Shown piece after piece: positions 1-64,000 of a DNA stretch of 64,000 bases. Under the pieces are notes generated by a model. The model searched no databases. It worked only from the letters and a program-made list of their open reading frames with translations, and was not told where the DNA came from. A program made the position numbers and the translations under genes. Position 1 is the first letter of the stretch. Each line of letters begins with the position of its first letter. The stretch lies in the IMG/VR virus record IMGVR_UViG_3300005965_000002, positions 186,001-250,000 of that record. One strand, given 5' to 3'.

Positions 1-2
1 CA

Positions 3-890
3 GATGGGACTGTAGGTAAAGGTAAAGAACCAAGTTATCCTGGTAAAGTTTTAAAGGGTTACGTATATAGATTTCAGGAAGGCAGGCTTAATATAAATGA
101 TACAGAACGAGTGCAGTTAGATAGCGTTGTATCAGCTCAGGTAGAGTTAGAAAGAAGGCAGAGAGAGCTGTCGAACGCAAGAGATGAAAGCGCGGTAGAA
201 AAGTTGAACAGGGAGATAAGACAGCTCCAGAACGACATATTAAAAGATACTCTTCAAAGAGCTAATAATATAGTAAGCGGACCAAAGACCACAGGGCTAT
301 ATGATGTTGACTTAGCTCAAAAGAAAGCCATAACTATAGATAATGCAGGGACACAAGATGCAATAGTTTCTAATGAGCTATTAATGATAACAGACGAAAC
401 CGTTCCTTATACCGATTTAAATGGATACAGGCATATAGGGGCTTTTCCTTATGGGGCCAATTTAAAACTGGTAAGAGGCGGAATTACAGATGCTTTTAAC
501 AGAGCGGATGAGACAGATGCACAGGTATCTAGATTAGTCACTGCTGGTCCCTATCAGGAAGTTAAAACTAATGTATACAGGAATAATAACGATGAAACTA
601 TATATCAGTTTGGTAGAGATTCTTTGGAAGAAATAGACGAAAAAACATTTAATCAGCTAATAGAGAACCAGCAAAAAGCAGTGGAAGATGCTGAGCAAGA
701 TAGAAGAAACGGAGTGAAGGTAAGGCCAGATTTTAAAAATGATCCTAACTACAATCCTAAAACTCCCTTAAAAGCGGAGAAAACTACGGATGTTATTGTG
801 AACGCAAGTCCTAGAAATACCGGTGACTCTTCAATAGGTATCAGACCGGGACGCCAAGAGCGGCCTTCATCAGGAAATACCTTAGTGTAA
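3..890 (+). CDS. C-terminal part of a virion structural protein entering from upstream, possibly baseplate hub (5' truncated)
   Basis: The frame of ORF 111..890 is open back to position 3 (DGTVGKGKEPSYPGK...), so the gene starts outside the window. The hub call rests only on position directly before the spike gene and is inference. Confidence 0.45.
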   Translation, partial: DGTVGKGKEPSYPGKVLKGYVYRFQEGRLNINDTERVQLDSVVSAQVELERRQRELSNARDESAVEKLNREIRQLQNDILKDTLQRANNIVSGPKTTGLYDVDLAQKKAITIDNAGTQDAIVSNELLMITDETVPYTDLNGYRHIGAFPYGANLKLVRGGITDAFNRADETDAQVSRLVTAGPYQEVKTNVYRNNNDETIYQFGRDSLEEIDEKTFNQLIENQQKAVEDAEQDRRNGVKVRPDFKNDPNYNPKTPLKAEKTTDVIVNASPRNTGDSSIGIRPGRQERPSSGNTLV

Positions 891-902
891 TAAGGAAAAA
901 AT

Positions 903-2942
903 ATGTTACAAGCAAAAGACTTATCATTAAGTGGTAGAAGAGTTCCTTCGGGTGACAGGCCACCACCAGGCTTCAGAAAACGCAATGATATGACCTTCCA
1001 GATGGGTCTGGTCAGATTAGTCAATGTCGAAAAAATGAGAATGAATATTGAGCTGTTTGATCGTAGGGGTACTCATATTAATATACCGATCAGTCAGCCC
1101 TACTCGGGTCCGGGTAGTTATATAGCTTCTACTCCTGAAATAGGATCAATTGTTTTATTAGCAGTCCAGGAAAATCTAACTATTCCTATAATGTACTTAC
1201 CTAATTATGCTTCAGCTCTTGATCCTACTCATACTCAAATGTGGCCCGATAGCGTTGATATTTTTGCGGATAATGATTACTTCTATAGAATGCCTCAGCT
1301 CCGAAAGGGAGAAATTGGATTAGGATCTTCTGAGGGTATCGATATACTCCTAAATGATAGTTTCTCTGTCCAAAACAGTTTAGGTGATAAGCTTGAGCTT
1401 AGGAGAGCAGATAAATCTTTCATCCTTACCGCAAGAAATAGCTATTTCTTTAATGGCGGAATTTGGCTAAATTCAGGTATAATTTATCGGAATAGTCTAG
1501 GGAAGGAAAACACTCAGGACGGCCAATTTGCCCAAAGGATCCCGCTTGAGGATGGTAGGTCTGCTTTTGCCTTGAAATATTCCGGAAAGGGTGCCGAAGG
1601 TGATTACTTTTCTGAATATTTAATAGAAGCGGAAGAAAAGACTAGTGGGGATGTACCCAGTAACGACGTTAGCCATTATAAGAACATTGGGGCCCGGGTA
1701 CCTATAGCTGTCTTCAGTCTTGGAAACTTTTCAGGAAACAATCCCTATAAGAGAAAATCTTATGGTAAGCTGCTGGGGGTATCTCTATTTAACGACGGGT
1801 TTGCTGAGGATGGCGCTTTTGATTTAAGGGCTTTAAGTAATGAGGATCCAAAGCGCTACGGTATGGCAGTTACTCTGTATAAGCCTGAAAGAAGGAATTA
1901 TGAGACCGGGGCTTTTTTCGGTATAGATAAAGAGGGTCACTTTTATCAGCATATACCTGCAGCTTCTGGCGGAGGTTTAGGGCGAGGACGCTCTATGTCT
2001 ATTCTTGCCAGAGGCAATAAAAAAGAAGTCTGGGGACAAGAGACTCAATACGGAAATTCATGGGATTTAGTCACCGAAGGCGGAATACGGTGGGTAGTCG
2101 GAAGGCATAATGATAGAGAGTCTGATTATAAGCAAAGAAGCATTGATATTAGGACGAGCTCATCTGTTTACTTTCAGTTCGGAGAAGATGTTGATACCTC
2201 TATTTTTGATATTGATACCATTAACAGTAAAAACCCACAACCAATTACCAATTTTAAGAAATACTCTAAGATAGAGCGCCAGGATAGAGCTGAACGAACA
2301 GAGGTTGCTGGTAATAAAGAAGCCATTGTTGGGGGGAGTGATAAACTTCATATTTCTGGAATGAAGCAGGTTGTCATTTCAGGGAGTAATACAGTCCAGG
2401 TAGGTAACGGAATGAACGTTACAGTAGGCGATGTTTACTCAGTTAAGGTAACTAAAGAGTGCCAGGAAACCTTTGGTAGTAGGGTGACTACGATAACAGC
2501 GGGCAGCAATGAGCTCGTTATAGACCCAAAACCAAACCCAGCCCGGGGAGATATAATTGAACGAATCAAAAGCGTTAGGGGAAATAGAACTCTTACAATA
2601 GAAAAAAACGGAAATATCGAAGAAACTATTAATGGGCGGGGAAATAAAGAATTTAGTACTAGAAATGGTAATTTTTCTGCGGATATCGCCACTCGTGGAG
2701 ATATTACTTTAAAAACTAATTCCGGAAAGATAGTTTATGAGACAGGGACAGGTTCCATAGATTTAAGAGGTAGACGAAAGATATTGTTACAGACTGCGGC
2801 TAAAGTAGAACTAGATGGCTCAAGTGTTGAGTTAAAAGGATCTGGCGGGCTGCTCAGTGGGGTGATTACAGAAAGATCCCATTTCGATTATGTAACGGGT
2901 GCTCCTTTGCAGCCCTCACGCACAGTAAAAGCGACTTTATAA
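903..2942 (+). CDS. Baseplate central spike protein (gp5/gpV/VgrG-like), 679 aa
   Basis: N-terminal OB-fold-like segment (GLVRLVNVEK...QPYSGPGSYIASTPEIGSIVLLA). C-terminal ~8-residue V/I-x-G beta-repeats (EVAGNKEAIVGGSDKLHISGMKQVVISGSNTVQVGNGMNVTVGD) typical of gp5 C-terminal helices. AAGGA upstream of the ATG. Confidence 0.8.
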   Translation: MLQAKDLSLSGRRVPSGDRPPPGFRKRNDMTFQMGLVRLVNVEKMRMNIELFDRRGTHINIPISQPYSGPGSYIASTPEIGSIVLLAVQENLTIPIMYLPNYASALDPTHTQMWPDSVDIFADNDYFYRMPQLRKGEIGLGSSEGIDILLNDSFSVQNSLGDKLELRRADKSFILTARNSYFFNGGIWLNSGIIYRNSLGKENTQDGQFAQRIPLEDGRSAFALKYSGKGAEGDYFSEYLIEAEEKTSGDVPSNDVSHYKNIGARVPIAVFSLGNFSGNNPYKRKSYGKLLGVSLFNDGFAEDGAFDLRALSNEDPKRYGMAVTLYKPERRNYETGAFFGIDKEGHFYQHIPAASGGGLGRGRSMSILARGNKKEVWGQETQYGNSWDLVTEGGIRWVVGRHNDRESDYKQRSIDIRTSSSVYFQFGEDVDTSIFDIDTINSKNPQPITNFKKYSKIERQDRAERTEVAGNKEAIVGGSDKLHISGMKQVVISGSNTVQVGNGMNVTVGDVYSVKVTKECQETFGSRVTTITAGSNELVIDPKPNPARGDIIERIKSVRGNRTLTIEKNGNIEETINGRGNKEFSTRNGNFSADIATRGDITLKTNSGKIVYETGTGSIDLRGRRKILLQTAAKVELDGSSVELKGSGGLLSGVITERSHFDYVTGAPLQPSRTVKATL

Positions 2943-3559
2943 TGCCTGTAGTGCCAACAGCTATAACAGCAGCTATTAATGCTCAATTTGCTGCCGTTGG
3001 GTTTTCCGGTAGAAACGACTTTGATATCGCAGTTGCTATTGGTAATGGGGTAGGAAATTACATGATTACTCCAAATTTAGTAACGGGCACCTTATCAGGT
3101 ACAGCGGGCCCTACTTCAAGCGTAAGTAGCTTGGCTGTGATAGGGCTAGTACCCCAAGTAATGTCTGGCTTTATGGTACAAAGAGCAGCCGGAAGCGATG
3201 TTCGGGGTAGAGATGTCTTTAAATTTTTTAATGCCGTATCTACTGGGATAGTGACCGTGCTACAGACTGCTTTTTTAACAGGTACCGCTGTAGGGATAGG
3301 GCCTGGTGGAGGGATAGGGAGATTCACCACCGTTAATGAACAGGCTATTTCCAGTCTGGTTAATGCACAGTTTGTGGCTAAAAATATAACGGGCAGGGAT
3401 GCATTTAAGATAGCTAATGCGATAGGATTTGGTATCGCAAACCATTTAAGAACGTCAGTTACTTTTTCATTAGTAGCTATGGGAGCCGTAGCGCCTGTTC
3501 CGCCTGTTGGTCCGGTACCAGTCGCTGGGATTCCTACTGTAACTACAAAGATTAGTTAA
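2942..3559 (+). CDS. Small Gly/Ala-rich structural protein made of three internal repeats; candidate spike-tip protein
   Basis: TAATG overlap with the spike stop. Three ~65-aa repeats, each containing G-R-[ND]. Confidence 0.6.
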   Translation: MPVVPTAITAAINAQFAAVGFSGRNDFDIAVAIGNGVGNYMITPNLVTGTLSGTAGPTSSVSSLAVIGLVPQVMSGFMVQRAAGSDVRGRDVFKFFNAVSTGIVTVLQTAFLTGTAVGIGPGGGIGRFTTVNEQAISSLVNAQFVAKNITGRDAFKIANAIGFGIANHLRTSVTFSLVAMGAVAPVPPVGPVPVAGIPTVTTKIS

Positions 3560-3570
3560 TAGAGGATTAC

Positions 3571-6500
3571 ATGTCATCAGAAGTATATAATTTAGTAACG
3601 CTTGATGTAGACAAAACAGTTACTCGCGGGGCAAGAGTCAGTTTTAAAAATAGCCCCACGACACCTCCCCTTATTGCAGTAGCGGATGCGGACCTATGCT
3701 GCACAGGCGCTAACTATTTAGTTCGTTCCTCTTTGGAAGGTAACAATCTTAAAGGTTATGCCAAATTTAATAAAAATAGTTCATTAGTGGAAAACGTTAC
3801 CGGAATAGAAGGAATTACCGGTGGAGATATAATTAGAAATGATTCCGATAATACTTTCTATACTGTAACAGGAATACAGGGGGATAGCCTCTATTTAACT
3901 TCTCGATACCAGGGGGATACCTCTGAAGGGCCAGCGACTCTTAGAAAAGTCAGACTAGGAAGCGCAAAATTCGAGTATTTAAAAAGTTATCAAGATGATA
4001 ACACTTTAGTTTATAATCAAGCAGATCAGGTATGGGAGCCCCTAGGCATCGAGATGAAGGGCCCTGTTGAAACCAGTAGCTCAGTATTAAAACCCTTTAG
4101 CGGAGACGAGCTAGGAATTCAGTTTCAAAAATCGGAAAACCCGAATGAGCCAGATTTAGCCACGGTAAAAAGTGTTTATAAGACTTTAGTATCAAGGACT
4201 CAAAGAGAGATACAGGATCTTTCTTTATCCCCTATTCCATACCCCCACGAAAGCCTAAAGGTTTATTTTGGCCCTGATGGTAATGTGGAATTAAAGGAGG
4301 AAGGAAAAGATTATGTAGTAAACTATTCTTCTAACCCTACTCTGTTATCTTCCCATCCACCTTTTGAAGATAGACAAGTTGCTTATATCAAATTCCTGGA
4401 AGAATTAGACAATACTACTCAAATAGAGTCTTTAGCTGGAAACTTCCCAGGTTCTTTCAGTATTATAAAGCGAGATGTCATTCCCGGGTCAGATGATTTA
4501 GTAACACCCATTCAGGATATTATATCGGGTACCGAAGACATTAAAGTTGGAGGTGAGACTCAGACCAGGTATAAGGATTATGACATCGATTACCCAAGTG
4601 GTAACGTTACCTTCATTGAGCATCAGAATTCAGAACTACTAATAGATAATATCACTTTCCCCACCAATTTGATTTGGGACGGGGTTAGCATAATAAGGGG
4701 TGTGACTAAGGATAAAGTAGAGGATGAATCAAATCTAATAATCCCACCAGTAACAGGTTTACCAGGAATTTCCGAAACACTATACTTCGAAGATAATGAT
4801 TCTAGAGCATTGGTAAAAAACGCTGACTATATACTAGAGTACAATTCTGGAGCTATAAGCATAGAAACAGATCTGGAAGAAGGAAGCGCACTACTACTTT
4901 CATACTTCGTAGAGGGAGAGGATCAAGAAAAAGAAGACCTGCCGCTTACAAACATTAGAACTGATAAGTTTCCTATACAACCGGACACATTAACGTTAAT
5001 CAAAAAATGGCGCAACAGTGAAACTCAAAAAACGGGTACTACAGTTTTAGTAGAGGGCGTGGATTATGAGATATTTTATTTGACAGGAAAAATTAGATTA
5101 TTGCGGACTATCGAAGGGGAAGAGATTAGGAGTTTGCAGGCCACATATACGCCCCTTACTCAGATAAATGCGATAATCCAGCCTACAGGGTCCCCAGGAT
5201 TTTATCAGTTTACTTTAGTAGATGATATTCTTGATAACGTGGATGTAAGCAATCTCAGGTTTCTGGTGAGAAACCCATCGGTATCAATAGCCTCTGAAGA
5301 TCCCTTTAAGGACGCTGGTGATCCTGATAGGTATAGCTTTGAGAATGATATAGAGCAGATTACTGCTGTAAAAATAAGAGGGAAAGAAGAATTTAATGTT
5401 GAAGATATTAGTTATGATCCTAAAACAAAAGAGATACAACTAGGTAAATCCCAAAATGCTGAGATAACAATGGAGCAGTATGACGTGGCGTTAGCTACCT
5501 ATAGGTACACGTCTGACACTGTTCCTTACGCTCCTGTTATACCCTTTTTCCCAATTTTTGCTGAGGGAAGTGACTCTTTTGTTATAGAGGGGTTTGATAA
5601 GACAGATGTTATTAGAACAGGGATGGTGATTCGGATAGATAATTTTGATCCGGAGAATACATACTATTTCAAAGTGAAATCGATATCTTATGATGGGGAT
5701 AATACCACAGTAACTATCTCAGGAATTTTTCCCGAAAATATTACAAATCCAACATTTTTCTTGTTTGATGATTTTATTACATGGGAATCTTTGCCTAGCG
5801 GGACACTAGTGGACAGAACGTCCTTAATAGGTTCGACACAGCTACGGTTCAAGAATAACCCGCTCTCGGTATTAAATCAAATGCGTAATGATAAGATACT
5901 GATGATCAATGATTCCTTTATCCATACTATTCTGTCAGCCGAAGTAGATGAAAGTGATCCGGATATCATAAATGTTTCCGTATTCCCAGCCCTACAGGAC
6001 GCGCCCTCTGGCACTGTAGTGGTGTCAAACACTCCCGTATATTCTGAAGGGGATACTGATCTTTTTGCAGAGTATCCTGTCTTGGATGACCCGGCAGAGC
6101 CTGCTTTTAGAATATCTTATAATGCTCCTGAAGGTTATGAGGGATCCGGAACTATAGCGGTGGATACAGAGAAGATCATACTTAGGGAGAACGTAGAAGG
6201 TAATGTAAATCCTAACTCTTATGAGTATAAATTTAGCGACTATTCTAATATTCGGGAATTAGCTGAGGCTATTGATGATACCCAGTCTACTTTTCCCTCT
6301 ATTAATAGTAAGATACCAAGTTATAGGCCTTTTACTTTTAACCCCGATGGGGTTGAAGAGTACTACCTGCCATCAAATAATTATAGCGCAGATTTAGTTA
6401 TTCCTTTCGAAGAAGGAGAAAAAGAAAATCTGCCTTATATGATCACAGTAACTCCCGAGTTATTTAAATGGAAGCTCGTTAGTGCCTACAAGAACAGGGA

Positions 6501-9500
6501 ATATTTCGAGGTAGAAGACAGAGACAGGACCGACCTTTTTAGTTCAGGAGCTCTGATAGCCTTTAAGACCAGAGATACGGGTACTGATTATTTTTACGAA
6601 GTAAAAGAATCAGAGTACGACGACAGCAGTGATCCTGCGAAGACAAAAGTAACCATTAAAGGGACTTTTTCTGATAATTTAATTAATCCCTATATTTATC
6701 GTTATGCTCGGCCTTCTTGGAGGAATGTTGTTACTGATATTGTGTCTATAGATAGGGATAATTCTATAGTTATTTTTTCAGGTGACATCTCTAGAACTGT
6801 AAAAGTAAATACTTTGGTGAGATTTGGTAGTACTTATGTTTATTCTATAAATAAAATAGAAGTTATTTCTGGAAATACTTTGGCATACTTAGAACCAAAC
6901 ATAGATCTAAATGTAAGAGATGAAAAATTTTTTAACTATGTTGAGTTTTCTGATGTCCCTGTAATTCTAGATGGAGTTACCAGACAACCCAATTTTACAA
7001 TTACTTACAAGGCTCCTAGCGGGTATGTGGGAAAAGGCTATGTTGAAATAACAGATGATTTTTTAAAACTTACAGAAGTTTTAGATGGATCGAAAAGCGC
7101 TGACAAAGAGTTTAAGTTTTCGGACTACAATGATCTTAACCAACTAGTAGCTGACATTGATTCTTTTGATGACTTTAACATCCCAGGATATTCCCCTTTT
7201 TCTGCTGATGCGAGCGCCTACGAGGAAGAGCTTGAAGCTGGTAAACTGGAAACATTTTCTTTAGCAGAGACTCCAAAGACAGAAGTTTCGTATAATGTAA
7301 AAATTGCTAAATCTACATTTGAAATTACTTACACAAGCCCTGTTGGATATAGCAATACGGCTAAAATTGAGTTTTACAGTGACCAGATGAAAGTAATCGA
7401 ATCCGGATCTGGAAGCGATATTAAAACTTCTACCATAACATTTGTCGGGAAATCCATATATGACATAGTATCTGAGATTCAAGATATTGAATCTTTAGTG
7501 CCTGGTAACAATCCTTTTTCGGTTGACCTAAAGAATACAGAGGAATTTGTAGGTAGAGGCGATCCAGGTAAATATCAAGTTGCAGGGAACCCGGAAAAGG
7601 TTACGCTAGATAATCCTTATCGAGTAAAATGTATTGTTTTTGAAGATTGGTGGTCCCAACTTATACGGATTAATGAAAATAGATTAGTGGAAAACAATGA
7701 TTATACCATTGAAGGGGGCTCTGTTGTACTAAGTGATACAGTAGAAAAAGGTGATAGATTCCGAATAAGCTATATGGGACTAGACACCTTACCGCAGAGT
7801 GGTGGAGAGGCTATTACATGTAGCTGCAGGTTTATCTCAGTTCTGCCTGAAGGGTACAGAGTCGATGTTTATATGGATTATTTAAATATCGATCAATTTT
7901 ACCTACAGACTCTTACTGAAAGATTTTTCTTAGAGATAGTCACAGCCCCACAGGTTGAACAGTTATTAAGGACAAAAACCGGTGGTGGTGGTAACGGTGC
8001 AGATACTGGAGATAGCGGGGAGATTCCGGTATACGAAGGTGGAGCAGTCAATAGTCAGTACCGGCTTAGGGACGAACAGATAAAGAAAGAACTATATCTA
8101 AAAATATTTGAGTGGTACAAGCAGCGTCGGAGGAATTTTACCTCTGAGGCTCAGTTAATAATGGGATTTAAATACGGCAACTGTCCCCATGTTGCTTATC
8201 AGGACGGGAGGTTTACTTTATCGGATAGCGCTGTTGAGGGACCTCAATACTCAATGATCACTAATAGCGATATAGAACAAATTAATAATGACTCCTCTAG
8301 ATTTTTCCCTCTTGGGTATGATGGCAGTGCTCCTGTTTATATAGACAGATTAGGTGATAAGTATATATCCTATAACGAAGTCTATCCTTACAATGTTAGG
8401 TATGTTTTCGAGGATGGATCTCCTGATGTACTAGAGGGTAGAGTCAAGTCCGTAAATCCTTATTGGACTCAAAATTTAGATTTCGAAATTTTGCAAAATG
8501 AATCCAATACTATTGTGGCACCGTATAATATGCCATTTGAGGAGTATGATAGAACATTCTTTTCCGACGATAAGAAGACGAACTTTTTGAAGAGAATTTC
8601 AGTAGGTGACAAATTTAGGATAGAAGGAAAGAAAAACAGGTATACCATAGGAAAAATAGAAGTAGGTAAGGATAGTAGAGTAGGAGGCACTTATGAAGTG
8701 CTGGTTATGGAGGACGGTAAGTATTTCACTGAAAGCGGCATTCAGACAATTGCTATACAGGTAAAAGAAGATGGAAGAAAAGTAAGGGAAGAAGTAGTAA
8801 AAGAATTTTTTGGTGACCAGGTAAAAACAAAAAGTTTTTCAGAATTTGAGTCCTTCTATGCAGGAGAAGGCTATAAATTAGAGGTGCAAACATTTAATCC
8901 AGCTTTTTTCCCAGCGTATGATGATAATTTTAATTTGGGTGTAAAGATAGAAGGAAAAGACATTGATGGGAAGGTCCCAAATAAAAATCAAATCAAAAAA
9001 TTTGGGCGTTTTAATTTCTTTGCTGCTCTTTTTGCGCTAGTACCTGGCGAATATGATCCAGCAGAAAACTTTAGATTACAAGCCGGGCACTTAGATGAAG
9101 ATTCTTTGACTTTCGTGCCTGAAGAAACTATTACTGTAAACATCGCTGATTTGAATTATTTCCAGGAAAGAAATGTAATTAACGTACAGGACGCTCTGTA
9201 TAAGAATACGGATGGTGACGCTGATGATAATGATAAGCCTGGGTTGAGTAAATATTTCTATCTTTCCCTGGAGCGCGTATACGTAGCAGGCTCAGAAGAA
9301 GGATATGTAGAAGGATTTGTTCTTAGATCAAGGGATAAAAATAAAGTCTTTAGATTTTTATTAGAAGATGGATTAGACGTAGCTGACCAGTATGGATATA
9401 GAGATATTGATGAAACTACGGGCAATAGTATAGTATACGAAAATTTCTATGATCCCAATAATATTTATAGATGGCTTCTTAAAGAGCAGCAGGCATGGCT

Positions 9501-12500
9501 TACGGAGGAAGCAATAATTAGAGATGTTTTTGATGTAAGCGATAAAATTGGTAGAGCTTTTGAGGCCGCTATCCTAAACGGATCCATAAGTGGTTTTAAA
9601 GACGATCTTATAAGTATAAGTAATGTACTAGATGTGAGAATCCCAAGGTATATGGACCACTTACTATTCCTTACCGGAATGACTTCGGAACAGGGTCCTA
9701 TTGAAAGGACAATGGAAGAGGTTATTATCTCTGAGACTGGTGAGCTTAGTTTTGCTTCCCCTGCTATTAAGGAATCTTATGAAGACGCAGCAGGAAAGAC
9801 AGGGACAAAAGGAGCAATCCAGGTATATCAGGATTTTTTGAATGAGCAGAATTTAGCGATATCGGTAAATGCTAGTAACAGGTCTATATGGATCACGGAC
9901 TATATCAGGTGGGTTTTGAGCCTAAATGAAGGAACGGTTTTTCAGAAAGAAGCACGCAGGCAGTACGATTTGTTGAGGCAAGATATTGATATAGGTTTCT
10001 TATCTTTTGATGCTGTGTCTTTGCGGTATAACCAGAACCCGGAAGCATATCTATTATCTAATCCTAAGTACGGAGTTTATAGCTATTCTAATTCTGGCCC
10101 GTCATTAGTGCTCCAGGTAGAAGCAGACAGTGTAAGTAATTCAGAAGATCAAGGTGTCAGAACATTCGTATTTCCATTTAGAGAGCACACAACCCTAAGC
10201 TCGTTAATTTCAGCCGTAAACAGCCAAGCTAAAGTTGGTAATGAACAGCTCTTTTCTGCTCAGCTAATCTTTGCTCATTACCCTAAAGGAAACTATACAA
10301 CTCAGAGGTTGGTATATACGGATGGTTTATTAAGCATAGATGATGACACTGTCTCGATACAGGCTTCTAACGTTTCTGACCACAGAAAAAATGATAGTAG
10401 AGTGCTTTTCCTTGATAAACGTAGGGAGCAGCGTCTTATCCTCGATAATGCCGATAGTACCGCTATTGAGCCGTTTCCTACTTATGTAAGTAACGGAGAC
10501 CCAAATAAGAAATTCATAGACGATCTGAATATTAAAGTACCCGGCAGGTGGGCTCGGGTACCGGAAGATTTTCCTGAAGGCTATTTTGATGTCCTTAAAA
10601 TAGGTCCTTATAATTCAAATTGGTCTATTTCCTATACCTTTGAAGATACTTATAAGGATGGAACAACAAGGGACGACATTACTACGCCAGAAGATGTTAT
10701 CGATAGGTATAACGAGCAAAGCCGGGTAGATATAGATAAAGATACATGGGAAGTTCTTCTATCTCGTGGTAACAAGAGTCGCCCCGAGACTTTCCTCTTG
10801 AAGAAATTAATAATCACGAAGAAAGGCGTTACCTCGTTCGATGAGGAATTCGACTTAAGGAGATACGAGGATATCTCCAGTCTTGTTACCGCTATTAATT
10901 CTGCTAAAGATGATCAGGGTAATAGGCTTTTCAAAGCCGAGGTCGTAGGAGAAGAAAACATTCAAGGCAGAATGAAAAGTTATGAGCTAAAGGCGGACTA
11001 TGAGAGGCAGATATTGAAGGTATTAGTTGGGGTAGACGTAGATACTACCGATACTGAATCAGTCCAATATTATCTAAGAGATTTTCCGGTGGGATGGAAG
11101 GTGGCAACTGTAGAATTAGACCCGGGGCAAACCGCTACTATAGAAATTAACCCTAAAAGATATAGTTTACTTGAAAATTATGCTTTTTTACCGGAGCCCC
11201 CAGAGCAGGCCCGGGATACCGCTCTTTCTAACCAGAAAATAGATATTTTGCCTTTTGATCTTTATACATGGGCGGAAAACGGGTCATATAAAATCGAGTA
11301 CGAGGTGTCTGGGGACACAGTAATCAAAAATAGTTTAATACTATCAAGCGATAGAGGTACTTGTACGATACCTCTCAAGGAAGAAGAGCTTTTATACGAT
11401 TATTCTGGTGACGGCAAGGGTTTAATTAACAGGATCAACAGAAATCCTGATTGTAACAGGTATTGGTATGCAAATCTAAAATTTGGAAGAAAGGGAAAAA
11501 ATAATTTTGTGTACACCTATCTTCCTAAGACTAAATCTACCTCTGTGCCTAAAGCATCTTTAGAGGATTTATACCTGGATAAAGATTCTGCTTTAACAAT
11601 AGAATCCGATGGGATCAATTTTGAATATCAGGTAGTTCCTACGGATACTCTACCATCTCCGATAGATCTAGACACAGTATATGAGTCTAAGCAATTAAAT
11701 TTAGAAGCTGATATAGGTGCTATAAGGTTAAGCTTTGGGGATGGGTACACTAACAGTACTCAGGGGACTTACACGATAGACGGAACAGCAGAGACCCTAT
11801 CTTTTTCAGTGAGCTATGAGTATGATTATGAATATTCGGTATCATTTAATCTATCATCTTATACCTTAGACGACTTAAAAGATGCTATTAATGGTGAGCG
11901 GGATCCTGTTACTAATACTGATTTATTTAACGCTTCCCGTGGCGTAGGGGTGCCAGAATCTGAACCAGCAAGTAAGTTGGTTGTACAGTCAGGGGATCTT
12001 CCGGGTACGTTGCTGAAATCTGATTCTCCTTCTGAGGCTATAGTTATTTCCTTATTACCCCCGGATCCTTCGTACACGGTTAGATCGGCTAGGTATTCTG
12101 TATCCCCTGGTGGGACACTTACATTACAGGCTACCTTAAGGTACACAGGAACATTTAATCCTCCTGCATTTAATCTATTAAGCGCGTCTTATGGTACTTT
12201 GCAGAATCTTACTGAGGCTATCGGAGACCTAAAACCGGATTCAGCCTTTAATAGTATATTTAATGCTGAGCTGTTAATACCAGATGATGATTCTACTGAT
12301 TTATTAGATTCGGGAGGCGCTCAAGCGTTAGGGGAGTTCTCATATTTACGTTTACAATCAGTTAAATCATACGATATTACTAATATTACTTTAAACGGAT
12401 TAGTATCCTCTATTAACAATGATGCTGATAGTACCGGGTTTACGGCTACCGCTGTTGAAGGGTATGGTACTTATCCAGCTAAGTATTTAGTGCCTAGTTC

Positions 12501-13236
12501 TACGGCACAAACTGCTGATGAATCAATAGAGCTAGTAATTGATTTAAGAAATCAGACGGGATTGCGGCTGTTGAATATGGACACACCAGCATCCTATGAA
12601 GTTAGCGGTACTGGTTTAAATAAGAGTTTGACTGTAAATAAAGATAATAAAACAAAAGTTTTTAAGCTTACGACTAAACAGCTTAACACTATTAGAGATA
12701 ACTTATCTGGTAGTGTGCTGTCAGGATTACAGGAGATAGGAATATACCCAATACTTCTAGAAAGTAATCAGTTCGGCTTACTAAATAATGTTGATAGTAA
12801 TGATCTACCAATAAATGCTCCTCCAAGTTCTGGAGCTCATGTTTATTTTGGATTTCTTTCTGACATCCGTTTTTATCAGATTTCTGATAAAAATTTGGAT
12901 GCACAGCTATCGTACATTAAACGTAGGCTGGCAAAGCCCTGGAAAGACAGCGAAGGTAATTTCATTCCCGATTATTATAATAGTGATAATTACTATGACT
13001 TTGAGTACGGAATTAGTAGGGATCAATTTTTAAGCTTTTTAAGGGATACCAGGTTTACACAATTAGCCAACAGCATAATAAATGAAGAGCTTAATAATAA
13101 AGCCTATCTGTGGCTTTATTTAAAATTTCACAGGGAGTTCGGATGCGACCAACAGGTAAAGGTACTGACCAAACAGATAGAGGAAGACGAGGAGTCAGGA
13201 AATCAACTGGGGATAGCACCAATAAGTGGAGAGTAA
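3571..13236 (+). CDS. Giant (3221 aa) repeat-rich virion/baseplate protein
   Basis: Uninterrupted 9.7 kb ORF with GAGG upstream, between spike and wedge genes. Repeated L-x-E/K-x-x-DY-x-I-x-Y-x-x-G modules and repeated F-x-L/F-x-x-Y-x-x-L-x-x-L-x-x-AI[ND] modules. Confidence 0.7.
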   Translation: MSSEVYNLVTLDVDKTVTRGARVSFKNSPTTPPLIAVADADLCCTGANYLVRSSLEGNNLKGYAKFNKNSSLVENVTGIEGITGGDIIRNDSDNTFYTVTGIQGDSLYLTSRYQGDTSEGPATLRKVRLGSAKFEYLKSYQDDNTLVYNQADQVWEPLGIEMKGPVETSSSVLKPFSGDELGIQFQKSENPNEPDLATVKSVYKTLVSRTQREIQDLSLSPIPYPHESLKVYFGPDGNVELKEEGKDYVVNYSSNPTLLSSHPPFEDRQVAYIKFLEELDNTTQIESLAGNFPGSFSIIKRDVIPGSDDLVTPIQDIISGTEDIKVGGETQTRYKDYDIDYPSGNVTFIEHQNSELLIDNITFPTNLIWDGVSIIRGVTKDKVEDESNLIIPPVTGLPGISETLYFEDNDSRALVKNADYILEYNSGAISIETDLEEGSALLLSYFVEGEDQEKEDLPLTNIRTDKFPIQPDTLTLIKKWRNSETQKTGTTVLVEGVDYEIFYLTGKIRLLRTIEGEEIRSLQATYTPLTQINAIIQPTGSPGFYQFTLVDDILDNVDVSNLRFLVRNPSVSIASEDPFKDAGDPDRYSFENDIEQITAVKIRGKEEFNVEDISYDPKTKEIQLGKSQNAEITMEQYDVALATYRYTSDTVPYAPVIPFFPIFAEGSDSFVIEGFDKTDVIRTGMVIRIDNFDPENTYYFKVKSISYDGDNTTVTISGIFPENITNPTFFLFDDFITWESLPSGTLVDRTSLIGSTQLRFKNNPLSVLNQMRNDKILMINDSFIHTILSAEVDESDPDIINVSVFPALQDAPSGTVVVSNTPVYSEGDTDLFAEYPVLDDPAEPAFRISYNAPEGYEGSGTIAVDTEKIILRENVEGNVNPNSYEYKFSDYSNIRELAEAIDDTQSTFPSINSKIPSYRPFTFNPDGVEEYYLPSNNYSADLVIPFEEGEKENLPYMITVTPELFKWKLVSAYKNREYFEVEDRDRTDLFSSGALIAFKTRDTGTDYFYEVKESEYDDSSDPAKTKVTIKGTFSDNLINPYIYRYARPSWRNVVTDIVSIDRDNSIVIFSGDISRTVKVNTLVRFGSTYVYSINKIEVISGNTLAYLEPNIDLNVRDEKFFNYVEFSDVPVILDGVTRQPNFTITYKAPSGYVGKGYVEITDDFLKLTEVLDGSKSADKEFKFSDYNDLNQLVADIDSFDDFNIPGYSPFSADASAYEEELEAGKLETFSLAETPKTEVSYNVKIAKSTFEITYTSPVGYSNTAKIEFYSDQMKVIESGSGSDIKTSTITFVGKSIYDIVSEIQDIESLVPGNNPFSVDLKNTEEFVGRGDPGKYQVAGNPEKVTLDNPYRVKCIVFEDWWSQLIRINENRLVENNDYTIEGGSVVLSDTVEKGDRFRISYMGLDTLPQSGGEAITCSCRFISVLPEGYRVDVYMDYLNIDQFYLQTLTERFFLEIVTAPQVEQLLRTKTGGGGNGADTGDSGEIPVYEGGAVNSQYRLRDEQIKKELYLKIFEWYKQRRRNFTSEAQLIMGFKYGNCPHVAYQDGRFTLSDSAVEGPQYSMITNSDIEQINNDSSRFFPLGYDGSAPVYIDRLGDKYISYNEVYPYNVRYVFEDGSPDVLEGRVKSVNPYWTQNLDFEILQNESNTIVAPYNMPFEEYDRTFFSDDKKTNFLKRISVGDKFRIEGKKNRYTIGKIEVGKDSRVGGTYEVLVMEDGKYFTESGIQTIAIQVKEDGRKVREEVVKEFFGDQVKTKSFSEFESFYAGEGYKLEVQTFNPAFFPAYDDNFNLGVKIEGKDIDGKVPNKNQIKKFGRFNFFAALFALVPGEYDPAENFRLQAGHLDEDSLTFVPEETITVNIADLNYFQERNVINVQDALYKNTDGDADDNDKPGLSKYFYLSLERVYVAGSEEGYVEGFVLRSRDKNKVFRFLLEDGLDVADQYGYRDIDETTGNSIVYENFYDPNNIYRWLLKEQQAWLTEEAIIRDVFDVSDKIGRAFEAAILNGSISGFKDDLISISNVLDVRIPRYMDHLLFLTGMTSEQGPIERTMEEVIISETGELSFASPAIKESYEDAAGKTGTKGAIQVYQDFLNEQNLAISVNASNRSIWITDYIRWVLSLNEGTVFQKEARRQYDLLRQDIDIGFLSFDAVSLRYNQNPEAYLLSNPKYGVYSYSNSGPSLVLQVEADSVSNSEDQGVRTFVFPFREHTTLSSLISAVNSQAKVGNEQLFSAQLIFAHYPKGNYTTQRLVYTDGLLSIDDDTVSIQASNVSDHRKNDSRVLFLDKRREQRLILDNADSTAIEPFPTYVSNGDPNKKFIDDLNIKVPGRWARVPEDFPEGYFDVLKIGPYNSNWSISYTFEDTYKDGTTRDDITTPEDVIDRYNEQSRVDIDKDTWEVLLSRGNKSRPETFLLKKLIITKKGVTSFDEEFDLRRYEDISSLVTAINSAKDDQGNRLFKAEVVGEENIQGRMKSYELKADYERQILKVLVGVDVDTTDTESVQYYLRDFPVGWKVATVELDPGQTATIEINPKRYSLLENYAFLPEPPEQARDTALSNQKIDILPFDLYTWAENGSYKIEYEVSGDTVIKNSLILSSDRGTCTIPLKEEELLYDYSGDGKGLINRINRNPDCNRYWYANLKFGRKGKNNFVYTYLPKTKSTSVPKASLEDLYLDKDSALTIESDGINFEYQVVPTDTLPSPIDLDTVYESKQLNLEADIGAIRLSFGDGYTNSTQGTYTIDGTAETLSFSVSYEYDYEYSVSFNLSSYTLDDLKDAINGERDPVTNTDLFNASRGVGVPESEPASKLVVQSGDLPGTLLKSDSPSEAIVISLLPPDPSYTVRSARYSVSPGGTLTLQATLRYTGTFNPPAFNLLSASYGTLQNLTEAIGDLKPDSAFNSIFNAELLIPDDDSTDLLDSGGAQALGEFSYLRLQSVKSYDITNITLNGLVSSINNDADSTGFTATAVEGYGTYPAKYLVPSSTAQTADESIELVIDLRNQTGLRLLNMDTPASYEVSGTGLNKSLTVNKDNKTKVFKLTTKQLNTIRDNLSGSVLSGLQEIGIYPILLESNQFGLLNNVDSNDLPINAPPSSGAHVYFGFLSDIRFYQISDKNLDAQLSYIKRRLAKPWKDSEGNFIPDYYNSDNYYDFEYGISRDQFLSFLRDTRFTQLANSIINEELNNKAYLWLYLKFHREFGCDQQVKVLTKQIEEDEESGNQLGIAPISGE

Positions 13237-13361
13237 TTAAACCTCAAGAGCGTACGTCTCCTATTTTAGATGAAATGATGGCTCCGATTATATCGGCTGT
13301 CGATAGAACTATAGATATTGAAAAAGAGAATCTTTTGCAGAAGATAAAGAGGACTGTATGA
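13143..13361 (+). CDS. Possible small protein (72 aa) overlapping the end of the giant gene
   Basis: Fills the 121-nt gap after the giant gene and ends in an ATGA overlap with the next gene. ATG 13143 has GGGAG 5 nt upstream. The C-terminal half looks like an amphipathic helix. Confidence 0.4.
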   Translation: MRPTGKGTDQTDRGRRGVRKSTGDSTNKWRVIKPQERTSPILDEMMAPIISAVDRTIDIEKENLLQKIKRTV

Positions 13362-15067
13362 AGGTCAGATTTTCTCCCAGCAGGGGATCAGAACTCGTAA
13401 AACCTAAGATAGAAGAAGATACTACGGCTGTATCATTTTCTGATTTATTAGGATTTACTGTGCAGCCTTCAAGTACGGCGTTTGCCGAGCGGTCCCCTGG
13501 GACGACAACTAGCAGCTACGACTGGAAGAATTGGACTCTTAACTTTGGGTTGTCGGATGTACAAAAATTTGTTAATGGGGCAGATTATGTGCTCTCTACT
13601 TTACAGATAATCTCAGAAACTATTAGTAGTACAGCAAAGATATTAAGGTTATTTTCAAACGACTTAAAGTCTGTCTCAAGGCTATTAAAAACTGTATCAA
13701 ATGCCCTGGTAAGTAGTATTCGTGGTTTCACCGAGTCTTTGGCGTCCACGCCACTAGCCGTTACCCTGATTCTACCTGATGTGGATAAACGAAAATCCGG
13801 GTTTGTTAATCCAATAAATATGGGATTTCAAGAGTTTAAAACGAGGGTTTCTAGTGCTTGTTTGAACCCAAATGATCCAGGAGCTCCAAAATTTGAAGAG
13901 CCGGATCAGGTTGGTGGTATAGTGGTTGCAGGTATCGCAGGCCAGAACGACCCTAATGCTTTGTTTGACACTTTACGTAATTTTGACATTTTATCGAGGT
14001 TCTTCAGCTTTAAAAACCCGAATTTATCATCTCCACAAAACGTGACATTAAAAGCAGGGAGATACGGTAAGGACGATAGGTTTGGTGTAAAGGTCATATG
14101 GGACCACCCAGGGACACTCGGTATTAAAAATTTCGCCATTTTCCGTAGCAGATACCATAATGGTTATATAAGTAATGTGGAATACAACGGGAAACCGGTA
14201 ACAATAAATGTATTTGAGGATGAAGATTTTAATAATAACGAGCCGGTTATTAAGTCAGCCTTGTTGACTCGGCCTAAATTTAGTTATATAGATTACGAAG
14301 TCGAAGAGGGCGTTCAGTATCACTATGTAGTATACAGTTTACCTAGTAAGGATTATCTGGAAAAAGTACCTGTAATGAAATCTTTAAAAAGTCCATTAGC
14401 GTCAAATAGGGTATCCATTGTTGCAAGAAACTGCATTCCTGTCTCTGAGCTAAGAGAAAAGTTGTTACTGGATGTAGACGGAAATCCTGTAGATCCTGAT
14501 TTTTTTGACTCCGAATGGATATCCCTCAACGTCAGGTCTCTCTTAGGAACTGAATTTGAAAATATTTTGAGACGATTAGAAAGATACGTTGATATCTTTA
14601 ACGGCTGGGTAACTACAGGAAGTGATGCCATAACGCAGTATGTTGACTTTTATTCTAACAGAATAAGGCAGTATACTAATATAATAAAAACTATACAAGA
14701 TACAATACAAACAATATCACAGTATCGACTTGGGGGCAGTATACTTTATTTAGAATTAGAATTGGAAAATGGTGGTATTGAGAATTTTGTGCGCCGGTTT
14801 AATGATGCTACTATTAGTCCGGATGTTCTTGAATTGGATGGAATTTATTTCGGAATAGTAATAGTTTATGGTTTTCCAAACTTTAATAGCCGCACGTATA
14901 AGCTATATTTCCCGCAGGAAGAAATAGATCAATTGCAGACGAGATTAGATATGAGTAAATCTTCTAAAGAATTTTTTAATAAGGAAAAAGAAAGAATAAA
15001 AGAACTGATCGACAGTAGCGATAATGCTTTTTCTTTCTTAAAAGAAACATTATTTGGCGGAGATTAA
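13358..15067 (+). CDS. Virion structural protein with a central fibronectin type III-like domain
   Basis: SPQNVTLKAG...VKVIWDHPG...KNFAIFRS...SYIDYEVEEGVQYHYVVYS follows the FN3 pattern. The flanks are helical. GAGG upstream. Confidence 0.55.
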   Translation: MKVRFSPSRGSELVKPKIEEDTTAVSFSDLLGFTVQPSSTAFAERSPGTTTSSYDWKNWTLNFGLSDVQKFVNGADYVLSTLQIISETISSTAKILRLFSNDLKSVSRLLKTVSNALVSSIRGFTESLASTPLAVTLILPDVDKRKSGFVNPINMGFQEFKTRVSSACLNPNDPGAPKFEEPDQVGGIVVAGIAGQNDPNALFDTLRNFDILSRFFSFKNPNLSSPQNVTLKAGRYGKDDRFGVKVIWDHPGTLGIKNFAIFRSRYHNGYISNVEYNGKPVTINVFEDEDFNNNEPVIKSALLTRPKFSYIDYEVEEGVQYHYVVYSLPSKDYLEKVPVMKSLKSPLASNRVSIVARNCIPVSELREKLLLDVDGNPVDPDFFDSEWISLNVRSLLGTEFENILRRLERYVDIFNGWVTTGSDAITQYVDFYSNRIRQYTNIIKTIQDTIQTISQYRLGGSILYLELELENGGIENFVRRFNDATISPDVLELDGIYFGIVIVYGFPNFNSRTYKLYFPQEEIDQLQTRLDMSKSSKEFFNKEKERIKELIDSSDNAFSFLKETLFGGD

Positions 15068-16493
15068 TATGGGATACAGGCGTGATAACATAAATAATCT
15101 TTCTAAGATCGATAGGGTTGATGATTTAATTGATTATCAGGATCTTCTGGAGGTTGCCAGCCAAACTCAGGAGCACAGAAGCCTCTATATCGAGCATCTT
15201 CGGGTAGAGCAACGTAGGTATGAAAAAAGGATTAAAGAGCTCACTCGGCAAAGGTCCCAACAAATTCTACTCAAGGATATACTTACAAAGACAGATAACC
15301 CTGAGGAGACTTTAAAAACTTATAGGCCATCGGTCTTCCACGTACCTAAGCCCGATCAGTCATTAGAGAAATTTGATTACTCAAAGATTTATGGGCCTAA
15401 TCCCTCCTTTGATATGAAATCTGTAGCTCAGGAAGAGATAAGAGACGTAATCCGAGCTATTGATATAGCTATTAGAGATATTGATTATGAGCTATCCAAA
15501 ACCGACTTATTTGAAAGACGGACTTCGTATATAATAAAAAAACTCCAGTCTCAGGAAAGTAGCCTAAATAAAGCTAAGCTTACTAGCGGGGCAAGGTATA
15601 AAAATATTGTTCAGAATATATCTGATATAAACAATGTGATCAGTAAGGTGAGTAGCTTAATATTTGTTTTAGAAGATATACCTGAGAATTTTACCACTGA
15701 AAGTGAATCTAAGAAGTTCGAAACCGAGTTTAACCAAAAAACTTTTTCATATAATTTGGAGCGTAGGGCACTAATTGAAATTTCTGAGGATTATATAGAA
15801 GATTACCCCGAGCAGACAGTAGCAACTACTTATATTATCGATTTAAGAGTTTACGTGGAATCTTTACCACAGCAACTCACAGTCATAATGCCTCAGAAAG
15901 AAGAGGTATTAAAGACATTAAAAGTATTTTTAAAGAGAGCTATATCCGATAAGATCAGAATAAAAGGAAAACTTGAGGCTTTGGCTGGGGAAAAACATAA
16001 TGCTGAGATAAATAAGAGGGTCAAAGATCTAAAGGATGAGCTTAATACGCAGTTAGCTACAGACGCTATAAATGATATAGTTGATAAGTCACTCACACAA
16101 GATGTAGCTCGCCAAGCCACACAGAGACTAAAAACAGCCACTGATAATAGAATTAGGCGCTTTCGAGAAAGACTAAAAAAGGCAAACACTGTAGAGCTCA
16201 TAAATGATTTCAAGTATGAATATTTAAACTGGGGATCTCTTTTTAAGAGAACCGAGGAAAAGGATCGTACAGGTGATCAGACTTTAGAAGAGTATTGGAG
16301 AGAAGAGCTTAGACAAAAATATGGAGGTGACATACCTTTTTGTGACGAGGTGCGTCTTCTGGACGGCAGCTTCGCTAAAAAGACAGATGTGATATTAGAC
16401 TCAGAATCAGGCACATATATTAGGCGGCAAGATAAGAAAAATCAAGAAATTATAGATGAAAATCTGGCGAATGACCCTCGCCAGAGGATTTAA
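15054..16493 (+). CDS. Hypothetical charged coiled-coil protein (479 aa)
   Basis: Long ORF rich in E/K/R/L within the baseplate operon. The true start may be ATG 15069. Confidence 0.6.
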   Translation: MAEINMGYRRDNINNLSKIDRVDDLIDYQDLLEVASQTQEHRSLYIEHLRVEQRRYEKRIKELTRQRSQQILLKDILTKTDNPEETLKTYRPSVFHVPKPDQSLEKFDYSKIYGPNPSFDMKSVAQEEIRDVIRAIDIAIRDIDYELSKTDLFERRTSYIIKKLQSQESSLNKAKLTSGARYKNIVQNISDINNVISKVSSLIFVLEDIPENFTTESESKKFETEFNQKTFSYNLERRALIEISEDYIEDYPEQTVATTYIIDLRVYVESLPQQLTVIMPQKEEVLKTLKVFLKRAISDKIRIKGKLEALAGEKHNAEINKRVKDLKDELNTQLATDAINDIVDKSLTQDVARQATQRLKTATDNRIRRFRERLKKANTVELINDFKYEYLNWGSLFKRTEEKDRTGDQTLEEYWREELRQKYGGDIPFCDEVRLLDGSFAKKTDVILDSESGTYIRRQDKKNQEIIDENLANDPRQRI

Positions 16494-16505
16494 TTATCTA
16501 CTAAT
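16491..16505 (+). promoter_or_regulatory. Candidate late-promoter motif TAATTATCTACTAAT
   Basis: Same motif recurs at 29761, 41149, 49000 and 50616, always in short gaps before structural genes. Confidence 0.55.
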
Positions 16506-16520
16506 TAAAAGACCTTCCAT

Positions 16521-17270
16521 ATGTCACAAGATTTTAAAATACAGAATAGATGCGATCATAAGATAAATTGGGAGGAAGGAACTCTTTCTTCTGATAGAAA
16601 ACGCATAGATGTCACTTATCGAATAGCTTCTAAATCATCTGTTTCGTTACGAATAAATAATGTAGCTATTCCAACCTCGAATTATAAAATAGTAAAAGAC
16701 GTAACGGTAGTCGATACTGAAAAGCCTTTTTATATACTAATGAACAATAAAATAAGGCATAATAACCCTCTGGTCGAGGTAAAGTACGTAACTTTTTTAA
16801 ATAGATGCCCAAAATGCCAGGGTACTAAATTTTTGGATGATATTGCTTATAGTTCATCTGGGGATATTACACAAGTAAAAGATGAATTTTTATTGTTACA
16901 AACAGTAGAGAAGTACATAGTTACAAATATAAGAAGTAACAAATTTCATTCTTGGATGGGAACTAACCTCCATGAATTAGTAGGTACAAAGATACTGGAC
17001 ATGGAATTACTACGGAATAAAGTTGTAGATGAAGTAAACTCGGCTATAGAAAAGCTAAAGGATATTCAGAGGCAGTTAGTCTCTACCGGAAGGCCGGTAA
17101 GTGCGGGTGAGCTTTTTGGTGAATTGATATCAGTAGACCTCACCCAGGATTTCGAAGATTTAAGCATAATATCAGTAACCGTAAGATTTACAGCTCAAAG
17201 CGGAAAAAGGCTAAACTATACGCAATTACTGGAGCTGGCAGATCTAAGGCAAAGGATTAACTTCTCATGA
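16521..17270 (+). CDS. gp25/GPW-like baseplate wedge protein with N-terminal extension
   Basis: LLQTVEKYIVTNIRSNKFHSWMGTNLHELVG matches the gp25-family core. It lies directly before baseplate J. The N-terminal part carries C-D-H and C-P-K-C. Confidence 0.7.
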   Translation: MSQDFKIQNRCDHKINWEEGTLSSDRKRIDVTYRIASKSSVSLRINNVAIPTSNYKIVKDVTVVDTEKPFYILMNNKIRHNNPLVEVKYVTFLNRCPKCQGTKFLDDIAYSSSGDITQVKDEFLLLQTVEKYIVTNIRSNKFHSWMGTNLHELVGTKILDMELLRNKVVDEVNSAIEKLKDIQRQLVSTGRPVSAGELFGELISVDLTQDFEDLSIISVTVRFTAQSGKRLNYTQLLELADLRQRINFS

Positions 17271-20200
17271 CTATAGCTGCTCCTATTATTGAGTACCCTA
17301 TGACCGATTGGACTGGCAGCGGTACTGATAAATATTACACATCTGAATTGATACAGATAATATCGGGCACTGTTCCTGTGACTACTGCTGACGTTCAGGA
17401 ACTAGGCTCTATAATTACTGTAGAGTTTAGGTACAGAATTACCTCAGGCGGCACTACTTCGCCTTATTCTAACTTTAGCAATGCTGGAATCACAGTAGGT
17501 AGCACTCTTAGCACGGCTACTGAAATTCCCTGGTCGCTAAACACAGAAGGTATAGTTAGCTTCGATGTTGATGATACTATAGAGTTTGAATTAAAAACAG
17601 TAAAAAGAATTTCAAACAATCAGGGTGCTGGTTATGTATCCGAAGAGAGCTCCCTATCAAAGGTAACAGTAGGGATTATTGCAGAAGATAAAATCACGGC
17701 TTCTGTCATAGAACCTACTGGAACCAGATTAGAGCGTGCTAGGGATTACATAAAGGTATTTGTCCCGGTTAATTCTTTAAAGACAAACAGAGACAATGAT
17801 CTTGTAGGCGTAAACTTTTACATTTCATTAGATGCCGGTGGTGGAGTAAACGGTTACCAAAAGATAAATCAATCCTATATTGTTGAAGCAGATGTGTCGG
17901 AAACAGAATCGGAAGTATTACAGGTTTCATCAACGGAAGATACTACTAATAACCTGACGGTTACAACTACAAAAACCCGTCAGGTGCAAAGAGAGTACGT
18001 AACTTACACTATCAATTCAACAGTATTGAATAGACTTGTATCCGAGAATAAAATTAGGAATGTATTTTTGGATAACGATGCTACTTTAAACCCGGACATA
18101 GTTTATTATTTTGTAACCACTGCTCTTTCCTTTGATAAGTCATTAAAGCAGGTCGTCGAGAGTAATTACTCGGTTGAACTTGAGGGTGAATTCCTGGAAT
18201 ATGCTACAGATTTTCAAAGCATACCGGGTAGAAATAATTCGGATATAATTTTTTCTGTAACAAAAACTCTTACTACTGATAATAATACTGTTAATGTAAT
18301 AGGCGGTTCTGTTGTAAGAGACATATTAGATCCCGTAGCATTAGAATTTTCTAAGTATTACATAATTCAGGATTTTATATTCAAGACGCTATCAGTGGAT
18401 ACGCTTATAGATTTTGACGACGCCGATGGAGATGGTGTCAGTGATCCCATCGAAACTAATATAGATAAGCGAAACTTAGCCGACGCTCTCGGGATTAGGG
18501 ATGGGGCAAATTTACAGTTAATTATAAATGAACAGTTCGATAAAAGAGCTGCAAACTGCAATATCACACGACGAGATCCGATACAGGCTACAGGTAAAGT
18601 AACTTTTTTTGTATCGAATGCCCCGACAAATGATATAATCATTCCAGCAGGTACTCAGGTAAGCACAGCGGCTGACCCGACTACGGGCTCAACATCCGTG
18701 GCTTTTACTGTAGTAGGGACAAAATTAATTGATTCTTCAAATCCTGACTTTTACTATAATCCTACTTTAAGAAGATACGAAATTGAGGCTGACGTAAGGG
18801 CTGTGCTCGGCGGGTCTCAAGGTAATGTACCAGCTGGGTCTATAGAAAGAGCTACTGGATTACCTAGTAATATCCAGGTAACTAATACTAATCCCACTAA
18901 CTACGGCGCTAATAGAGAAACTAATAGAGAGTTGTCCGAAAGAATAAAGCTAGCTATAGCTGGTGTGGATTCAGGTACAGAGGGTGGCTACAAGAAAACG
19001 AGCGAAAGCGTTCCCGGGGTACAGCAGGCCCGAGTAGAAAAAGCTGGTGATGAATTAATGGTTAGAGATTTGGATATCTCCAGCAGAAGACATTTGGGCG
19101 GTAAAGTAGACATATACATTAAAGGCGAGAGAAGACGCCAATACATTGATCAGGTAGCCTTTAAATTTGAGTACCCCACCGACACATTCGGTAAGCTCAG
19201 CGGGGAGAGATTTTACGTAATTAATGCTAATGAATTTAGAATCCAAACCCGGAATACAAAAGTTACGGCCACTAATCCTATTATTTCGGTTTCTAATGTT
19301 AGAAATGTAACTAGAGGATCAGATTATGATATAAGCGGGTACCGTATTATAGGGGATGGGGATACCGTAATTTTAGAAAATAATCAGACCAATAATAGAA
19401 TAGGTATGGCTACATTAGATGTGATAGAGGTAAACTACAGCTATCGAAGCTCTAATGTAATTACTCTGGAACATCAACCCGTAAATACTATTATTTCTGT
19501 AACTGATTCAGATGGTAATCTGGTAGATGAAGCAGAATATAGGTTAGTGAGACTGGAAGATCCGCTGCTAACGGGGGAGTCCTCTATTTCTAAATATGGT
19601 ATAGAATTCTTATTCGACTCTCAAAATGACGTAAATGAATTTAGACAGATAGATGATGAGCAACATGACATGTTTCTCGATATACCGATATCTTTGTCTT
19701 TAAAGGGTGTAGATATTGATTCCATTACGGTTTTGAACGCGGATGACGAATCCATAGTCTATAAAAAAGATATAGACTATGAGGTTACCGGAGGGACGCA
19801 GGTCATACCAACACAATTATCCCTGCTGCCTAATAGTGCGATTAGGCAAGGACAAAGAATCTCTGTATCTTATAGAGCAAATGAAAATTTTGAGGTCACA
19901 TACCAAGCCAACTCATTGGTTGAGCAAGCTCAAGAAGAAGTAGAAAAGTTAAAGCACGCAGATGCCGATGTTGTTGTTAAACAAGGGATAGGAAATAGAG
20001 TCGATATCAGCGCCCGTGTTATAAAAGATGGAAGGTTAGATAGTAGGTATTTAGAATCTGATCGAACTGTTTTAAAATCTAGAATACAAACAGCCGTAGC
20101 TAACTATGTACAAAAGCTCAGGATGGGGGAAACCTTTACTCAGGCCTCACTGGTAAATGTTATCCGTAGCGTACCTGGGGTAAAAGATATAAAATTGCCC

Positions 20201-20665
20201 TTAATACGAATGATGAAACGTAACGGGTCTTTTATTCCTCTCGATGATTTAGGGAATCTTTCATTTGAAGTTTTCCAGAAAACTAGCAGCAGTGGGGTGC
20301 CCTCGTATAGGACACTTGATAGTGTTCTTACTTACCGGACTTCAGAAAACGGCGGGCCTGATCACCTTTTCCGTACCGTTTACGAGGATAATATCAGCTT
20401 AATGCTTGTAGATGACCCGACTGAGGTATCGCATGGTCCTGGTAGAGCTTATATACAGTCTGATGGTAGGATCATAGTCAGTACAAAAGACGGGGCCCCT
20501 CCACAAAGTAAATACTATAAAGCTGCCTATTACGTTTTATACCCAAATGATGTTAATGTAGCTGAGGATATAGAAACCACGGAAATTGAATACCTAGTGG
20601 TGGACTCAGCTAGTTTAAAAGATTTAGAAATTATAACTGAGCAAGTTACCAGAAGAGGATTATAA
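17267..20665 (+). CDS. Baseplate J-like (gp6/gpJ) wedge protein, 1132 aa
   Basis: ATGKVTFF...IPAGTQVST, VLGGSQGNVPAGSI...VTNTNPTNYGANRETNRELSERIKLAIAGVDSGTEGGY...VPGV...GGKVDIYI are characteristic Baseplate_J motifs. Extra N-terminal and internal beta-sandwich domains are present. Confidence 0.9.
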   Translation: MTIAAPIIEYPMTDWTGSGTDKYYTSELIQIISGTVPVTTADVQELGSIITVEFRYRITSGGTTSPYSNFSNAGITVGSTLSTATEIPWSLNTEGIVSFDVDDTIEFELKTVKRISNNQGAGYVSEESSLSKVTVGIIAEDKITASVIEPTGTRLERARDYIKVFVPVNSLKTNRDNDLVGVNFYISLDAGGGVNGYQKINQSYIVEADVSETESEVLQVSSTEDTTNNLTVTTTKTRQVQREYVTYTINSTVLNRLVSENKIRNVFLDNDATLNPDIVYYFVTTALSFDKSLKQVVESNYSVELEGEFLEYATDFQSIPGRNNSDIIFSVTKTLTTDNNTVNVIGGSVVRDILDPVALEFSKYYIIQDFIFKTLSVDTLIDFDDADGDGVSDPIETNIDKRNLADALGIRDGANLQLIINEQFDKRAANCNITRRDPIQATGKVTFFVSNAPTNDIIIPAGTQVSTAADPTTGSTSVAFTVVGTKLIDSSNPDFYYNPTLRRYEIEADVRAVLGGSQGNVPAGSIERATGLPSNIQVTNTNPTNYGANRETNRELSERIKLAIAGVDSGTEGGYKKTSESVPGVQQARVEKAGDELMVRDLDISSRRHLGGKVDIYIKGERRRQYIDQVAFKFEYPTDTFGKLSGERFYVINANEFRIQTRNTKVTATNPIISVSNVRNVTRGSDYDISGYRIIGDGDTVILENNQTNNRIGMATLDVIEVNYSYRSSNVITLEHQPVNTIISVTDSDGNLVDEAEYRLVRLEDPLLTGESSISKYGIEFLFDSQNDVNEFRQIDDEQHDMFLDIPISLSLKGVDIDSITVLNADDESIVYKKDIDYEVTGGTQVIPTQLSLLPNSAIRQGQRISVSYRANENFEVTYQANSLVEQAQEEVEKLKHADADVVVKQGIGNRVDISARVIKDGRLDSRYLESDRTVLKSRIQTAVANYVQKLRMGETFTQASLVNVIRSVPGVKDIKLPLIRMMKRNGSFIPLDDLGNLSFEVFQKTSSSGVPSYRTLDSVLTYRTSENGGPDHLFRTVYEDNISLMLVDDPTEVSHGPGRAYIQSDGRIIVSTKDGAPPQSKYYKAAYYVLYPNDVNVAEDIETTEIEYLVVDSASLKDLEIITEQVTRRGL

Positions 20666-20667
20666 AG

Positions 20668-23600
20668 ATGGCCACAAACCTCGGTGATGATGTTTTTAGC
20701 GTATATGACGGACTTTCTTATGCCTATGATAAGGTATTCTTCCAACCCGGAAAGCCTCCTCTTGCTGCAGAGCTTAATGATGCCCAGCAGTTTGTTGAAC
20801 TACTTTCACAAAAGAGCACGGGGCACTTACCCTCTGGGTGGTTAACCAGTAGGTCTCACTATACTTCTTCTGAATTAGTGAATAAGTTTTACACTCAGAA
20901 CCCAAAAGGAGCCAAACCAGAGGTAGCTTTGGTAAACGGTTGGCCAATCTATGTAACCAACACGGATACTGAACTAAAGCACGTAAACTCTATAGATTTT
21001 AATGATTTTGAGTTACGCTCAGGTACGCGAGTAGACGGAGTTTTCCTTGAAGTATGGAGAAAGAAAATAGCTCCTAATAGAGATGATATGGATGCTTCGT
21101 CAGCTAAGCCTCAGCCCATACGTATCACCAACGATATTAATAGTGTTGATATGCTTGATAACAATATTGGATGGGCTGTCGGGGATAATGGAGTCATTTT
21201 AAAGACTACAGATGGCGGTAACAATTGGGTTTCTAAAGAGGCTCCTGTTTCTGTAAGTTGGAAGGCTGTCAAATTTCTAAACAGCTCTATTGGGTTTGCC
21301 GTGGGTTCTGGCGGATACATCATTAAGAGCTTAAACGGCGGACAAACCTGGTTTACGGTAGATACCGACATAAACGATACGTTGAACGATATAGTGATTT
21401 TAGATTCTAAAAATGTGGTGGCAGTTGGTAATAACGGCACGGTTCTATTAGCATCCGATGGTTTAACTTTTAATGTGATTACTCAGACTTCAGGGGTCAC
21501 GGAAGATTTTAACGGTGTATTTTTCTTTGATACATCTGTGGGGTGGGTCGTAGGAAATAATGGCACACTTCTTATTTCTTTAGATGGCGGTAGATCCTGG
21601 ACTAAACAAACCATTACTGATTCAGATACAAATGCTAAGATTGAGAAAAATCTAAATTCTGTTGGTTTTTATAATTTAAATGATGGGATTATAGTAGGTG
21701 ATGATGGCCTAATCCTAAAGAGCACAGATGGTGGGTATAACTGGGCTAACGTGAGCGGCAGAATATGGACAGGATCCGAATATAAGTCCCTAGTTCAGAT
21801 AGACCCACGAAAAGAGAACCATCTAAATAAAGTGTTTATTAGCAGAAACTTTCCGTTAAATTTTACCATTTCAGTTTATTCTTCATCTAAGAATTTTTTC
21901 ACTGGTGCCACATATAAGATATCTCCTGCAAGTAGTCCGAATTCGTTAGTGCTTGAGTGGAGAGGTGTGCAGGACGGAAAGTCTTACTCAAAGGTATTAG
22001 ACCTTGAGGTATACGCATCATCAGAAGAACTGAGAGATGCTATCAATAATATAACAAGTCCTTATTTAGCATCAGATGTGGGTTTACCCTATGACGATAG
22101 AAGAAAAACAAGAGTTTTCGAGTCTATCGTAAACTTCGCCCCCATTGCTTCTCCGTCAAATATTAACCCTATATCTGGAACGATACCTTCCAGGACAACT
22201 ACTAATATCAACTTTTCTATTGAGGATAGAGCATGGATAGCCGGTAATGACGGCACCGTACTGACCACGGTTAATAGCGGTTCTAGGTGGCAAATATCAG
22301 ATACCGGTAAGGGTATAGACTTTTATGGTATAGAATTCATAGACGAGAATTTAGGTTGGGTGGTAGGTGCCGAGGGTTTTATCCTAAAGTATGACCCGGA
22401 AAACCAGACTAACAATTATGAAGAGCAGACTACGGATTTAAGTGTGGAGACTACAGAGAGAATATATCCGGAGGGAAATATCTTATCAGACGCCGAAGAT
22501 TTCCTTGAGGATTTAATGGTCGATCCTAATGTGGGTGTTGAAACCTCCAGGAGAGTCCAAATTCAGTACCGTATTCGGATAGTGGATGGAGTGGATCCTT
22601 TTAATTATCCTGAGGCAGGGTTAGGTGCTCAGTACGTATACAGCCAAGGGCCTAACAATAATGCATCGGATGCGGGTAGCTACACGTTTAAGAATATGGG
22701 CAGTGAGAATGGAGACTACGGGCTTTGGAGAGCTCGGTGCAGGAACACCTTTGATGGGTTTACTTGGGCTGTCCCAATGTTTTTTGTGTCAAGAAGGAAT
22801 TCGTCCCCTTTTAATATAGAGTCTAATATTAATGGTTCTACCTATTTTGAATTAGGAGCTGTCCGCCCGGATGGTCTAACATATGAAGAGATTGTAGATA
22901 CTGATATTGTAGATCTTAGAAGAAAGTTAAATATCAATTCCTATAGTCATTTGCTTGAGCAAAATTTGGACTCTCTGCTAAGCAATAATCTTAGGACAAA
23001 GCTCGATAATAGAGATAACCGTGGTACTCAATTTAGCACAAGTATAATGGGGGTTGACTCTTATGAGGGAATTTCTTCCATTGGAAATTTAGCTACAGGA
23101 GGAGTTTCTTCAACAGCGGTTGTTCGAGAAGATGTTAAGCAATTGAATCCTACAATAGCATTGACCGAAACAGAGCTCACTTTTGGACCCCGCGAAAAGG
23201 CTCTGTATCATAACGACTTGGCTTTTTATAGCGCTGTCGTCGTACGTGATGGTGAAGTTACTACTGAGCCTGTGGAAGGTACCTGGGAGGGTTTGGGTAC
23301 AAATACGGTAACTTTTGTTTTGAGTGATGCTAATGTTGCAGAAAACAACATCGAATATAGATTTACAGCCAGCTACATAGACTACTCAGGTACAGGTTTA
23401 TCCAAGGTCCCCCACAAGCCTTTAGGTATTCTCTACGTACCGGATGCCACGGGCAACTCCAGATTTTATCGAGGTATAAATACTCGTGACGTGTCCCAGA
23501 CCATTGAGACTTTAGCGGAAAGAGTAACCGGGTATCCTGATTATACCGTGGCCTATTCCGGTAGGACCATTTTGGATAATAAAGAATCCAGAGATCTGTA

Positions 23601-25143
23601 TAAGTTAGCCGTAACCTCGGATGAGGGTAGTACTTCTTATAACAGATCAGTACGTACCTTTAAAGGACAACAATTTAGAGGGTCATTGGTAGAATACCAT
23701 TATTTCTATCGGACAAGTGCTCCCACCAGAACTTTGGAAATACCGAAAAACGTAAACAATTATAGTGTGTTTTCTGTTCGTCAGGTAAAAGGAGTAAATG
23801 GATCCCTTTATAAGATTTCTAATAGTTATGCTAAGGGGGAAACACTTAGAGACTGGAAAATTAATGATCTGAATCAGTCGGTGAATAGCAATATTATTAT
23901 TTATCTTGATGAGTCATTCACTATACCTGCTGATACTGTGGTAGAAGTGATAATGGAAGTTAATACGGCACCATCCTCTTTATACTCTGATTTAGGTATC
24001 ACAGTTACCAATGAGGGTGATAATCAGGGAAGTTTACGTGCTCCGTATATCGCAAACTATAATGTAGGATCAAAAGGCATAGGCGGACTATACAGCTCCA
24101 TCCTATTTCCAGTTTTTATCAATGATCAGCAGAATTATATAGAGGTCGATTTAAATAATCAAAAAAAAATAAATCAAGATGAGCCCTATACGGGGTTTCC
24201 GGCTTTTTCTGGTATGGGAGAATTAGAAGATGGGTCAATTCTTGGTGTAAGCACAATTCAAACCGATGACAGCAACCATCAGCTCTATGTTTGGTACCAG
24301 GAGAATACCGGAAAAAAACAATTTTCTGCTTTACCCATTTCAAGCATTACAGGTACAACGGACGACCCGGATAATACCGGACTAGGAACATCAATAATCA
24401 GGCTGAATATAGACCCTAGAGTTACCCTCAGCCAGAAGCTGGTGTACGTGCCTATGCTCGTTAAGCAGACTACTCTACCTAATTTAGGAGATACTAGCGT
24501 AGCATACGCTACATATTATTACAGGCCCTATCAAACATTGAATACATTACCGGAGTCACTATCTGTAGAAATAATGAAGTCTTTTGAGAATGTTTACGTA
24601 TCTAACCTCGGAACTGGCGGTACTCCAATAATTAGAGGGGAGCCGTACCAGAACCCTATTGAGCATATTCCTGTGAATGACCCTGGATTTCTGAATGAGA
24701 ACATATTTTCAAATGTTGATGATTTAGATTTTATTAATTATAGTATTGATTCAGGGTTTGTTAAACTGCCCGCTATAATCTCCAGGACATTGGGAAAAAC
24801 AATTACTCTATCAAATCCTAATAATGTGGGGGATAGCCTGGGTAGGGCTTTCTACTCAGAGTGCTCCGAAAATTTCAGGGTACAGGCTGAGGATTTAACT
24901 ATTGCTACTCCAAGAAAAGTTTTTATACCAATGATCGCCAGAATAAGGTCAGCCGTAACAGAGCCTTTTGTTAGGGGAGAGCTGGTGCTGTTGGTAGTCT
25001 CAAAGGTGTATAAAGCTAGAATCGAAAACTCTACTGGTTTTTATGAGGACGAGAATGAGGAATACCAGCCCGGTTACATAGAGGAAGCTGATACTGCAGT
25101 AGGTGTATACCGCCTGGCAAATAAACCCATTGTTCGGATGTAA
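20668..25143 (+). CDS. Baseplate/fibre protein (DUF4815-like N-terminus) with an inserted 7-bladed YCF48/BNR-type beta-propeller
   Basis: N-terminal VFFQPGKPPLAAELNDAQ. Seven W/F-x-VG-x-x-G-x-I-x-x-[TS]-x-[DN]GG-x-x-W-type blades at ~21133-22400. Paralogous to 50642..54211. Confidence 0.75.
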   Translation: MATNLGDDVFSVYDGLSYAYDKVFFQPGKPPLAAELNDAQQFVELLSQKSTGHLPSGWLTSRSHYTSSELVNKFYTQNPKGAKPEVALVNGWPIYVTNTDTELKHVNSIDFNDFELRSGTRVDGVFLEVWRKKIAPNRDDMDASSAKPQPIRITNDINSVDMLDNNIGWAVGDNGVILKTTDGGNNWVSKEAPVSVSWKAVKFLNSSIGFAVGSGGYIIKSLNGGQTWFTVDTDINDTLNDIVILDSKNVVAVGNNGTVLLASDGLTFNVITQTSGVTEDFNGVFFFDTSVGWVVGNNGTLLISLDGGRSWTKQTITDSDTNAKIEKNLNSVGFYNLNDGIIVGDDGLILKSTDGGYNWANVSGRIWTGSEYKSLVQIDPRKENHLNKVFISRNFPLNFTISVYSSSKNFFTGATYKISPASSPNSLVLEWRGVQDGKSYSKVLDLEVYASSEELRDAINNITSPYLASDVGLPYDDRRKTRVFESIVNFAPIASPSNINPISGTIPSRTTTNINFSIEDRAWIAGNDGTVLTTVNSGSRWQISDTGKGIDFYGIEFIDENLGWVVGAEGFILKYDPENQTNNYEEQTTDLSVETTERIYPEGNILSDAEDFLEDLMVDPNVGVETSRRVQIQYRIRIVDGVDPFNYPEAGLGAQYVYSQGPNNNASDAGSYTFKNMGSENGDYGLWRARCRNTFDGFTWAVPMFFVSRRNSSPFNIESNINGSTYFELGAVRPDGLTYEEIVDTDIVDLRRKLNINSYSHLLEQNLDSLLSNNLRTKLDNRDNRGTQFSTSIMGVDSYEGISSIGNLATGGVSSTAVVREDVKQLNPTIALTETELTFGPREKALYHNDLAFYSAVVVRDGEVTTEPVEGTWEGLGTNTVTFVLSDANVAENNIEYRFTASYIDYSGTGLSKVPHKPLGILYVPDATGNSRFYRGINTRDVSQTIETLAERVTGYPDYTVAYSGRTILDNKESRDLYKLAVTSDEGSTSYNRSVRTFKGQQFRGSLVEYHYFYRTSAPTRTLEIPKNVNNYSVFSVRQVKGVNGSLYKISNSYAKGETLRDWKINDLNQSVNSNIIIYLDESFTIPADTVVEVIMEVNTAPSSLYSDLGITVTNEGDNQGSLRAPYIANYNVGSKGIGGLYSSILFPVFINDQQNYIEVDLNNQKKINQDEPYTGFPAFSGMGELEDGSILGVSTIQTDDSNHQLYVWYQENTGKKQFSALPISSITGTTDDPDNTGLGTSIIRLNIDPRVTLSQKLVYVPMLVKQTTLPNLGDTSVAYATYYYRPYQTLNTLPESLSVEIMKSFENVYVSNLGTGGTPIIRGEPYQNPIEHIPVNDPGFLNENIFSNVDDLDFINYSIDSGFVKLPAIISRTLGKTITLSNPNNVGDSLGRAFYSECSENFRVQAEDLTIATPRKVFIPMIARIRSAVTEPFVRGELVLLVVSKVYKARIENSTGFYEDENEEYQPGYIEEADTAVGVYRLANKPIVRM

Positions 25144-25146
25144 TAC

Positions 25147-26223
25147 ATGGAAATTCGTTTAGGAAAAAACAATGTCATTAGAAGAGTTAAGGATGGACAA
25201 GGCAATACTAAGTACATCGTTAACTTAGGTACTATCATATATAACAATGTATTTAAGACATTAGATAACCTTGAAATTCCTATTTTTAATGAATCCATAT
25301 TTAGATTGCCTGATGATGCCAATAAGTACGCTGCTGTAAACGCTTACTATAATGTAGAGCAAGGCAGGTTCATATTTAAGACAGTCAAGAAGTCTATCTC
25401 AAATATCGGCTCTGTTAAGTCTGATGTAGTATATAATTCACTTCCTATCTGCCAGTTCATTTTAAGGCAAGTAGACCCTACTTTTGAAGTTATTCAAGTC
25501 TATGAGTATTCACAAGCTGCTACTTTTAGTATCTCAGATTCTCTAGAAAAAGGAGAAAAGGGGCTGCAGGGTCCTTTAGGGCAGACAGGAGCTCAAGGAG
25601 AAACAGGAGCTTTAGGCATAACAGGAGCTTTAGGAGAAATAGGATATACGGGTATACAAGGACCTACAGGCGTAGGTGAGACAGGGTATCACGGCCCGCA
25701 AGGAGAAACAGGGTGGTATCCCGATCTTGATTTAACTTTTCACTTAAAATTTAAGAGTGCAGATACGGTGCAGGTCGATTACTCCGTTTATGAAAAAGAT
25801 TTTCAATGGATTTCTAGTGGTGCCTCCTATTTTTCTACAGAGACAGGAATAATTGATAATGCCCATTTTGCTCAGTACGTCGGTGGGACTTCTAGATATT
25901 TAAGAAATGAATACATTGGTATCGGTAAGTCAGGTATAGGTTCAACCGGTTCTTTTTCTATGTGGTTCCGTCTTGACGTTCCGCCAATTCCTTCTTTTAC
26001 GTATAGCATAGATTCACAAGTATCTACGAAGGTACGGTTTCAGGATACTTCTGAGAATTATCCGTCGAACTGGTTCTGGGAATTTGGTGGAATAAATAAG
26101 ACCAGCACCGGTACAGATATCCCTGTCATTGATTTTGAATCCTCAGGATCATATGAGGTTTCATTGACGGCTACTAACAATTATGGATCTAATAAAGTTA
26201 CTCAAATTGTAGTGGTTCCATAA
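25147..26223 (+). CDS. Collagen-like protein 1: shared N-terminal domain + Gly-X-Y repeat + N-terminal half of a LamG-like domain + PKD domain
   Basis: GEKGLQGPLGQTGAQGETGALGITGALGEIGYTGIQGPTG..., then DLTFHLKF...DYS...GSFSMWFRLD, then PSFTYS...FQDTS...WFWEFG...GSYEVSLTATN. Confidence 0.75.
   Translation: MEIRLGKNNVIRRVKDGQGNTKYIVNLGTIIYNNVFKTLDNLEIPIFNESIFRLPDDANKYAAVNAYYNVEQGRFIFKTVKKSISNIGSVKSDVVYNSLPICQFILRQVDPTFEVIQVYEYSQAATFSISDSLEKGEKGLQGPLGQTGAQGETGALGITGALGEIGYTGIQGPTGVGETGYHGPQGETGWYPDLDLTFHLKFKSADTVQVDYSVYEKDFQWISSGASYFSTETGIIDNAHFAQYVGGTSRYLRNEYIGIGKSGIGSTGSFSMWFRLDVPPIPSFTYSIDSQVSTKVRFQDTSENYPSNWFWEFGGINKTSTGTDIPVIDFESSGSYEVSLTATNNYGSNKVTQIVVVP
25552..25719 (+). repeat. Collagen-like Gly-X-Y repeat (13 triplets, a GV interruption, then 5 more)
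   Basis: Read directly from the translation. Thr occupies the Y position in 7 triplets. Confidence 0.9.
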
Positions 26224-26744
26224 TGGATAGAATATTAGCAATGATTCCGTTAAAAGATGGGCACGCCTTTAAGTCTGAGGTTTTAAGGGGCTTGTGCAAG
26301 CAAACAGTGCCTGTTGATATAATGGCTGTTTCTAGACCTAAAAGCGAAAGGCATCGTAATATTCCTGCGGGATATATATCGATGTCAGAATGTAGAAATA
26401 TAGCAAAAGAAGAGGGTTTGGAGCAATACAATTCTGAATATTTTCTTTTGCTCAATAGAGACGTGGTATTAAAAAGAGACACAGATATTGAGGATATGAT
26501 AAATTTTCTTCAGTTTAATAGAGATTTTGGAGCTGTAGCTATAAATACTAGAAAAAAAGAAATCCGATTATTGGTTGATAATACTCATACAGATATAGCA
26601 TGCATGGTAATAAGAAGAAGTATATTGGAGAAGATTACTTTTCATAATGAAAAACATTGTAATTGCAGATGCGTGTGTGGCTATATAAGATCTAACGGTT
26701 TGAGTGTGGGCTACATAGACCATAGAAAATGTCCGGAGATTTAA
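26223..26744 (+). CDS. Minimal GT-A fold (GT2-like) glycosyltransferase
   Basis: Ordered GT2 landmarks: ILAMIP, LRGLCKQT, SECRNIA, EYFLLLNRDVVL (DxD position reads N-R-D), FGAVA, DIACMVIRRSILEKITF. Coupled to both neighbours (TAATG and TAA-ATG). Confidence 0.65.
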   Translation: MDRILAMIPLKDGHAFKSEVLRGLCKQTVPVDIMAVSRPKSERHRNIPAGYISMSECRNIAKEEGLEQYNSEYFLLLNRDVVLKRDTDIEDMINFLQFNRDFGAVAINTRKKEIRLLVDNTHTDIACMVIRRSILEKITFHNEKHCNCRCVCGYIRSNGLSVGYIDHRKCPEI

Positions 26745-29700
26745 ATGCTAGATTCTGTTTATTTTGTAGACCTATCAGCTACGGGTACTAGCCACGCAGG
26801 TACACCAAAAGATCCTTTTTCTTATGAGGATTTTTCTAATATTGTTGGGCCTTCAACTGATGATGAGCTTTTCTATTTTAAGGGCCAATATACTATTACA
26901 TCTGCATCACCAGCATTTAATACGGGTGGCGGTAATAAAAGAATAATAGCATGGGACTTAGAAGAGTTTGGTCCTTGGAGATTAAAGGTAGAAGACTTTT
27001 CTAAATTTTCATTAGGATCTACTTTTATCATAGAAGATGGTATCCTTTTAATAGATGACACAGGGGATATATCTTTTGACTTATTTCAACTAGAAAACGT
27101 CTATTTATATAGAAAAACATCTACAATTACAGACAAATTTATATTGGGAGGCTCGGCTGCTTCTAATATCTATATGTCCACAGTACAGATAGATGGAATT
27201 TTAGAGTACGACACCGGATCCATAACTACTAGTTGTCTTAAGGTAGAGAACGGTATATCAATTCCTTCTACAGCATCCACCGCAGCACTAACCTATTCTA
27301 CTTACAACGGAGATTCTACTGCAGTTACTCCTGATCCTGGATTCTCAGGGTATTTTAACTTTGCGAACAACCAGGATTTATTTGATTTTACGGGAATTAC
27401 GGACATAAATGATGACCCGCAGTTCCCTTCCGGGATTACTGTATCCGACCCTTTTAATGACCCCATTACCTTCTTTTTTGACGGTAATCCCAAAGTTAGA
27501 TCCCAGGGTGCCTTTTATAGCAATGGGGCTAATCCAATAGTTTATGTAGATTTGAATAGTGGTGTCCCCGCTGGTAGTGGGACTTCCGGATCCCCCTATA
27601 ATTTTACTCAATTTTATTCTGACCTGGATACCCGGTCATATGACACGGGTACGATTATTAAGCTTAAAGGGATGGCACAAACTACTAATTATATTTCTAT
27701 AGGCCAAAGATCGTTTGAGGGACATCTACTATTAGAAAGGTGGGAGAGTAGTATCCCCTGGGGAATTCATACTACGGATGGTATATCAAATAGAGGTATA
27801 TCAAGAGGCGGAATATTTAAAACTGATGCCGATTTTATTAATACATTGGATTTGTCGAATACCTACTTAGAGGCAAATAGAGTAATACTGTATTCTACTG
27901 ATAGAGGTGCTAAGATTAAAGGATCTACAGTGATAAGTTCTGGCACCCCAACAAGGATAGGTGACTGCTACACTCCCGAGATATACCTATTTGTCGATTC
28001 TAATTACATAGATTCCGGGGTAGCGGATGTCGGGTCAGATGTTTTTGTGTGGTATTTTGGGTTGTCCACAGCGTTTAGCCAAGCCTCTAATTCCGAATCT
28101 GACTTTTTTGATCCTTCTGAGGGTATTATTAAGACCTTTCAATTAGATGATTGCGTTTTTGGTGTCACTCCCTCAGTGGTTTCTTTTTCTACTACTTTCG
28201 ATGAAAATAATTACTTATACCCTTCCGATATATATAATAGCATCACTACTACCTCTTCAGATTATAGCACGAAATCAGGTTACTCTACTGGTATCTCAGG
28301 CAATCCCAGATACGGGGTGGGTGCCTACTATTTTCCGGAGGTGGTAGCTTCCTTTACAGCGTCCCCTACTTCAGGCGGTATACCGTTAGAAGTGAATTTT
28401 AATAATGACTCTACAGGTATTATAACTGAATACTCATGGGATTTTGGAGATGGTACTACTTCTACAGAAGAAAACCCTGTAAAGACTTATACCAGTGCGG
28501 GTACTTATACGGTTACGTTGACAGTTACTGGGTTAGAAGGGATTACTGATACTTTTACTAGAACTGATTATATTATAGCAGTTGATTCACTCACAGCTGG
28601 GTTTTCAGGATCACCTTTATCTGGATCAGAGCCCCTCACTGTTAATTTTACGGATAGCTCAATCGGTGACATAAGTTATCGTATATGGAATTTTGGTGAT
28701 GGTACGGCTTTAGAAGATGTAACCGATCCATCTCATACTTATAGTAATCCAGGAACATATACCGTCTCTCTTACAGTGCGTGATGCAGATTCTAATGAAG
28801 ATACAGAAACTAAAACAGATTATGTAGAAGTATCCTCTGGACCTTTAACTGCTAATTTCACGGGTACCCCACAATCTGGAGAAAAACCACTTACTGTTAA
28901 TTTTACAGATAATTCTGCGGGCAGTATTACATACAGATTGTGGGATTTTGGAGATGGGAATACGCAAGAAAACGTTACTGACCCATCTCATACTTATAGC
29001 GACTCCGGCGTTTACACAGTTTCTTTAACTATTAGAGATGCATCTCTCAATCAAGATATAAAAACAAGAACCGAGTATATAACAGTTACAGAGCCGCCTC
29101 TAAATGCTGATTTTTCTGCTAGTCCTGTTTTTGGCACTGAGCCTTTATCAGTATCTTTTACAGATAGCTCTACAGGGGATATATCTTATAGGCTATGGAC
29201 CTTTGGTGACGGGACTTCTGAAGAAGATACCGTAAACCCCTCCCATACATATACCAGCCCTGGTTTATACACAGTCAGCCTGTTGGTGAGGGATCCTTCA
29301 TTAGAAGAAGATTTAGAGACAAAGGTTAACTACGTAACTGTAGGTGAAGATTTTATAGTAGCCGACAAGGTTTTGATGGAATCCAGTAATGCTTCTACAG
29401 GGGATTATTGGAAGATATACATAGATGACCAGAAAAGATTTGTTTTTGAGACCAATGTATATATATGGAGAACTGTAGATCCTCAAGCTGAGATTAAAAA
29501 ATGGACGTTTATCCAATTTTTACCGCATAAAGATACCATGTACGTTGGGAAATACAGCTCTGGTTGGAAAAAAGTAGATCTTGTTAAATTCATTAACGGG
29601 TCTCCGGATACTCCAACCAGCACCAGAACGTATGTCGTTCCGAATTCTACATTTAAGATAGACGACATTCAAATATGGGATAAAGAAGTAAACAAAAAAA

Positions 29701-29753
29701 CCCATTTTCAGCAAAATAGGGGTAAAGCGGGATTACTGGATAATCGATCCTAA
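26745..29753 (+). CDS. Adhesin-like protein: two beta-helix-like modules + 4 PKD domains + C-terminal half of a LamG-like domain
   Basis: WDLEEFGPWR module. Four F-x-G/A-x-P-x-x-G-x-x-PL-x-V-x-F-x-[ND]-x-S-x-G...WxFGDG...GxYTVxL repeats. Terminal WKIYID...KWTFI...YVG...KIDDIQIWDK. Confidence 0.75.
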   Translation: MLDSVYFVDLSATGTSHAGTPKDPFSYEDFSNIVGPSTDDELFYFKGQYTITSASPAFNTGGGNKRIIAWDLEEFGPWRLKVEDFSKFSLGSTFIIEDGILLIDDTGDISFDLFQLENVYLYRKTSTITDKFILGGSAASNIYMSTVQIDGILEYDTGSITTSCLKVENGISIPSTASTAALTYSTYNGDSTAVTPDPGFSGYFNFANNQDLFDFTGITDINDDPQFPSGITVSDPFNDPITFFFDGNPKVRSQGAFYSNGANPIVYVDLNSGVPAGSGTSGSPYNFTQFYSDLDTRSYDTGTIIKLKGMAQTTNYISIGQRSFEGHLLLERWESSIPWGIHTTDGISNRGISRGGIFKTDADFINTLDLSNTYLEANRVILYSTDRGAKIKGSTVISSGTPTRIGDCYTPEIYLFVDSNYIDSGVADVGSDVFVWYFGLSTAFSQASNSESDFFDPSEGIIKTFQLDDCVFGVTPSVVSFSTTFDENNYLYPSDIYNSITTTSSDYSTKSGYSTGISGNPRYGVGAYYFPEVVASFTASPTSGGIPLEVNFNNDSTGIITEYSWDFGDGTTSTEENPVKTYTSAGTYTVTLTVTGLEGITDTFTRTDYIIAVDSLTAGFSGSPLSGSEPLTVNFTDSSIGDISYRIWNFGDGTALEDVTDPSHTYSNPGTYTVSLTVRDADSNEDTETKTDYVEVSSGPLTANFTGTPQSGEKPLTVNFTDNSAGSITYRLWDFGDGNTQENVTDPSHTYSDSGVYTVSLTIRDASLNQDIKTRTEYITVTEPPLNADFSASPVFGTEPLSVSFTDSSTGDISYRLWTFGDGTSEEDTVNPSHTYTSPGLYTVSLLVRDPSLEEDLETKVNYVTVGEDFIVADKVLMESSNASTGDYWKIYIDDQKRFVFETNVYIWRTVDPQAEIKKWTFIQFLPHKDTMYVGKYSSGWKKVDLVKFINGSPDTPTSTRTYVVPNSTFKIDDIQIWDKEVNKKTHFQQNRGKAGLLDNRS
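28343..29342 (+). repeat. Four tandem PKD-domain repeats
   Basis: Four ~83-aa units with WDFGDG/WNFGDG/WTFGDG cores, similar at both protein and DNA level. Confidence 0.9.
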
Positions 29754-29760
29754 CATTAAA

Positions 29761-29775
29761 CCATGATCTATTAAT
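29761..29775 (+). promoter_or_regulatory. Candidate late-promoter motif CCATGATCTATTAAT
   Basis: Shares the ATCTATTAAT core with the other copies. Lies in the 64-nt gap before the 2xPKD gene. Confidence 0.5.
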
Positions 29776-29817
29776 ATTTTTCCCTTATCATTACATGCAG
29801 CGAATAGATGAGGGAAT

Positions 29818-30288
29818 ATGAGTTTAGATGCGGCTTTTACAGTAAATTCAAATGTAGGCGCGGCTCCTTTTAGTGTAACTTTTTCATCTACACTTTTAGA
29901 GGGCACAGCTTCTTCCTATTTGTGGGATTTTGGGGATGGCACCACTAGTACTCAAGCATCTCCTACACATACTTACAATAACTTAGGCTTATATACTGTT
30001 AAGCTTACAGTTTCTAATAGTAGTACTTCAGAGTCTATTACCCTCACAAAAAATAAGCATATAATTGTTGTAGCTGTAGATTTTGAAGCTATCCCTGTAC
30101 AGGGATATGCTCCGTTGTCGGTAAAATTCACCGACAAAAGCACAGCTCCTACGGGTTTTTCTATTGCTTCAAGATCCTGGAGCTTTGGAGATGGGTCTAG
30201 TGCGGTCACATCTCAAAACCCTGTCCATTCGTACTCGCAACCGGGTACATATGCTGTTGATCTACAGCTTACGGTAAAGAGGACATAA
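29818..30288 (+). CDS. Small protein of two PKD domains only
   Basis: AAFTVNSNVGAAPFSVTF...YLWDFGDG...GLYTVKLTV and VDFEAIPVQGYAPLSVKFTDKS...WSFGDG...GTYAVDL. Confidence 0.85.
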   Translation: MSLDAAFTVNSNVGAAPFSVTFSSTLLEGTASSYLWDFGDGTTSTQASPTHTYNNLGLYTVKLTVSNSSTSESITLTKNKHIIVVAVDFEAIPVQGYAPLSVKFTDKSTAPTGFSIASRSWSFGDGSSAVTSQNPVHSYSQPGTYAVDLQLTVKRT

Positions 30289-30289
30289 A

Positions 30290-33200
30290 ATGAGCATCGT
30301 TTATGTATATAAGAAGGCTACTGGGGCTAATAACGGTACTAGTTGGACAGACGCTTATACCGAACTTTATACAGCGGTTAATAATGCCTCTGCGGGGGAT
30401 GAGCTTTGGGTAGCGCAAAGCAACGGTTTCCTTGAGTGGTACCATCCGGGACCTGGTGTTTCTCCTAGCACTGAAGTAATAACAGTAAATAAGCCTTTAA
30501 CCATCTACGGTGGGATGCCCGTAGGTAGCACTTCTATTAGTGAAAGAACTTTCGATAAAAAAAGTATACTTAACGGGCAAAGTAACTCTTTTCATTCCCT
30601 ATTAAAGCTCGAAATTAGTACAGGCGAGTTTATATTAGATAATTTTGACATAGTGAATTTTGGTACTACGTCATCATACCCCATTATAGTGGACGGTACT
30701 GGCCCGGAAATAACACAGGTTAAGTTTAAAAATTGTTTATTTGAAGGTAATGTGTCTTCTGTAGCTTGTGTATATGAATTAGCTTCAAATAATTCTGTTT
30801 TGGCTATAGAAAATTGTTATTTCACCAGGAATGAAGGCAAACTTTCTTCCTGTATTTCTAAAAATAGTATCTTAGCACTTTATGTAAATAATTCAGCATT
30901 TTTTAATAATAAGGCTGATTCTACGACAACTACACAGTCGGGAGCAATCTATTCTATATATGAGACAACGATAGACAACTGCGTTTTTAAAGAAAATGAA
31001 GGTGATCTCGCAGGAGCAGTTTATATAGTTAATTACGGGGCTTATACAATAGATATAAATCATTGTGTTTTTTACAAAAATAAATCAACTGCAAATCCTG
31101 CCCTATATGGAAGTGGGGGGGCTCTTCGTATAGCAACTAAAAGTGATGAAAGCGTAAAGAACTCTATCTTTTGGGAAAATGAGAGCACGTTATCTTCAAA
31201 CGGTAACCAGATATATGTAATAAATACAAGTTCTACAACTGTATCCTTTGAAGTGCAGCATTGTTGTATTCAGGACGGTATCTCGACAGGAGCAGTACTA
31301 ACAGAGAATAGTCCAGGAAACATAGTTGTTTCAGATGACGGCACGCTAGTCATAACTGACCCACTATTTAGAGAACCTTCTTTATTTGGGTTTGATGCTC
31401 ATTCTTTTCTTTGTGAAGGCCAAGCTTTAGACGGTTTAGATATAGGTATTGTAGGAAACGATGTATCGGATTTTGAGTTTTTTCCCACTTCTGGATTTTC
31501 GCCTCTATCTACTACAGCCGTTTCGACCGGTAGGTATAAATGGGGTTATGAATTTGATTTCTTATGGGAAATAGATGGGGTTTCAAAAACAGATCCGCTT
31601 CCCACATATAACCTTGAAGAAGCAAAATATTATAATGTTTCCTTACATACTAAGGTAGTAGAATTTTCAGTTTATTTATGTGGCTTTTCCTCTGCCTATA
31701 AATATGAGGATTCCTCGATAAAATTATCCTATTTAAATGTAGAAACTAATATTAATCCCTCTTTTACTGTAACTCCTATAGAGGGTGATGTACCATTAAA
31801 TGTAAAATTTACTGACACCACTACGGGTACAATTACTTCTTGGCTGTGGTCTTTCGGAGATGATGGGACGGATACCGATCAAAATCCTGATCGTACTTTT
31901 GCAGCAAATGGTCTCTATGATGTAGAATTAACGGTTACCGGTCCTGAGGGTAGTTTTTCTACTAATCTATTCGAGCAAACAGGAGAAGACTATATTAATG
32001 TAAGACCTGTAGCGGATTTCAACCTAAGTTCTTCTATTATATCTATTGGTGACACTGTTAATTTTACTGATCAGTCATTAGTGACCATATGCGGATGGGT
32101 TTGGTCGTGGTATAAAAAAGGGAGCTCGCCTGAGGACGGGGAAATATTTTATTCTACAGAACCGGAAGCTTTAAACTGGCCCTATGAAGATCCTTCCCTA
32201 ACTTTTTCAAGTCCTACGTTCTCTCCCGGGGAGACATATGTAGTTTCGTTAAAGGTTTATAGTCCTTATGAAGGGACTGTTATCGATGATGAAGCGAATA
32301 TTAGCAATAATACAACCACTAAAGAAGTGACTATACTTGCTGAAGTTTCCGCTAATTTTACTTTTACTCCTAATACAGGCCAGCAGCCATTAACTGTAAA
32401 TTTTGAGGATACCTCTACCGGAGGTGCAGATGCTTGGAGTTGGGATTTTGGTGACGGGGACACATCTACCAGTCAGGATCCTAGTCATACCTATACCGAA
32501 AATGGTTCCTATACTGTTACACTTACGGCTACACGTACTAGCCCGGCTTCTACCGATACTATTACTAAAACTGTAAATGTTTCCCCTAGGGCTGAATTTG
32601 AAGCTAGCCCAGTTTCAGGATACACCCCGCTAACCGTGCAGTTTACTGATAAGTCGGTGACTACAGTAACTAACTGGCAGTGGTATTTTGGAGATGGTAC
32701 CTCAAGTAGTTCTCAGAACCCCACAAAGACTTACAACCAAACTGGGACTTATACTGTTGAACTCATAGTTACAGGTCCTGGGGGGTCAGGATCAGCTACT
32801 AAAACAGATTACATTACTGCTGACTTCCCGGGAGATGCATACTATGTAGACTTAAACAAAACAGCTTCTGGGGCAGGCACGGAGACCGACCCTTTTAATT
32901 ATGAAGATTTTAGTAGTAGAACAACAAGCGCTGATAACTCCTTGGAGTATAAAATTAGAGGTTCATTAAATCTACAACAAGGTGTTCATTCTTCTTCTAC
33001 AATTGGAGAATCGAATATAGTAATGACGCCTTGGGATTTAGATAGGTATGGTCCTTGGCGATTACATGTGTCTTCATCAAACTTTGATAATCTAAATATA
33101 TCAGCAAAGAAAATTTCTGGTGCTATCCTAGCTACTGATTTAGATATTTCGTCTGGGGATCCCGTAAGATTCAATTTATACCTATGTGGATCCACTATAG

Positions 33201-34297
33201 AAAACACTCATATAGTTTCACATGATAGATTATTTTTTACACTTTACGGGGATGCGTACATATGTGGTAGTAATATAGTCGGGCCCAGTGGGAATAAAAC
33301 TCTTCTCGATATAAATAGCGAAGAGGATTCTGATCCTGTTCAATTTTCTATTAAAGACTCTATTATAGATTTTAAGGATTTAGGAGTAACGGGAGATAGC
33401 GCTAAGCTAGAGGGGTCCATCCTGAGGACAAGCAACACATCTTTTAACTATGGTGGAATAAATAGAATTGGGGATTTACATGGTATCACGGGTATTCATG
33501 TGGATCCACAATTTGATTTTGATATACCAGAGGCGTGGCCTGATTGGAACGCTGGAGCTAATGCCTCTACTAGCCCAGATGACTCAACAAAGTGGGCAAG
33601 GTGGTCTACCTGGGGTAAATTAGTACGGGTAGGCAGCAGTGAGTATACGGAGATACCCACGGGTTTATTTGAGAATGATAGGCTAGGTATAGGTGCTCTA
33701 TATTTTGATACTAACCCAACATTTACGGTTAACTATACAGAAGGTAACCTTGTTAGTGTACTGGATAGACCAGAAAAAACTTGTAATCAATTTATAGCGA
33801 TAGGGTGGGTAAAAAACCCATCTGTTTCTGACGGCAAAATTATTTATCCTATAGCTGTGTCAGATATGTACGGGAATGTCCTTGGAGATGATGTTGCTTC
33901 TTTTAAAATAGGAATAAAAAGGGAAGACGAGGACTATCGTCTTGTTTATTCCGGAGCGCAGTCTTTGCTAATAAATAGATCTAATAGAATAGATTTAGCT
34001 GATAATAAATGGCATTTTTTGAGCTATGTTTGTGTTAATGATGAAGGGTTAATGAAGTTCTATGTCGATGGTATTGAGGTTCCTTCTGATACGGATACGG
34101 ATGATGAGGGTTTTACAAAGAATATAGCCAGGTCTAAATTTGTGCGCATAGGAGGAGGGGATGTCTATAGCCCCTACCTTACTCAAGAGAGTTCTGCTAT
34201 ATCGCTGTATAATTGGAGAGTAGGATTTAATTTTACCATTCATCAAGAATGGCTAAAAGAGTTAATGGAAATAGATAAAACAAACTTGGGTATATAA
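30290..34297 (+). CDS. Adhesin-like protein: PMP-like right-handed beta-helix + ~5 PKD + W[DN]x4GPW module + LamG-like domain
   Basis: N-terminal YVYKKATGANNGTSWTDAY...GDELWVAQ and FxxN/GAI-type repeats. PKD cores. WDLDRYGPWR. C-terminal FIAIGWVK...KWHFLSYV...KFYVDG...LYNWRV. Confidence 0.75.
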   Translation: MSIVYVYKKATGANNGTSWTDAYTELYTAVNNASAGDELWVAQSNGFLEWYHPGPGVSPSTEVITVNKPLTIYGGMPVGSTSISERTFDKKSILNGQSNSFHSLLKLEISTGEFILDNFDIVNFGTTSSYPIIVDGTGPEITQVKFKNCLFEGNVSSVACVYELASNNSVLAIENCYFTRNEGKLSSCISKNSILALYVNNSAFFNNKADSTTTTQSGAIYSIYETTIDNCVFKENEGDLAGAVYIVNYGAYTIDINHCVFYKNKSTANPALYGSGGALRIATKSDESVKNSIFWENESTLSSNGNQIYVINTSSTTVSFEVQHCCIQDGISTGAVLTENSPGNIVVSDDGTLVITDPLFREPSLFGFDAHSFLCEGQALDGLDIGIVGNDVSDFEFFPTSGFSPLSTTAVSTGRYKWGYEFDFLWEIDGVSKTDPLPTYNLEEAKYYNVSLHTKVVEFSVYLCGFSSAYKYEDSSIKLSYLNVETNINPSFTVTPIEGDVPLNVKFTDTTTGTITSWLWSFGDDGTDTDQNPDRTFAANGLYDVELTVTGPEGSFSTNLFEQTGEDYINVRPVADFNLSSSIISIGDTVNFTDQSLVTICGWVWSWYKKGSSPEDGEIFYSTEPEALNWPYEDPSLTFSSPTFSPGETYVVSLKVYSPYEGTVIDDEANISNNTTTKEVTILAEVSANFTFTPNTGQQPLTVNFEDTSTGGADAWSWDFGDGDTSTSQDPSHTYTENGSYTVTLTATRTSPASTDTITKTVNVSPRAEFEASPVSGYTPLTVQFTDKSVTTVTNWQWYFGDGTSSSSQNPTKTYNQTGTYTVELIVTGPGGSGSATKTDYITADFPGDAYYVDLNKTASGAGTETDPFNYEDFSSRTTSADNSLEYKIRGSLNLQQGVHSSSTIGESNIVMTPWDLDRYGPWRLHVSSSNFDNLNISAKKISGAILATDLDISSGDPVRFNLYLCGSTIENTHIVSHDRLFFTLYGDAYICGSNIVGPSGNKTLLDINSEEDSDPVQFSIKDSIIDFKDLGVTGDSAKLEGSILRTSNTSFNYGGINRIGDLHGITGIHVDPQFDFDIPEAWPDWNAGANASTSPDDSTKWARWSTWGKLVRVGSSEYTEIPTGLFENDRLGIGALYFDTNPTFTVNYTEGNLVSVLDRPEKTCNQFIAIGWVKNPSVSDGKIIYPIAVSDMYGNVLGDDVASFKIGIKREDEDYRLVYSGAQSLLINRSNRIDLADNKWHFLSYVCVNDEGLMKFYVDGIEVPSDTDTDDEGFTKNIARSKFVRIGGGDVYSPYLTQESSAISLYNWRVGFNFTIHQEWLKELMEIDKTNLGI

Positions 34298-34306
34298 GAG
34301 GGCGTA

Positions 34307-37300
34307 ATGGCGATTATTTATGTAAATGAAAGCGCAAGCGGTTCAAATAATGGTACTACTTGGACTGATGCTTACACTAGCCTAGTTACAGCTTTATCCT
34401 CGGCGACTGACGGGGATGAGTTGTGGGTGGCCCAAGGTACATATTCACCAGGAGGGGCAGCGGGTGACTTTTTTGACGTTGCTGTTTCCAACCTAAGTAT
34501 ATACGGAGGGTTTCGAGGGGATGAAGTAAATAAGAATCAGAGAGATAGAACAAGATTTGAATCCATTCTCGACGGCGACGGTGTAAATGAAGCGATATTA
34601 AAAAATACAAACACAACATATCCATCCACTCTAATAATAGACAGTCTGTATTTTGAAAATTGCGCAGGTGATTTTTTCTTATCAGCTTTAGTCTTTAATT
34701 ATTCAGGAACAGACGGAGACGATAACTTAGAAGTATACAATAGCGTGTTCCGCAATAATAGCGGTTTCGACGGCGGTGCCGTTACAATTATAGGAAACGC
34801 ATTTTATTCTTATTGGAAAATAGAGAATTGTGAGTTTTATAATAACACAGCCTCACGCAATGGTGGGGCTATTTATGTGGGTGGTACATATGTTGGCGGT
34901 ACAAATATTAGGAATTGTATGTTTCATAACAATTCTGCTGTTAGAGGCGGTGCCGTTTATATTAGTACAAGACTAAATGTCTTGGAATCTTGTGCGTTCT
35001 ATAATAATACCGTGACAGAGAACGGTGGTGCTGTATACAATACGTTAACAACAGCAACCTTCAGAAACAATTCTTTCTACGGGAATACAGCGGGTATTAA
35101 CGGTGGAGCACTTTTCATAGTTAACTCAAATACAGACCCTTATAATTGTGTTTTTTATGGTAACACCGCTACTTCCTCAGGTAATGACATTTATGTAGAT
35201 CCTTTTGTTTTAGGTTCCGAAATAAACTATTGCTCTGCTACGTCTTTATCCGCACCTGATGTAGTAAATATTACAATTGGTAGTAGTAATGTAGCTGGAG
35301 ATCCAAATTTTGTCGATCCTTCTAATGGCGACTTAAGGTTAAAGTATACATCACAATGCATTGACGCTGGAGATGGAGATAACGCCACTACATACGACAT
35401 CGAAGGGAATCCAAGAGTCCAGGTAAAAACTAGTCCTGCTGGCACAGGGTCTCCCAATTATACAGATATGGGAGCCTATGAGTTTTCAGATGCTGTGAAA
35501 AGATATTACGTACAGCTTAGTAACTCATACACGTCTACAGGCCATACAGGTTCATATAATGATCCATACTCTTATGAAGATTTTGTAAGTAATATTTCCG
35601 CTGCTACAGGTAGAGCTATCTATCTTTTAAAGGGGACAAGGTCCTCATCCCTATCGGATATTACCGCTACCTCTCTTTATCAAGTAAGCCTTATCGCTTG
35701 GGACTTAAATGAGTACGGTCCCTGGAGAATACTACAGCCATCGAATGCTTTTGATGTAGATGCTTATATGCAAGATGGTATTGTAGATGCTGAGCGCATT
35801 TACTCTCTTAATGGAAGTAAGAGAATGTATATGCAGGGTAGTGCCGCGTCTACGACCGACTATATAGCGGGTACCCACGAACAAACTAATTTCGTAAATA
35901 CGGGTACGTCTAATCCGTTTACAGTAGAGACAGGAGACACAGCTACTGTCGATAGGTGCATCTTCAATGGTAATGAGGTTTTTGTAGATACCGGCGCTAC
36001 ATTTACCGTATCTAACAGTGTCAGTAATATTATTACCGGAGGAGCCTTTCTCACGGGCACAGGCACTATTAGCTCCTCTAATATGACATACGGATGGAAT
36101 CCTCCAGTTCTGCCGAGTAACACGAGTACAGATCTAACTGTATTTTCCTTAGATGGAGGTACTAGCCCAGCAACAATAAGTGATACTGCTGGGGTAGGGT
36201 ATGACGACGGATGGGCTAATGGTGAGTCTATATTTGTTAATCTATCCGTATCTTCTACAGGTAATGATGGTTACTATGGGGAAAATGCTGTAGGACTAAC
36301 CGAATTTATAGCAGCACTTTCGGATGGTCTAACATTTTATTTAAGAGGAAAAGCAAGTCTTCCAAGTTCTACGAATATCACAATAACATCAGGCACAGCA
36401 TCTTTTAAAGCCTGGAATCTTTCTAAGTATGGACCGTGGAAGTTAGAGATTAATAAGAATGCTGTAGGAGGTTTTTCCTCTGGCAGAGTCAACATGCAAG
36501 GTGGAAGTATAAGAAATAATTATTCAGGGGGAGCGGGTGACTTATTTCTTAATAACGGAGAAGATCTTTACATAGAGTCGGTTGGTAATCAATCAACTAT
36601 TTACGGTAACTTAACTAGATGTACCCTTAATTTTGATACGAGAGTACTTGTACAAAGTGACAGTAGCGCAACTTTTAATAATTGCATACTGAATAAAACA
36701 GGGTCGGCTAAGCTAGATTGTCAGAATGTAGGCGTAGACTTGATAATTAGCAATAGCATATCTGATGCGTCTAACTTCGCGGATTTGGTAGATGATAACT
36801 CAAGCGGTGGAGCCCTAGTATATGGAGAAGATAACACCTTTAACTGGACGGCTCCTACATTACCAGATTGGGATACCTCAGACTATAATGAATATCGATT
36901 AGCGGGATCGCCGTCAGCTATTTATTATGGTGTGCAGAGTTTTCTTACCACGATTTACGTAGACATAGCAAGTAGTAATGATACCTCTCTTACAGAAGGC
37001 GGTGATAGCTCATCCCCGGCATCTTACATATATTTAAATGATGTTATCTCTAGGATGCGCGGAGGGGATTTTAGGCTAAAAGGCGTGAGGGATATCACGA
37101 ATACTGCTGCCGATGAGATTTATTGGTTAAATGAGGGTATACCGTATAGAAACAACCTTTTATCTGATTGGGATAATGATACCGAAGGGCCCTGGAGATT
37201 AAGAGCCGACAAAGTTACCCTTAGTGGGGTAAACTTATTTAATGGTATCATATACTCGGATAAGCATGTTTATCTAACTGGATACACTATAGAGCCCTAT

Positions 37301-40300
37301 ACCGACACAACTTACTTTAGAGATGTCTTTGTAAGGGCGAGTGACCAGATAATAATAGGGTCTGGGGGATATGAGTTCTACGGCGACACGCTTCTTTCCG
37401 AAGCTAATCCCATAGCTTTTGTAGAGACAGTACCTCTAAGCCAGAACAATACCTGGTCTTATATAAACGATGGTTTTGTAGGCGGTGAATATAACACTTG
37501 GTGGAGTACCGATTTTAGAACAGGTACTGACGCATGGGAGCTTGAGGAAATACCCGAAGGTAGTGATAACTGGGTAGCGGTTCAGAATAGTTCTGTAAAT
37601 GTAAGGCTGACTCCTACGGGAGTAGCTTTAACTGGAGATTTTGTTTATAGATTCTGTATAGTAGATTCTAAAACTGGATTAGGAAATAGATCAGAAAAGT
37701 TTTATATATATGACGATACTGCGGGAACAGCTCGAGGCGGAATTGAATTCAGTATGGGCACAAATGTGCTCGAATTTGTAGATGCTTCCTTAGTAACTCT
37801 CGATTCTGTTATAGTGCCTACGGATCTTTATGACAAAATCTATATAGAGTTAAGGAGAAAAGATGGCGTAATTACTGCATCTTACTCCCCATATGTGCCA
37901 GATAATTATACGGATTTTTCTGGATCGTATACTTATGCCGACCCACATTACATAGTAATGGAGGGTGGTGATGTTATAGGTGCAGGCTGCTTTGCTCTGC
38001 AGGTTGAGGGTTCTACACCAGGGGATACTTCTAGTTTACCATATGGAGCAAAAGACCTTGATGCTATTCTAAAGGATTCTGTAATAGATACTCTCACTGT
38101 TTCTGAATCTTCATGGTCTTTTAATAGCATAAGTCTTTCTTATATAGCACAAACAGATAGTACGTGGTCAGCTAGTGGCTTAGTGTATTCCGGAACCAAT
38201 CAGTCTGGATGGGTTTCAGCTACTTGGCCAGCTTGGTCCTCCGTTTTATCTAATACAAAGGCAGATTTTGGGCTTTCTGTTATAGGATCAGGAATCACTC
38301 TATCAGGTTCAGGAAATTATACCAATTATAATGAGGGTCTGTGGGGAGAAATTAGAACAAATGTTGGGGCGTATTACTTTGATACAGCTCTAAATTTTAC
38401 GGCTTCTCCCACTCTAGCCTATTTTAGCCCTACTAACCCGGCACCTGTTACATTTACAGCAATTGATGATACGGGCGCTACCTCATGGAGATGGGATTTT
38501 GGGGATGGTACTGATTTTTATACTACCGATCCTTTATTTAAAAACCCGACCCACAGCTATACGTCAGAAGGTGTGTTTACTGTCTCCTTGACTATAAACG
38601 AATCCCCTGTTACTACAGTTACTAAAGCGGGATACATAATAATTCTTAGGACTCTAGAAGCTACCATAGTAGCTGATCCTCGTTTTTACTATGGGGCTAT
38701 ACCTCCTGGCGGGCTTCCTGTAGATTTTGGAGTAACTAACCCCACTAGGACATTAGATCCTACACCTGCTGGGGTTTACCCTGGTTTTTCCTGGGATTAT
38801 GGAGACGGATCTGCTGTAGTCACAGGATTAACGGGGCCTTCCCACGATTTTACTTCTTATGGAACGTTTAATGCACAATTAACAGTAAGAGACATAGGAG
38901 TTTCGGGTCTAGATTCCACAAAGCAGCTCACATCATTTGATATTGATGTTAAGATTTATAATCTAACTATATCTGTAAGCCCTACTTTAGGTAAAAAGCC
39001 TTTAGTTGTCAATTTTACAGCGACGCCTGCCTCTGGATTTTCTCCTGTGTCCTATCATTGGATATTCAGAGATGGGGCGGAATCATCCTCTCAGAGCCCG
39101 ACGCATCAGTATACAACTGAAGGAGTGTATGATACAGTACTGATAATAGATCAAGGTTTTGCTACTCAACAGATATTTAGCTCGGATGCAAGTTATCCAG
39201 GAGTCGATGTTGTTGACCCTGATATGCAAGTAATTGTATCCAGCGTTGATTCTGTTTTTACCGTATCTCCTATTTATGGGTATATTCCTTTAACCGGCTT
39301 GTTTGAAGACAATAGTATAGGTAATATAACCGGTTGGCAGTGGGATTTTGATGATGGCTCCTCTCAGGTACTAGGGGAAACAGGACTTTTTCATATCTAC
39401 GACACGGCTAATACATATAATCCTACACTTACCGTGTATGATATATACGGTCTTACGGATACATCTTCTGCAGAGGTGATAGCATTATCTCCTTTAGATA
39501 TAGATGTCTCAGATTCGACACCAACCGTAACTCAGTCAGTAACCTTCAGCCCTGTTAATGATACTTACGCTAATCAATGGGTGTGGGATCTTATTTATGT
39601 GGATCCAATACTCGGAGAGATAACAATAGATCGAAAAACAACTTCTACACAAGCTGACAGAAACTACGTAAAAGATATAGTAGTACCTGGTGATTATAAA
39701 ATCCAACTTACTATTACGGATGACCTGGGTAACTCGTATAGTAAAATCGAATCTTTTACAGCATCCGAAAATATCAGCATCGTCACTGATCCTTCTCCCG
39801 CTACAGGAGAAGTTCCTTTAGAGGTTGATTTTTCTACTTCTGGTTTGGACCTGACAGGAATTAATAGTATTAAATGGGATTTAAATGGTGATGGGACAAC
39901 GGATTCAACAAGCGATACTTCTTCTTATACTTATAATACTCCGGATACTTATTCTTCTACCCTGGTAGTAGAGTGGCATATTGAGGATGTTGACAACTCA
40001 GCGCTATCTACTACGGTGTCTATCCAGAGAGGAATTTTTGTAATAGCCGGTCAGAATCCTCTTGTGATTTCGATTTCTGCTAATCCCTTACATGGACATA
40101 AACCTCTTGTGTCTACTTTTGCAGGATCTGCAAATAATAGCGTTTCTACCTGGAAGTGGGAAGTAAGAAAAGCATCGACCTCATATACTACTATCGGTTC
40201 AACACAGCAGATTACATATACTTTTTCTGAGTCCGGTGAGTACTCGGTTAGACTTACAGTTACGGATGTGTATGGGGAAACTGATTCTGCTACTGTAAGA

Positions 40301-40495
40301 ATAACTGTCGTAAACGATATCTCCACTTACGATAGAGCCCCGGATCCAGATAAGTTAATGGAGATTACCGGGCCTGGGCAGCTTCAGATTTTTAATGGTG
40401 GTAGAGGCGTACGCTTTAGGATACCGAGTGGGGAAACAAGCCAAAAACCCTATGGCTTTAAGAGATCCAACGGGCCTAGCCATATATATGATTAG
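34307..40495 (+). CDS. Large adhesin-like protein (2062 aa): PMP-like beta-helix + three W[DN]x4GPW modules + ~7 PKD domains
   Basis: YVNESASGSNNGTTWTDAY...GDELWVAQGTY. Five FxxN...GGA[IVL] repeats. DPNFVD...DLRL...CIDAG...DMGAYEF (choice-of-anchor-Q-like end). C-terminal PKD array. Confidence 0.78.
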   Translation: MAIIYVNESASGSNNGTTWTDAYTSLVTALSSATDGDELWVAQGTYSPGGAAGDFFDVAVSNLSIYGGFRGDEVNKNQRDRTRFESILDGDGVNEAILKNTNTTYPSTLIIDSLYFENCAGDFFLSALVFNYSGTDGDDNLEVYNSVFRNNSGFDGGAVTIIGNAFYSYWKIENCEFYNNTASRNGGAIYVGGTYVGGTNIRNCMFHNNSAVRGGAVYISTRLNVLESCAFYNNTVTENGGAVYNTLTTATFRNNSFYGNTAGINGGALFIVNSNTDPYNCVFYGNTATSSGNDIYVDPFVLGSEINYCSATSLSAPDVVNITIGSSNVAGDPNFVDPSNGDLRLKYTSQCIDAGDGDNATTYDIEGNPRVQVKTSPAGTGSPNYTDMGAYEFSDAVKRYYVQLSNSYTSTGHTGSYNDPYSYEDFVSNISAATGRAIYLLKGTRSSSLSDITATSLYQVSLIAWDLNEYGPWRILQPSNAFDVDAYMQDGIVDAERIYSLNGSKRMYMQGSAASTTDYIAGTHEQTNFVNTGTSNPFTVETGDTATVDRCIFNGNEVFVDTGATFTVSNSVSNIITGGAFLTGTGTISSSNMTYGWNPPVLPSNTSTDLTVFSLDGGTSPATISDTAGVGYDDGWANGESIFVNLSVSSTGNDGYYGENAVGLTEFIAALSDGLTFYLRGKASLPSSTNITITSGTASFKAWNLSKYGPWKLEINKNAVGGFSSGRVNMQGGSIRNNYSGGAGDLFLNNGEDLYIESVGNQSTIYGNLTRCTLNFDTRVLVQSDSSATFNNCILNKTGSAKLDCQNVGVDLIISNSISDASNFADLVDDNSSGGALVYGEDNTFNWTAPTLPDWDTSDYNEYRLAGSPSAIYYGVQSFLTTIYVDIASSNDTSLTEGGDSSSPASYIYLNDVISRMRGGDFRLKGVRDITNTAADEIYWLNEGIPYRNNLLSDWDNDTEGPWRLRADKVTLSGVNLFNGIIYSDKHVYLTGYTIEPYTDTTYFRDVFVRASDQIIIGSGGYEFYGDTLLSEANPIAFVETVPLSQNNTWSYINDGFVGGEYNTWWSTDFRTGTDAWELEEIPEGSDNWVAVQNSSVNVRLTPTGVALTGDFVYRFCIVDSKTGLGNRSEKFYIYDDTAGTARGGIEFSMGTNVLEFVDASLVTLDSVIVPTDLYDKIYIELRRKDGVITASYSPYVPDNYTDFSGSYTYADPHYIVMEGGDVIGAGCFALQVEGSTPGDTSSLPYGAKDLDAILKDSVIDTLTVSESSWSFNSISLSYIAQTDSTWSASGLVYSGTNQSGWVSATWPAWSSVLSNTKADFGLSVIGSGITLSGSGNYTNYNEGLWGEIRTNVGAYYFDTALNFTASPTLAYFSPTNPAPVTFTAIDDTGATSWRWDFGDGTDFYTTDPLFKNPTHSYTSEGVFTVSLTINESPVTTVTKAGYIIILRTLEATIVADPRFYYGAIPPGGLPVDFGVTNPTRTLDPTPAGVYPGFSWDYGDGSAVVTGLTGPSHDFTSYGTFNAQLTVRDIGVSGLDSTKQLTSFDIDVKIYNLTISVSPTLGKKPLVVNFTATPASGFSPVSYHWIFRDGAESSSQSPTHQYTTEGVYDTVLIIDQGFATQQIFSSDASYPGVDVVDPDMQVIVSSVDSVFTVSPIYGYIPLTGLFEDNSIGNITGWQWDFDDGSSQVLGETGLFHIYDTANTYNPTLTVYDIYGLTDTSSAEVIALSPLDIDVSDSTPTVTQSVTFSPVNDTYANQWVWDLIYVDPILGEITIDRKTTSTQADRNYVKDIVVPGDYKIQLTITDDLGNSYSKIESFTASENISIVTDPSPATGEVPLEVDFSTSGLDLTGINSIKWDLNGDGTTDSTSDTSSYTYNTPDTYSSTLVVEWHIEDVDNSALSTTVSIQRGIFVIAGQNPLVISISANPLHGHKPLVSTFAGSANNSVSTWKWEVRKASTSYTTIGSTQQITYTFSESGEYSVRLTVTDVYGETDSATVRITVVNDISTYDRAPDPDKLMEITGPGQLQIFNGGRGVRFRIPSGETSQKPYGFKRSNGPSHIYD

Positions 40496-40503
40496 GATAT
40501 GAT

Positions 40504-41151
40504 ATGTTAAAAAGTAAAAAGAACACGATAAATGCTTCTTTAAAACCAACTATATCTAAGGGGACTGTTAGAATAAATGCGGGTTCCTTTGTATTTGATA
40601 ATAATTGGATAAATTTTAGAGGCAAACTGTTTAAGCTAGATGACTATATAGGTAGGGTCTTAGCTCCGCCTAGGACAAGGTTTTTTAATGATCGAAATTA
40701 CGCTTTCTATTTAGTTATTGGATTAGATAAAAATGGGGAGCTGACTTATTTAGAGGGTAACCAGGTAAAGTTTTCTTCTATTAAGTCTGTACCAGTACCG
40801 TCTGTGATAGATATTATTCCTCTTGTGGGGCTTATTGTTATTCAGGATGGCTCTAGAGATCTAAACTTTGGCTACAAACCTTTGAATGATTCCAATGTCA
40901 TATTTTTTTCTGGTGCCGGTAATGTCCTCGATAAAGATAAAAAGGGAATTCAGGGAGAATCAAATAGATCATATGGGTATACAGGGCTGTTGGGGGAGAC
41001 AGGAATAGAGGGAGAGCGGGGCGCAAAAGGCTTGAGGGGTGAGACTGGAATAATTGGCCCTACTATTTATGGGGATCGGGGGGAAACCGGTACTAAAGGT
41101 ATGACAGGAATTAACTGGAATATACATATTCCCTTTGAATTCTTTCTCTAA
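40504..41151 (+). CDS. Collagen-like protein 2: shared N-terminal domain + Gly-X-Y repeat, no C-terminal domain
   Basis: GYTGLLGETGIEGERGAKGLRGETGIIGPT...GDRGETGTKGMTG. The N-terminal domain aligns by eye with 41180 and 25147. Confidence 0.78.
   Translation: MLKSKKNTINASLKPTISKGTVRINAGSFVFDNNWINFRGKLFKLDDYIGRVLAPPRTRFFNDRNYAFYLVIGLDKNGELTYLEGNQVKFSSIKSVPVPSVIDIIPLVGLIVIQDGSRDLNFGYKPLNDSNVIFFSGAGNVLDKDKKGIQGESNRSYGYTGLLGETGIEGERGAKGLRGETGIIGPTIYGDRGETGTKGMTGINWNIHIPFEFFL
40945..41115 (+). repeat. Collagen-like Gly-X-Y repeat (about 17 triplets, two interruptions)
   Basis: Read directly from the translation. Thr at the Y position in 6 triplets. Confidence 0.9.
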
Positions 41152-41163
41152 TTATCTAATAAT
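41149..41163 (+). promoter_or_regulatory. Candidate late-promoter motif TAATTATCTAATAAT
   Basis: Overlaps the upstream stop codon exactly as at 16491 and 49000. Confidence 0.55.
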
Positions 41164-41179
41164 AACTTTGGCTTAAAAT

Positions 41180-42409
41180 ATGGCATTTAGAACTAGAAAA
41201 GTAGCTGATTTCTCTACCCTTAATAAAGATGTTAATGTCCACGGCGAGAATGTCGTGTCCATTAAAGGGGGCTCTGTTGCTATCGGAGATACCTGGATAC
41301 AGTTTAAAGGTACTAAAATTGATCTCCAGGATTTTGTAGAAAAGTATATAACCAATTCAAGAAGGTTGTTTAATCAGCGATTTGGTGTGCTTTATGTATT
41401 GATAGCGATTAACGAGAAAGCACAGTTAGAAGTAATACCTAGTATATCGTATAACAAGACATCGACCGGTGATGTTAAAGTTTTTCCTAGTTTATCGAGT
41501 AAATTACCTATAATGGTAGTTAAGCTTACCCAAGATGGAAGCTACGGGTTAACCGGTATTAGTAGAATAACTGAAAGCGATGTAGAACAGTACTTAGGGT
41601 ATGGTAATTTTACTCTGAGGGGCCCTCAGGGAGAAACAGGGGGTCTTGGCAGTACCGGTTTTCAAGGACTTACCGGTTTTATCGGAGCTACTGGTTATTC
41701 TGGTCCTACAGGGCTACAAGGAGAGACCGGAATTAATAGTTTTTCTGTAAAAGGGTATCCTGGAGTTAGAGGAGAGCAGGGGGAGAGCCTTCCAGCTTTT
41801 GAACCGACCAGATATGCGATTCCAGTAGCAAATTTTGTAGGTGCCCCTTTAAGCGGAGAAGCAAGTCTTTCTGTATCCTTTACCGATTTATCAAACGGAA
41901 ATCCAACTTCCTGGCTATGGGATTTTGGGGATGGAAATACTTCTACTCAACAGAATCCGACTCATAGTTACGCTTCAGCTGGGACATATACTGTGTCTTT
42001 GGTAACTACGAGCCCAGCTGGTGAGGATCAAGAGATTAAATATGATTACATAACAGTTACCGAAGCATTAGCTGCTGATTTTGCGGTAACCCCCACAGAA
42101 GGTGACGAGAGAGTAACTACATTTAATTTTGATGGCAGTTTCTCAGCCGGAACGATAACTTCATATAGTTGGGATTTTGGAGATTCAATTTCTGCTACGG
42201 GAGAGACTGCGACCCATGTTTATAATGGGGTATCTGGTCAAATTACAGTATCCCTTACAGTAACGGGGCCTTCTGGCTCAGATACTGTATCAAAAACTAT
42301 TACTGTGGACGGGTACATAATACAGAGCACAACAGATGACGATGAAGATACCTGGCAGGATACAGCGGATAGTTCAGAGGATAATGTACAAAATTCATCG
42401 GAGGAATAA
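41180..42409 (+). CDS. Collagen-like protein 3: shared N-terminal domain + Gly-X-Y repeat + 2 PKD domains + acidic tail
   Basis: GPQGETGGLGSTGFQGLTGFIGATGYSGPTGLQGETGIN...GYPGVRGEQGES, two WxWDFGD PKD units, and a D/E-rich end. Confidence 0.8.
   Translation: MAFRTRKVADFSTLNKDVNVHGENVVSIKGGSVAIGDTWIQFKGTKIDLQDFVEKYITNSRRLFNQRFGVLYVLIAINEKAQLEVIPSISYNKTSTGDVKVFPSLSSKLPIMVVKLTQDGSYGLTGISRITESDVEQYLGYGNFTLRGPQGETGGLGSTGFQGLTGFIGATGYSGPTGLQGETGINSFSVKGYPGVRGEQGESLPAFEPTRYAIPVANFVGAPLSGEASLSVSFTDLSNGNPTSWLWDFGDGNTSTQQNPTHSYASAGTYTVSLVTTSPAGEDQEIKYDYITVTEALAADFAVTPTEGDERVTTFNFDGSFSAGTITSYSWDFGDSISATGETATHVYNGVSGQITVSLTVTGPSGSDTVSKTITVDGYIIQSTTDDDEDTWQDTADSSEDNVQNSSEE
41621..41788 (+). repeat. Collagen-like Gly-X-Y repeat (13 triplets, interruption, 4 more)
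   Basis: Read directly from the translation. Thr falls at Y in every second triplet of the first 12. Confidence 0.9.
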
Positions 42410-44293
42410 ATGTCCAGCAATTCAACTGATAAACATATTTTGGCCATAACTGGGACGACCGCTCAGTTGTTCTGTGGCACACAAGCTCAGACTTTAAAAA
42501 GTCCTCAAATAGCAATAGAAACTACATCGGATATAAGACAATCCTTTGACTCTCGTCTGGTATTTAGAAATGCTTGTGGATGGTTTAGGCACGGAGCTGT
42601 ATTGGATGACCTGGACGCCAACAAAATGGTAGGCGGTCTTCATCGAGCAAGGAACCTGACACAGATAGAAGCTGATCTGGATTACCCTGCTACTGGCTGG
42701 ACTAGTTTAAGAGCATGTGGGATGCTAGCTTATGTGTGGGATGATGATAAGTATTATAAATTAGAGAGCGATCTTACAACCTGGACAGAATTAAAATTCG
42801 ATGTCACGCAACTTAATGACTTAAATGACGTTCAGATAAACTCTGTTGCTAAAAACCAGGTCTTGGTGTACGACACCGCTAACTCTAAATGGAATAACAT
42901 AGCCTACTCCTTAGCTAATTTGCCGGATACTACTGTTAGTTCTCCTGCTGAAAATCATATATTAAAATATGATAGTAGCACATCAAAATGGATCAATGCC
43001 GTCAACTCTTTGACTAATTTATCTGATACTAGTATCGGTTCTCCGTCAGGAGATCAGTACCTAAAGTTTAATGGTGGCTCTTCTAAGTGGGAAGCTGCTA
43101 CTCTTAGTCTTAATCTTGATGATATAGCTGATGTAGATATTACATCGGTTGAAGATGGTAGCATGCTTTATTATGACGGTACTAATAAAAGTAAATGGGT
43201 GAATACTACGACTTTAAGTATATCTTCGACAGGAAAATTGACTGTTAATTGTGACGATACCTTGTTTTGTGGAACTATAACTTTATATAGGTCAGATGAT
43301 CCCCATTACGGTCTTTTTATAAAAGATAATGTAACTTCTAGATATATAGACTTAAGTATTTCAGATTCTGACTATATGTATTTCCGCGCTGTATCAGATT
43401 CCACTACTCAACCTATTATTAACTACGAATACGTCTTAAGCGACTCTACGTCCGATAGTGGTAGCGAACCCGCCCATTTAATGGAATACTCTATATCTGG
43501 TGGGTCGAAAGTAGTTAACAGGGATTTATTAAGGATTGATAATGGTTCTGCGGGTTCTAAAGTTATACTCACTCGTTTGCGAGGAGATGGGGAGCTAAAT
43601 TTAAATTTTTATGGTGACGCAGACTTTGGTGGACATACGGTAGGTAGAAAGATGCTTCATTTTCAGTTACACGATGATGGTTTTTCTAATCCAGCTATGT
43701 CTGCAGATGATAACCCACTAGAAAAAACTATAGGAATTATAAAACCTATTTACGATGACGTCATGTACGGATCTGGGCACGGAGGGTTGAACATTACATC
43801 CTACAGTGATTCATCTATATCTATGATATTATGTGGTGTTTCACCATCGCCCCCTACTTATGACGGTTACCCTTCTAATACTGAAGCCGTAGTAACCGTA
43901 GTGGCAGCCACTACTTCAGGGGGATCCTTAGCCTCTTTAGTGGCAGCCGATAATGCGTTCGCCGTGCTTAATAGAGACAGAGGATTACTGTTAGTAAAAG
44001 GAAATGGAGATTTAATTATTGATGGTTCTCAATCGTCCTATGACGCAGAAGACGATTTACAGTTAGTGGAAACTGCAAAACTTACATTAGCCGGGATAAC
44101 AGAGGGTGTCATTGATAAGTACAAAGAAAGACTTAATTCTCTGGGCATCATGCACGGTAACTTAATTAATGTACGTAAGATGCACGCCCTGGAGTTAGGT
44201 GCGTTAGGTCAGATGATGAATATGGTCAGAGGTTTAGCGGAAAAAATAGGTGTCTCGGAAGACGAGCTTTTTGCCATGTCTAAAGTTTATTAA
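42410..44293 (+). CDS. Tail fibre-like protein with tandem shaft repeats and a possible C-terminal chaperone-like region
   Basis: GGAGG SD. Four L-x-[DN]-[LI]-x-D-x-x-I/V...L-x-[YF]-[DN]...KW repeats. C-terminal NLINVRKMHALELGALGQM...helix resembles intramolecular-chaperone-type ends. Confidence 0.65.
   Translation: MSSNSTDKHILAITGTTAQLFCGTQAQTLKSPQIAIETTSDIRQSFDSRLVFRNACGWFRHGAVLDDLDANKMVGGLHRARNLTQIEADLDYPATGWTSLRACGMLAYVWDDDKYYKLESDLTTWTELKFDVTQLNDLNDVQINSVAKNQVLVYDTANSKWNNIAYSLANLPDTTVSSPAENHILKYDSSTSKWINAVNSLTNLSDTSIGSPSGDQYLKFNGGSSKWEAATLSLNLDDIADVDITSVEDGSMLYYDGTNKSKWVNTTTLSISSTGKLTVNCDDTLFCGTITLYRSDDPHYGLFIKDNVTSRYIDLSISDSDYMYFRAVSDSTTQPIINYEYVLSDSTSDSGSEPAHLMEYSISGGSKVVNRDLLRIDNGSAGSKVILTRLRGDGELNLNFYGDADFGGHTVGRKMLHFQLHDDGFSNPAMSADDNPLEKTIGIIKPIYDDVMYGSGHGGLNITSYSDSSISMILCGVSPSPPTYDGYPSNTEAVVTVVAATTSGGSLASLVAADNAFAVLNRDRGLLLVKGNGDLIIDGSQSSYDAEDDLQLVETAKLTLAGITEGVIDKYKERLNSLGIMHGNLINVRKMHALELGALGQMMNMVRGLAEKIGVSEDELFAMSKVY
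42812..43204 (+). repeat. Four ~33-aa fibre shaft repeats
   Basis: LNDLNDVQI...VLVYDTANSKW / LANLPDTTV...ILKYDSSTSKW / LTNLSDTSI...YLKFNGGSSKW / LDDIADVDI...MLYYDGTNKSKW. Confidence 0.85.
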
Positions 44294-44298
44294 TAATT

Positions 44299-47200
44299 AT
44301 GAGAAATATTAGTCAAATATCAAATCAAGATAGAGTCGGTGAAAGTAGAACCGATACTGGGATCGAGTTTCAAAAGAACCTTCGTGAGGTAACTAATAAT
44401 ATCCAAGCGAGGCTGCTGAGAAATCTACCTAGTAATTATCCCCGGACTACAAACACCAATCTTGCTTTACTGTATAAAGCTATAGCTGAGGAAATAGCGC
44501 GTCTACAGGTTAGCCTTTCTAATATTAACTTAGATCAATACCACGAAGGTACAAGAACCAAGTACCTTTATCAGATACTCGGGGATTTGCTGTTTTTGGG
44601 TGAAAGATCCATAAATGAGAAGCTAACTGATGTAGAATACAGAGAGTATCTTTTAAAAATACGTAATGCATACCTTGGCGGTAGCGGTAAGGATAATTTA
44701 GAATCATCTGTATCCGAAATTTTAGGTCTTCCCGTAAAATTGAAAGAGTTGTATCTTGAGCTGCGTAAGCCAGACACAGTGTACAACCTAAAGGATACAA
44801 ACAAAATCTTCTTTGATATATTAATGGATTCAGTTTCCGCCAGTTCCAACATCGGAGACTTGTTAGAAGATTTGAATTTCTTTATTAGCCTTATCAGACC
44901 GGCTCATGTTTTGTATGACACTAGGTTGATATGGACTGACGAATTTAAAAATAACGATCAAAAATGTACCTTTGAGTACGTTACTAACCCTATTGCAGAA
45001 ACTGTTTACGACACAGAAATAGCTTATGTAGTAACGTACGATTTAAAGAAGCTATATAAGTTAGAGAGCTCGGGAAGCGGCAGCGGTTACGGAGTGATAA
45101 CAAAAATAGAAGGCGATACTGAAAAAATCATATTAGAAGATGGTAAAGTATTAATATACAGTTCTGATACCGATTACTTTGAGAAAGATGGGAGTGAAGT
45201 AAGCAGTGCTTCTTTAAGTGATTTTTCCGTCGGGGATCCTGTAGAATATTCTGCTACTAAAGATTCTTCTTCAAATTCCTCAGTTATTAAATCTGATTGG
45301 TCCTACTCCGGTACGATCTCTGATATTGATGAATCGCTATCAATAATTACTTTATCCGATAACTCTAAAATTGTATATAACTCTGATACATTGTTCTATA
45401 CCAGGGATGGAAACGGAGAATATAGAACATTCTTTTCTACTATAGAAATCGGTGACGAACTTGTATTTAAGGCAGAGAAATTTACATCGGAGTTTACCTT
45501 CTACAACACTCCTGAAGAAGTAAAAGATAATTATTACGCCCAGTTTGACCGCACAGTTAGATCTAAGCCTTACTTTCAGGAGAATGTAAAGAAGAAGCTA
45601 AAAACCATCAATAATCTTTCTGAAGGTTATCATGTAATAAATGAGAATGGTGTAGCTAAGGTAGTAAAAGTAGATGGAAGCTTTTACAAGTTTTTAAACG
45701 AGAAGTACTATAAAGAGATTTCAGTAACTCGGTTTGATCTTTTCATAGACGGGGTTTTTAAGCAAGAGCTAGAGTATGAGGAACCGGAGATTGTACCAAG
45801 CTTATCAGAGATAAAAAGCATCTTCATAGATGTATACGGTTATACTGAGATAATAGAGCCTGATTCGAATTGGGAAATTAAAAAGACTACCACTAAGAAG
45901 TATAAAGAGGCGCAGGATGGCGGCTCTTTGATGACTACTTCTGACGATAGTATGCATTTATGCGACAGAAAGGGGTCATGTTACCTTACCCCCTTCTATG
46001 AAGATACAAGAAAATATTTCACCTGGCCAAGTCTACAGCTAATATCAGGATTTATAAAAATAGATTACGATACCGATGAAGACGGAGATAATGCTGAGGA
46101 TAAATTAATAGATGGTTATTCTGAAGACACCACTGGAAAAAGTACACCTGCTTATTTTAATATTTCTTCAGACCCCAACTCTTATTCCATGCCCTCATTG
46201 CCAATGTTCAGTGCAGAGGGGGATCTAGCTGAAGCATCAGATCTAGTAGTTTACTTAGATGGGCTAAAGGTAGATAACGCAATATCCTCTGTAGACCCCT
46301 GGACTGGGGAGGTGACATTAAATTTTCTCCCGCCATATTATACGACATTACGTATAGACTATTATTACGCAAAAAGATATCCGAACCCAGTACAATACCG
46401 GGAAGAATTTAAAACCGATATTGTTGATGATGAGGAAAATGTAGGTGGTGAATTTTCCATTATACCTCAGAATGGAGTGGTAAAGAGGCTTTATTGGCCG
46501 TACGAGATATCGGATCCATTAATGTATGGTGACTCTAGGGATTACAATGTAAATTTGTTTCCTATACTAAATCGAGAGGGACATTTAGCTGATGTTGATG
46601 ATATTAAGGTATCGGTGGGGTATACGGTAGTTGCAGGGACACTAGAAGCCGATGAAGGTAGTTCTTCTTTAACTTCTACAGAAACTAATTGGGATGAAGT
46701 CCAAGATAATGATACAGTAATTATCGAGGCCCCTAATTATTTAGATCAAGAGATAATCTATAATATTAATTCTGTAGAATCTAGTGAAGAAATAACTATT
46801 GATGCTAATTTTGGTGTAGACTCGGGGACTTATTCGTACAAAATTATACGATATGTAACAGTAGAAAACGCAGTAGAATCAGTAAGGCCTTTATTGGGTC
46901 ATGTTAGGATTAACTTTTTACCACCTTCTGGGTCAATAATAAAGTTTGATTACTACTATACGCACTTTGAAAGAAAGTATAGATTTGTCCCTGATTTTGT
47001 AGATGCTTTTTCAAGAACTACAGATACCGCTTGGGTATATAATGGATCAGGGTATCTACTAGATGCCTTTTATGGTCCTAGGTTTGGCTATAGCCATATC
47101 TATGACCAAGGGGTTACTGGTATACAAGAGCCAGTCATTGACTTTGAAAAAATTAAAAAAATAGGATATCGGTATAGAGCTTTCATGCTTTCCGAAAGCT

Positions 47201-49002
47201 CTGTGCTTAATTCCCCTGAGACTCTTATTCTCGATGGTTATGAAAAGTATGGCACGCAGGCCTCTTTAAAGTCCAATAGAAATTTATTAGATCAGTACGG
47301 GCTCACTTTTAGTCCTGAATATCTATTGGACAAAGATAAGAATGTCATTCTTAATGATAAATATTTGGAAAAAGAATTACCTGCAAATACTGTGCTGTAT
47401 GAGGGCACTCCTCTTTTTATAGAAACATTCACAGATGACGGGCATTATAAGAGATTTATACTCCCTGATGGAGAAGATACTTATGAGGAGGCTGATGAAT
47501 ACACTCACGACCTTAAGGCTGGATTTAGTATTATAGATCCAGATCAATCAGGATTCATCGATGAAAACCCTATTTGCGAATATGATAAAAACGAAAAACT
47601 GAATTTTTATTCTGACCTCAAGATAGTTGAGTTTGATAATGGGGGCTATGACGCACATCTGGCATCCATTTCAGAAGGTAGCAGATCTCTACCTTTCTCT
47701 TTTTCATATGTGGATATCTATTATCCTAATAGAGAGCTCAGAATTAACGATTATCTGGATTATATAAATCTGCTTCCTTCAGAAATTGAGACAGGTAGAG
47801 CCCAGACATTAAACGGATCTAAGACCATCAAAGCCATAGATAAAAATTGGCTTACTCTCCATAGAGGTGATGCAATCACTTTTAAGGAAGTACCCATAAC
47901 TGAATGGGATGATGATTCCAAAGAATACGTGACCACATATGAGGATGTAGTATATACTGTAGTTGAGATCATCGATTATCAAACAGTAAGGCTGCACACC
48001 AGTTTTAAACATAAAACGGGACGCTATGATTATCAGATAGTTAGAGATTCTGTGATTGCTGTGGACGTGTTGCTGCCGGGCGGTAACTATGTAGTGAATA
48101 ACGGCGTAACAGGTAAGGTTGGAAATCTAAATAGAGAGCTCGTATTTAAAGAATCTACTGGGTTTGGCTATGGCTTACCAGAGTCCGTACTAAAAAATTT
48201 ACCTGGATATTCAGGTGCTGGTTTTTCCTTGAATTTTCCGGATCCTGACCCCGATCCTTATCCTCGTAGCCCAGACAACCCTTATATTACAGGTTTACCC
48301 GCAGGATCTGAGCTATTAAGCTCTGAGATTATTAAATGGGATGGAAGTTCAGTCTATAATGTAACAGGTTCTCTGTCAGGATTCACAGGACCAAGTGGGG
48401 CTGTTGATCTCGGTTTGACTGGTCCTACGGGATCTTATAACCCCCTAATAGTAACCGACGATGACAAATATTTTGTCCCAAGTGCTGTAACTGGTACATA
48501 CGCCTCCTATAGTGAAGCAGAATACAGGGTACAATGGAGAGATTGGGATCAGGACTTAGTGCTTATTTCTTTTGGCGGGGGGACTGGTGCTGGTGGAGAA
48601 ACCTCTCCTAGTGGTATTTTATTAGAAGATCCTATTAACATGACCGATGATATAGGGGACAGTATAAGAAGAAGTTATTGGGATCCTAATAAGTATAGAG
48701 CTGGAGAAACAGGTATTATTCATAATTACTATTTTGGAACATTATTAGAGATGTCTGAAGACGAGGACTCTACTGTAGATACTACTTTAAATACGGACGC
48801 TCTCATAGCGTTAGATAGCAATGAGGCTATGTATTTAGATTATCTCTATTTAAATGACCCCTATACTGGAATTAATAACGCCGTATCTGCTTTAAATTTA
48901 AATAGCGATACATATCCTCTCTATACTAGGTTCGTAAGAGAAATATTACACGATAACTCCCTTAAGGTCACAGAAATTAAAGAGTTCGGTAGAACGAGCT
49001 AA
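44299..49002 (+). CDS. Baseplate wedge gpI-like protein with a long C-terminal extension (1567 aa)
   Basis: N-terminal LLYKAIAEEIARL...LYQILG...DVEYREYLLKI...LESSVSEILG...FFISLIRPAHVL is the gpI/tail protein I layout. Two OB-like repeats and two NAV/ISSV...G-x-V-x-x-NFLPP repeats follow. Confidence 0.65.
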   Translation: MRNISQISNQDRVGESRTDTGIEFQKNLREVTNNIQARLLRNLPSNYPRTTNTNLALLYKAIAEEIARLQVSLSNINLDQYHEGTRTKYLYQILGDLLFLGERSINEKLTDVEYREYLLKIRNAYLGGSGKDNLESSVSEILGLPVKLKELYLELRKPDTVYNLKDTNKIFFDILMDSVSASSNIGDLLEDLNFFISLIRPAHVLYDTRLIWTDEFKNNDQKCTFEYVTNPIAETVYDTEIAYVVTYDLKKLYKLESSGSGSGYGVITKIEGDTEKIILEDGKVLIYSSDTDYFEKDGSEVSSASLSDFSVGDPVEYSATKDSSSNSSVIKSDWSYSGTISDIDESLSIITLSDNSKIVYNSDTLFYTRDGNGEYRTFFSTIEIGDELVFKAEKFTSEFTFYNTPEEVKDNYYAQFDRTVRSKPYFQENVKKKLKTINNLSEGYHVINENGVAKVVKVDGSFYKFLNEKYYKEISVTRFDLFIDGVFKQELEYEEPEIVPSLSEIKSIFIDVYGYTEIIEPDSNWEIKKTTTKKYKEAQDGGSLMTTSDDSMHLCDRKGSCYLTPFYEDTRKYFTWPSLQLISGFIKIDYDTDEDGDNAEDKLIDGYSEDTTGKSTPAYFNISSDPNSYSMPSLPMFSAEGDLAEASDLVVYLDGLKVDNAISSVDPWTGEVTLNFLPPYYTTLRIDYYYAKRYPNPVQYREEFKTDIVDDEENVGGEFSIIPQNGVVKRLYWPYEISDPLMYGDSRDYNVNLFPILNREGHLADVDDIKVSVGYTVVAGTLEADEGSSSLTSTETNWDEVQDNDTVIIEAPNYLDQEIIYNINSVESSEEITIDANFGVDSGTYSYKIIRYVTVENAVESVRPLLGHVRINFLPPSGSIIKFDYYYTHFERKYRFVPDFVDAFSRTTDTAWVYNGSGYLLDAFYGPRFGYSHIYDQGVTGIQEPVIDFEKIKKIGYRYRAFMLSESSVLNSPETLILDGYEKYGTQASLKSNRNLLDQYGLTFSPEYLLDKDKNVILNDKYLEKELPANTVLYEGTPLFIETFTDDGHYKRFILPDGEDTYEEADEYTHDLKAGFSIIDPDQSGFIDENPICEYDKNEKLNFYSDLKIVEFDNGGYDAHLASISEGSRSLPFSFSYVDIYYPNRELRINDYLDYINLLPSEIETGRAQTLNGSKTIKAIDKNWLTLHRGDAITFKEVPITEWDDDSKEYVTTYEDVVYTVVEIIDYQTVRLHTSFKHKTGRYDYQIVRDSVIAVDVLLPGGNYVVNNGVTGKVGNLNRELVFKESTGFGYGLPESVLKNLPGYSGAGFSLNFPDPDPDPYPRSPDNPYITGLPAGSELLSSEIIKWDGSSVYNVTGSLSGFTGPSGAVDLGLTGPTGSYNPLIVTDDDKYFVPSAVTGTYASYSEAEYRVQWRDWDQDLVLISFGGGTGAGGETSPSGILLEDPINMTDDIGDSIRRSYWDPNKYRAGETGIIHNYYFGTLLEMSEDEDSTVDTTLNTDALIALDSNEAMYLDYLYLNDPYTGINNAVSALNLNSDTYPLYTRFVREILHDNSLKVTEIKEFGRTS

Positions 49003-49014
49003 TAATCTATTAAT
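49000..49014 (+). promoter_or_regulatory. Candidate late-promoter motif TAATAATCTATTAAT
   Basis: Same motif as at 16491, 29761, 41149 and 50616. Confidence 0.55.
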
Positions 49015-49074
49015 CAAAAGTACATATATAGAGTGTATCTCTATATCTAAATTAAAATTTAAGTGAGGAGCATC

Positions 49075-49656
49075 ATGGCCCTGTTTAAAGAGATTTTAAA
49101 GAAAACCAAGCCACTAGGAATGTTGTTTGGTTCGGCGTTGCGTTACCAAGAGGAAGGTCCCAAGGTGAAGGGTCATCTTACTATACATTTGTATGAGGGT
49201 GGCAAAGAGATCTATTCATATGAAAAGCACAATATTATTGTGAATAGTGCTTCTATTCTTATTGCTCAATTGTTAAAAGATAATACAGAACCCGATAACG
49301 GGATTTCTTATCTTGGGGTCGGCAGCGGATCTGGTGGTTGGGACCCTTTTGACCCACCCGCCCCTACTACCTCTCAGACTCAATTAGAGAATGAGTTCTC
49401 AAGAAAATCTATTGATTTAAAGAGCTTTGTAGATCCTGACACTGGAGAGCCCACAACAACTCCTACGAATATAGTCGATTATTCGGTCACATTTGGGGAA
49501 GCTGAAGCCGTAGGTCCTATTATGGAGCTTGCTTTATTCGGTGGTGACGCTACATCTTCTTTGAATTCGGGGACAATGGTAAATTGGAGAACCTTCCCGG
49601 TGATCAATAAGACAAACTCTATGATCATGACTATTATTTTTAGAATTACTTCATAA
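49075..49656 (+). CDS. Stand-alone tail-fibre anchor/collar-like domain protein
   Basis: HNIIVNSASILIAQLL...ISYLGVGSG...TQLENEFSRK...AVGPIMELALF...NWRTFPVINKT follows the layout of myophage fibre N-terminal anchor domains. GAGGAG precedes ATG 49075, which is preferred over the GTG at 49063. Confidence 0.55.
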   Translation: MALFKEILKKTKPLGMLFGSALRYQEEGPKVKGHLTIHLYEGGKEIYSYEKHNIIVNSASILIAQLLKDNTEPDNGISYLGVGSGSGGWDPFDPPAPTTSQTQLENEFSRKSIDLKSFVDPDTGEPTTTPTNIVDYSVTFGEAEAVGPIMELALFGGDATSSLNSGTMVNWRTFPVINKTNSMIMTIIFRITS

Positions 49657-49657
49657 T

Positions 49658-50629
49658 ATGAAGCATTTACTTAAAAAGATATCATATAGTAGGTCCAAGG
49701 TAATAGGGCATGTTAAGATAAAGGATGATAGCTTAGCTATCCTATCGGAAAACAGCTCTGTACGGTATATTCTGAATGGTTGCGAGGTGTTTACCGGGCC
49801 TTTAAGAGAAGCATCCAAGGACGTAAACACCTCTGTCATAGCAAGTTTAGTGGCGGTTCTAAAGAGTGATGACGATAGCAAATTAAGTTTTTATTCGGGG
49901 GACTGGAAGAGCGCCCCCGATCATTATTTAGAAAAGACAGTAAACTATATAAAGGCCTCTATAGATGAAAATAAATTTTCTGTCTATAAAAAAGCTACTG
50001 ATGCTAAGAACATGGAAAAGGCGCTAAATATTGACGTAGCTATGCCGACAGATATTCAGGAGGCGGATAAGGTAATAAAAAACAACACGGTAGTACTGTG
50101 CTCTATAATGAGAGATGCTATGCGCGTGTTGCAGAAAGCCTTGGATCATGGTACCCTTTTATGTAGGAAAAAATTGGTACCAAGCATGTGGGGGGCAAAA
50201 GATACTCAAAAGTTTATTAATGAGATCAAATATCAAATTATCGATAATAAGTGTCTTTGGTCACAAATGGAAATTCTTTATGTAACCATGACAAAGGCCG
50301 TCAATAGGTTAGTAATAAAACTGAATGAGAATTTAAAAGAAAATGCTCAATTTATTACTGAAGTAATTATTCCTGATATCATAAAATGCTACGAGGATAT
50401 GAAAACAATTATAGTAAAAGCGGTAACGATACTCACTCCTCTTATTTACGTTGATGACATTTTTCATAAGAACACCACATATCCCGCTACTTGGTTTTTT
50501 ACGGAAGAAGTATTAGACGGGTTACGGGAAGAGTATAACAAGCTAATAAAGTTCTTGACCCAAATACCTGTTATTGAGACTAAAGTAATCTACCCGTTAG
50601 ATTTTTATAAACTTCAGATATCCTATTAA
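49658..50629 (+). CDS. Hypothetical protein (323 aa, largely helical)
   Basis: Long ORF tightly packed in the operon. No recognisable domain. Confidence 0.6.
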   Translation: MKHLLKKISYSRSKVIGHVKIKDDSLAILSENSSVRYILNGCEVFTGPLREASKDVNTSVIASLVAVLKSDDDSKLSFYSGDWKSAPDHYLEKTVNYIKASIDENKFSVYKKATDAKNMEKALNIDVAMPTDIQEADKVIKNNTVVLCSIMRDAMRVLQKALDHGTLLCRKKLVPSMWGAKDTQKFINEIKYQIIDNKCLWSQMEILYVTMTKAVNRLVIKLNENLKENAQFITEVIIPDIIKCYEDMKTIIVKAVTILTPLIYVDDIFHKNTTYPATWFFTEEVLDGLREEYNKLIKFLTQIPVIETKVIYPLDFYKLQISY

Positions 50630-50630
50630 T
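50616..50630 (+). promoter_or_regulatory. Degenerate copy of the candidate late-promoter motif (AGATATCCTATTAAT)
   Basis: CTATTAAT core conserved. Lies 11 nt before gene 50642. Confidence 0.35.
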
Positions 50631-50641
50631 AGGAAATCCTA

Positions 50642-53600
50642 ATGAGCGATAATTTTGGAACAAATCAGAATCGTGTATTAGACGTAGAGAATCGTAGCCT
50701 GGACAATGTTGTATTCCAGAATAGGATCCCAAGTCTTACGTCTGAACTCAACCTAATAAATCAGATATCAAACGATAAGACTCAAAAGGTTCTGAAGTCT
50801 ATATATCCTTCCGGTTGGTTGAAGGTAGATAGTATAGATCAGTTATCTGATAGCATTACTGAGAATAATGCTAGAAGTGGACAGGTTCTATGCTCTTCCT
50901 CTTATGGATCTAATACCTTTAAATTAGTATCTACGGATATGTCGAATGTAGCGGTAGTTAATGGGTGGCCTATATTAATTCAAAAGACAATTCCTGAAAA
51001 ACCATATGACCTAGTTAAAGATCTTATTTCCATAAAATTGCCCCCTAATTCTGGTTCATACAGGTATGATGTAGTTTTTCTAGAAGTATGGAGAAAACTT
51101 GTAGGAGAAAGTGATTTAATATACCCGTACGGAAATGTCCAGGCTCCCTCTTCCTTAGATAAACAGATAGTATGGGATAGTGTCGGGATTGAAACCACAA
51201 AGAGAGTGCAGCTACAGTATAGAATTAGAGATAAAATAGACAGTGCCTATACTAGCAATATTGATTTTAACCAGTACCCCGAAGGGTTAGGTTCACCTCA
51301 GATAAAAGCTATAGGGGGAAACCCAGACGGAACCTTTACTACTTACTCTTTTACTAATGCAGGAGTAAAAGATCCGGGATTATATATAGCCGGGACAGGA
51401 TCAGATGCTGACAAAATAGCTTTAAATACAGTAGACGGTTTTGTGTATGCTATTCCAATGTTTGTCGTCTACAGAAGAGCTAACTATGATTATAGCACAA
51501 ATAAAATCCATGGTGCTAAAGTAACTAGTAATAATACTCGTTCCGACCGTCCTGATGGTAAAAAATTAGATTTAATATATAGTTCAGATATTGTAGACCT
51601 GCGACATACGTCACTGTCTAGTAACGGTAACCTGGATAGCATTTTAAAGAGAAGTTTCAGAAAACTAATATCAGGAAATCTGAGAACAAAAATAGGAAAA
51701 GTATTTGGGAACTCTGGGTCTAGGTATACGGCTTCCGGGGGCTCCGAGATACTTAAAATAGAGCAACTGAACGGGAGCGGTAGTTTACCAAACATTGGAA
51801 GCGGAAGTGATTCTGGTGCAAATTCTGTAAAAAGAACACAATTTTCTTTTGCTTCGGGTTACTCAAAAAGAAACGTAGTTCAACTTGATATCTCTCCCGA
51901 AAGTACATGGCATACTAACGAAATAAATCTTAACACTTATTTTATCCAATCTTTCGGGACTATAACAGACGTGACTGGAATTTTTTATGTAGATAGTTCA
52001 AGCAGTCCCGCGACTAGCGACGGTATCGATATCAGTTGGGATTATGCTGATCCTGATCCAAGCGATAAAGTCTATGTAAAATATAAAGCAACTACTATCT
52101 ATAAATTAGTTCAGAATAATTCATATTCTAATACAGACCAGATAATTGAAAAAGACGCTAACTCTATAACACTTGCTAGTGGAAGAAAATTAGATGTATC
52201 AGGAACTGTCTCTTATAAATCTAAAGATTTAGAGGGCAATACGGAGGCAATAACTAGTGTTGACTTATCTGTAAATGATTATATAGAATACGAAGATGAT
52301 CCCTATATAGAGTTTACAAACCAAGCACCTATAAGCGGTAAAAGCACTACAGATGTGAAAGTTTTTGTAGAGTTTGACTTTTACTATAACGAGAGCAATA
52401 ACGGTTTTAAGGATTTGCCTAAAAAGATACTAGAGGTTAATAAAGATTATCGAGTGCCTATTCCTGTCAGAAATAGCGATGTCTTGTTGAGGTATGATAA
52501 TGACCTCAATCTATTAGAGTTTAATAACGGTTTAGCCTCCGATGGTACCTCCGAGAACGATTATGTTCATTATGCAGGTGGTAACGAAACTGAAAATTAC
52601 AATTTTGGTGTGGACTTAGTAATCCACCGAACAATCGACGTTAGATCTGGAGGATTTTCTATAGAGTGCGAGAACGGAAAATTAAACGGGTATCCGGTTT
52701 TAGGCGTAAAAACAGTACAGTATAAAGAACTCGGAACTTGGTCAGACCCTATTTCCTTTAGTCTACAAATGGAAAGAACTACTTCTTCAATTTTTTATAT
52801 AAAAAGTACAGGATTATCTGACGGTTCTTATGAGTTTAAAATAACACTCTCTGTAGGATCTAATGAATTTGGGTCGTTTAAGTTTTTCGAAACAAGTCAT
52901 CAAGCAAGAGGTGTCGTAGATACGTATGAATTAATAGAGATTGATGCTTCGGCTGTTAGTAACGGATCGGCAGATTGGGTAGTTGAAAGCTTAGACAAGC
53001 CTTTCATAGCTTTTTCCTCAAAGACATTTAATTCTAACCCTGTAGAATCACAAGCATATGTATATGTTAGAAGATCTGATCACTCAACTTATTATGCTGC
53101 TGAATCCTTCGAGCTGTACCACCCATCAGCAACTAGTGACCCTGCTAATAGCTTTTTACCGGTAGAACCCGATCAATATGGAGAAGATTATTTACCAAAC
53201 AGATTAAAAATAAAACTGAGAAATCCTTTGGAAATTCTTGATGTAAAAGTAGTAGCACTCGTACGAAGCTACGTAGAGTCTGGAGAGGGCGCTTATAATT
53301 TCGTTTTGAATGTTTCTCCGTATCAGGGAAGGTTAGAGTTATCAACAGATAAGTTTTACGGAAAAATAGTAGCGCAAGGCCCAGCGCTAATAACCACATC
53401 AGGGTCTGGTAAAATTAGTAACTACACCTACTCTAAGGGTTCTGTAACAGTAATAAATAACTCAAGAACAGTTAATGGAAAAAATACTGATTGGGTCCAG
53501 GACTCAGGAGCTACTTTTAACGTTCTTTCAGGGGACTACATTTCGATCAATGGTTCCAATTACTATAGAATTGAAGAGGTTCAACCTACACACCTGACTT

Positions 53601-54211
53601 TATCAGAAAAGTTCTACTCACCCTCTGGGGCTCCTTCTGCAAATTCATCATATCAGATTGTAAGACTTGATGTCCCAAAAAGTTATTTAGCTAATGTAAT
53701 CGATAGAATGCCAACCCTTAAGTTAGAAAATGATTACCAGGCTAAATCTACCCTTATGGATGTAGGAAATATTGAAACTGATATATATGAAACAAATCCT
53801 CGTTTAGTAGGCCAATCACCTCTTGATGCCGCTACAAATGATTTTACGGTGGGTGATTCATCAAGTATAAGGTTGCGTGGCTTTTCTAATTTTAAGCTTA
53901 CTTTGTCAAACTCCTCAGAATTTTTTGGTAAGAAAACTACTTCTATAGAATATGAAAAAATGAAAGCTATGATTGATGATAGCTCTTTAGAGTGGAGTAC
54001 CGAAGAAGGAGTAAAAAAGGTTTATCAATCCTATATCCTTAACGCTGCGGTTAGCAGTAATCCCTCAGATTTAAGTGGTAAATTATATATGGTTGTTATT
54101 GCTAACGAAACAGGATTAAAAAGCGGAGCAACTATCCTAAATGGAAATTCAGAAATAGATGTTGTCGATTTGTTCGAGTTAGAGGGAAGACCGATCATTA
54201 AAACTGTATAA
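50642..54211 (+). CDS. Baseplate/fibre protein (DUF4815-like N-terminus), paralog of 20668..25143
   Basis: Shared blocks: VFQ...SELN, AVVNGWPI, VFLEVWRK, IYPxGN, GxETxxRVQxQYRIR, PEGLG, DGFxxAxPMFxVxRRN, RPDG...DIVDLR. Confidence 0.7.
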   Translation: MSDNFGTNQNRVLDVENRSLDNVVFQNRIPSLTSELNLINQISNDKTQKVLKSIYPSGWLKVDSIDQLSDSITENNARSGQVLCSSSYGSNTFKLVSTDMSNVAVVNGWPILIQKTIPEKPYDLVKDLISIKLPPNSGSYRYDVVFLEVWRKLVGESDLIYPYGNVQAPSSLDKQIVWDSVGIETTKRVQLQYRIRDKIDSAYTSNIDFNQYPEGLGSPQIKAIGGNPDGTFTTYSFTNAGVKDPGLYIAGTGSDADKIALNTVDGFVYAIPMFVVYRRANYDYSTNKIHGAKVTSNNTRSDRPDGKKLDLIYSSDIVDLRHTSLSSNGNLDSILKRSFRKLISGNLRTKIGKVFGNSGSRYTASGGSEILKIEQLNGSGSLPNIGSGSDSGANSVKRTQFSFASGYSKRNVVQLDISPESTWHTNEINLNTYFIQSFGTITDVTGIFYVDSSSSPATSDGIDISWDYADPDPSDKVYVKYKATTIYKLVQNNSYSNTDQIIEKDANSITLASGRKLDVSGTVSYKSKDLEGNTEAITSVDLSVNDYIEYEDDPYIEFTNQAPISGKSTTDVKVFVEFDFYYNESNNGFKDLPKKILEVNKDYRVPIPVRNSDVLLRYDNDLNLLEFNNGLASDGTSENDYVHYAGGNETENYNFGVDLVIHRTIDVRSGGFSIECENGKLNGYPVLGVKTVQYKELGTWSDPISFSLQMERTTSSIFYIKSTGLSDGSYEFKITLSVGSNEFGSFKFFETSHQARGVVDTYELIEIDASAVSNGSADWVVESLDKPFIAFSSKTFNSNPVESQAYVYVRRSDHSTYYAAESFELYHPSATSDPANSFLPVEPDQYGEDYLPNRLKIKLRNPLEILDVKVVALVRSYVESGEGAYNFVLNVSPYQGRLELSTDKFYGKIVAQGPALITTSGSGKISNYTYSKGSVTVINNSRTVNGKNTDWVQDSGATFNVLSGDYISINGSNYYRIEEVQPTHLTLSEKFYSPSGAPSANSSYQIVRLDVPKSYLANVIDRMPTLKLENDYQAKSTLMDVGNIETDIYETNPRLVGQSPLDAATNDFTVGDSSSIRLRGFSNFKLTLSNSSEFFGKKTTSIEYEKMKAMIDDSSLEWSTEEGVKKVYQSYILNAAVSSNPSDLSGKLYMVVIANETGLKSGATILNGNSEIDVVDLFELEGRPIIKTV

Positions 54212-54222
54212 TGGGATAGAAA

Positions 54223-55380
54223 ATGAGTACTATAGAGGAAAGACTATATAAGGCAGTAATGGCCGCAGATGCAAAAGATGTTTTAGATGCTCAGCCCGCT
54301 AATAATCCGACAGTACTAAGGTACTATTATTATGAGACGTCTATAGCCGCAAATGATATTAATCAAATAGATTATGATAGAGTATTTGAGGTTGTGTCAA
54401 AAGCCAATGATCCATCAGCTATTAAGAATGTTATATCTCGTTTAGAAAAAAGCTTAACTGGTGGTGATAAAGGTGATAATTTTGGTTGGACTAATTTGGT
54501 AGTTAAGGCTGATAACTATAATGGAAGAACGGTTGTATACAGATGCGGCTTGCGTAGAGATGGGCAGCAAGTTATTAACGCAAATAGAAAAGCGATTTCT
54601 GAAGATGGCGCTAATATAAATCTGGATGATTTCGAGAATAAATTTAACTTATTTGTAAGTCAGTTTGGCGGCAAATATGTGAATGTGCAGTTTGGTCCAA
54701 ATGATTATTTTGTAGAAGGTGAGCCGGAAGAAGAACATTTAAAAATGTTATTGAAAGCCGACATTAACTATAATAGGAAGAATAAGCCTGGCCAAAGCGG
54801 GGTGCAAAAGACATCGCAAGAGTTTATGAGAGATTTATCAAATCTTAGATTATTTTTGATACCGCAGAACCAGCTTGCGTCTCCTGATTATCAATTAGCA
54901 CAGACAGATGAGTTTGCTGGTATACCAGGGCAGTTAGAAAAATTAAAACAGATAGCAGATAAGAGATTAAAGGAACTAGGCTCAGAGCAACCGGAAGAAG
55001 AATCCCTGGGAGAAAAGATGAAAACGGATAAACCGAATAAACCTAAAGAACCAATGACTACTGAAAAATCGAAAGATAAATATGTACAAGCCTCTGTTGA
55101 CGACTACACCCATGAGTATACTGGCGGGTTTGATATTATGCAGAGGTTAGTGAGAGACCAGCATAAAAAAATGAAAGTCCGTAAAGAAGCTCAGGATACC
55201 TCCAAGCAAATGCACCAGAAGGCTAAGAAGTACGAAGAAATTGCTAAGGTATTAAAGGACACTTCCCAGAAATTACAGCAAGTAGAAAAAACGGTTGAAC
55301 AAACTGAGTCCGCATATTCCCCTAATAAGTATGCCTCAATGACACAGCGCGTTTTAAAAAAGTATATGCAGGAATTGTAA
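54223..55380 (+). CDS. Hypothetical protein (385 aa) with charged/coiled C-terminus
   Basis: Long ORF that is the last gene before the replication module. No recognisable domain. Confidence 0.6.
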   Translation: MSTIEERLYKAVMAADAKDVLDAQPANNPTVLRYYYYETSIAANDINQIDYDRVFEVVSKANDPSAIKNVISRLEKSLTGGDKGDNFGWTNLVVKADNYNGRTVVYRCGLRRDGQQVINANRKAISEDGANINLDDFENKFNLFVSQFGGKYVNVQFGPNDYFVEGEPEEEHLKMLLKADINYNRKNKPGQSGVQKTSQEFMRDLSNLRLFLIPQNQLASPDYQLAQTDEFAGIPGQLEKLKQIADKRLKELGSEQPEEESLGEKMKTDKPNKPKEPMTTEKSKDKYVQASVDDYTHEYTGGFDIMQRLVRDQHKKMKVRKEAQDTSKQMHQKAKKYEEIAKVLKDTSQKLQQVEKTVEQTESAYSPNKYASMTQRVLKKYMQEL

Positions 55381-55390
55381 AAAAGTAAAC

Positions 55391-55410
55391 AGGTTTAATC
55401 AGATAAACCT
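55391..55410 (+). terminator. Hairpin AGGTTTA-atcaga-TAAACCT, weak terminator candidate
   Basis: Perfect 7-bp inverted repeat 10 nt after the last structural gene, followed by AATGTTTTT. The stem is AT-rich. Confidence 0.3.
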
Positions 55411-55550
55411 AATGTTTTTAAAAAAGTTAATGAGTCCCCGTTTTTGGATTTTTTCTAAAAAAATAGTTTTTGATGCTTTAAGTTCGTATTGCTGATCAGT
55501 ATATTAATACGAGCACAAATAGTTTATAGATTAAGAGGACCACAGATTAA

Positions 55551-57314
55551 ATGGCGAGCTTTGCAAAAAGACCTTCCAATCTTGATACCATCCTAGCCAT
55601 CCGATCTAAAAAGGATCTCAAACTCAAACCTAATAAGTATCTAAAAGATACTACTGAGTTGAGATACTACCAAATAGTCGGGTGCCTTCATTTTCTCCTA
55701 CTCTCCAGATTTATTCTTGGCGATAGCGCCGGTTTAGGTAAAACCCTGCAATCTATATCGGGGTATGTCTTCTCTCTTATAAGACACCCAGGCCTAAAAC
55801 TTCTAATCGTTACTCAAAAATCTGCTCGTTATCAATGGAAAGAGGAATTTGATAAATTCACTCAGGGCATCACGTCTCATGTAGTACAAAACACATGGGG
55901 CAAGGTAGTAGGTGATGATATTTTTGGGGAGCCGAAAGAGCTAAGAAAAAAAGGCTACAAGGTAGAAACATTAACCGGACTTGATGCCCGAATAGCCCAG
56001 TATCAAACCATCGATACTGATGTGCTTATCGTTAACTGGTACGCTGTTCAGAATGAGGCAAAAATACTCTGTGAGAACAGACTGCCCGATTATATGGTAA
56101 TTTTCGATGAAATTCAGGAAATAAAAAACAACGAAACAGTAGCTTATTTAGGCGCTCAGTATCTGGTAAAGCACTCTGTTAAGGCGGCAGGTCTCAGTGC
56201 TACTATCATTAAGAATAGGCTCGAAGAAGCATATAATATATTTGAAGCTATTATCCCCGGTATCTTTGGTGGTAAACAGAAGTTCCTAAAGCATTACACG
56301 AATCAGAAAAAAATAAAGATGAGGCGTGGGGGCCGTACCCGCTTTATTAATAAGATAGCATCTTACAAAAATTTGGGTGATTTCAAGGAAGTAATACGCC
56401 CCTATTTCTTGATCCGCAGAACCTCGGAGGTAGCCTCAGAGCTGCCTAGTTTAATATCCAAGCGGGTACTCCTGGATATGGACGAAGACCAGTTTTCTCT
56501 GTATAAGGAAGCTTTGGCTGGTGATGTATATCGTCGGATAGTAAAAAAGCGATACTTCGAGTTTAAAGAGCTGGTTGAATCCAAAGAACAGCCTACTGAT
56601 AAAGAATTAGAGAAGCTTGAAAAATTAGAGACTCAGTATGATGAGTCTACTATGGAAGATTGCATGTGGAAGAATAAAGCGGCTTCTCTCACATATTGCC
56701 AGATGATATCCAACGGCCCCCAGTGGCTGGATGAAGATGAAAAGGGCTCCAGTGTAAAAGAAGAAGAGTTTAAGCGTATATTTGAACAAGAGTTGTGCGC
56801 AGAGAAAGTGATCGTTTTCACTCGTTTCGAGTCTGGAGTAAAAAGGCTGGAAAAGATTTTAGAAAATCTTGGGTTAAAGTCGGTTAAAGTGACCGGGACT
56901 ATGAACCAGAAGAAAAGGGACGCGGCTCGTCATGCTTTTCAAAACGATGATGATGTAACAGCTATCATCATTACTTCTGCAGGTTCTGCTGCAATCAATT
57001 TGCAAAAAGCCAATGTTTTATTGTTTTATGACACTCCATGGAGTTATGGAGATCTGTATCAAACTATAGGTAGAGCTCAGCGTATTGGTAGTATGCATGA
57101 GCATGTTTATGTGCTTCATTTTGTTGCTAAGGGTACCATCGATGAGCATGTTTTGAATGTGTTAAAAGATAAGAAAAAGCTTATTAATGAAGTAATGGGA
57201 GATATAGCCGAAGGCTCTCTGGAATTTGATAAAAATAAGGAATTGTTCGTTGAGGAGGAAAGTGATATCGATGCCCTCTTTGACGCTGTTTTTGACTACC
57301 AAGAGGAAAAATGA
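55551..57314 (+). CDS. SNF2-family (SF2) helicase/ATPase
   Basis: ILGDSAGLGKT (motif I), IFDEIQ (II), LSATIIKN (III), KVIVFTRF (IV), SAGSAAINLQKAN...DTPW...QTIGRAQRIGS (V/VI). Confidence 0.92.
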   Translation: MASFAKRPSNLDTILAIRSKKDLKLKPNKYLKDTTELRYYQIVGCLHFLLLSRFILGDSAGLGKTLQSISGYVFSLIRHPGLKLLIVTQKSARYQWKEEFDKFTQGITSHVVQNTWGKVVGDDIFGEPKELRKKGYKVETLTGLDARIAQYQTIDTDVLIVNWYAVQNEAKILCENRLPDYMVIFDEIQEIKNNETVAYLGAQYLVKHSVKAAGLSATIIKNRLEEAYNIFEAIIPGIFGGKQKFLKHYTNQKKIKMRRGGRTRFINKIASYKNLGDFKEVIRPYFLIRRTSEVASELPSLISKRVLLDMDEDQFSLYKEALAGDVYRRIVKKRYFEFKELVESKEQPTDKELEKLEKLETQYDESTMEDCMWKNKAASLTYCQMISNGPQWLDEDEKGSSVKEEEFKRIFEQELCAEKVIVFTRFESGVKRLEKILENLGLKSVKVTGTMNQKKRDAARHAFQNDDDVTAIIITSAGSAAINLQKANVLLFYDTPWSYGDLYQTIGRAQRIGSMHEHVYVLHFVAKGTIDEHVLNVLKDKKKLINEVMGDIAEGSLEFDKNKELFVEEESDIDALFDAVFDYQEEK

Positions 57315-58000
57315 GCTGTCCTTACTGTAATGATGCAGGGTTTATAAATAAGATAAGAAAAACGAGAGATAGGCATGGAAATGAAATGGAGAAGAACGCT
57401 TCTCTACCCTGTCTGTGCAGAATAAACCCCTCGATCAGTAAAAAATATAAGGTGCTCTCCGGCACCCCCGATGCTGTTCCTGCTGATATTAAAGAAGCAG
57501 TAAAAACTCTCGGGTTCAGGCACCTGTTGGTGGTAGGACCAGAGCAGCTCTTCCTATATGCTGTAAGGGCTTTCATTGCTTGCCCTCTATATTTTTCCTG
57601 GCGCTCTTTTATCATACTCAACGGCTATGAGATGATAAAAGATTTCCATAGTGCAGGAGCTCAAGAGGGGCGCAGCCTAAATGATTTATTAGAATACGAT
57701 CTTTTAGTACTTACATGTTTTGCTACTGCAAGTATGGCTCCTATGAAGGAAGCTGTGTATCAAGTCATAAGAGATAGGATTGTACGAAATAAGCCGGTAT
57801 GGATCTTTGCAGCTTCCGTACGAGATTTTGAGCTCAGCCAAGAATTTTCTAAGGATCTATTCGATGTAATGAAAAGAGCTCAATTCAAATCATTTAGTGT
57901 AGATAAGTTCAAATTTCAGCAGACAGTTTCAAGAACTGCCTACCACCAAGCATTGATCGCTCAAAAAAGGGAAGCTCAGGAAGACGCTGGGAGCTATTAA
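57311..58000 (+). CDS. DnaC/DnaI-like helicase loader homolog with degenerate ATPase motifs
   Basis: N-terminal CPYC...CLC zinc motif. Loader-like layout LLVVG...YDLLVL...VYQVIRDRIVRNKPVWIF. Directly upstream of DnaB. Confidence 0.6.
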   Translation: MSCPYCNDAGFINKIRKTRDRHGNEMEKNASLPCLCRINPSISKKYKVLSGTPDAVPADIKEAVKTLGFRHLLVVGPEQLFLYAVRAFIACPLYFSWRSFIILNGYEMIKDFHSAGAQEGRSLNDLLEYDLLVLTCFATASMAPMKEAVYQVIRDRIVRNKPVWIFAASVRDFELSQEFSKDLFDVMKRAQFKSFSVDKFKFQQTVSRTAYHQALIAQKREAQEDAGSY

Positions 58001-58043
58001 AATATTAGTATTTAGCTTCATTTTTCAGATTAACTGTTAAAAT

Positions 58044-59579
58044 ATGATTACATTAGATACCATTTTCAGATCTGTTCTGAATTTCAAAACTGCTGACGGA
58101 AAACCTACCCTATCCCAAGAGGATTTGGTTAAGAATTTCCGGTCGCTGCAGAAGATTATTCCTAGTACGCCAGAGGATCCAGCGTATAAGAGGCTCTACA
58201 CTTTTTTATATGATTTTCTGAAGAAGTGTGAAGGAGAGTTTTTAGAGCTTCCTTCTTATCAGTATACGAAAAAGTACTTTGAGGATAGGGAAGGAAACGA
58301 AGCAGTACTCGCTGTATTAGAGCGGATAAAAAATGAGAGGCCCTGTGAGGGCGAAGAATTCAGAAGTATACTGCGTGAGTATAAAGAGGACCAGGCGCTT
58401 GAGGAGTTAGAGTACGTTTTAAATAATGTTAATAAAATAGCTAGAGTAGGCCTTGAGGTAGGGGTTGGAAGAAATAAAAAGAAGATAGAAGGTTTAGAAG
58501 CAGCTATAGGATACTTTGCAGAAAAATCCCGTAAGCTTCGGCAAAACCGTACGAACATTGTCACCCAATCCCAGATTATATCCAAGAAGAGTGCAGAGAG
58601 CGTTAAGAAAAAATACCAGCAAGTAAAAACAGAACCCGAAGATGTAATGGGTATCCCAACCGGTATCGATGCTATAGATAAAAACTGTAACGGTTTGGGA
58701 AGATCTCAGTTAATGCTCGTAGGTGCTTTTACCGCTCACGGTAAGACAACGTTTTCCATGAATATGGCATATCAAGCCATCATCTCTGGGTGGAATACCT
58801 GTTATGTTTCTCTGGAAATGTCTCACGACGAGATACGTGATAAATTTTACACACTCCATACGTGTCACCCTAAATTCCGCACATTGTATCCTCATCTTAG
58901 CCACGTAGTAGGAAAAATCAACGTCAACGACGTAACGTATGGGTTGCTCAGAGATGAAGAAGAAGAGCTCTTTTACATAGCCTCTGAGGACTTCGGTAGC
59001 ATAGAGAGCAATGGGTATGGGATGTGTGATCTGTGGCAACCGGAGAAAACGCTTACCACGTTGGGAGATATAGAATTTCATCTTCTTGACGTGCAGCAGC
59101 AATTTAAGGCAGGTGATCGTGATCTAGAATTTTGCGTCATTGACTATATCACTCTTTTAGGCATTGATAAGGACATGAAGAGTCATGACCATAAGCAGGA
59201 TATGAACAATATAATTAAAAGCTTGAAGCGGACCTGCTTGACCTTCAACCATGGCGCTGGTATAAGAATGGTTTCCCCTTTCCAGATCAGCCGTAGAGCT
59301 TTTCTTGAAGCTAAAAAGAACGAGGGCCGCTATGACGCTACTGCTTTAGGTGACTATAACGAAGCTGAAAGATCGGCTGATATAGTAGTATCCCTGTATG
59401 TAGATGAAGAAATGAGGGAAAGCGGACAGACCCGTATACAGAATCTTAAGAGTAGAAGAGATAAGCATTTCCCTACATGCATAGCCAATGTTAATCAGGC
59501 TAATGGCTGTATTACAGATAGGATAGAGTTAACGGATGAAGATCCTGTAGAAATCATCGGACAGGTATATGGGCTATAA
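58044..59579 (+). CDS. dnaB: DnaB-like replicative helicase
   Basis: Walker A GAFTAHGKTT, Walker B CVIDYITLL, and SPFQISR, ERSADIVVSL, NLKSR (SF4 H-motifs). Confidence 0.9.
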   Translation: MITLDTIFRSVLNFKTADGKPTLSQEDLVKNFRSLQKIIPSTPEDPAYKRLYTFLYDFLKKCEGEFLELPSYQYTKKYFEDREGNEAVLAVLERIKNERPCEGEEFRSILREYKEDQALEELEYVLNNVNKIARVGLEVGVGRNKKKIEGLEAAIGYFAEKSRKLRQNRTNIVTQSQIISKKSAESVKKKYQQVKTEPEDVMGIPTGIDAIDKNCNGLGRSQLMLVGAFTAHGKTTFSMNMAYQAIISGWNTCYVSLEMSHDEIRDKFYTLHTCHPKFRTLYPHLSHVVGKINVNDVTYGLLRDEEEELFYIASEDFGSIESNGYGMCDLWQPEKTLTTLGDIEFHLLDVQQQFKAGDRDLEFCVIDYITLLGIDKDMKSHDHKQDMNNIIKSLKRTCLTFNHGAGIRMVSPFQISRRAFLEAKKNEGRYDATALGDYNEAERSADIVVSLYVDEEMRESGQTRIQNLKSRRDKHFPTCIANVNQANGCITDRIELTDEDPVEIIGQVYGL

Positions 59580-60120
59580 GGATTTAAAGGCCGTAAAGGA
59601 GGAAATTAAAAAGCATGTTTCCCTAAAAGACATACTTATAGAGTCAGGGAAAATAAATGGTATATTACCCGAAGAGCAGTTCTCTTGTACATTCCATGGA
59701 GCAGATTTTAAAAAGAGTGCTAGATATTACGAAGAATCAGATACATGCCATTGTTTCACATGTCATAAGAGTTGGGACCTATACTCTTATTTACAGCAGC
59801 GGGATACATTAACGTTTAAGCAGACGCTTAATTACCTATTAAAAACATACCGTATTGATATATCTAAGCTCCCCGATGCAATCTCTACTAATACAAACCT
59901 ACGTAAGCAAAATAAACAGGGTTATGACAATAAGAAATTATTCCTTTTTAAAGTAAAGGATATGATTTCTAGTTTTGAAAACAAAATACCGGCTGAAAAA
60001 TATATCCGGTTAGTTTACGCCTATATGGTTATCAAGTATTCATTCAAAGAAGAGAATGAATTTTTAGAGAACGCTCTAAAATTAAAAAGAGCGGTGGAGA
60101 AGATCAGTAAGGAGATTTAG
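59569..60120 (+). CDS. Stand-alone primase-type CHC2 zinc-finger protein
   Basis: CTFHG...SARYY...CHCFTC...DLYSYLQ...TFKQTLNYL matches the DnaG zinc-binding domain. No TOPRIM region follows. Confidence 0.8.
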   Translation: MGYKDLKAVKEEIKKHVSLKDILIESGKINGILPEEQFSCTFHGADFKKSARYYEESDTCHCFTCHKSWDLYSYLQQRDTLTFKQTLNYLLKTYRIDISKLPDAISTNTNLRKQNKQGYDNKKLFLFKVKDMISSFENKIPAEKYIRLVYAYMVIKYSFKEENEFLENALKLKRAVEKISKEI

Positions 60121-63100
60121 ATGCCGAAGATGGATATGGGATTAGCTACCAGGGAATTAGATATGTTTGTGGATGATAATGTCAAAGATATTATTGACCT
60201 ACATCCATGGATGCAAGACAAAGAATTTAAGTTATTGACTGATAGAAAAGAGATAGAAAATTATATCTATAGCTTAATAGAGAATGGTATCGCTGCTCTA
60301 GATCTTGAAACCACATCGTTGAACACTCGGGTAATAGACGGTGAGATCGTCGCCAAGCTTGTCGGTATTTGTTTAGCCCCAAGCGCTAACGAATCCGCTT
60401 ACATACCTGTAGGGCACGAGGGATATGATGATAATGTCTCCTATGAATTTGCTGTCCATATGCTTAAGCTCCTCTGTCTATCCGATTGCCGTTTAATATT
60501 CCATAATTTTAAATATGACGGACAAGTTCTGTACAATCACGGCATCAAGATGCTTGATCCTGATCAGATAGAGGATACGCTGCTGATGGCTGCGGTCGAA
60601 GATGCTTCACGAAAAAATAAACGTCTGAAGTACCTATCTGAGCATCTTTTGGGAAGGCCCATGCTTGAGATAAGTAACCTGGGTGTAGAAGGGTCAAAGA
60701 AAAAAGTAGTAAGTTTTACCGATGTATCGCCTAAAAAAGCGGTTATATACGGCGGCTCTGATGCTATGAATACGTTCGCCCTATATGAGTATTTAGCTAA
60801 GAGCTTAAATAAGCAGGACCCGAATGGGGCTGGAGGCCCCTGGCTCGTATACAACAAGATTGAGAAAAGAGCCGTGTTTCCGGTGATGGAGATGGAGCGC
60901 AATCTTGTAAAAATGAACAGGAAAAAATTAGAGGCAATTCGTGATGAGATACATCTAAAGGTAAAAGACTGTGTTACTAATATCTATAAGTTAGCTGGTA
61001 GAGAATTTGATATAGCTAGCGGCAAACAGTTAGGTGAAGTTCTTTTCGATGAAATGGGTGTAAGATACCCGGAAAAAGAAAAGAACGATAACGGTACGTA
61101 TAAGACCGACGAAAAGACTTTAGAGAAGATTAAAGATGAGTCCCCGCTAGTACAATACATTTTAAACTACCGGTCCTACCAAAAAACCCTTTCCACCTAT
61201 GTGAATAACTTCCTCAAAAACATGGATAGTAATGATGAGGTGAAATTTCAGTTGAATCAGGTACAAGCGGATACTGGAAGATTTTCAGCCTCAGGTGGAG
61301 CAGGTTTGGAAAAGGACGGTTATTCAGGGGTGAATTGTCAGAATATTAGTACCTATAATAAGAAGGACCCCACCTCATTTGATCTTAGAGATTGTGTGGA
61401 AGCGCATGAAGGCTATAAGATTGTTGCTATCGACTACAGCGGAGAGGAACTGCGTATAGCCACAAACTTGTCAAAGGAGCCAAAATGGGTAGATGAGTTT
61501 AATAACGGTACCGGCGATATCCATACTATTACTGGCAGGGCTATTCATGGAAGAGAAAATATTACAAAAGCAGAACGTTCGACTGGAAAAGTCTTAAACT
61601 TCCTCACATTGTATGGCGGAGGAGCGCTAGGATTTTCCCAGCAGGCAAAAATTCCATTAGAGACTGCTAAAAAAATGCAGTATAATTTCTTCAAAAGTCT
61701 GCCCGGCTTGAAAAAATGGATAGATCTTGAAGCCGCTAGATCTAGAAAAAGAGGTTATAGTAAAACGGCCTTTGGTAGAAGAAGGAATCTTAGTTTTTTC
61801 TACGAATCAACAGATCGGTATACAAAATCCCAGGGAGATAGAAGAGCAGTCAATAGTGCCGTCCAAGGATGCCTACAACCACATGAGAGGTGTTTAACTA
61901 ATAAAGGCTATTTGCCTATAGCTGAAATTCAGAGAAGGCTATCTATAGGACAACCTTTAAAAGTATGGACAGGTACTTCTTGGGAAGATTTTACAGTGCT
62001 TAATAGAGGTGAGTGCCAGTGGGCCCAGATTAAGTTAATAAATGGTATGGTTCTGGATTGTGACACACGCCATGAAGTTTTAACTGTAGGTAAAAATGGA
62101 TATGAATTTAAAAAATACGAGGATTTAGATGAGACTACTAATATCTGTGTCTCCGCACCGAATTGCCTGGAATTTGGTGAAATACCGGAAAAAAAGAAAT
62201 TTAGCGGGGGGAGTGCACATAACTCAAAAGATATCAGGTTAAAAGATAAAAAAGATTTTGAATTTATTTCCTTTTTTATGGGGATTTTAATTGGAGACGG
62301 AAATACTCGCGGTTTTATAGATGGAAACAAATGCTCTACTACAATTTCTTTTGGAAGAAATAAAATAGAAGAATATTATCGAGTACTTCAAGAAGGATTT
62401 ACCCGTATAGGAGTTACTCTTGCCCCTTACCGAAAAACTAAGGAAGCTAAAGGAGAAAGTTATCAAGCAGATATTTCTTCTAAAGCTTTAATTGAATTGT
62501 TAAAATATTACGGATATAATCAGGCTAATTCAAAGACTAAGAGAGTTCCTACGCTATTGTATGAGTGCCCGGTATTTATGAGACGTGCTTTTATCAAGGG
62601 ATGTTTATTATCAGATGGTAGCAGAAGCGCTAAGAATAGATATGGTATACATAATAAAAATGAAAAATTATTACTGGATATACAGCTTTTAGCTTGGACT
62701 ATCGGATTAGCTTCTTATGTAAAAAATAGAAAAGACGGTAGTTCAATTTTGCTGTGGTCGGATCTCTCTTTGGTTGAGGAGACCTTTGGTTTAAGTGTAA
62801 GAAAAAGAAAAACGGGGGGATCAATGTTACTCCCAGGTTTTCTTTATGATGAAGTTTATGATTTATTGAAAGATAAGGACTATGCTAAAGTTAATAGTGA
62901 CAAGGCACTTGTAAGTCATATAAAAAATAAGAAAAAAATACTTGTTCCTACTGTAATTAAACTATTAAAAAAGTATAATTGTGAATTGCCAACAATTTAT
63001 TACCATTATCCTTTAGAAATAAAGAACCAAATAGATACAATATCTAATACTTATACTTTATCAGTAAAATCTCCTTTACATAGATTTGACTCAGCTGGGA

Positions 63101-64000
63101 TTATAAGTAAAAATACAGGGGCTGACGTTATTAAAATAGCATTATATCGCGTCTGGAAGTGGATCTATGATAATGGATATGAGAATGAAGTGAAGATACT
63201 CATGCCCGTCCACGATGAAATTGTATTTGAGTTGAAGGGTGAATGGGAAAAGCTTGATTATTATATCCCGGAATTAGTTAGAATCATGAAGCTGGATGAC
63301 CTGGTGGAAAAATTAGGTTGGGATGTGCGCTTTGAACTCGATGCTGAATTTGGAGATACTTGGAAAGTGGAATACGACTATTACAAGATAAAAGCGGGGA
63401 AACAAGAATACGGCCCTGCTAAAGATGCAGAACAGAATGAAGAATTTATATCAGATGAGATAAAAAATGAAAACACAATTGAAAATATGTCTTCAAACTT
63501 TAACCCCTCTGAGGAAGGAAAGGAGAATACTTCAGAGGAAGTATCGGAAAAAATAACCGCTGCAGAAAAACTTACCGTAAGTCAGCCAGTACAAAAATTG
63601 CCTCAGGAAGAATATGAAGCTCACCCGATTACACTAAATGATTCTACAGTGCACCATTTTGTGGTAACTATAAGAGATCAAATTAATAAAAAAGCAAACG
63701 ACTCGGGAAAAAGTACGGATCTACTTGATAACTTAGAAAAAGAAACAGATAAGGCTGAAATATCTAACGGTTCAAATTTATTAGACCGCTTGGATGACGA
63801 TGACTACTTCGTCTATCCAATATCAAAAAACAAGTTAGATTTTGTAATTTCAGAGCAGTTTGCTACGGTATTAAGGTTATTAGTGCATGGAAACGATGTG
63901 TTTGTAGGCCCTAAAAAGAGAATAAAATTGAAGCTCCCGGATGGACAGGTAGCCTATGTTTGTAGAAAAAAAGTATCAATCGATGCGTTCGTTTTTGCAT
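60121..64000 (+). CDS. polA: Family A DNA polymerase with 3'-5' exonuclease, intein and C-terminal extension (3' truncated, missing from ORF track)
   Basis: Manual translation from ATG 60121 (AAGGAG upstream) has no stop to the window end. ExoI ALDLETT, ExoII FHNFKYD, ExoIII YGGSD, motif A DYSGEELR, motif B RSTGKVLNFLTLYG, motif C VHDE. Confidence 0.93.
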   Translation, partial: MPKMDMGLATRELDMFVDDNVKDIIDLHPWMQDKEFKLLTDRKEIENYIYSLIENGIAALDLETTSLNTRVIDGEIVAKLVGICLAPSANESAYIPVGHEGYDDNVSYEFAVHMLKLLCLSDCRLIFHNFKYDGQVLYNHGIKMLDPDQIEDTLLMAAVEDASRKNKRLKYLSEHLLGRPMLEISNLGVEGSKKKVVSFTDVSPKKAVIYGGSDAMNTFALYEYLAKSLNKQDPNGAGGPWLVYNKIEKRAVFPVMEMERNLVKMNRKKLEAIRDEIHLKVKDCVTNIYKLAGREFDIASGKQLGEVLFDEMGVRYPEKEKNDNGTYKTDEKTLEKIKDESPLVQYILNYRSYQKTLSTYVNNFLKNMDSNDEVKFQLNQVQADTGRFSASGGAGLEKDGYSGVNCQNISTYNKKDPTSFDLRDCVEAHEGYKIVAIDYSGEELRIATNLSKEPKWVDEFNNGTGDIHTITGRAIHGRENITKAERSTGKVLNFLTLYGGGALGFSQQAKIPLETAKKMQYNFFKSLPGLKKWIDLEAARSRKRGYSKTAFGRRRNLSFFYESTDRYTKSQGDRRAVNSAVQGCLQPHERCLTNKGYLPIAEIQRRLSIGQPLKVWTGTSWEDFTVLNRGECQWAQIKLINGMVLDCDTRHEVLTVGKNGYEFKKYEDLDETTNICVSAPNCLEFGEIPEKKKFSGGSAHNSKDIRLKDKKDFEFISFFMGILIGDGNTRGFIDGNKCSTTISFGRNKIEEYYRVLQEGFTRIGVTLAPYRKTKEAKGESYQADISSKALIELLKYYGYNQANSKTKRVPTLLYECPVFMRRAFIKGCLLSDGSRSAKNRYGIHNKNEKLLLDIQLLAWTIGLASYVKNRKDGSSILLWSDLSLVEETFGLSVRKRKTGGSMLLPGFLYDEVYDLLKDKDYAKVNSDKALVSHIKNKKKILVPTVIKLLKKYNCELPTIYYHYPLEIKNQIDTISNTYTLSVKSPLHRFDSAGIISKNTGADVIKIALYRVWKWIYDNGYENEVKILMPVHDEIVFELKGEWEKLDYYIPELVRIMKLDDLVEKLGWDVRFELDAEFGDTWKVEYDYYKIKAGKQEYGPAKDAEQNEEFISDEIKNENTIENMSSNFNPSEEGKENTSEEVSEKITAAEKLTVSQPVQKLPQEEYEAHPITLNDSTVHHFVVTIRDQINKKANDSGKSTDLLDNLEKETDKAEISNGSNLLDRLDDDDYFVYPISKNKLDFVISEQFATVLRLLVHGNDVFVGPKKRIKLKLPDGQVAYVCRKKVSIDAFVFA
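61870..63114 (+). mobile_element. Intein with LAGLIDADG homing endonuclease in polA (415 aa)
   Basis: Interrupts NSAVQG/TGADVIK. Begins CLQPHERCLT and ends HRFDSAGIISKN before Thr. Endonuclease motifs FMGILIGDG and AFIKGCLLSDG. Confidence 0.93.

What the first reader, a model, noticed from the sequence alone, without database searches (positions are those of the whole stretch)
25147..44293. A ~19 kb collagen-PKD-beta-helix-glycosyltransferase cassette inside the baseplate operon: candidate undescribed glycosylated virion appendage system
Seen: nine co-oriented, tightly coupled genes between the J-like and I-like wedge genes. They carry three collagen-like paralogs, about 21 PKD domains in six proteins (1+4+2+5+7+2 by eye), two PMP-like beta-helices, six copies of a shared module, LamG-like domains, a GT2-like enzyme and a fibre gene. 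The proteins are very Ser/Thr-rich and none has a signal peptide or membrane anchor. Known: phages display Ig-like domains for adhesion (T4 Hoc), and giant eukaryotic viruses and Bacillus spores glycosylate collagen-like fibres. Inference: a self-contained kit that builds branched, possibly glycosylated adhesive fibres (collagen stalks carrying cell-surface-type adhesins) on the virion.
Basis: partly seen in the sequence, partly recalled or inferred. Interest (0 to 1): 0.82.

Follow-up and report, generated by a model that had tools for sequence, protein, structure and literature searches.

The report
Huge-phage baseplate adhesin gene block
An uncultured huge phage carries, inside its baseplate operon, a block of collagen-like stalk proteins and large adhesin-like proteins that most likely form host-binding appendages; it is a real and little-described variant of a known theme, but the proposed glycosylation is not a core part of it.

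Summary
Nine co-oriented, tightly packed genes (25147-44293) encode three collagen-like paralogs, 19 firm plus 2 degenerate PKD domains, two PMP-like beta-helices, six copies of a ~185-aa module, one sub-threshold LamG-like domain, a fibre-repeat protein and a small GT-A-fold protein.

The window is part of a 258.6-kb viral contig. Composition is uniform, and the layout recurs in five diverged lineages from independent assemblies, so it is not a chimera.

The block, plus the upstream BNR fibre paralog (20668-25143), lies between the gp6/J-like and gp7/I-like wedge genes. Those two genes are adjacent in the two distant relatives examined.

- **Constant parts:** the BNR protein, the collagen trio (a clade-restricted N-domain, 44 clusters in 1.84 billion proteins), a short PKD protein and a 2-PKD protein.
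- **Variable parts:** the large beta-helix/PKD proteins between them.
- **Patchy parts:** the GT-A protein occurs in 2 of 5 lineages, always directly before a protein that starts with two module-A copies. The fibre gene c9 occurs in 1 of 5.

Best reading: a lineage-specific peripheral baseplate adhesin or receptor-binding apparatus. Glycosylation is possible but accessory and unproven. This is a new variant of a known kind, of moderate interest.

The parts
17267..20665 (+). gp6/J-like baseplate wedge gene (upstream flank of the block)
   Evidence: Pfam Baseplate_J 64.4 bits; phrog_6 baseplate wedge subunit E 9e-22
20668..25143 (+). BNR beta-propeller protein (1491 aa). Clade-specific paralog of the conserved fibre-like gene at 50642-54211. 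First gene of the inserted block.
   Evidence: PSII_BNR 108.7 bits. Shares its N-terminus and a ~230-aa region with g50642. Present next to J in all five lineages.
25147..26223 (+). c1: N-domain, 14 collagen triplets (25552-25677), ~100-aa linker domain, 1 PKD
   Evidence: orthologs at 36-48% identity in four other lineages
26223..26744 (+). c2: minimal GT-A-fold protein (173 aa). N78-R79-D80 sits at the DXD position.
   Evidence: AF2 pLDDT 79, pTM 0.80. Foldseek hits TarP, STIV A197, TarS and SpsA at E 1e-6 to 4e-5. Only 5 clusters in 5.8 billion proteins. Pfam GT2 17.5 bits, below the cut-off.
26745..29753 (+). c3: two module-A copies (26757-27323, 27537-28073), 4 PKD (28350-29291) and a ~150-aa C-terminal domain. 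Only the last PKD and the C-terminal domain are conserved in lineages that lack c2.
29818..30288 (+). c4: protein of two PKD domains, kept as a separate ~153-156-aa gene in the L016 and L039 lineages
30290..34297 (+). c5: PMP-like beta-helix (30290-31459), 4 PKD plus 1 degenerate (31469-32773), module A (32837-33406), LamG-like region (about 33875-34162)
34307..40495 (+). c6: PMP-like beta-helix (34307-35386), three module-A copies (35501-36031, 36227-36769, 36950-37453), 6 PKD plus 1 degenerate (38393-40264)
   Evidence: Chlam_PMP 38.9 bits. Cellular beta-helix homologs down to E 1e-137. Also.
40504..41151 (+). c7: N-domain plus collagen (40975-41115) plus a 12-aa tail. Length is 214-216 aa in all lineages.
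41180..42409 (+). c8: N-domain, 13 collagen triplets (41621-41737), 2 PKD, acidic tail
42410..44293 (+). c9: fibre-like protein with four ~35-aa phage-fibre repeats (residues ~104-270). Found only in this phage and one 91%-identical fragment.
44299..49002 (+). gp7/I-like wedge gene (downstream flank)
   Evidence: Its N-terminus matches the gene that directly follows J in LR745208.1 (E 6e-11) and in Tunturi_5 gp240 'baseplate protein' (E 5e-5)

Best explanation
The 23.6-kb block from 20668 to 44293 is a lineage-specific peripheral-baseplate module of an uncultured huge phage. It is the nine flagged genes plus the BNR gene just upstream.

The block sits between the gp6/J-like and gp7/I-like wedge genes and is most likely expressed with them as late structural genes. 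It has four kinds of component.

1. A constant scaffold. This comprises a BNR beta-propeller paralog of the phage's conserved fibre-like protein and three short collagen-like proteins (c1, c7, c8). The three share a clade-restricted N-terminal domain followed by a triple-helix segment of about 12 nm. Two small PKD proteins (the short form of c3, and c4) complete the scaffold.

2. A fast-evolving, domain-shuffled set of large proteins (c3 long form, c5, c6). They are made of right-handed beta-helix modules, PKD arrays and a LamG-like domain. These are the domain types of bacterial cell-surface adhesins and glycan binders, but here they lack a signal peptide or a T9SS sorting domain.

3. One extra fibre-repeat protein (c9), in this phage only.

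4. An accessory minimal GT-A-fold protein (c2), always directly upstream of, and abutting, a protein that begins with two module-A copies.

Proposed working (inferred): the collagen proteins trimerise and act as constant connectors or stalks at the baseplate rim. The variable beta-helix/PKD proteins give multivalent, probably glycan-directed binding to the host envelope or its matrix, and they determine host range. If c2 is an active glycosyltransferase, it most likely modifies the adjacent module-A protein, or a host glycan, rather than the collagens.

Shown: gene content, domain identities, paralogy, position, conservation pattern and the GT-A fold. Inferred: presence in the virion, trimerisation, what binds what, and any glycosylation.
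For: Position and coupling. The genes are co-oriented with gaps of -1 to 64 nt and show no excess of promoter or terminator signals. The block is flanked by Baseplate_J and by an I-like gene. Homologs of that I-like gene directly follow J in LR745208.1 and Tunturi_5, which lack the block.

Conservation. J, BNR, c1, PKD proteins, c7, c8 and I recur in five diverged lineages from different samples and assemblers.

Evolutionary rate. Between the window and L016, identities are J 58%, BNR 59% and I 56%, against c1 48%, c4 43%, c5 28-40%, c6 41%, c7 53% and c8 48%. The number and architecture of the middle proteins differ between lineages. That pattern is typical of receptor-binding modules.

Collagen N-domain. 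It is found in only 44 clusters at 50% identity among 1.84 billion proteins. All 44 fall into the c1, c7 or c8 orthogroups, and 41 of the 44 have a collagen run, which follows the N-domain in all but one. Each lineage whose whole cassette was captured keeps all three.

Domain identities. PKD E 1e-63 to 1e-29. Chlam_PMP 38.9 bits. The c6 N-terminus has cellular homologs annotated as parallel beta-helix or choice-of-anchor Q proteins, many carrying T9SS sorting domains. Module A begins with a conserved 'YVD...GT...P' motif, and its weak structure and feature matches all point to right-handed beta-helices.

No signal peptides or membrane segments were found.

c2. It has a GT-A fold. It is 62% identical between the window and the L042 lineage, where J and BNR are only 51%, so it is a constrained, functional protein. 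In four independent contexts it is always followed directly by a protein that starts with two module-A copies.

Precedent. Modular PKD/Ig-like phage adhesins have been shown experimentally (PMC13370021, PMC10385173).
Against: - No virion proteomics, imaging or isolate exists for this clade, so virion association rests on gene position and the absence of secretion signals.
- None of the large proteins has a recognisable baseplate-attachment domain.
- The fold of module A is only weakly supported (best Foldseek E 0.05; pLDDT 69).
- The N-domain has no structural or functional assignment.
- The beta-helix modules could be enzymes rather than binders.
- The host is unknown.
Confidence: 0.6

Rival explanations
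1. The nine genes are a self-contained kit in which the GT2-like enzyme glycosylates collagen-like or Ser/Thr-rich fibres, as in Bacillus BclA or the fibrils of giant viruses. The result would be branched, glycosylated virion hairs.
For: c2 has a GT-A fold, is strongly conserved and is tightly packed against its neighbours (it overlaps the c1 stop codon by 1 nt, and the c3 start codon follows its stop with no gap). The collagen segments are rich in G-X-T triplets and the large proteins are 21-30% Ser/Thr. Phage virion glycosylation has a precedent in mycobacteriophages (Freeman et al. 2023, PMC10527164, as cited in PMC12619734).
Against: c2 is absent from 3 of the 5 lineages that keep all three collagen proteins and the PKD proteins. 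c2 tracks the long c3 form, not the collagens. The DXD position reads N-R-D, and the usual acidic residue after strand 2 is replaced by S-R-P. The Pfam GT2 score is below its cut-off. Nucleotidyltransferases (IspD, KdsB) match the fold almost as well. No sugar-nucleotide synthesis genes lie in the window.
Confidence: 0.15
2. The beta-helix modules (the PMP-like N-termini and module A) are catalytic polysaccharide depolymerases. On this view c3, c5 and c6 are tailspike-type enzymes that digest capsule or exopolysaccharide, not passive adhesins.
For: The weak structural neighbours of module A are pectate or rhamnogalacturonan lyases and phage tailspikes. ESM Atlas leads point to DUF1565, NosD and Beta_helix. 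Multi-depolymerase arrays are known in other large phages (own knowledge).
Against: No structural match is significant (best E 0.05). Across 19 module-A copies only G, W, P and W are invariant, with no conserved acidic or basic candidate catalytic residues. The closest cellular relatives are adhesin-type PMP or choice-of-anchor Q proteins, not characterised lyases.
Confidence: 0.2
3. The proteins decorate the capsid or tail sheath, as Hoc does, to stick to environmental matrices. They are not baseplate receptor-binding proteins.
For: PKD/Ig arrays are the hallmark of Hoc-type decoration proteins and of phage adhesion to mucus or matrix (PMC10385173, PMC13370021).
Against: The genes are embedded between wedge genes, not in a head module. 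The BNR gene is a paralog of a fibre-like gene. No capsid-binding domain was detected.
Confidence: 0.1
4. Artefact: a chimeric assembly that joins cellular adhesin genes to phage DNA, or non-functional remnants.
For: The domains are of cellular surface-protein type.
Against: GC is uniform at 0.34-0.42 across the window. An identical sequence occurs in two IMG/VR contigs from different samples. The synteny is conserved in JGI, ENA and Logan assemblies of four further lineages at 35-59% protein identity with intact long ORFs.
Confidence: 0.02

Closest known systems
Modular Ig-like/PKD phage adhesins (T4 Hoc; PKD/BACON adhesins of gut phages that infect Bacteroidota; PMC10385173, PMC13370021)
   Same: Tandem PKD domains on phage-encoded, non-secreted structural-module proteins. 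The architectures are modular and shuffled. The presumed role is weak, multivalent binding to glycans or surfaces.
   Different: Here the PKD arrays are fused to beta-helix modules in 1000-2000-aa proteins. They sit between baseplate wedge genes, not in a head module. They are accompanied by a fixed trio of collagen-like proteins. No capsid-binding domain is present.
Collagen-like phage tail fibres (PHROG 'collagen like minor tail' and tail-fibre families such as phrog_8745, phrog_366 and phrog_30509)
   Same: Short G-X-Y triple-helix segments in phage tail proteins. c1, c7 and c8 hit these PHROGs through the collagen segment.
   Different: The similarity is limited to the collagen repeat. The N-terminal domain is restricted to this clade (44 clusters). 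It is present as three ancient paralogs per genome, and the collagen length is conserved (14 triplets in most c1 and c8 orthologs).
Multi-RBP, branched tailspike or fibre arrays of large myoviruses (CBA120, RaK2, phiK64-1 type; own knowledge)
   Same: Several receptor-binding or beta-helix proteins encoded in a row beside baseplate genes. Adaptor parts are constant and distal parts are variable.
   Different: No T4 gp10-like adaptor domains were detected. The candidate connectors here are collagen-like. The distal proteins resemble PMP/choice-of-anchor Q adhesins plus PKD arrays, not classical trimeric tailspikes. Branching is untested.
Bacterial PMP/choice-of-anchor Q parallel beta-helix surface proteins, many of them T9SS cargo in Bacteroidota
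   Same: The ~400-aa N-terminus of c6, and c5 through its homology to c6, are clear homologs (E down to 1e-137; Chlam_PMP, Beta_helix and DUF5123 in the hits).
   Different: The phage proteins lack signal peptides and the Por_Secre_tail sorting domain. They are encoded in a virion operon.
Minimal viral GT-A glycosyltransferases (STIV A197) and prophage TarP; mycobacteriophage virion glycosylation (Freeman et al. 2023)
   Same: c2 is a small GT-A-fold protein (TM 0.58-0.66 normalised to the query; E 1e-6 to 1e-5) encoded next to structural genes.
   Different: Sequence identity is 10-17%. The DXD position is N-R-D. The family has only 5 clusters. No activity, donor or acceptor is known. The gene is present in only 2 of 5 lineages.

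Membership tests
PKD domain (PF18911/PF00801) | Profile match above the Pfam gathering score | tested here: met
   c1, c3, c4, c5, c6 and c8 score 30.7-210.5 bits against a cut-off of 27. A window-derived HMM finds 19 domains.
Collagen triple-helix repeat (PF01391) | Uninterrupted G-X-Y run and a profile match above the cut-off | tested here: met
   c1 has 14 triplets (30.7 bits) and c8 has 13 (27.3 bits); the cut-off is 27.2. c7 has 10+5 triplets but scores 25.8 bits, just below.
Glycosyltransferase family 2 (PF00535) | Profile match above the gathering score | tested here: not met
   c2 scores 17.5 bits against a cut-off of 23.3. It matches profile positions 69-161 only.
GT-A fold nucleotide-sugar transferases | Rossmann-like GT-A fold | tested here: met
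   AF2 model with pTM 0.80. There are 141 PDB matches at E<=0.001. The top matches are TarP, A197, TarS and SpsA; IspD and KdsB nucleotidyltransferases also match.
GT-A fold nucleotide-sugar transferases | DXD metal-binding motif after the central strand | tested here: inconclusive
   N78-R79-D80 is invariant in all 5 family members, at the end of strand 73-77. Only the last Asp is kept.
GT-A fold nucleotide-sugar transferases | Sugar-transfer activity on a defined acceptor | not testable with these tools
   Needs a biochemical assay.
Chlamydia PMP-type / right-handed parallel beta-helix | PMP repeat profile above the cut-off, and homology to beta-helix proteins | tested here: met
   c6 residues 1-400 score 38.9 bits against a cut-off of 20.6, in 3 stretches. 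Homologs carry Beta_helix, NosD and DUF5123. c5 1-364 matches c6 1-339 at E 5e-26.
Right-handed beta-helix (module A) | Significant fold match to a beta-helix | tested here: inconclusive
   AF2 pLDDT 69, pTM 0.72. The best Foldseek E is 0.05, yet most of the top matches are beta-helix lyases or tailspikes. ESM Atlas leads score 0.82-0.86.
Laminin G / ConA-like lectin (PF13385) | Profile match above the gathering score | tested here: inconclusive
   The c5 C-terminus scores 26.7 bits against a cut-off of 27.6. No other region matches.
Tail fibres with a Peptidase_S74 intramolecular chaperone | C-terminal S74 domain | tested here: not met
   c9 has no Pfam hit at E<=1. There is only an ESM feature lead of 0.90. 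Homology to other proteins is limited to the fibre repeats.
Contractile-tail baseplate wedge (gp6/J with gp7/I) | J-like and I-like genes flank the block | tested here: met
   Baseplate_J 64.4 bits. The I-like N-terminus matches the post-J gene of two distant phages.
Virion structural component | Detected in purified particles | not testable with these tools
   No isolate exists. The closest cultured phage (Tunturi_5, 28% J identity) lacks the block.

The most novel reading that the evidence does not exclude
The three ancient collagen paralogs (c1, c7, c8) may co-assemble into a C1q-like heterotrimeric stalk. They share one clade-specific N-domain, and c1 and c8 orthologs have triple-helix segments of conserved, matching length; c7's is of similar length. 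Such a stalk would be a new kind of baseplate connector that docks interchangeable, cell-surface-type beta-helix/PKD adhesins. In some lineages a dedicated minimal GT-A enzyme would glycosylate the module-A adhesin. That would make this a previously undescribed, partly glycosylated adhesin-display apparatus of huge phages.
Probability: 0.15. Interest if true: 0.75.

Novelty: new variant of a known kind. Interest (0 to 1): 0.45.

Why it matters
Huge phages are known almost entirely from metagenomes, and how they recognise hosts is largely unknown. This block gives a concrete, conserved candidate for the host-recognition apparatus of one such clade.

Its split into constant parts (the collagen trio, the BNR protein and the small PKD proteins) and variable parts (the beta-helix/PKD giants) could guide host-range prediction and structural work.

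The clade-restricted collagen N-domain and the five-member GT-A family are new protein families with clear genomic context.

If c2 proved to be a protein glycosyltransferase acting on a baseplate adhesin, virion glycosylation would extend beyond the mycobacteriophage capsid and tail-tube cases.

Tried and rejected
- Nucleotide search of 20001-44500 against 50,697 GenBank phage records found no match. The first attempt was one base too long.
- A profile of the c2 family against PDB sequences gave no meaningful hit. Only the fold search was informative.
- PHROGs gave nothing for c2-c6. For c1, c7 and c8 it gave only collagen-segment matches.
- Foldseek of module A returned nothing significant.
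- ESM Atlas for c7 and for the c3 N-terminus returned only low-score leads.
No host or prophage information was obtained.
- A direct-repeat scan for template/variable repeats of a diversity-generating retroelement found only the diverged PKD 'WDFGDG' core, at no more than 74% DNA identity. No tRNAs were found.
- Literature searches for a described collagen/PKD baseplate cassette in jumbo phages found nothing specific.
- I considered that c2 is a fibre assembly chaperone. The GT-A fold makes this less likely, but it is not excluded.
- I considered that c3 and c4 are one gene split by a stop. This was rejected because the short c3 form and c4 are separate genes in the L016 and L039 lineages.

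Full report
**Where the window comes from**

The window is bases 186001-250000 of the 258,580-bp viral contig IMGVR_UViG_3300005965_000002. An identical copy occurs in a second sample, 3300025377_000091.

GC content is even, 0.34-0.42, across the window. The + strand carries one long run of genes:
- a gp5-like hub gene;
- a 3221-aa giant protein;
- a J/gp6-like wedge gene at 17267-20665 (Baseplate_J 64.4 bits);
- the flagged region;
- a 1567-aa gene at 44299-49002;
- more structural genes;
- from 55.5 kb, a replication module of SNF2 helicase, DnaB-like helicase and primase zinc ribbon.

There is no nucleotide match to any of 50,697 GenBank phage records. By J protein, the nearest records are a 485-kb uncultured phage (LR745208.1, 29% identity) and the 309-kb Tunturiibacter phage Tunturi_5 (28%). 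This is a diverged huge phage with no cultured close relative.

**Checking the observation**

Gaps between them run from -1 to 64 nt, and promoter-like and terminator-like sites are not enriched.

Pfam confirms:
- collagen repeats in c1, c7 and c8;
- PKD domains in c1, c3, c4, c5, c6 and c8;
- Chlam_PMP repeats in the c6 N-terminus (38.9 bits against a cut-off of 20.6);
- a near-threshold Laminin_G_3 match in the c5 C-terminus (26.7 against 27.6 bits);
- a sub-threshold GT2 match in c2 (17.5 against 23.3 bits).

A PKD HMM built from the window finds 1+4+2+4+6+2 = 19 firm domains. Two degenerate PKD-sized segments fill the gaps in c5 and c6.

An iterated HMM seeded on the c3 N-terminus finds exactly six copies of a ~185-aa module, which I call module A. 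There are two in c3, one in c5 and three in c6.

c5 and c6 share a ~360-aa N-terminal domain (E 5e-26). c1, c7 and c8 share an N-terminal domain plus collagen.

Ser/Thr content is raised, at 21-30%, in c3, c4, c5, c6 and c8. A hydropathy scan finds no signal-like or membrane segments.

Two details need correcting. Only one LamG-like region is detectable. A tenth gene also lies between the J-like and I-like genes: the 1491-aa BNR protein at 20668-25143.

**The block is an insertion between wedge genes**

The N-terminus of the 44299-49002 protein matches the gene that directly follows J in two distant phages:
- LR745208.1, a 1763-aa protein (E 6e-11);
- Tunturi_5 gp240, annotated 'baseplate protein' (E 5e-5).

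In those two phages J and the I-like gene are adjacent. The 42-kb regions examined there contain none of the collagen N-domain, PKD, module A or c2.

The BNR protein is a paralog of the window's own fibre-like gene at 50642-54211. The two share an N-terminus and a ~230-aa internal region. Homologs of that gene exist in both distant phages; in Tunturi_5 it is annotated 'tail fiber protein'.

So the BNR gene plus c1-c9, 23.6 kb in all, is a clade-specific addition to a conserved J-I wedge backbone.

**Conservation in relatives**

I recovered four further lineages, from JGI, ENA and Logan assemblies.

| Lineage (locus) | J identity to the window | Gene order downstream of J |
|---|---|---|
| L016 | 58% | BNR, c1 (352 aa), short c3 (222 aa), c4 (154), c5-like (1621 aa, 9 PKD), c6-like (1871 aa, four module A, 6 PKD), c7 (215), c8 (300), I |
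| L039 | 51% | BNR, c1, short c3, c4, six different proteins (four with PKD domains), c7 (215), a 111-aa protein, c8-like |
| L042/L017 | 51% | BNR, c1-like (383), 514 aa (module A), c2 homolog (174 aa), 834 aa (two module A plus PKD), 274, 1657, c7 (214), c8 (296), I |
| L047 | 44% | BNR, c1, then a 1108-aa PKD-rich protein and further proteins up to the locus end |

The parts differ in how widely they are kept:
- Constant parts: BNR and c1 are in all five lineages. c7 and c8 are in all four whose cassette end was captured. Short c3 and c4 are separate genes in L016 and L039.
- The large middle proteins differ in number, size and domain order between lineages.
- Module A is in 3 of 5 lineages and the PMP-like N-terminus in 2 of 5.
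- c2 is in 2 of 5 lineages and c9 in 1 of 5.

Cassette proteins are less conserved than the wedge proteins. Between the window and L016, c1 and c3-c8 are 28-53% identical, while J, BNR and I are 56-59%. A constant frame around a shuffled interior is what receptor-binding modules usually look like.

The conserved synteny across independent assemblies also removes the chimera objection.

**The collagen trio**

I ran an exhaustive HMMER search of 1.84 billion representative proteins with a profile of the ~140-aa N-domain. It found only 44 clusters.
- All 44 fall into the c1, c7 or c8 orthogroups, at 34-50% identity to the window's copies.
- 41 of the 44 have a collagen run, which follows the N-domain directly in all but one. 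The three without a run are short, probably truncated sequences.
- The run is typically 42 residues, or 14 triplets, in both the c1 and c8 groups.
- Full-length c7 orthologs are nearly always 214-216 aa.

The triplication therefore predates the clade, and all three copies are retained. Fourteen triplets correspond to about 12 nm of triple helix, using the standard rise per residue (own knowledge).

I could not assign a fold or a binding partner to the N-domain.

**The large proteins**

The first ~400 residues of c6 have many cellular homologs (E down to 1e-137). These carry Beta_helix, Chlam_PMP, NosD and DUF5123 domains. Many also carry the T9SS Por_Secre_tail sorting domain, and their source names include 'choice-of-anchor Q domain-containing protein [Bacteroidota]', Hymenobacter, Saprospiraceae and Lewinella. 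c5 shares this domain through its homology to c6. The phage proteins lack both the sorting domain and a signal peptide.

Module A begins with a conserved 'YVD...GT...P' motif; from my own knowledge this resembles the N-terminal cap of right-handed beta-helices. Other evidence on its fold is weak:
- The AF2 model is mostly beta strand (pLDDT 69, pTM 0.72).
- The best Foldseek E-value is only 0.05, but most of the top hits are pectate or rhamnogalacturonan lyases and tailspikes.
- ESM Atlas leads point to DUF1565, NosD and Beta_helix.

Only G, W, P and W are invariant across 19 copies of module A. That argues for a structural or binding role rather than a shared catalytic site, without excluding enzymes.

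**c2**

Only five clusters of c2 exist among 5.8 billion proteins.

The AF2 model (pLDDT 79, pTM 0.80) has a GT-A fold:
- TarP, E 1e-6, TM 0.64;
- STIV A197, TarS and SpsA;
- the related nucleotidyltransferases IspD and KdsB, with slightly weaker E-values.

The position of the DXD motif reads N78-R79-D80, invariant in all five members. From my own knowledge of the GT-A fold, the usual acidic residue after strand 2 appears to be replaced here by S-R-P, and an invariant H-x-D at 122-124 could supply a catalytic base.

c2 is the best-conserved gene between the window and the L042 lineage, at 62% identity against 51% for J and BNR. It also has the lowest GC in the block, 0.345.

In all four contexts found, c2 is followed immediately by a protein that begins with two module-A copies. 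Lineages without c2 have only the short c3.

c2 is thus a constrained, probably enzymatic accessory tied to the long c3 form. It is not tied to the collagen proteins, which persist without it.

**c9**

c9 carries four ~35-aa repeats of a type shared with many phage fibre proteins. Its homology to other proteins is limited to these repeats, at residues ~104-270. ESM Atlas features resemble Peptidase_S74 tail-fibre clusters (0.90, a lead only), but Pfam finds no S74 domain. c9 occurs in this phage and in one 91%-identical fragment only.

**Interpretation**

The best-supported reading is a lineage-specific peripheral-baseplate apparatus for adhesion and receptor binding.
- The collagen trio, the BNR protein and the small PKD proteins form the constant frame.
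- The beta-helix/PKD giants are the variable, probably glycan-directed binders.
- c9 is an extra fibre.
- c2 is an optional modifier.

Virion location, trimerisation, who binds whom, and any glycosylation are all inferred.

**Comparison with what is known**

- PKD/Ig-like modular phage adhesins are established: T4 Hoc (PMC10385173) and gut Bacteroidota phages (PMC13370021).
- Collagen-like segments in phage tail fibres are common enough to define PHROG families.
- Multi-RBP arrays beside baseplate genes are known in other large myoviruses (own knowledge).
- Phage virion glycosylation has been shown in mycobacteriophages (Freeman et al. 2023, cited in PMC12619734).

What is new here is the combination of four things: a clade-restricted collagen N-domain in three fixed paralogs; PMP/choice-of-anchor Q-type beta-helices fused to PKD arrays on a phage; insertion between the gp6-like and gp7-like genes; and a five-member minimal GT-A family linked to one adhesin.

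I rate it a new variant of a known kind, of moderate interest (0.45).

Noticed in passing
window 3571-13236 (+): A 3221-aa ORF with no Pfam or PHROG family lies between the gp5-like hub gene and the wedge genes. It is conserved at 27-44% identity in relatives (L004, L005). It may be a giant tape-measure or inner-tail/hub protein.
   Followed up: partly
window 20668-25143 and 50642-54211 (+): Two paralogous large proteins share an N-terminal ~135-155 aa and a ~230-aa internal region. The downstream one has homologs in LR745208.1 and in Tunturi_5 (annotated tail fiber protein). The upstream one carries a BNR/Ycf48-like beta-propeller and is specific to the clade.
   Followed up: partly
window 26223-26744 (+): c2 has the lowest GC of the block (0.345, against 0.37-0.42 for its neighbours). 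It is nevertheless the most conserved gene between the window and the L042 lineage (62% identity, against 51% for J and BNR). Its distribution is patchy. This is compatible with transfer between lineages together with the long form of c3.
   Followed up: partly
window 49063-49656 (+): A 197-aa protein starting at GTG has a weak match to 'Baseplate wedge 3 tail fiber network component' (23.6 bits, below the cut-off) and a strong match to phrog_5417. Its homologs follow the I-like gene in LR745208.1 and also occur in Tunturi_5.
   Followed up: partly
L039 15248-16788: In one relative, a 439-aa PKD protein and a 74-aa PKD protein overlap by 4 nt. This may be a split or frameshifted gene in the variable middle of the cassette.
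   Followed up: no
window 55551-60120 (+): The replication module (SNF2-family helicase, DnaB-like helicase, CHC2 primase zinc ribbon) follows the structural operon on the same strand.
   Followed up: no
window 42305-42409 (c8 C-terminus): c8 ends in a ~30-residue, strongly acidic, Asp/Glu/Ser-rich tail. The shorter c8 orthologs (296-300 aa) have one PKD domain fewer, and alignments to them cover only residues 1-293 of c8, so the tail is not matched. Its function is unknown.
   Followed up: no

What the first reader, a model, noticed from the sequence alone, without database searches (positions are those of the whole stretch)
25552..26744. Glycosyltransferase coupled to Gly-X-Thr collagen: phage-encoded fibre O-glycosylation?
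Seen: a 173-aa GT2-like gene overlaps the stop of collagen gene 1. The three collagen tracts are Pro-poor with Thr at the Y position in 7, 6 and 6 triplets, strictly alternating in 41180 (GET, GST, GLT, GAT, GPT, GET). The DxD position reads N-R-D. Known: glycosylated Thr at Y stabilises Riftia cuticle collagen, and Bacillus anthracis BclA has O-glycosylated GXT collagen. Inference: the GT modifies these Thr residues (or the Ser/Thr-rich adhesins) to stabilise or camouflage fibres. The N-R-D variant could also mean altered or lost activity.
Basis: partly seen in the sequence, partly recalled or inferred. Interest (0 to 1): 0.75.

Follow-up and report, generated by a model that had tools for sequence, protein, structure and literature searches.

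The report
Mini glycosyltransferase inside phage tail-fibre genes
A very small sugar-transferring enzyme of a previously undescribed family sits among the tail-fibre genes of a huge uncultured phage, and it probably adds sugars to the phage's own fibres, but nothing singles out the collagen threonines as its target.

Summary
ORF 26223-26744 (173 aa) overlaps the stop of a collagen/PKD fibre gene by one base and abuts the next fibre gene. It folds with high confidence (pLDDT 97) as a minimal GT-A glycosyltransferase. Its DxD position reads N-R-D. The three collagen tracts carry Thr at Y in 7, 6 and 6 triplets.

It belongs to an unnamed family: about 176 clusters, no Pfam hit at threshold, no PHROG, and no homolog in 50,697 deposited phage genomes. 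The family consensus is D-S-D. N-R-D is a derived variant that is invariant among the closest relatives. The family hallmark is His122...Cys127...Cys146-x-Cys148.

In 19 independent contigs the gene lies inside tail, baseplate or fibre modules. In five of them it sits next to sugar-nucleotide enzymes or further glycosyltransferases: a UDP-xylose-synthase-like SDR three times, an RmlC-like trio once, and multi-GT genes. In other proteins the domain is fused to GT8, GT32 and GT2 domains. This supports a working transferase acting in fibre morphogenesis.

The collagen link is only partial. Collagen genes are nearby in 3 lineages, but the commonest neighbour is a beta-helix-like fibre domain. A Thr share of 35-40% at Y is the ordinary bacterial background. 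The acceptor is unresolved. I rate it a new variant of a known kind.

The parts
26223..26744 (+). 173-aa minimal GT-A glycosyltransferase-like protein, member of an unnamed phage family with an H...C...CxC signature
   Evidence: ORF. Homologs. AF2 pLDDT 97.1. GT-A fold hits. Family profile against GT2 structure sequences.
26454..26462 (+). N78-R79-D80 at the DxD position, at the end of the third strand
   Evidence: Translation. Family columns: position 78 is D in 80 and N in 22 of 109; position 80 is D in 95 of 109. N-R-D is invariant in the closest homologs. It marks a derived clade of 19 sequences, support 0.82.
26586..26666 (+). His122, Cys127 and Cys146-x-Cys148, the family hallmark. I infer a metal (Zn) site lying where GT2 enzymes and STIV A197 carry their catalytic-base helix.
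   Evidence: Translation. H122 is present in 107, C146 in 106, C148 in 109 and C127 in 83 of 109 sequences. The helix 147-157 starts here. The A197 base Asp151 lies in a helix (PMC4187194), and the model-to-A197 alignment is nearly colinear. The geometry itself was not checked.
25147..26223 (+). 358-aa fibre protein: N-terminal domain, collagen-like tract (aa 136-191, nt 25552-25719) and a C-terminal PKD domain. Its stop overlaps the GT-like start.
   Evidence: Pfam Collagen E 2.8e-7 and PKD_4 E 3.4e-7. PHROG tail-fibre families. Triplet parse.
26745..29753 (+). 1002-aa fibre protein: two tandem 'GPW' beta-helix-like domains followed by four PKD domains. This domain type is the most conserved neighbour of the GT-like gene.
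   Evidence: Pfam PKD x4. Domain alignment A4. AF2 pLDDT of about 88 over residues 1-170 with only weak beta-helix matches, E >= 0.05. The same domain lies next to the GT-like gene in L002, L005, L009, L011, L018, L024, L025, L033 and L034.
40504..41151 (+). 215-aa collagen-like fibre protein (collagen gene 2)
   Evidence: Triplet parse: 6 of 15 triplets with Thr at Y. Its homolog lies 3 genes upstream of the GT-like gene in L023.
41180..42409 (+). 409-aa collagen-like fibre protein (collagen gene 3) with alternating GXT
   Evidence: Triplet parse: 6 of 17 triplets. Its homolog lies 2 genes upstream of the GT-like gene in L023.
17267..25143 (+). Baseplate wedge (gp6/J-like, 1132 aa) and a 1491-aa BNR/Ycf48-like propeller protein. 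They anchor the module as tail baseplate and fibres.
   Evidence: PHROG 6 baseplate wedge E 9e-22. PF14870 E 4e-31. The same gene order occurs in L002 and L034.

Best explanation
The 173-aa protein is a cytoplasmic, minimal GT-A glycosyltransferase of a phage-specific, so far unnamed family. It is translated together with the tail-fibre proteins.

Shown:
- The GT-A fold.
- Homology to GT2 enzymes through the nucleotide-binding half.
- A maintained N-R-D in place of the family's D-S-D.
- A constant position inside tail, baseplate or fibre operons.
- Repeated pairing with nucleotide-sugar enzymes and other glycosyltransferases in relatives.

Inferred:
- It binds a nucleotide sugar. In several relatives this is probably a UDP-pentose made by the adjacent UDP-glucuronate-decarboxylase-type enzyme. 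In this phage the sugar would be host-supplied.
- Asp80 holds the diphosphate, with or without a metal, possibly helped by Arg79 and His122.
- It transfers the sugar to one or more fibre-module proteins before or during assembly, so the virion carries glycosylated fibres.

The acceptor is not identified. Candidates are the beta-helix/PKD fibre encoded just downstream and the collagen-like fibres.
For: Fold:
- pLDDT 97.1, pTM 0.92.

Sequence:
- The family profile hits GT2 structure sequences at E 2e-7, with D-S-D aligned on D-S-D.
- 25 of 109 members hit PF00535.
- Conserved residues are polar ones on the loops at the strand ends, as in an enzyme: P9, D12, G13, Q27, R38-P39, R58-N59, the 78-80 motif, H122 and the CxC.

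Fusions:
- The domain is joined to GT8, GT32, canonical GT2, TOD1-like GT and FkbM methyltransferase domains in other proteins.

Neighbourhood:
- L023: a UDP-4-keto-pentose/UDP-xylose synthase-type SDR overlaps its stop (NF008872, 310.5 bits, above the 294 cut-off).
- L035: the same enzyme type, overlapping. L033: the same type one gene away, plus GT8/GT9 and GT2 genes.
- L034, a close relative of this phage: an SDR, an RmlC-like epimerase and an oxidoreductase lie directly upstream.
- L016: two multi-GT genes lie directly upstream.
- In all 19 contexts the gene is on the same strand as structural genes and tightly packed with them.

Own genome:
- It also encodes a 1384-aa protein with TPR repeats and four GT domains, and another GT2. 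The phage therefore invests in glycosylation.
Against: - No activity, donor or acceptor has been measured.
- The first Asp of DxD is replaced. Within the same clade some members have no acidic residue at the motif at all (NRR, NQN, NVN, NNN, NRT). One of these (NRT, L033) still sits with sugar enzymes.
- The usual catalytic-base position seems to be occupied by the invariant Cys-x-Cys, so the chemistry is not that of a textbook GT2.
- No sugar-nucleotide enzyme was found in the 258 kb held for this phage, which is only 55% complete.
- The protein is short for a GT-A and lacks an obvious acceptor-binding subdomain.
- The complex prediction with the downstream domain gave no answer.
Confidence: 0.55

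Rival explanations
1. One reading: the enzyme O-glycosylates the Thr residues at the Y position of the Gly-X-Thr collagen-like tracts, as in Bacillus BclA, to stabilise or mask the fibres.
For: - The gene overlaps the stop of a collagen/PKD gene in the window.
- In an unrelated 80-kb phage contig (L009) it overlaps the stop of a 796-aa (GQT)n collagen fibre.
- In L023 the gene has moved to another slot, which again lies just after two collagen genes.
- L016 has GXT tracts 8 kb away.
- L034 pairs it with RmlC-like deoxy-sugar genes. From my own knowledge, the rml operon likewise lies next to bclA.
Against: - Collagen tracts are present in only 6 of 19 contexts (6 of the 11 loci of 7.6 kb or more). 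They are absent from L017, L018, L030, L033 and L035 as far as those were read.
- Four of the six belong to one phage lineage.
- In L002 another gene lies between the collagen gene and this one.
- Thr at Y (35-40%) equals the bacterial background, and most bacterial collagens are reported as unglycosylated.
- The tracts are short, at 15-19 triplets.
Confidence: 0.2
2. It is a non-catalytic GT-A-fold protein: an assembly factor or minor structural component of the neighbouring beta-helix fibre. It keeps the fold and a metal site but no longer transfers sugar.
For: - The gene is small and sits immediately after a fibre gene, as tail-fibre chaperone genes do.
- The DxD motif is degenerate in its clade, with five members lacking any acidic residue.
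- The catalytic-base position appears to be replaced by Cys-x-Cys.
- It is constantly paired with the 'GPW' domain, including a cassette-like insertion between Mu gp47 and gp48 homologs in L018.
- A viral precedent exists for a GT-A fold used as a structural protein: vaccinia H3 is among the fold hits.
Against: - The conserved residues are the polar active-site-face residues, not a surface patch.
- N-R-D is invariant among relatives of 45-62% identity.
- Adjacent nucleotide-sugar enzymes in four contigs would have no purpose next to a pseudo-enzyme.
- The complex prediction gave no support, although it counts as no evidence either way.
- There is no PHROG or chaperone-family match.
Confidence: 0.15
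3. It is an active transferase whose acceptor is not a virion protein. It would act on a host envelope glycan or lipid-linked intermediate, for example receptor masking against superinfection as with the prophage enzyme TarP, or on phage DNA.
For: - Structural similarity to TarP, TarS, RmlT and polysaccharide synthases equals that to protein glycosyltransferases.
- Phage glycosyltransferases are best known for DNA and serotype modification (PMC12619734).
Against: - There is no membrane segment or polymer-binding domain in 173 aa.
- The gene is always embedded in, and translationally coupled with, late structural genes. It is never found with DNA-metabolism or lysogeny genes.
- Its position relative to fibre genes is conserved across unrelated phage types (myovirus-like, Mu-like and P22-portal-like), which is unlike an accessory gene of varying location.
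Confidence: 0.1

Closest known systems
STIV A197 (PDB 2C0N), a putative glycosyltransferase of an archaeal virus
   Same: - A minimal stand-alone viral GT-A protein of under 200 aa.
- It is likewise proposed, without an assay, to glycosylate a virion protein made in the cytosol (PMC4187194).
   Different: - A197 has a canonical DxD and an Asp151 base in the helix. Here the motif is N-R-D and the helix starts with Cys-x-Cys.
- There is no detectable sequence relationship by HMMER.
- The virus type and gene context differ.
GT2-type GT-A enzymes (PcManGT 6YV7, SpsA, heparosan synthase B, hyaluronan and cellulose synthase cores)
   Same: - The family profile aligns over the nucleotide-binding half, including the DxD strand.
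   Different: - The protein scores below the Pfam GT2 threshold.
- S-R-P replaces the usual acidic residues after strand 2.
- There is no 'ED'/Asp base motif and no C-terminal acceptor subdomain.
- His and three Cys are invariant instead.
Mycobacteriophage virion glycosylation (Freeman et al. 2023, as cited in PMC12619734)
   Same: Phage-encoded glycosyltransferases whose products decorate virion proteins. This is the known kind of system that the present case most resembles in logic.
   Different: - There the acceptors are the C-termini of capsid and tail-tube subunits.
- No homolog of the present protein exists in 50,697 deposited phage genomes.
- Here the gene lies in the fibre/baseplate module and no glycan has been observed.
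BclA exosporium collagen of Bacillus (O-glycosylated GXT repeats)
   Same: - Thr-rich, hydroxyproline-free collagen-like tracts.
- BclA is glycosylated.
- A relative of this phage (L034) carries RmlC-like deoxy-sugar genes beside the gene.
   Different: - The BclA repeats are long and mostly GPT, whereas here there are 15-19 mixed triplets.
- No rml genes occur in this window.
- No evidence of glycans.
Collagen glycosyltransferases (GLT25D1/ColGalT1, LH3, Mimivirus R699)
   Same: GT-A fold. R699 is the top Foldseek PDB hit (E 5.6e-7), and ColGalT1 appears in both the sequence-profile and the fold lists.
   Different: - Those enzymes act on hydroxylysine or galactosyl-hydroxylysine. Here Lys at Y occurs in only 1, 2 and 0 triplets, and no 2OG oxygenase was found.

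Membership tests
GT-A fold nucleotide-sugar glycosyltransferases (GT2-like) | Single-domain alpha/beta/alpha Rossmann-like GT-A fold | tested here: met
   [not shown]
GT-A fold nucleotide-sugar glycosyltransferases (GT2-like) | Sequence membership in Pfam PF00535 at the gathering score | tested here: not met
   17.5 bits against a cut-off of 23.3. Only 25 of 109 family members reach E <= 0.01. A family profile does reach GT2 structure sequences at E 2e-7.
GT-A fold nucleotide-sugar glycosyltransferases (GT2-like) | DxD motif after the central strand | tested here: inconclusive
   It reads N-R-D, with the last Asp kept. The family consensus is D-S-D: 75 of 109 members are D-x-D. Several characterised GT-A enzymes use only the last Asp (my own knowledge of SpsA, GnT-I and beta4GalT1).
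GT-A fold nucleotide-sugar glycosyltransferases (GT2-like) | Acidic catalytic base on the helix after the fifth strand (A197 Asp151; GT2 'ED') | tested here: inconclusive
   The helix 147-157 begins with the invariant C146-N-C148.
GT-A fold nucleotide-sugar glycosyltransferases (GT2-like) | Transfer of a sugar from a nucleotide donor | not testable with these tools
   Only indirect evidence: adjacent UDP-xylose-synthase-like, RmlC-like and GT genes in relatives.
Collagen hydroxylysine glycosyltransferases (ColGalT1, LH3, R699) | Hydroxylysine acceptor and an accompanying lysyl hydroxylase | tested here: not met
   No PF13640 match in the 258-kb record. Lys at Y occurs in 1, 2 and 0 triplets.
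Collagen hydroxylysine glycosyltransferases (ColGalT1, LH3, R699) | Closer to these than to other GT-A families | tested here: not met
   [not shown]
BclA-type O-glycosylated GXT collagen system | Thr-rich GXT tracts beyond the background level | tested here: not met
   35-40% Thr at Y, against 31.6% for all bacteria and 48.3% for Gram-positives.
BclA-type O-glycosylated GXT collagen system | Glycan attached to the collagen Thr | not testable with these tools
   Needs mass spectrometry of expressed or virion protein.
Phage virion-protein glycosylation systems (mycobacteriophage type) | Phage glycosyltransferase gene inside the structural operon | tested here: met
   Window, plus 18 further contexts.
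Phage virion-protein glycosylation systems (mycobacteriophage type) | Homology to the known phage enzymes | tested here: not met
   tblastn against 50,697 phage records found no match at E <= 1e-3. No PHROG match.
Tail-fibre assembly chaperones | Homology to known chaperone families (Tfa, gp38, gp57 types) | tested here: not met
   No PHROG or Pfam chaperone match. The fold is GT-A.

The most novel reading that the evidence does not exclude
The family is a dedicated fibre glycosyltransferase with a new active-site design. A His/Cys3 metal site replaces the usual acidic base, and Asn-Arg-Asp replaces DxD. In this lineage it would put a pentose or deoxy-hexose on the Thr of Gly-X-Thr collagen-like fibres. 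That would make it the first enzyme identified for Thr O-glycosylation of a prokaryotic-type collagen, and would show that phage receptor-binding fibres are routinely glycosylated.
Probability: 0.15. Interest if true: 0.8.

Novelty: new variant of a known kind. Interest (0 to 1): 0.55.

Why it matters
Glycosylated phage virions have so far been shown for only a few mycobacteriophages, on capsid and tail-tube proteins. A compact enzyme family that travels with tail fibres would mean that sugar coats on receptor-binding fibres are widespread in environmental phages. The family occurs across myovirus-like, Mu-like and podovirus-like phages, and it often brings its own UDP-pentose or deoxy-sugar supply.

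Such coats bear on host range, fibre stability and escape from recognition. At 173 aa the enzyme would also be one of the smallest glycosyltransferases, with an unusual Cys-rich site, and it can be tested by simple co-expression with its neighbours.

Tried and rejected
- Sequence searches against deposited phages found nothing: blastn and tblastn against 50,697 phage genomes, and PHROGs.
- A single-sequence search of PDB gave only chance hits to designed TIM barrels.
Scans of IMG/VR with A1 and A5 returned only the phage itself and L002.
- The complex prediction (GT-like protein, Zn and the downstream domain) returned 'no answer', with a median score of 0.00. It is not used as evidence.
- I rejected hydroxylysine-type collagen glycosylation: no 2OG oxygenase was found and there are almost no Lys at Y.
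- I looked in this phage's own 258 kb for NTP-transferase, epimerase and UDP-xylose-synthase genes and found none. The record is only 55% complete, so this is weak evidence.
- The geometry of the His/Cys cluster could not be examined, because model coordinates are not exposed to the tools.
Full report
**Setting.** The window is bases 186001-250000 of a 258,580-base IMG/VR virus record that CheckV rates 55% complete, so it comes from a very large phage. From about 0.9 kb to 55 kb the + strand carries an uninterrupted run of large structural genes:
- a baseplate hub/lysozyme-like protein;
- a gp6/J-like baseplate wedge protein (PHROG 6, E 9e-22);
- a 1491-aa BNR/Ycf48-like propeller protein;
- a series of fibre proteins with PKD domains, collagen-like tracts and beta-helix caps.

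**The observation.**
- ORF 26223-26744 encodes 173 aa. Its ATG shares one base with the TAA of the 358-aa collagen/PKD gene (TAATG). Its own stop is followed at once by the ATG of the 1002-aa gene at 26745.
- The three collagen tracts contain Thr at Y in 7 of 19, 6 of 15 and 6 of 17 triplets, strictly alternating in the third gene, with few prolines.
- The DxD position reads N78-R79-D80.
- The Thr share of 35-40% is not unusual. A review gives 31.6% Thr at Y for bacterial collagen-like proteins overall and 48.3% for Gram-positive ones. It also notes that most are not glycosylated (PMC8968730).

**What the protein is.**
- Alone it gives only a sub-threshold Pfam GT2 match (17.5 bits against 23.3), no PHROG and no tblastn match in 50,697 deposited phage genomes.
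- An exhaustive HMMER search found 176 cluster representatives at E <= 1e-3, nearly all 150-190 aa stand-alone proteins.
- A profile of 109 of them (A2) matches GT2 structure sequences. Heparosan synthase B scores E 2e-7, with the family's D-S-D on the enzyme's D-S-D. PcManGT, TarS, TarP and SpsA match more weakly.
- AlphaFold2 with this alignment gives pLDDT 97.1 and pTM 0.92.
- Every structural neighbour in PDB, AFDB, BFVD and the ESM Atlas is a GT-A glycosyltransferase.
- The mimiviral collagen glucosyltransferase R699 topped the Foldseek list but is only rank 50 here. Its appearance therefore says nothing specific about collagen.

**Active-site reading.**
- Over the family, position 78 is Asp in 80 and Asn in 22 of 109 sequences. 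Position 80 is Asp in 95 of 109. D-x-D is present in 75 of 109.
- A maximum-likelihood tree places the window's protein in a clade of 19 (support 0.82). In 18 of them the first Asp has become Asn or His. The sister sequences are D-S-D.
- Among the closest relatives (45-62% identity) N-R-D is invariant. It is therefore a maintained variant and not a decayed site.
- Five members of the same clade have no acidic residue there at all (NRR, NRT, NQN, NVN, NNN). The canonical metal-binding role of the motif is thus not indispensable in this clade.
- The near-universal residues are Gln27, Arg58, His122, Cys146 and Cys148, with Cys127 in 83 of 109.
- The Cys-x-Cys opens the helix 147-157. In A197 the catalytic base Asp151 lies in a helix (PMC4187194), and GT2 enzymes carry their 'ED' base at the corresponding place (my own knowledge). 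I infer, without coordinates, a His/Cys3 metal site in that region. Chemistry that departs from a textbook GT2 is therefore possible.

**Evidence that the family really works with sugars.**
- Fusions. In longer proteins the domain is joined to GT8, GT32, canonical GT2, TOD1-like GT and FkbM methyltransferase domains.
- Neighbourhoods. I read 19 independent contigs that carry a family member. In all of them the gene lies on the same strand as structural genes and tightly against them.
- L023 (49% identical, N-R-D): its stop is overlapped by a 343-aa SDR that scores above the NCBIfam cut-off for the bifunctional UDP-4-keto-pentose/UDP-xylose synthase (310.5 against 294 bits).
- L035 (P22-type portal nearby): the same enzyme type overlaps the stop.
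- L033: the same enzyme type lies one gene away, together with GT8/GT9 and GT2 genes and a second mini-GT paralog.
- L034, a close relative of this phage with the same BNR, collagen/PKD and fibre order: an SDR epimerase/dehydratase, an RmlC-like epimerase (143.8 bits, cut-off 155.75) and a DRL-type oxidoreductase lie directly before the gene.
- L016: two multi-GT genes precede it.
- Nucleotide-sugar enzymes beside the gene in four contigs of different phage types would make little sense next to a pseudo-enzyme.
- This phage itself shows no such enzyme in the 258 kb held. It does encode a 1384-aa protein with TPR repeats and four GT domains, and a further GT2.

**Which protein is modified?** The evidence gives out here.
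- Collagen-like GXT tracts lie in the same locus in 6 of 19 contexts: the window, L002, L034, L023, L009 and L016. They represent three independent lineages.
- Two cases are striking. In L009 the gene overlaps the stop of a 796-aa (GQT)n fibre. In L023 it has moved to another slot that again follows two collagen genes, homologs of the window's genes at 40504 and 41180.
- Against this, in L002 a 514-aa gene separates collagen and GT-like genes. L017, L018, L030, L033 and L035 show no collagen in the DNA read.
- The commonest neighbour (10 of 19, in both the N-x-D and D-S-D clades) is a fibre protein that starts with a conserved domain of about 260 aa. The domain is marked by G-x-G-T-x3-P near the start and W-x5-G-P-W at about residue 75 (alignment A4).
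- The window's 1002-aa protein has two such domains before its four PKD domains.
- In L018 the gene and this domain appear together as an insertion between Mu gp47 and gp48 homologs.
- The domain models as a stack of short strands. pLDDT is about 88 over residues 1-170, and there are only weak matches (E >= 0.05) to pectate and rhamnogalacturonan lyases and tailspikes. A beta-helix is probable but not proven.
- A complex prediction of the enzyme with this domain gave no answer.

**Conclusion.**
- The best-supported reading is a working, minimal glycosyltransferase that modifies tail-fibre-module proteins during morphogenesis (confidence 0.55). The donor is a nucleotide sugar; in several relatives it is probably a UDP-pentose.
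- A non-catalytic assembly or structural role (0.15) and a non-virion acceptor (0.1) are the remaining rivals.
- Phage-encoded virion glycosylation is a known kind of system, described for mycobacteriophage capsid and tail-tube proteins (Freeman 2023, cited in PMC12619734). New here are the enzyme family, its place in fibre modules, its partner genes and its unusual conserved residues. I found no paper that links a phage tail glycosyltransferase with a UDP-xylose synthase.

Noticed in passing
G000:C1:137633-141787 (outside the window; L031:7633-11787): A 1384-aa protein combining TPR repeats with four glycosyltransferase domains (GT2, GT1-type, GT2, GT4-type). A TPR-plus-GT architecture recalls protein-targeting glycosyltransferases, so it could be part of the same virion glycosylation pathway.
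   Followed up: partly
G000:C1:132434-133669 (L031:2434-3669): A 411-aa protein with a nucleoside 2-deoxyribosyltransferase-like N-terminal part and a 2'-5' RNA ligase/Acb1-like C-terminal part (PF13563 E 5e-11, PF23474 Acb1 E 1.7e-6). It is a possible anti-CBASS nucleotide-degrading protein.
   Followed up: no
window 26745-29753, 30290-34297, 34307-40495: The conserved 'GPW' beta-helix-like domain occurs twice in tandem in the 1002-aa protein. G-P-W motifs also recur inside the 1335-aa and 2062-aa fibre proteins, whose N-termini look like beta-helix caps. This suggests a modular, duplicated fibre-domain family.
   Followed up: partly
window 26658-26678: In this protein and its 62% relative the invariant Cys-x-Cys is extended to Cys-x-Cys-x-Cys-x-Cys (C146, C148, C150, C152). 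The two extra cysteines are not conserved in the wider family.
   Followed up: no
L033:7935-8486: A second, diverged mini GT-A paralog (183 aa, D-R-D motif) lies four genes upstream of the family member in the same contig. Some phages therefore carry two of these enzymes.
   Followed up: no
L012:513-1223 and L012:1220-1822: In one short contig the family member overlaps the stop of a 236-aa radical SAM protein and is followed by a BNR-like protein. The meaning of this pairing is unexplained.
   Followed up: no
window 3571-13236: A single 3221-aa ORF lies between the baseplate-hub-like gene and the wedge genes. It was not analysed and could be a giant tape-measure or baseplate protein.
   Followed up: no
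L034:10835-12007: Between the GT-like gene and the next fibre gene, the close relative L034 carries a 390-aa gene whose precomputed annotation is PF27229 (SSO2105_N). My own Pfam scan found no match for it. It may be a mobile-element insertion within the fibre module.
   Followed up: no
G000:C1:4855-5799 (-) and 9011-11026 (-) (L032): The phage encodes its own sigma-70 family factor (regions 2, 3 and 4) and a type IA DNA topoisomerase with zinc ribbons.
   Followed up: no
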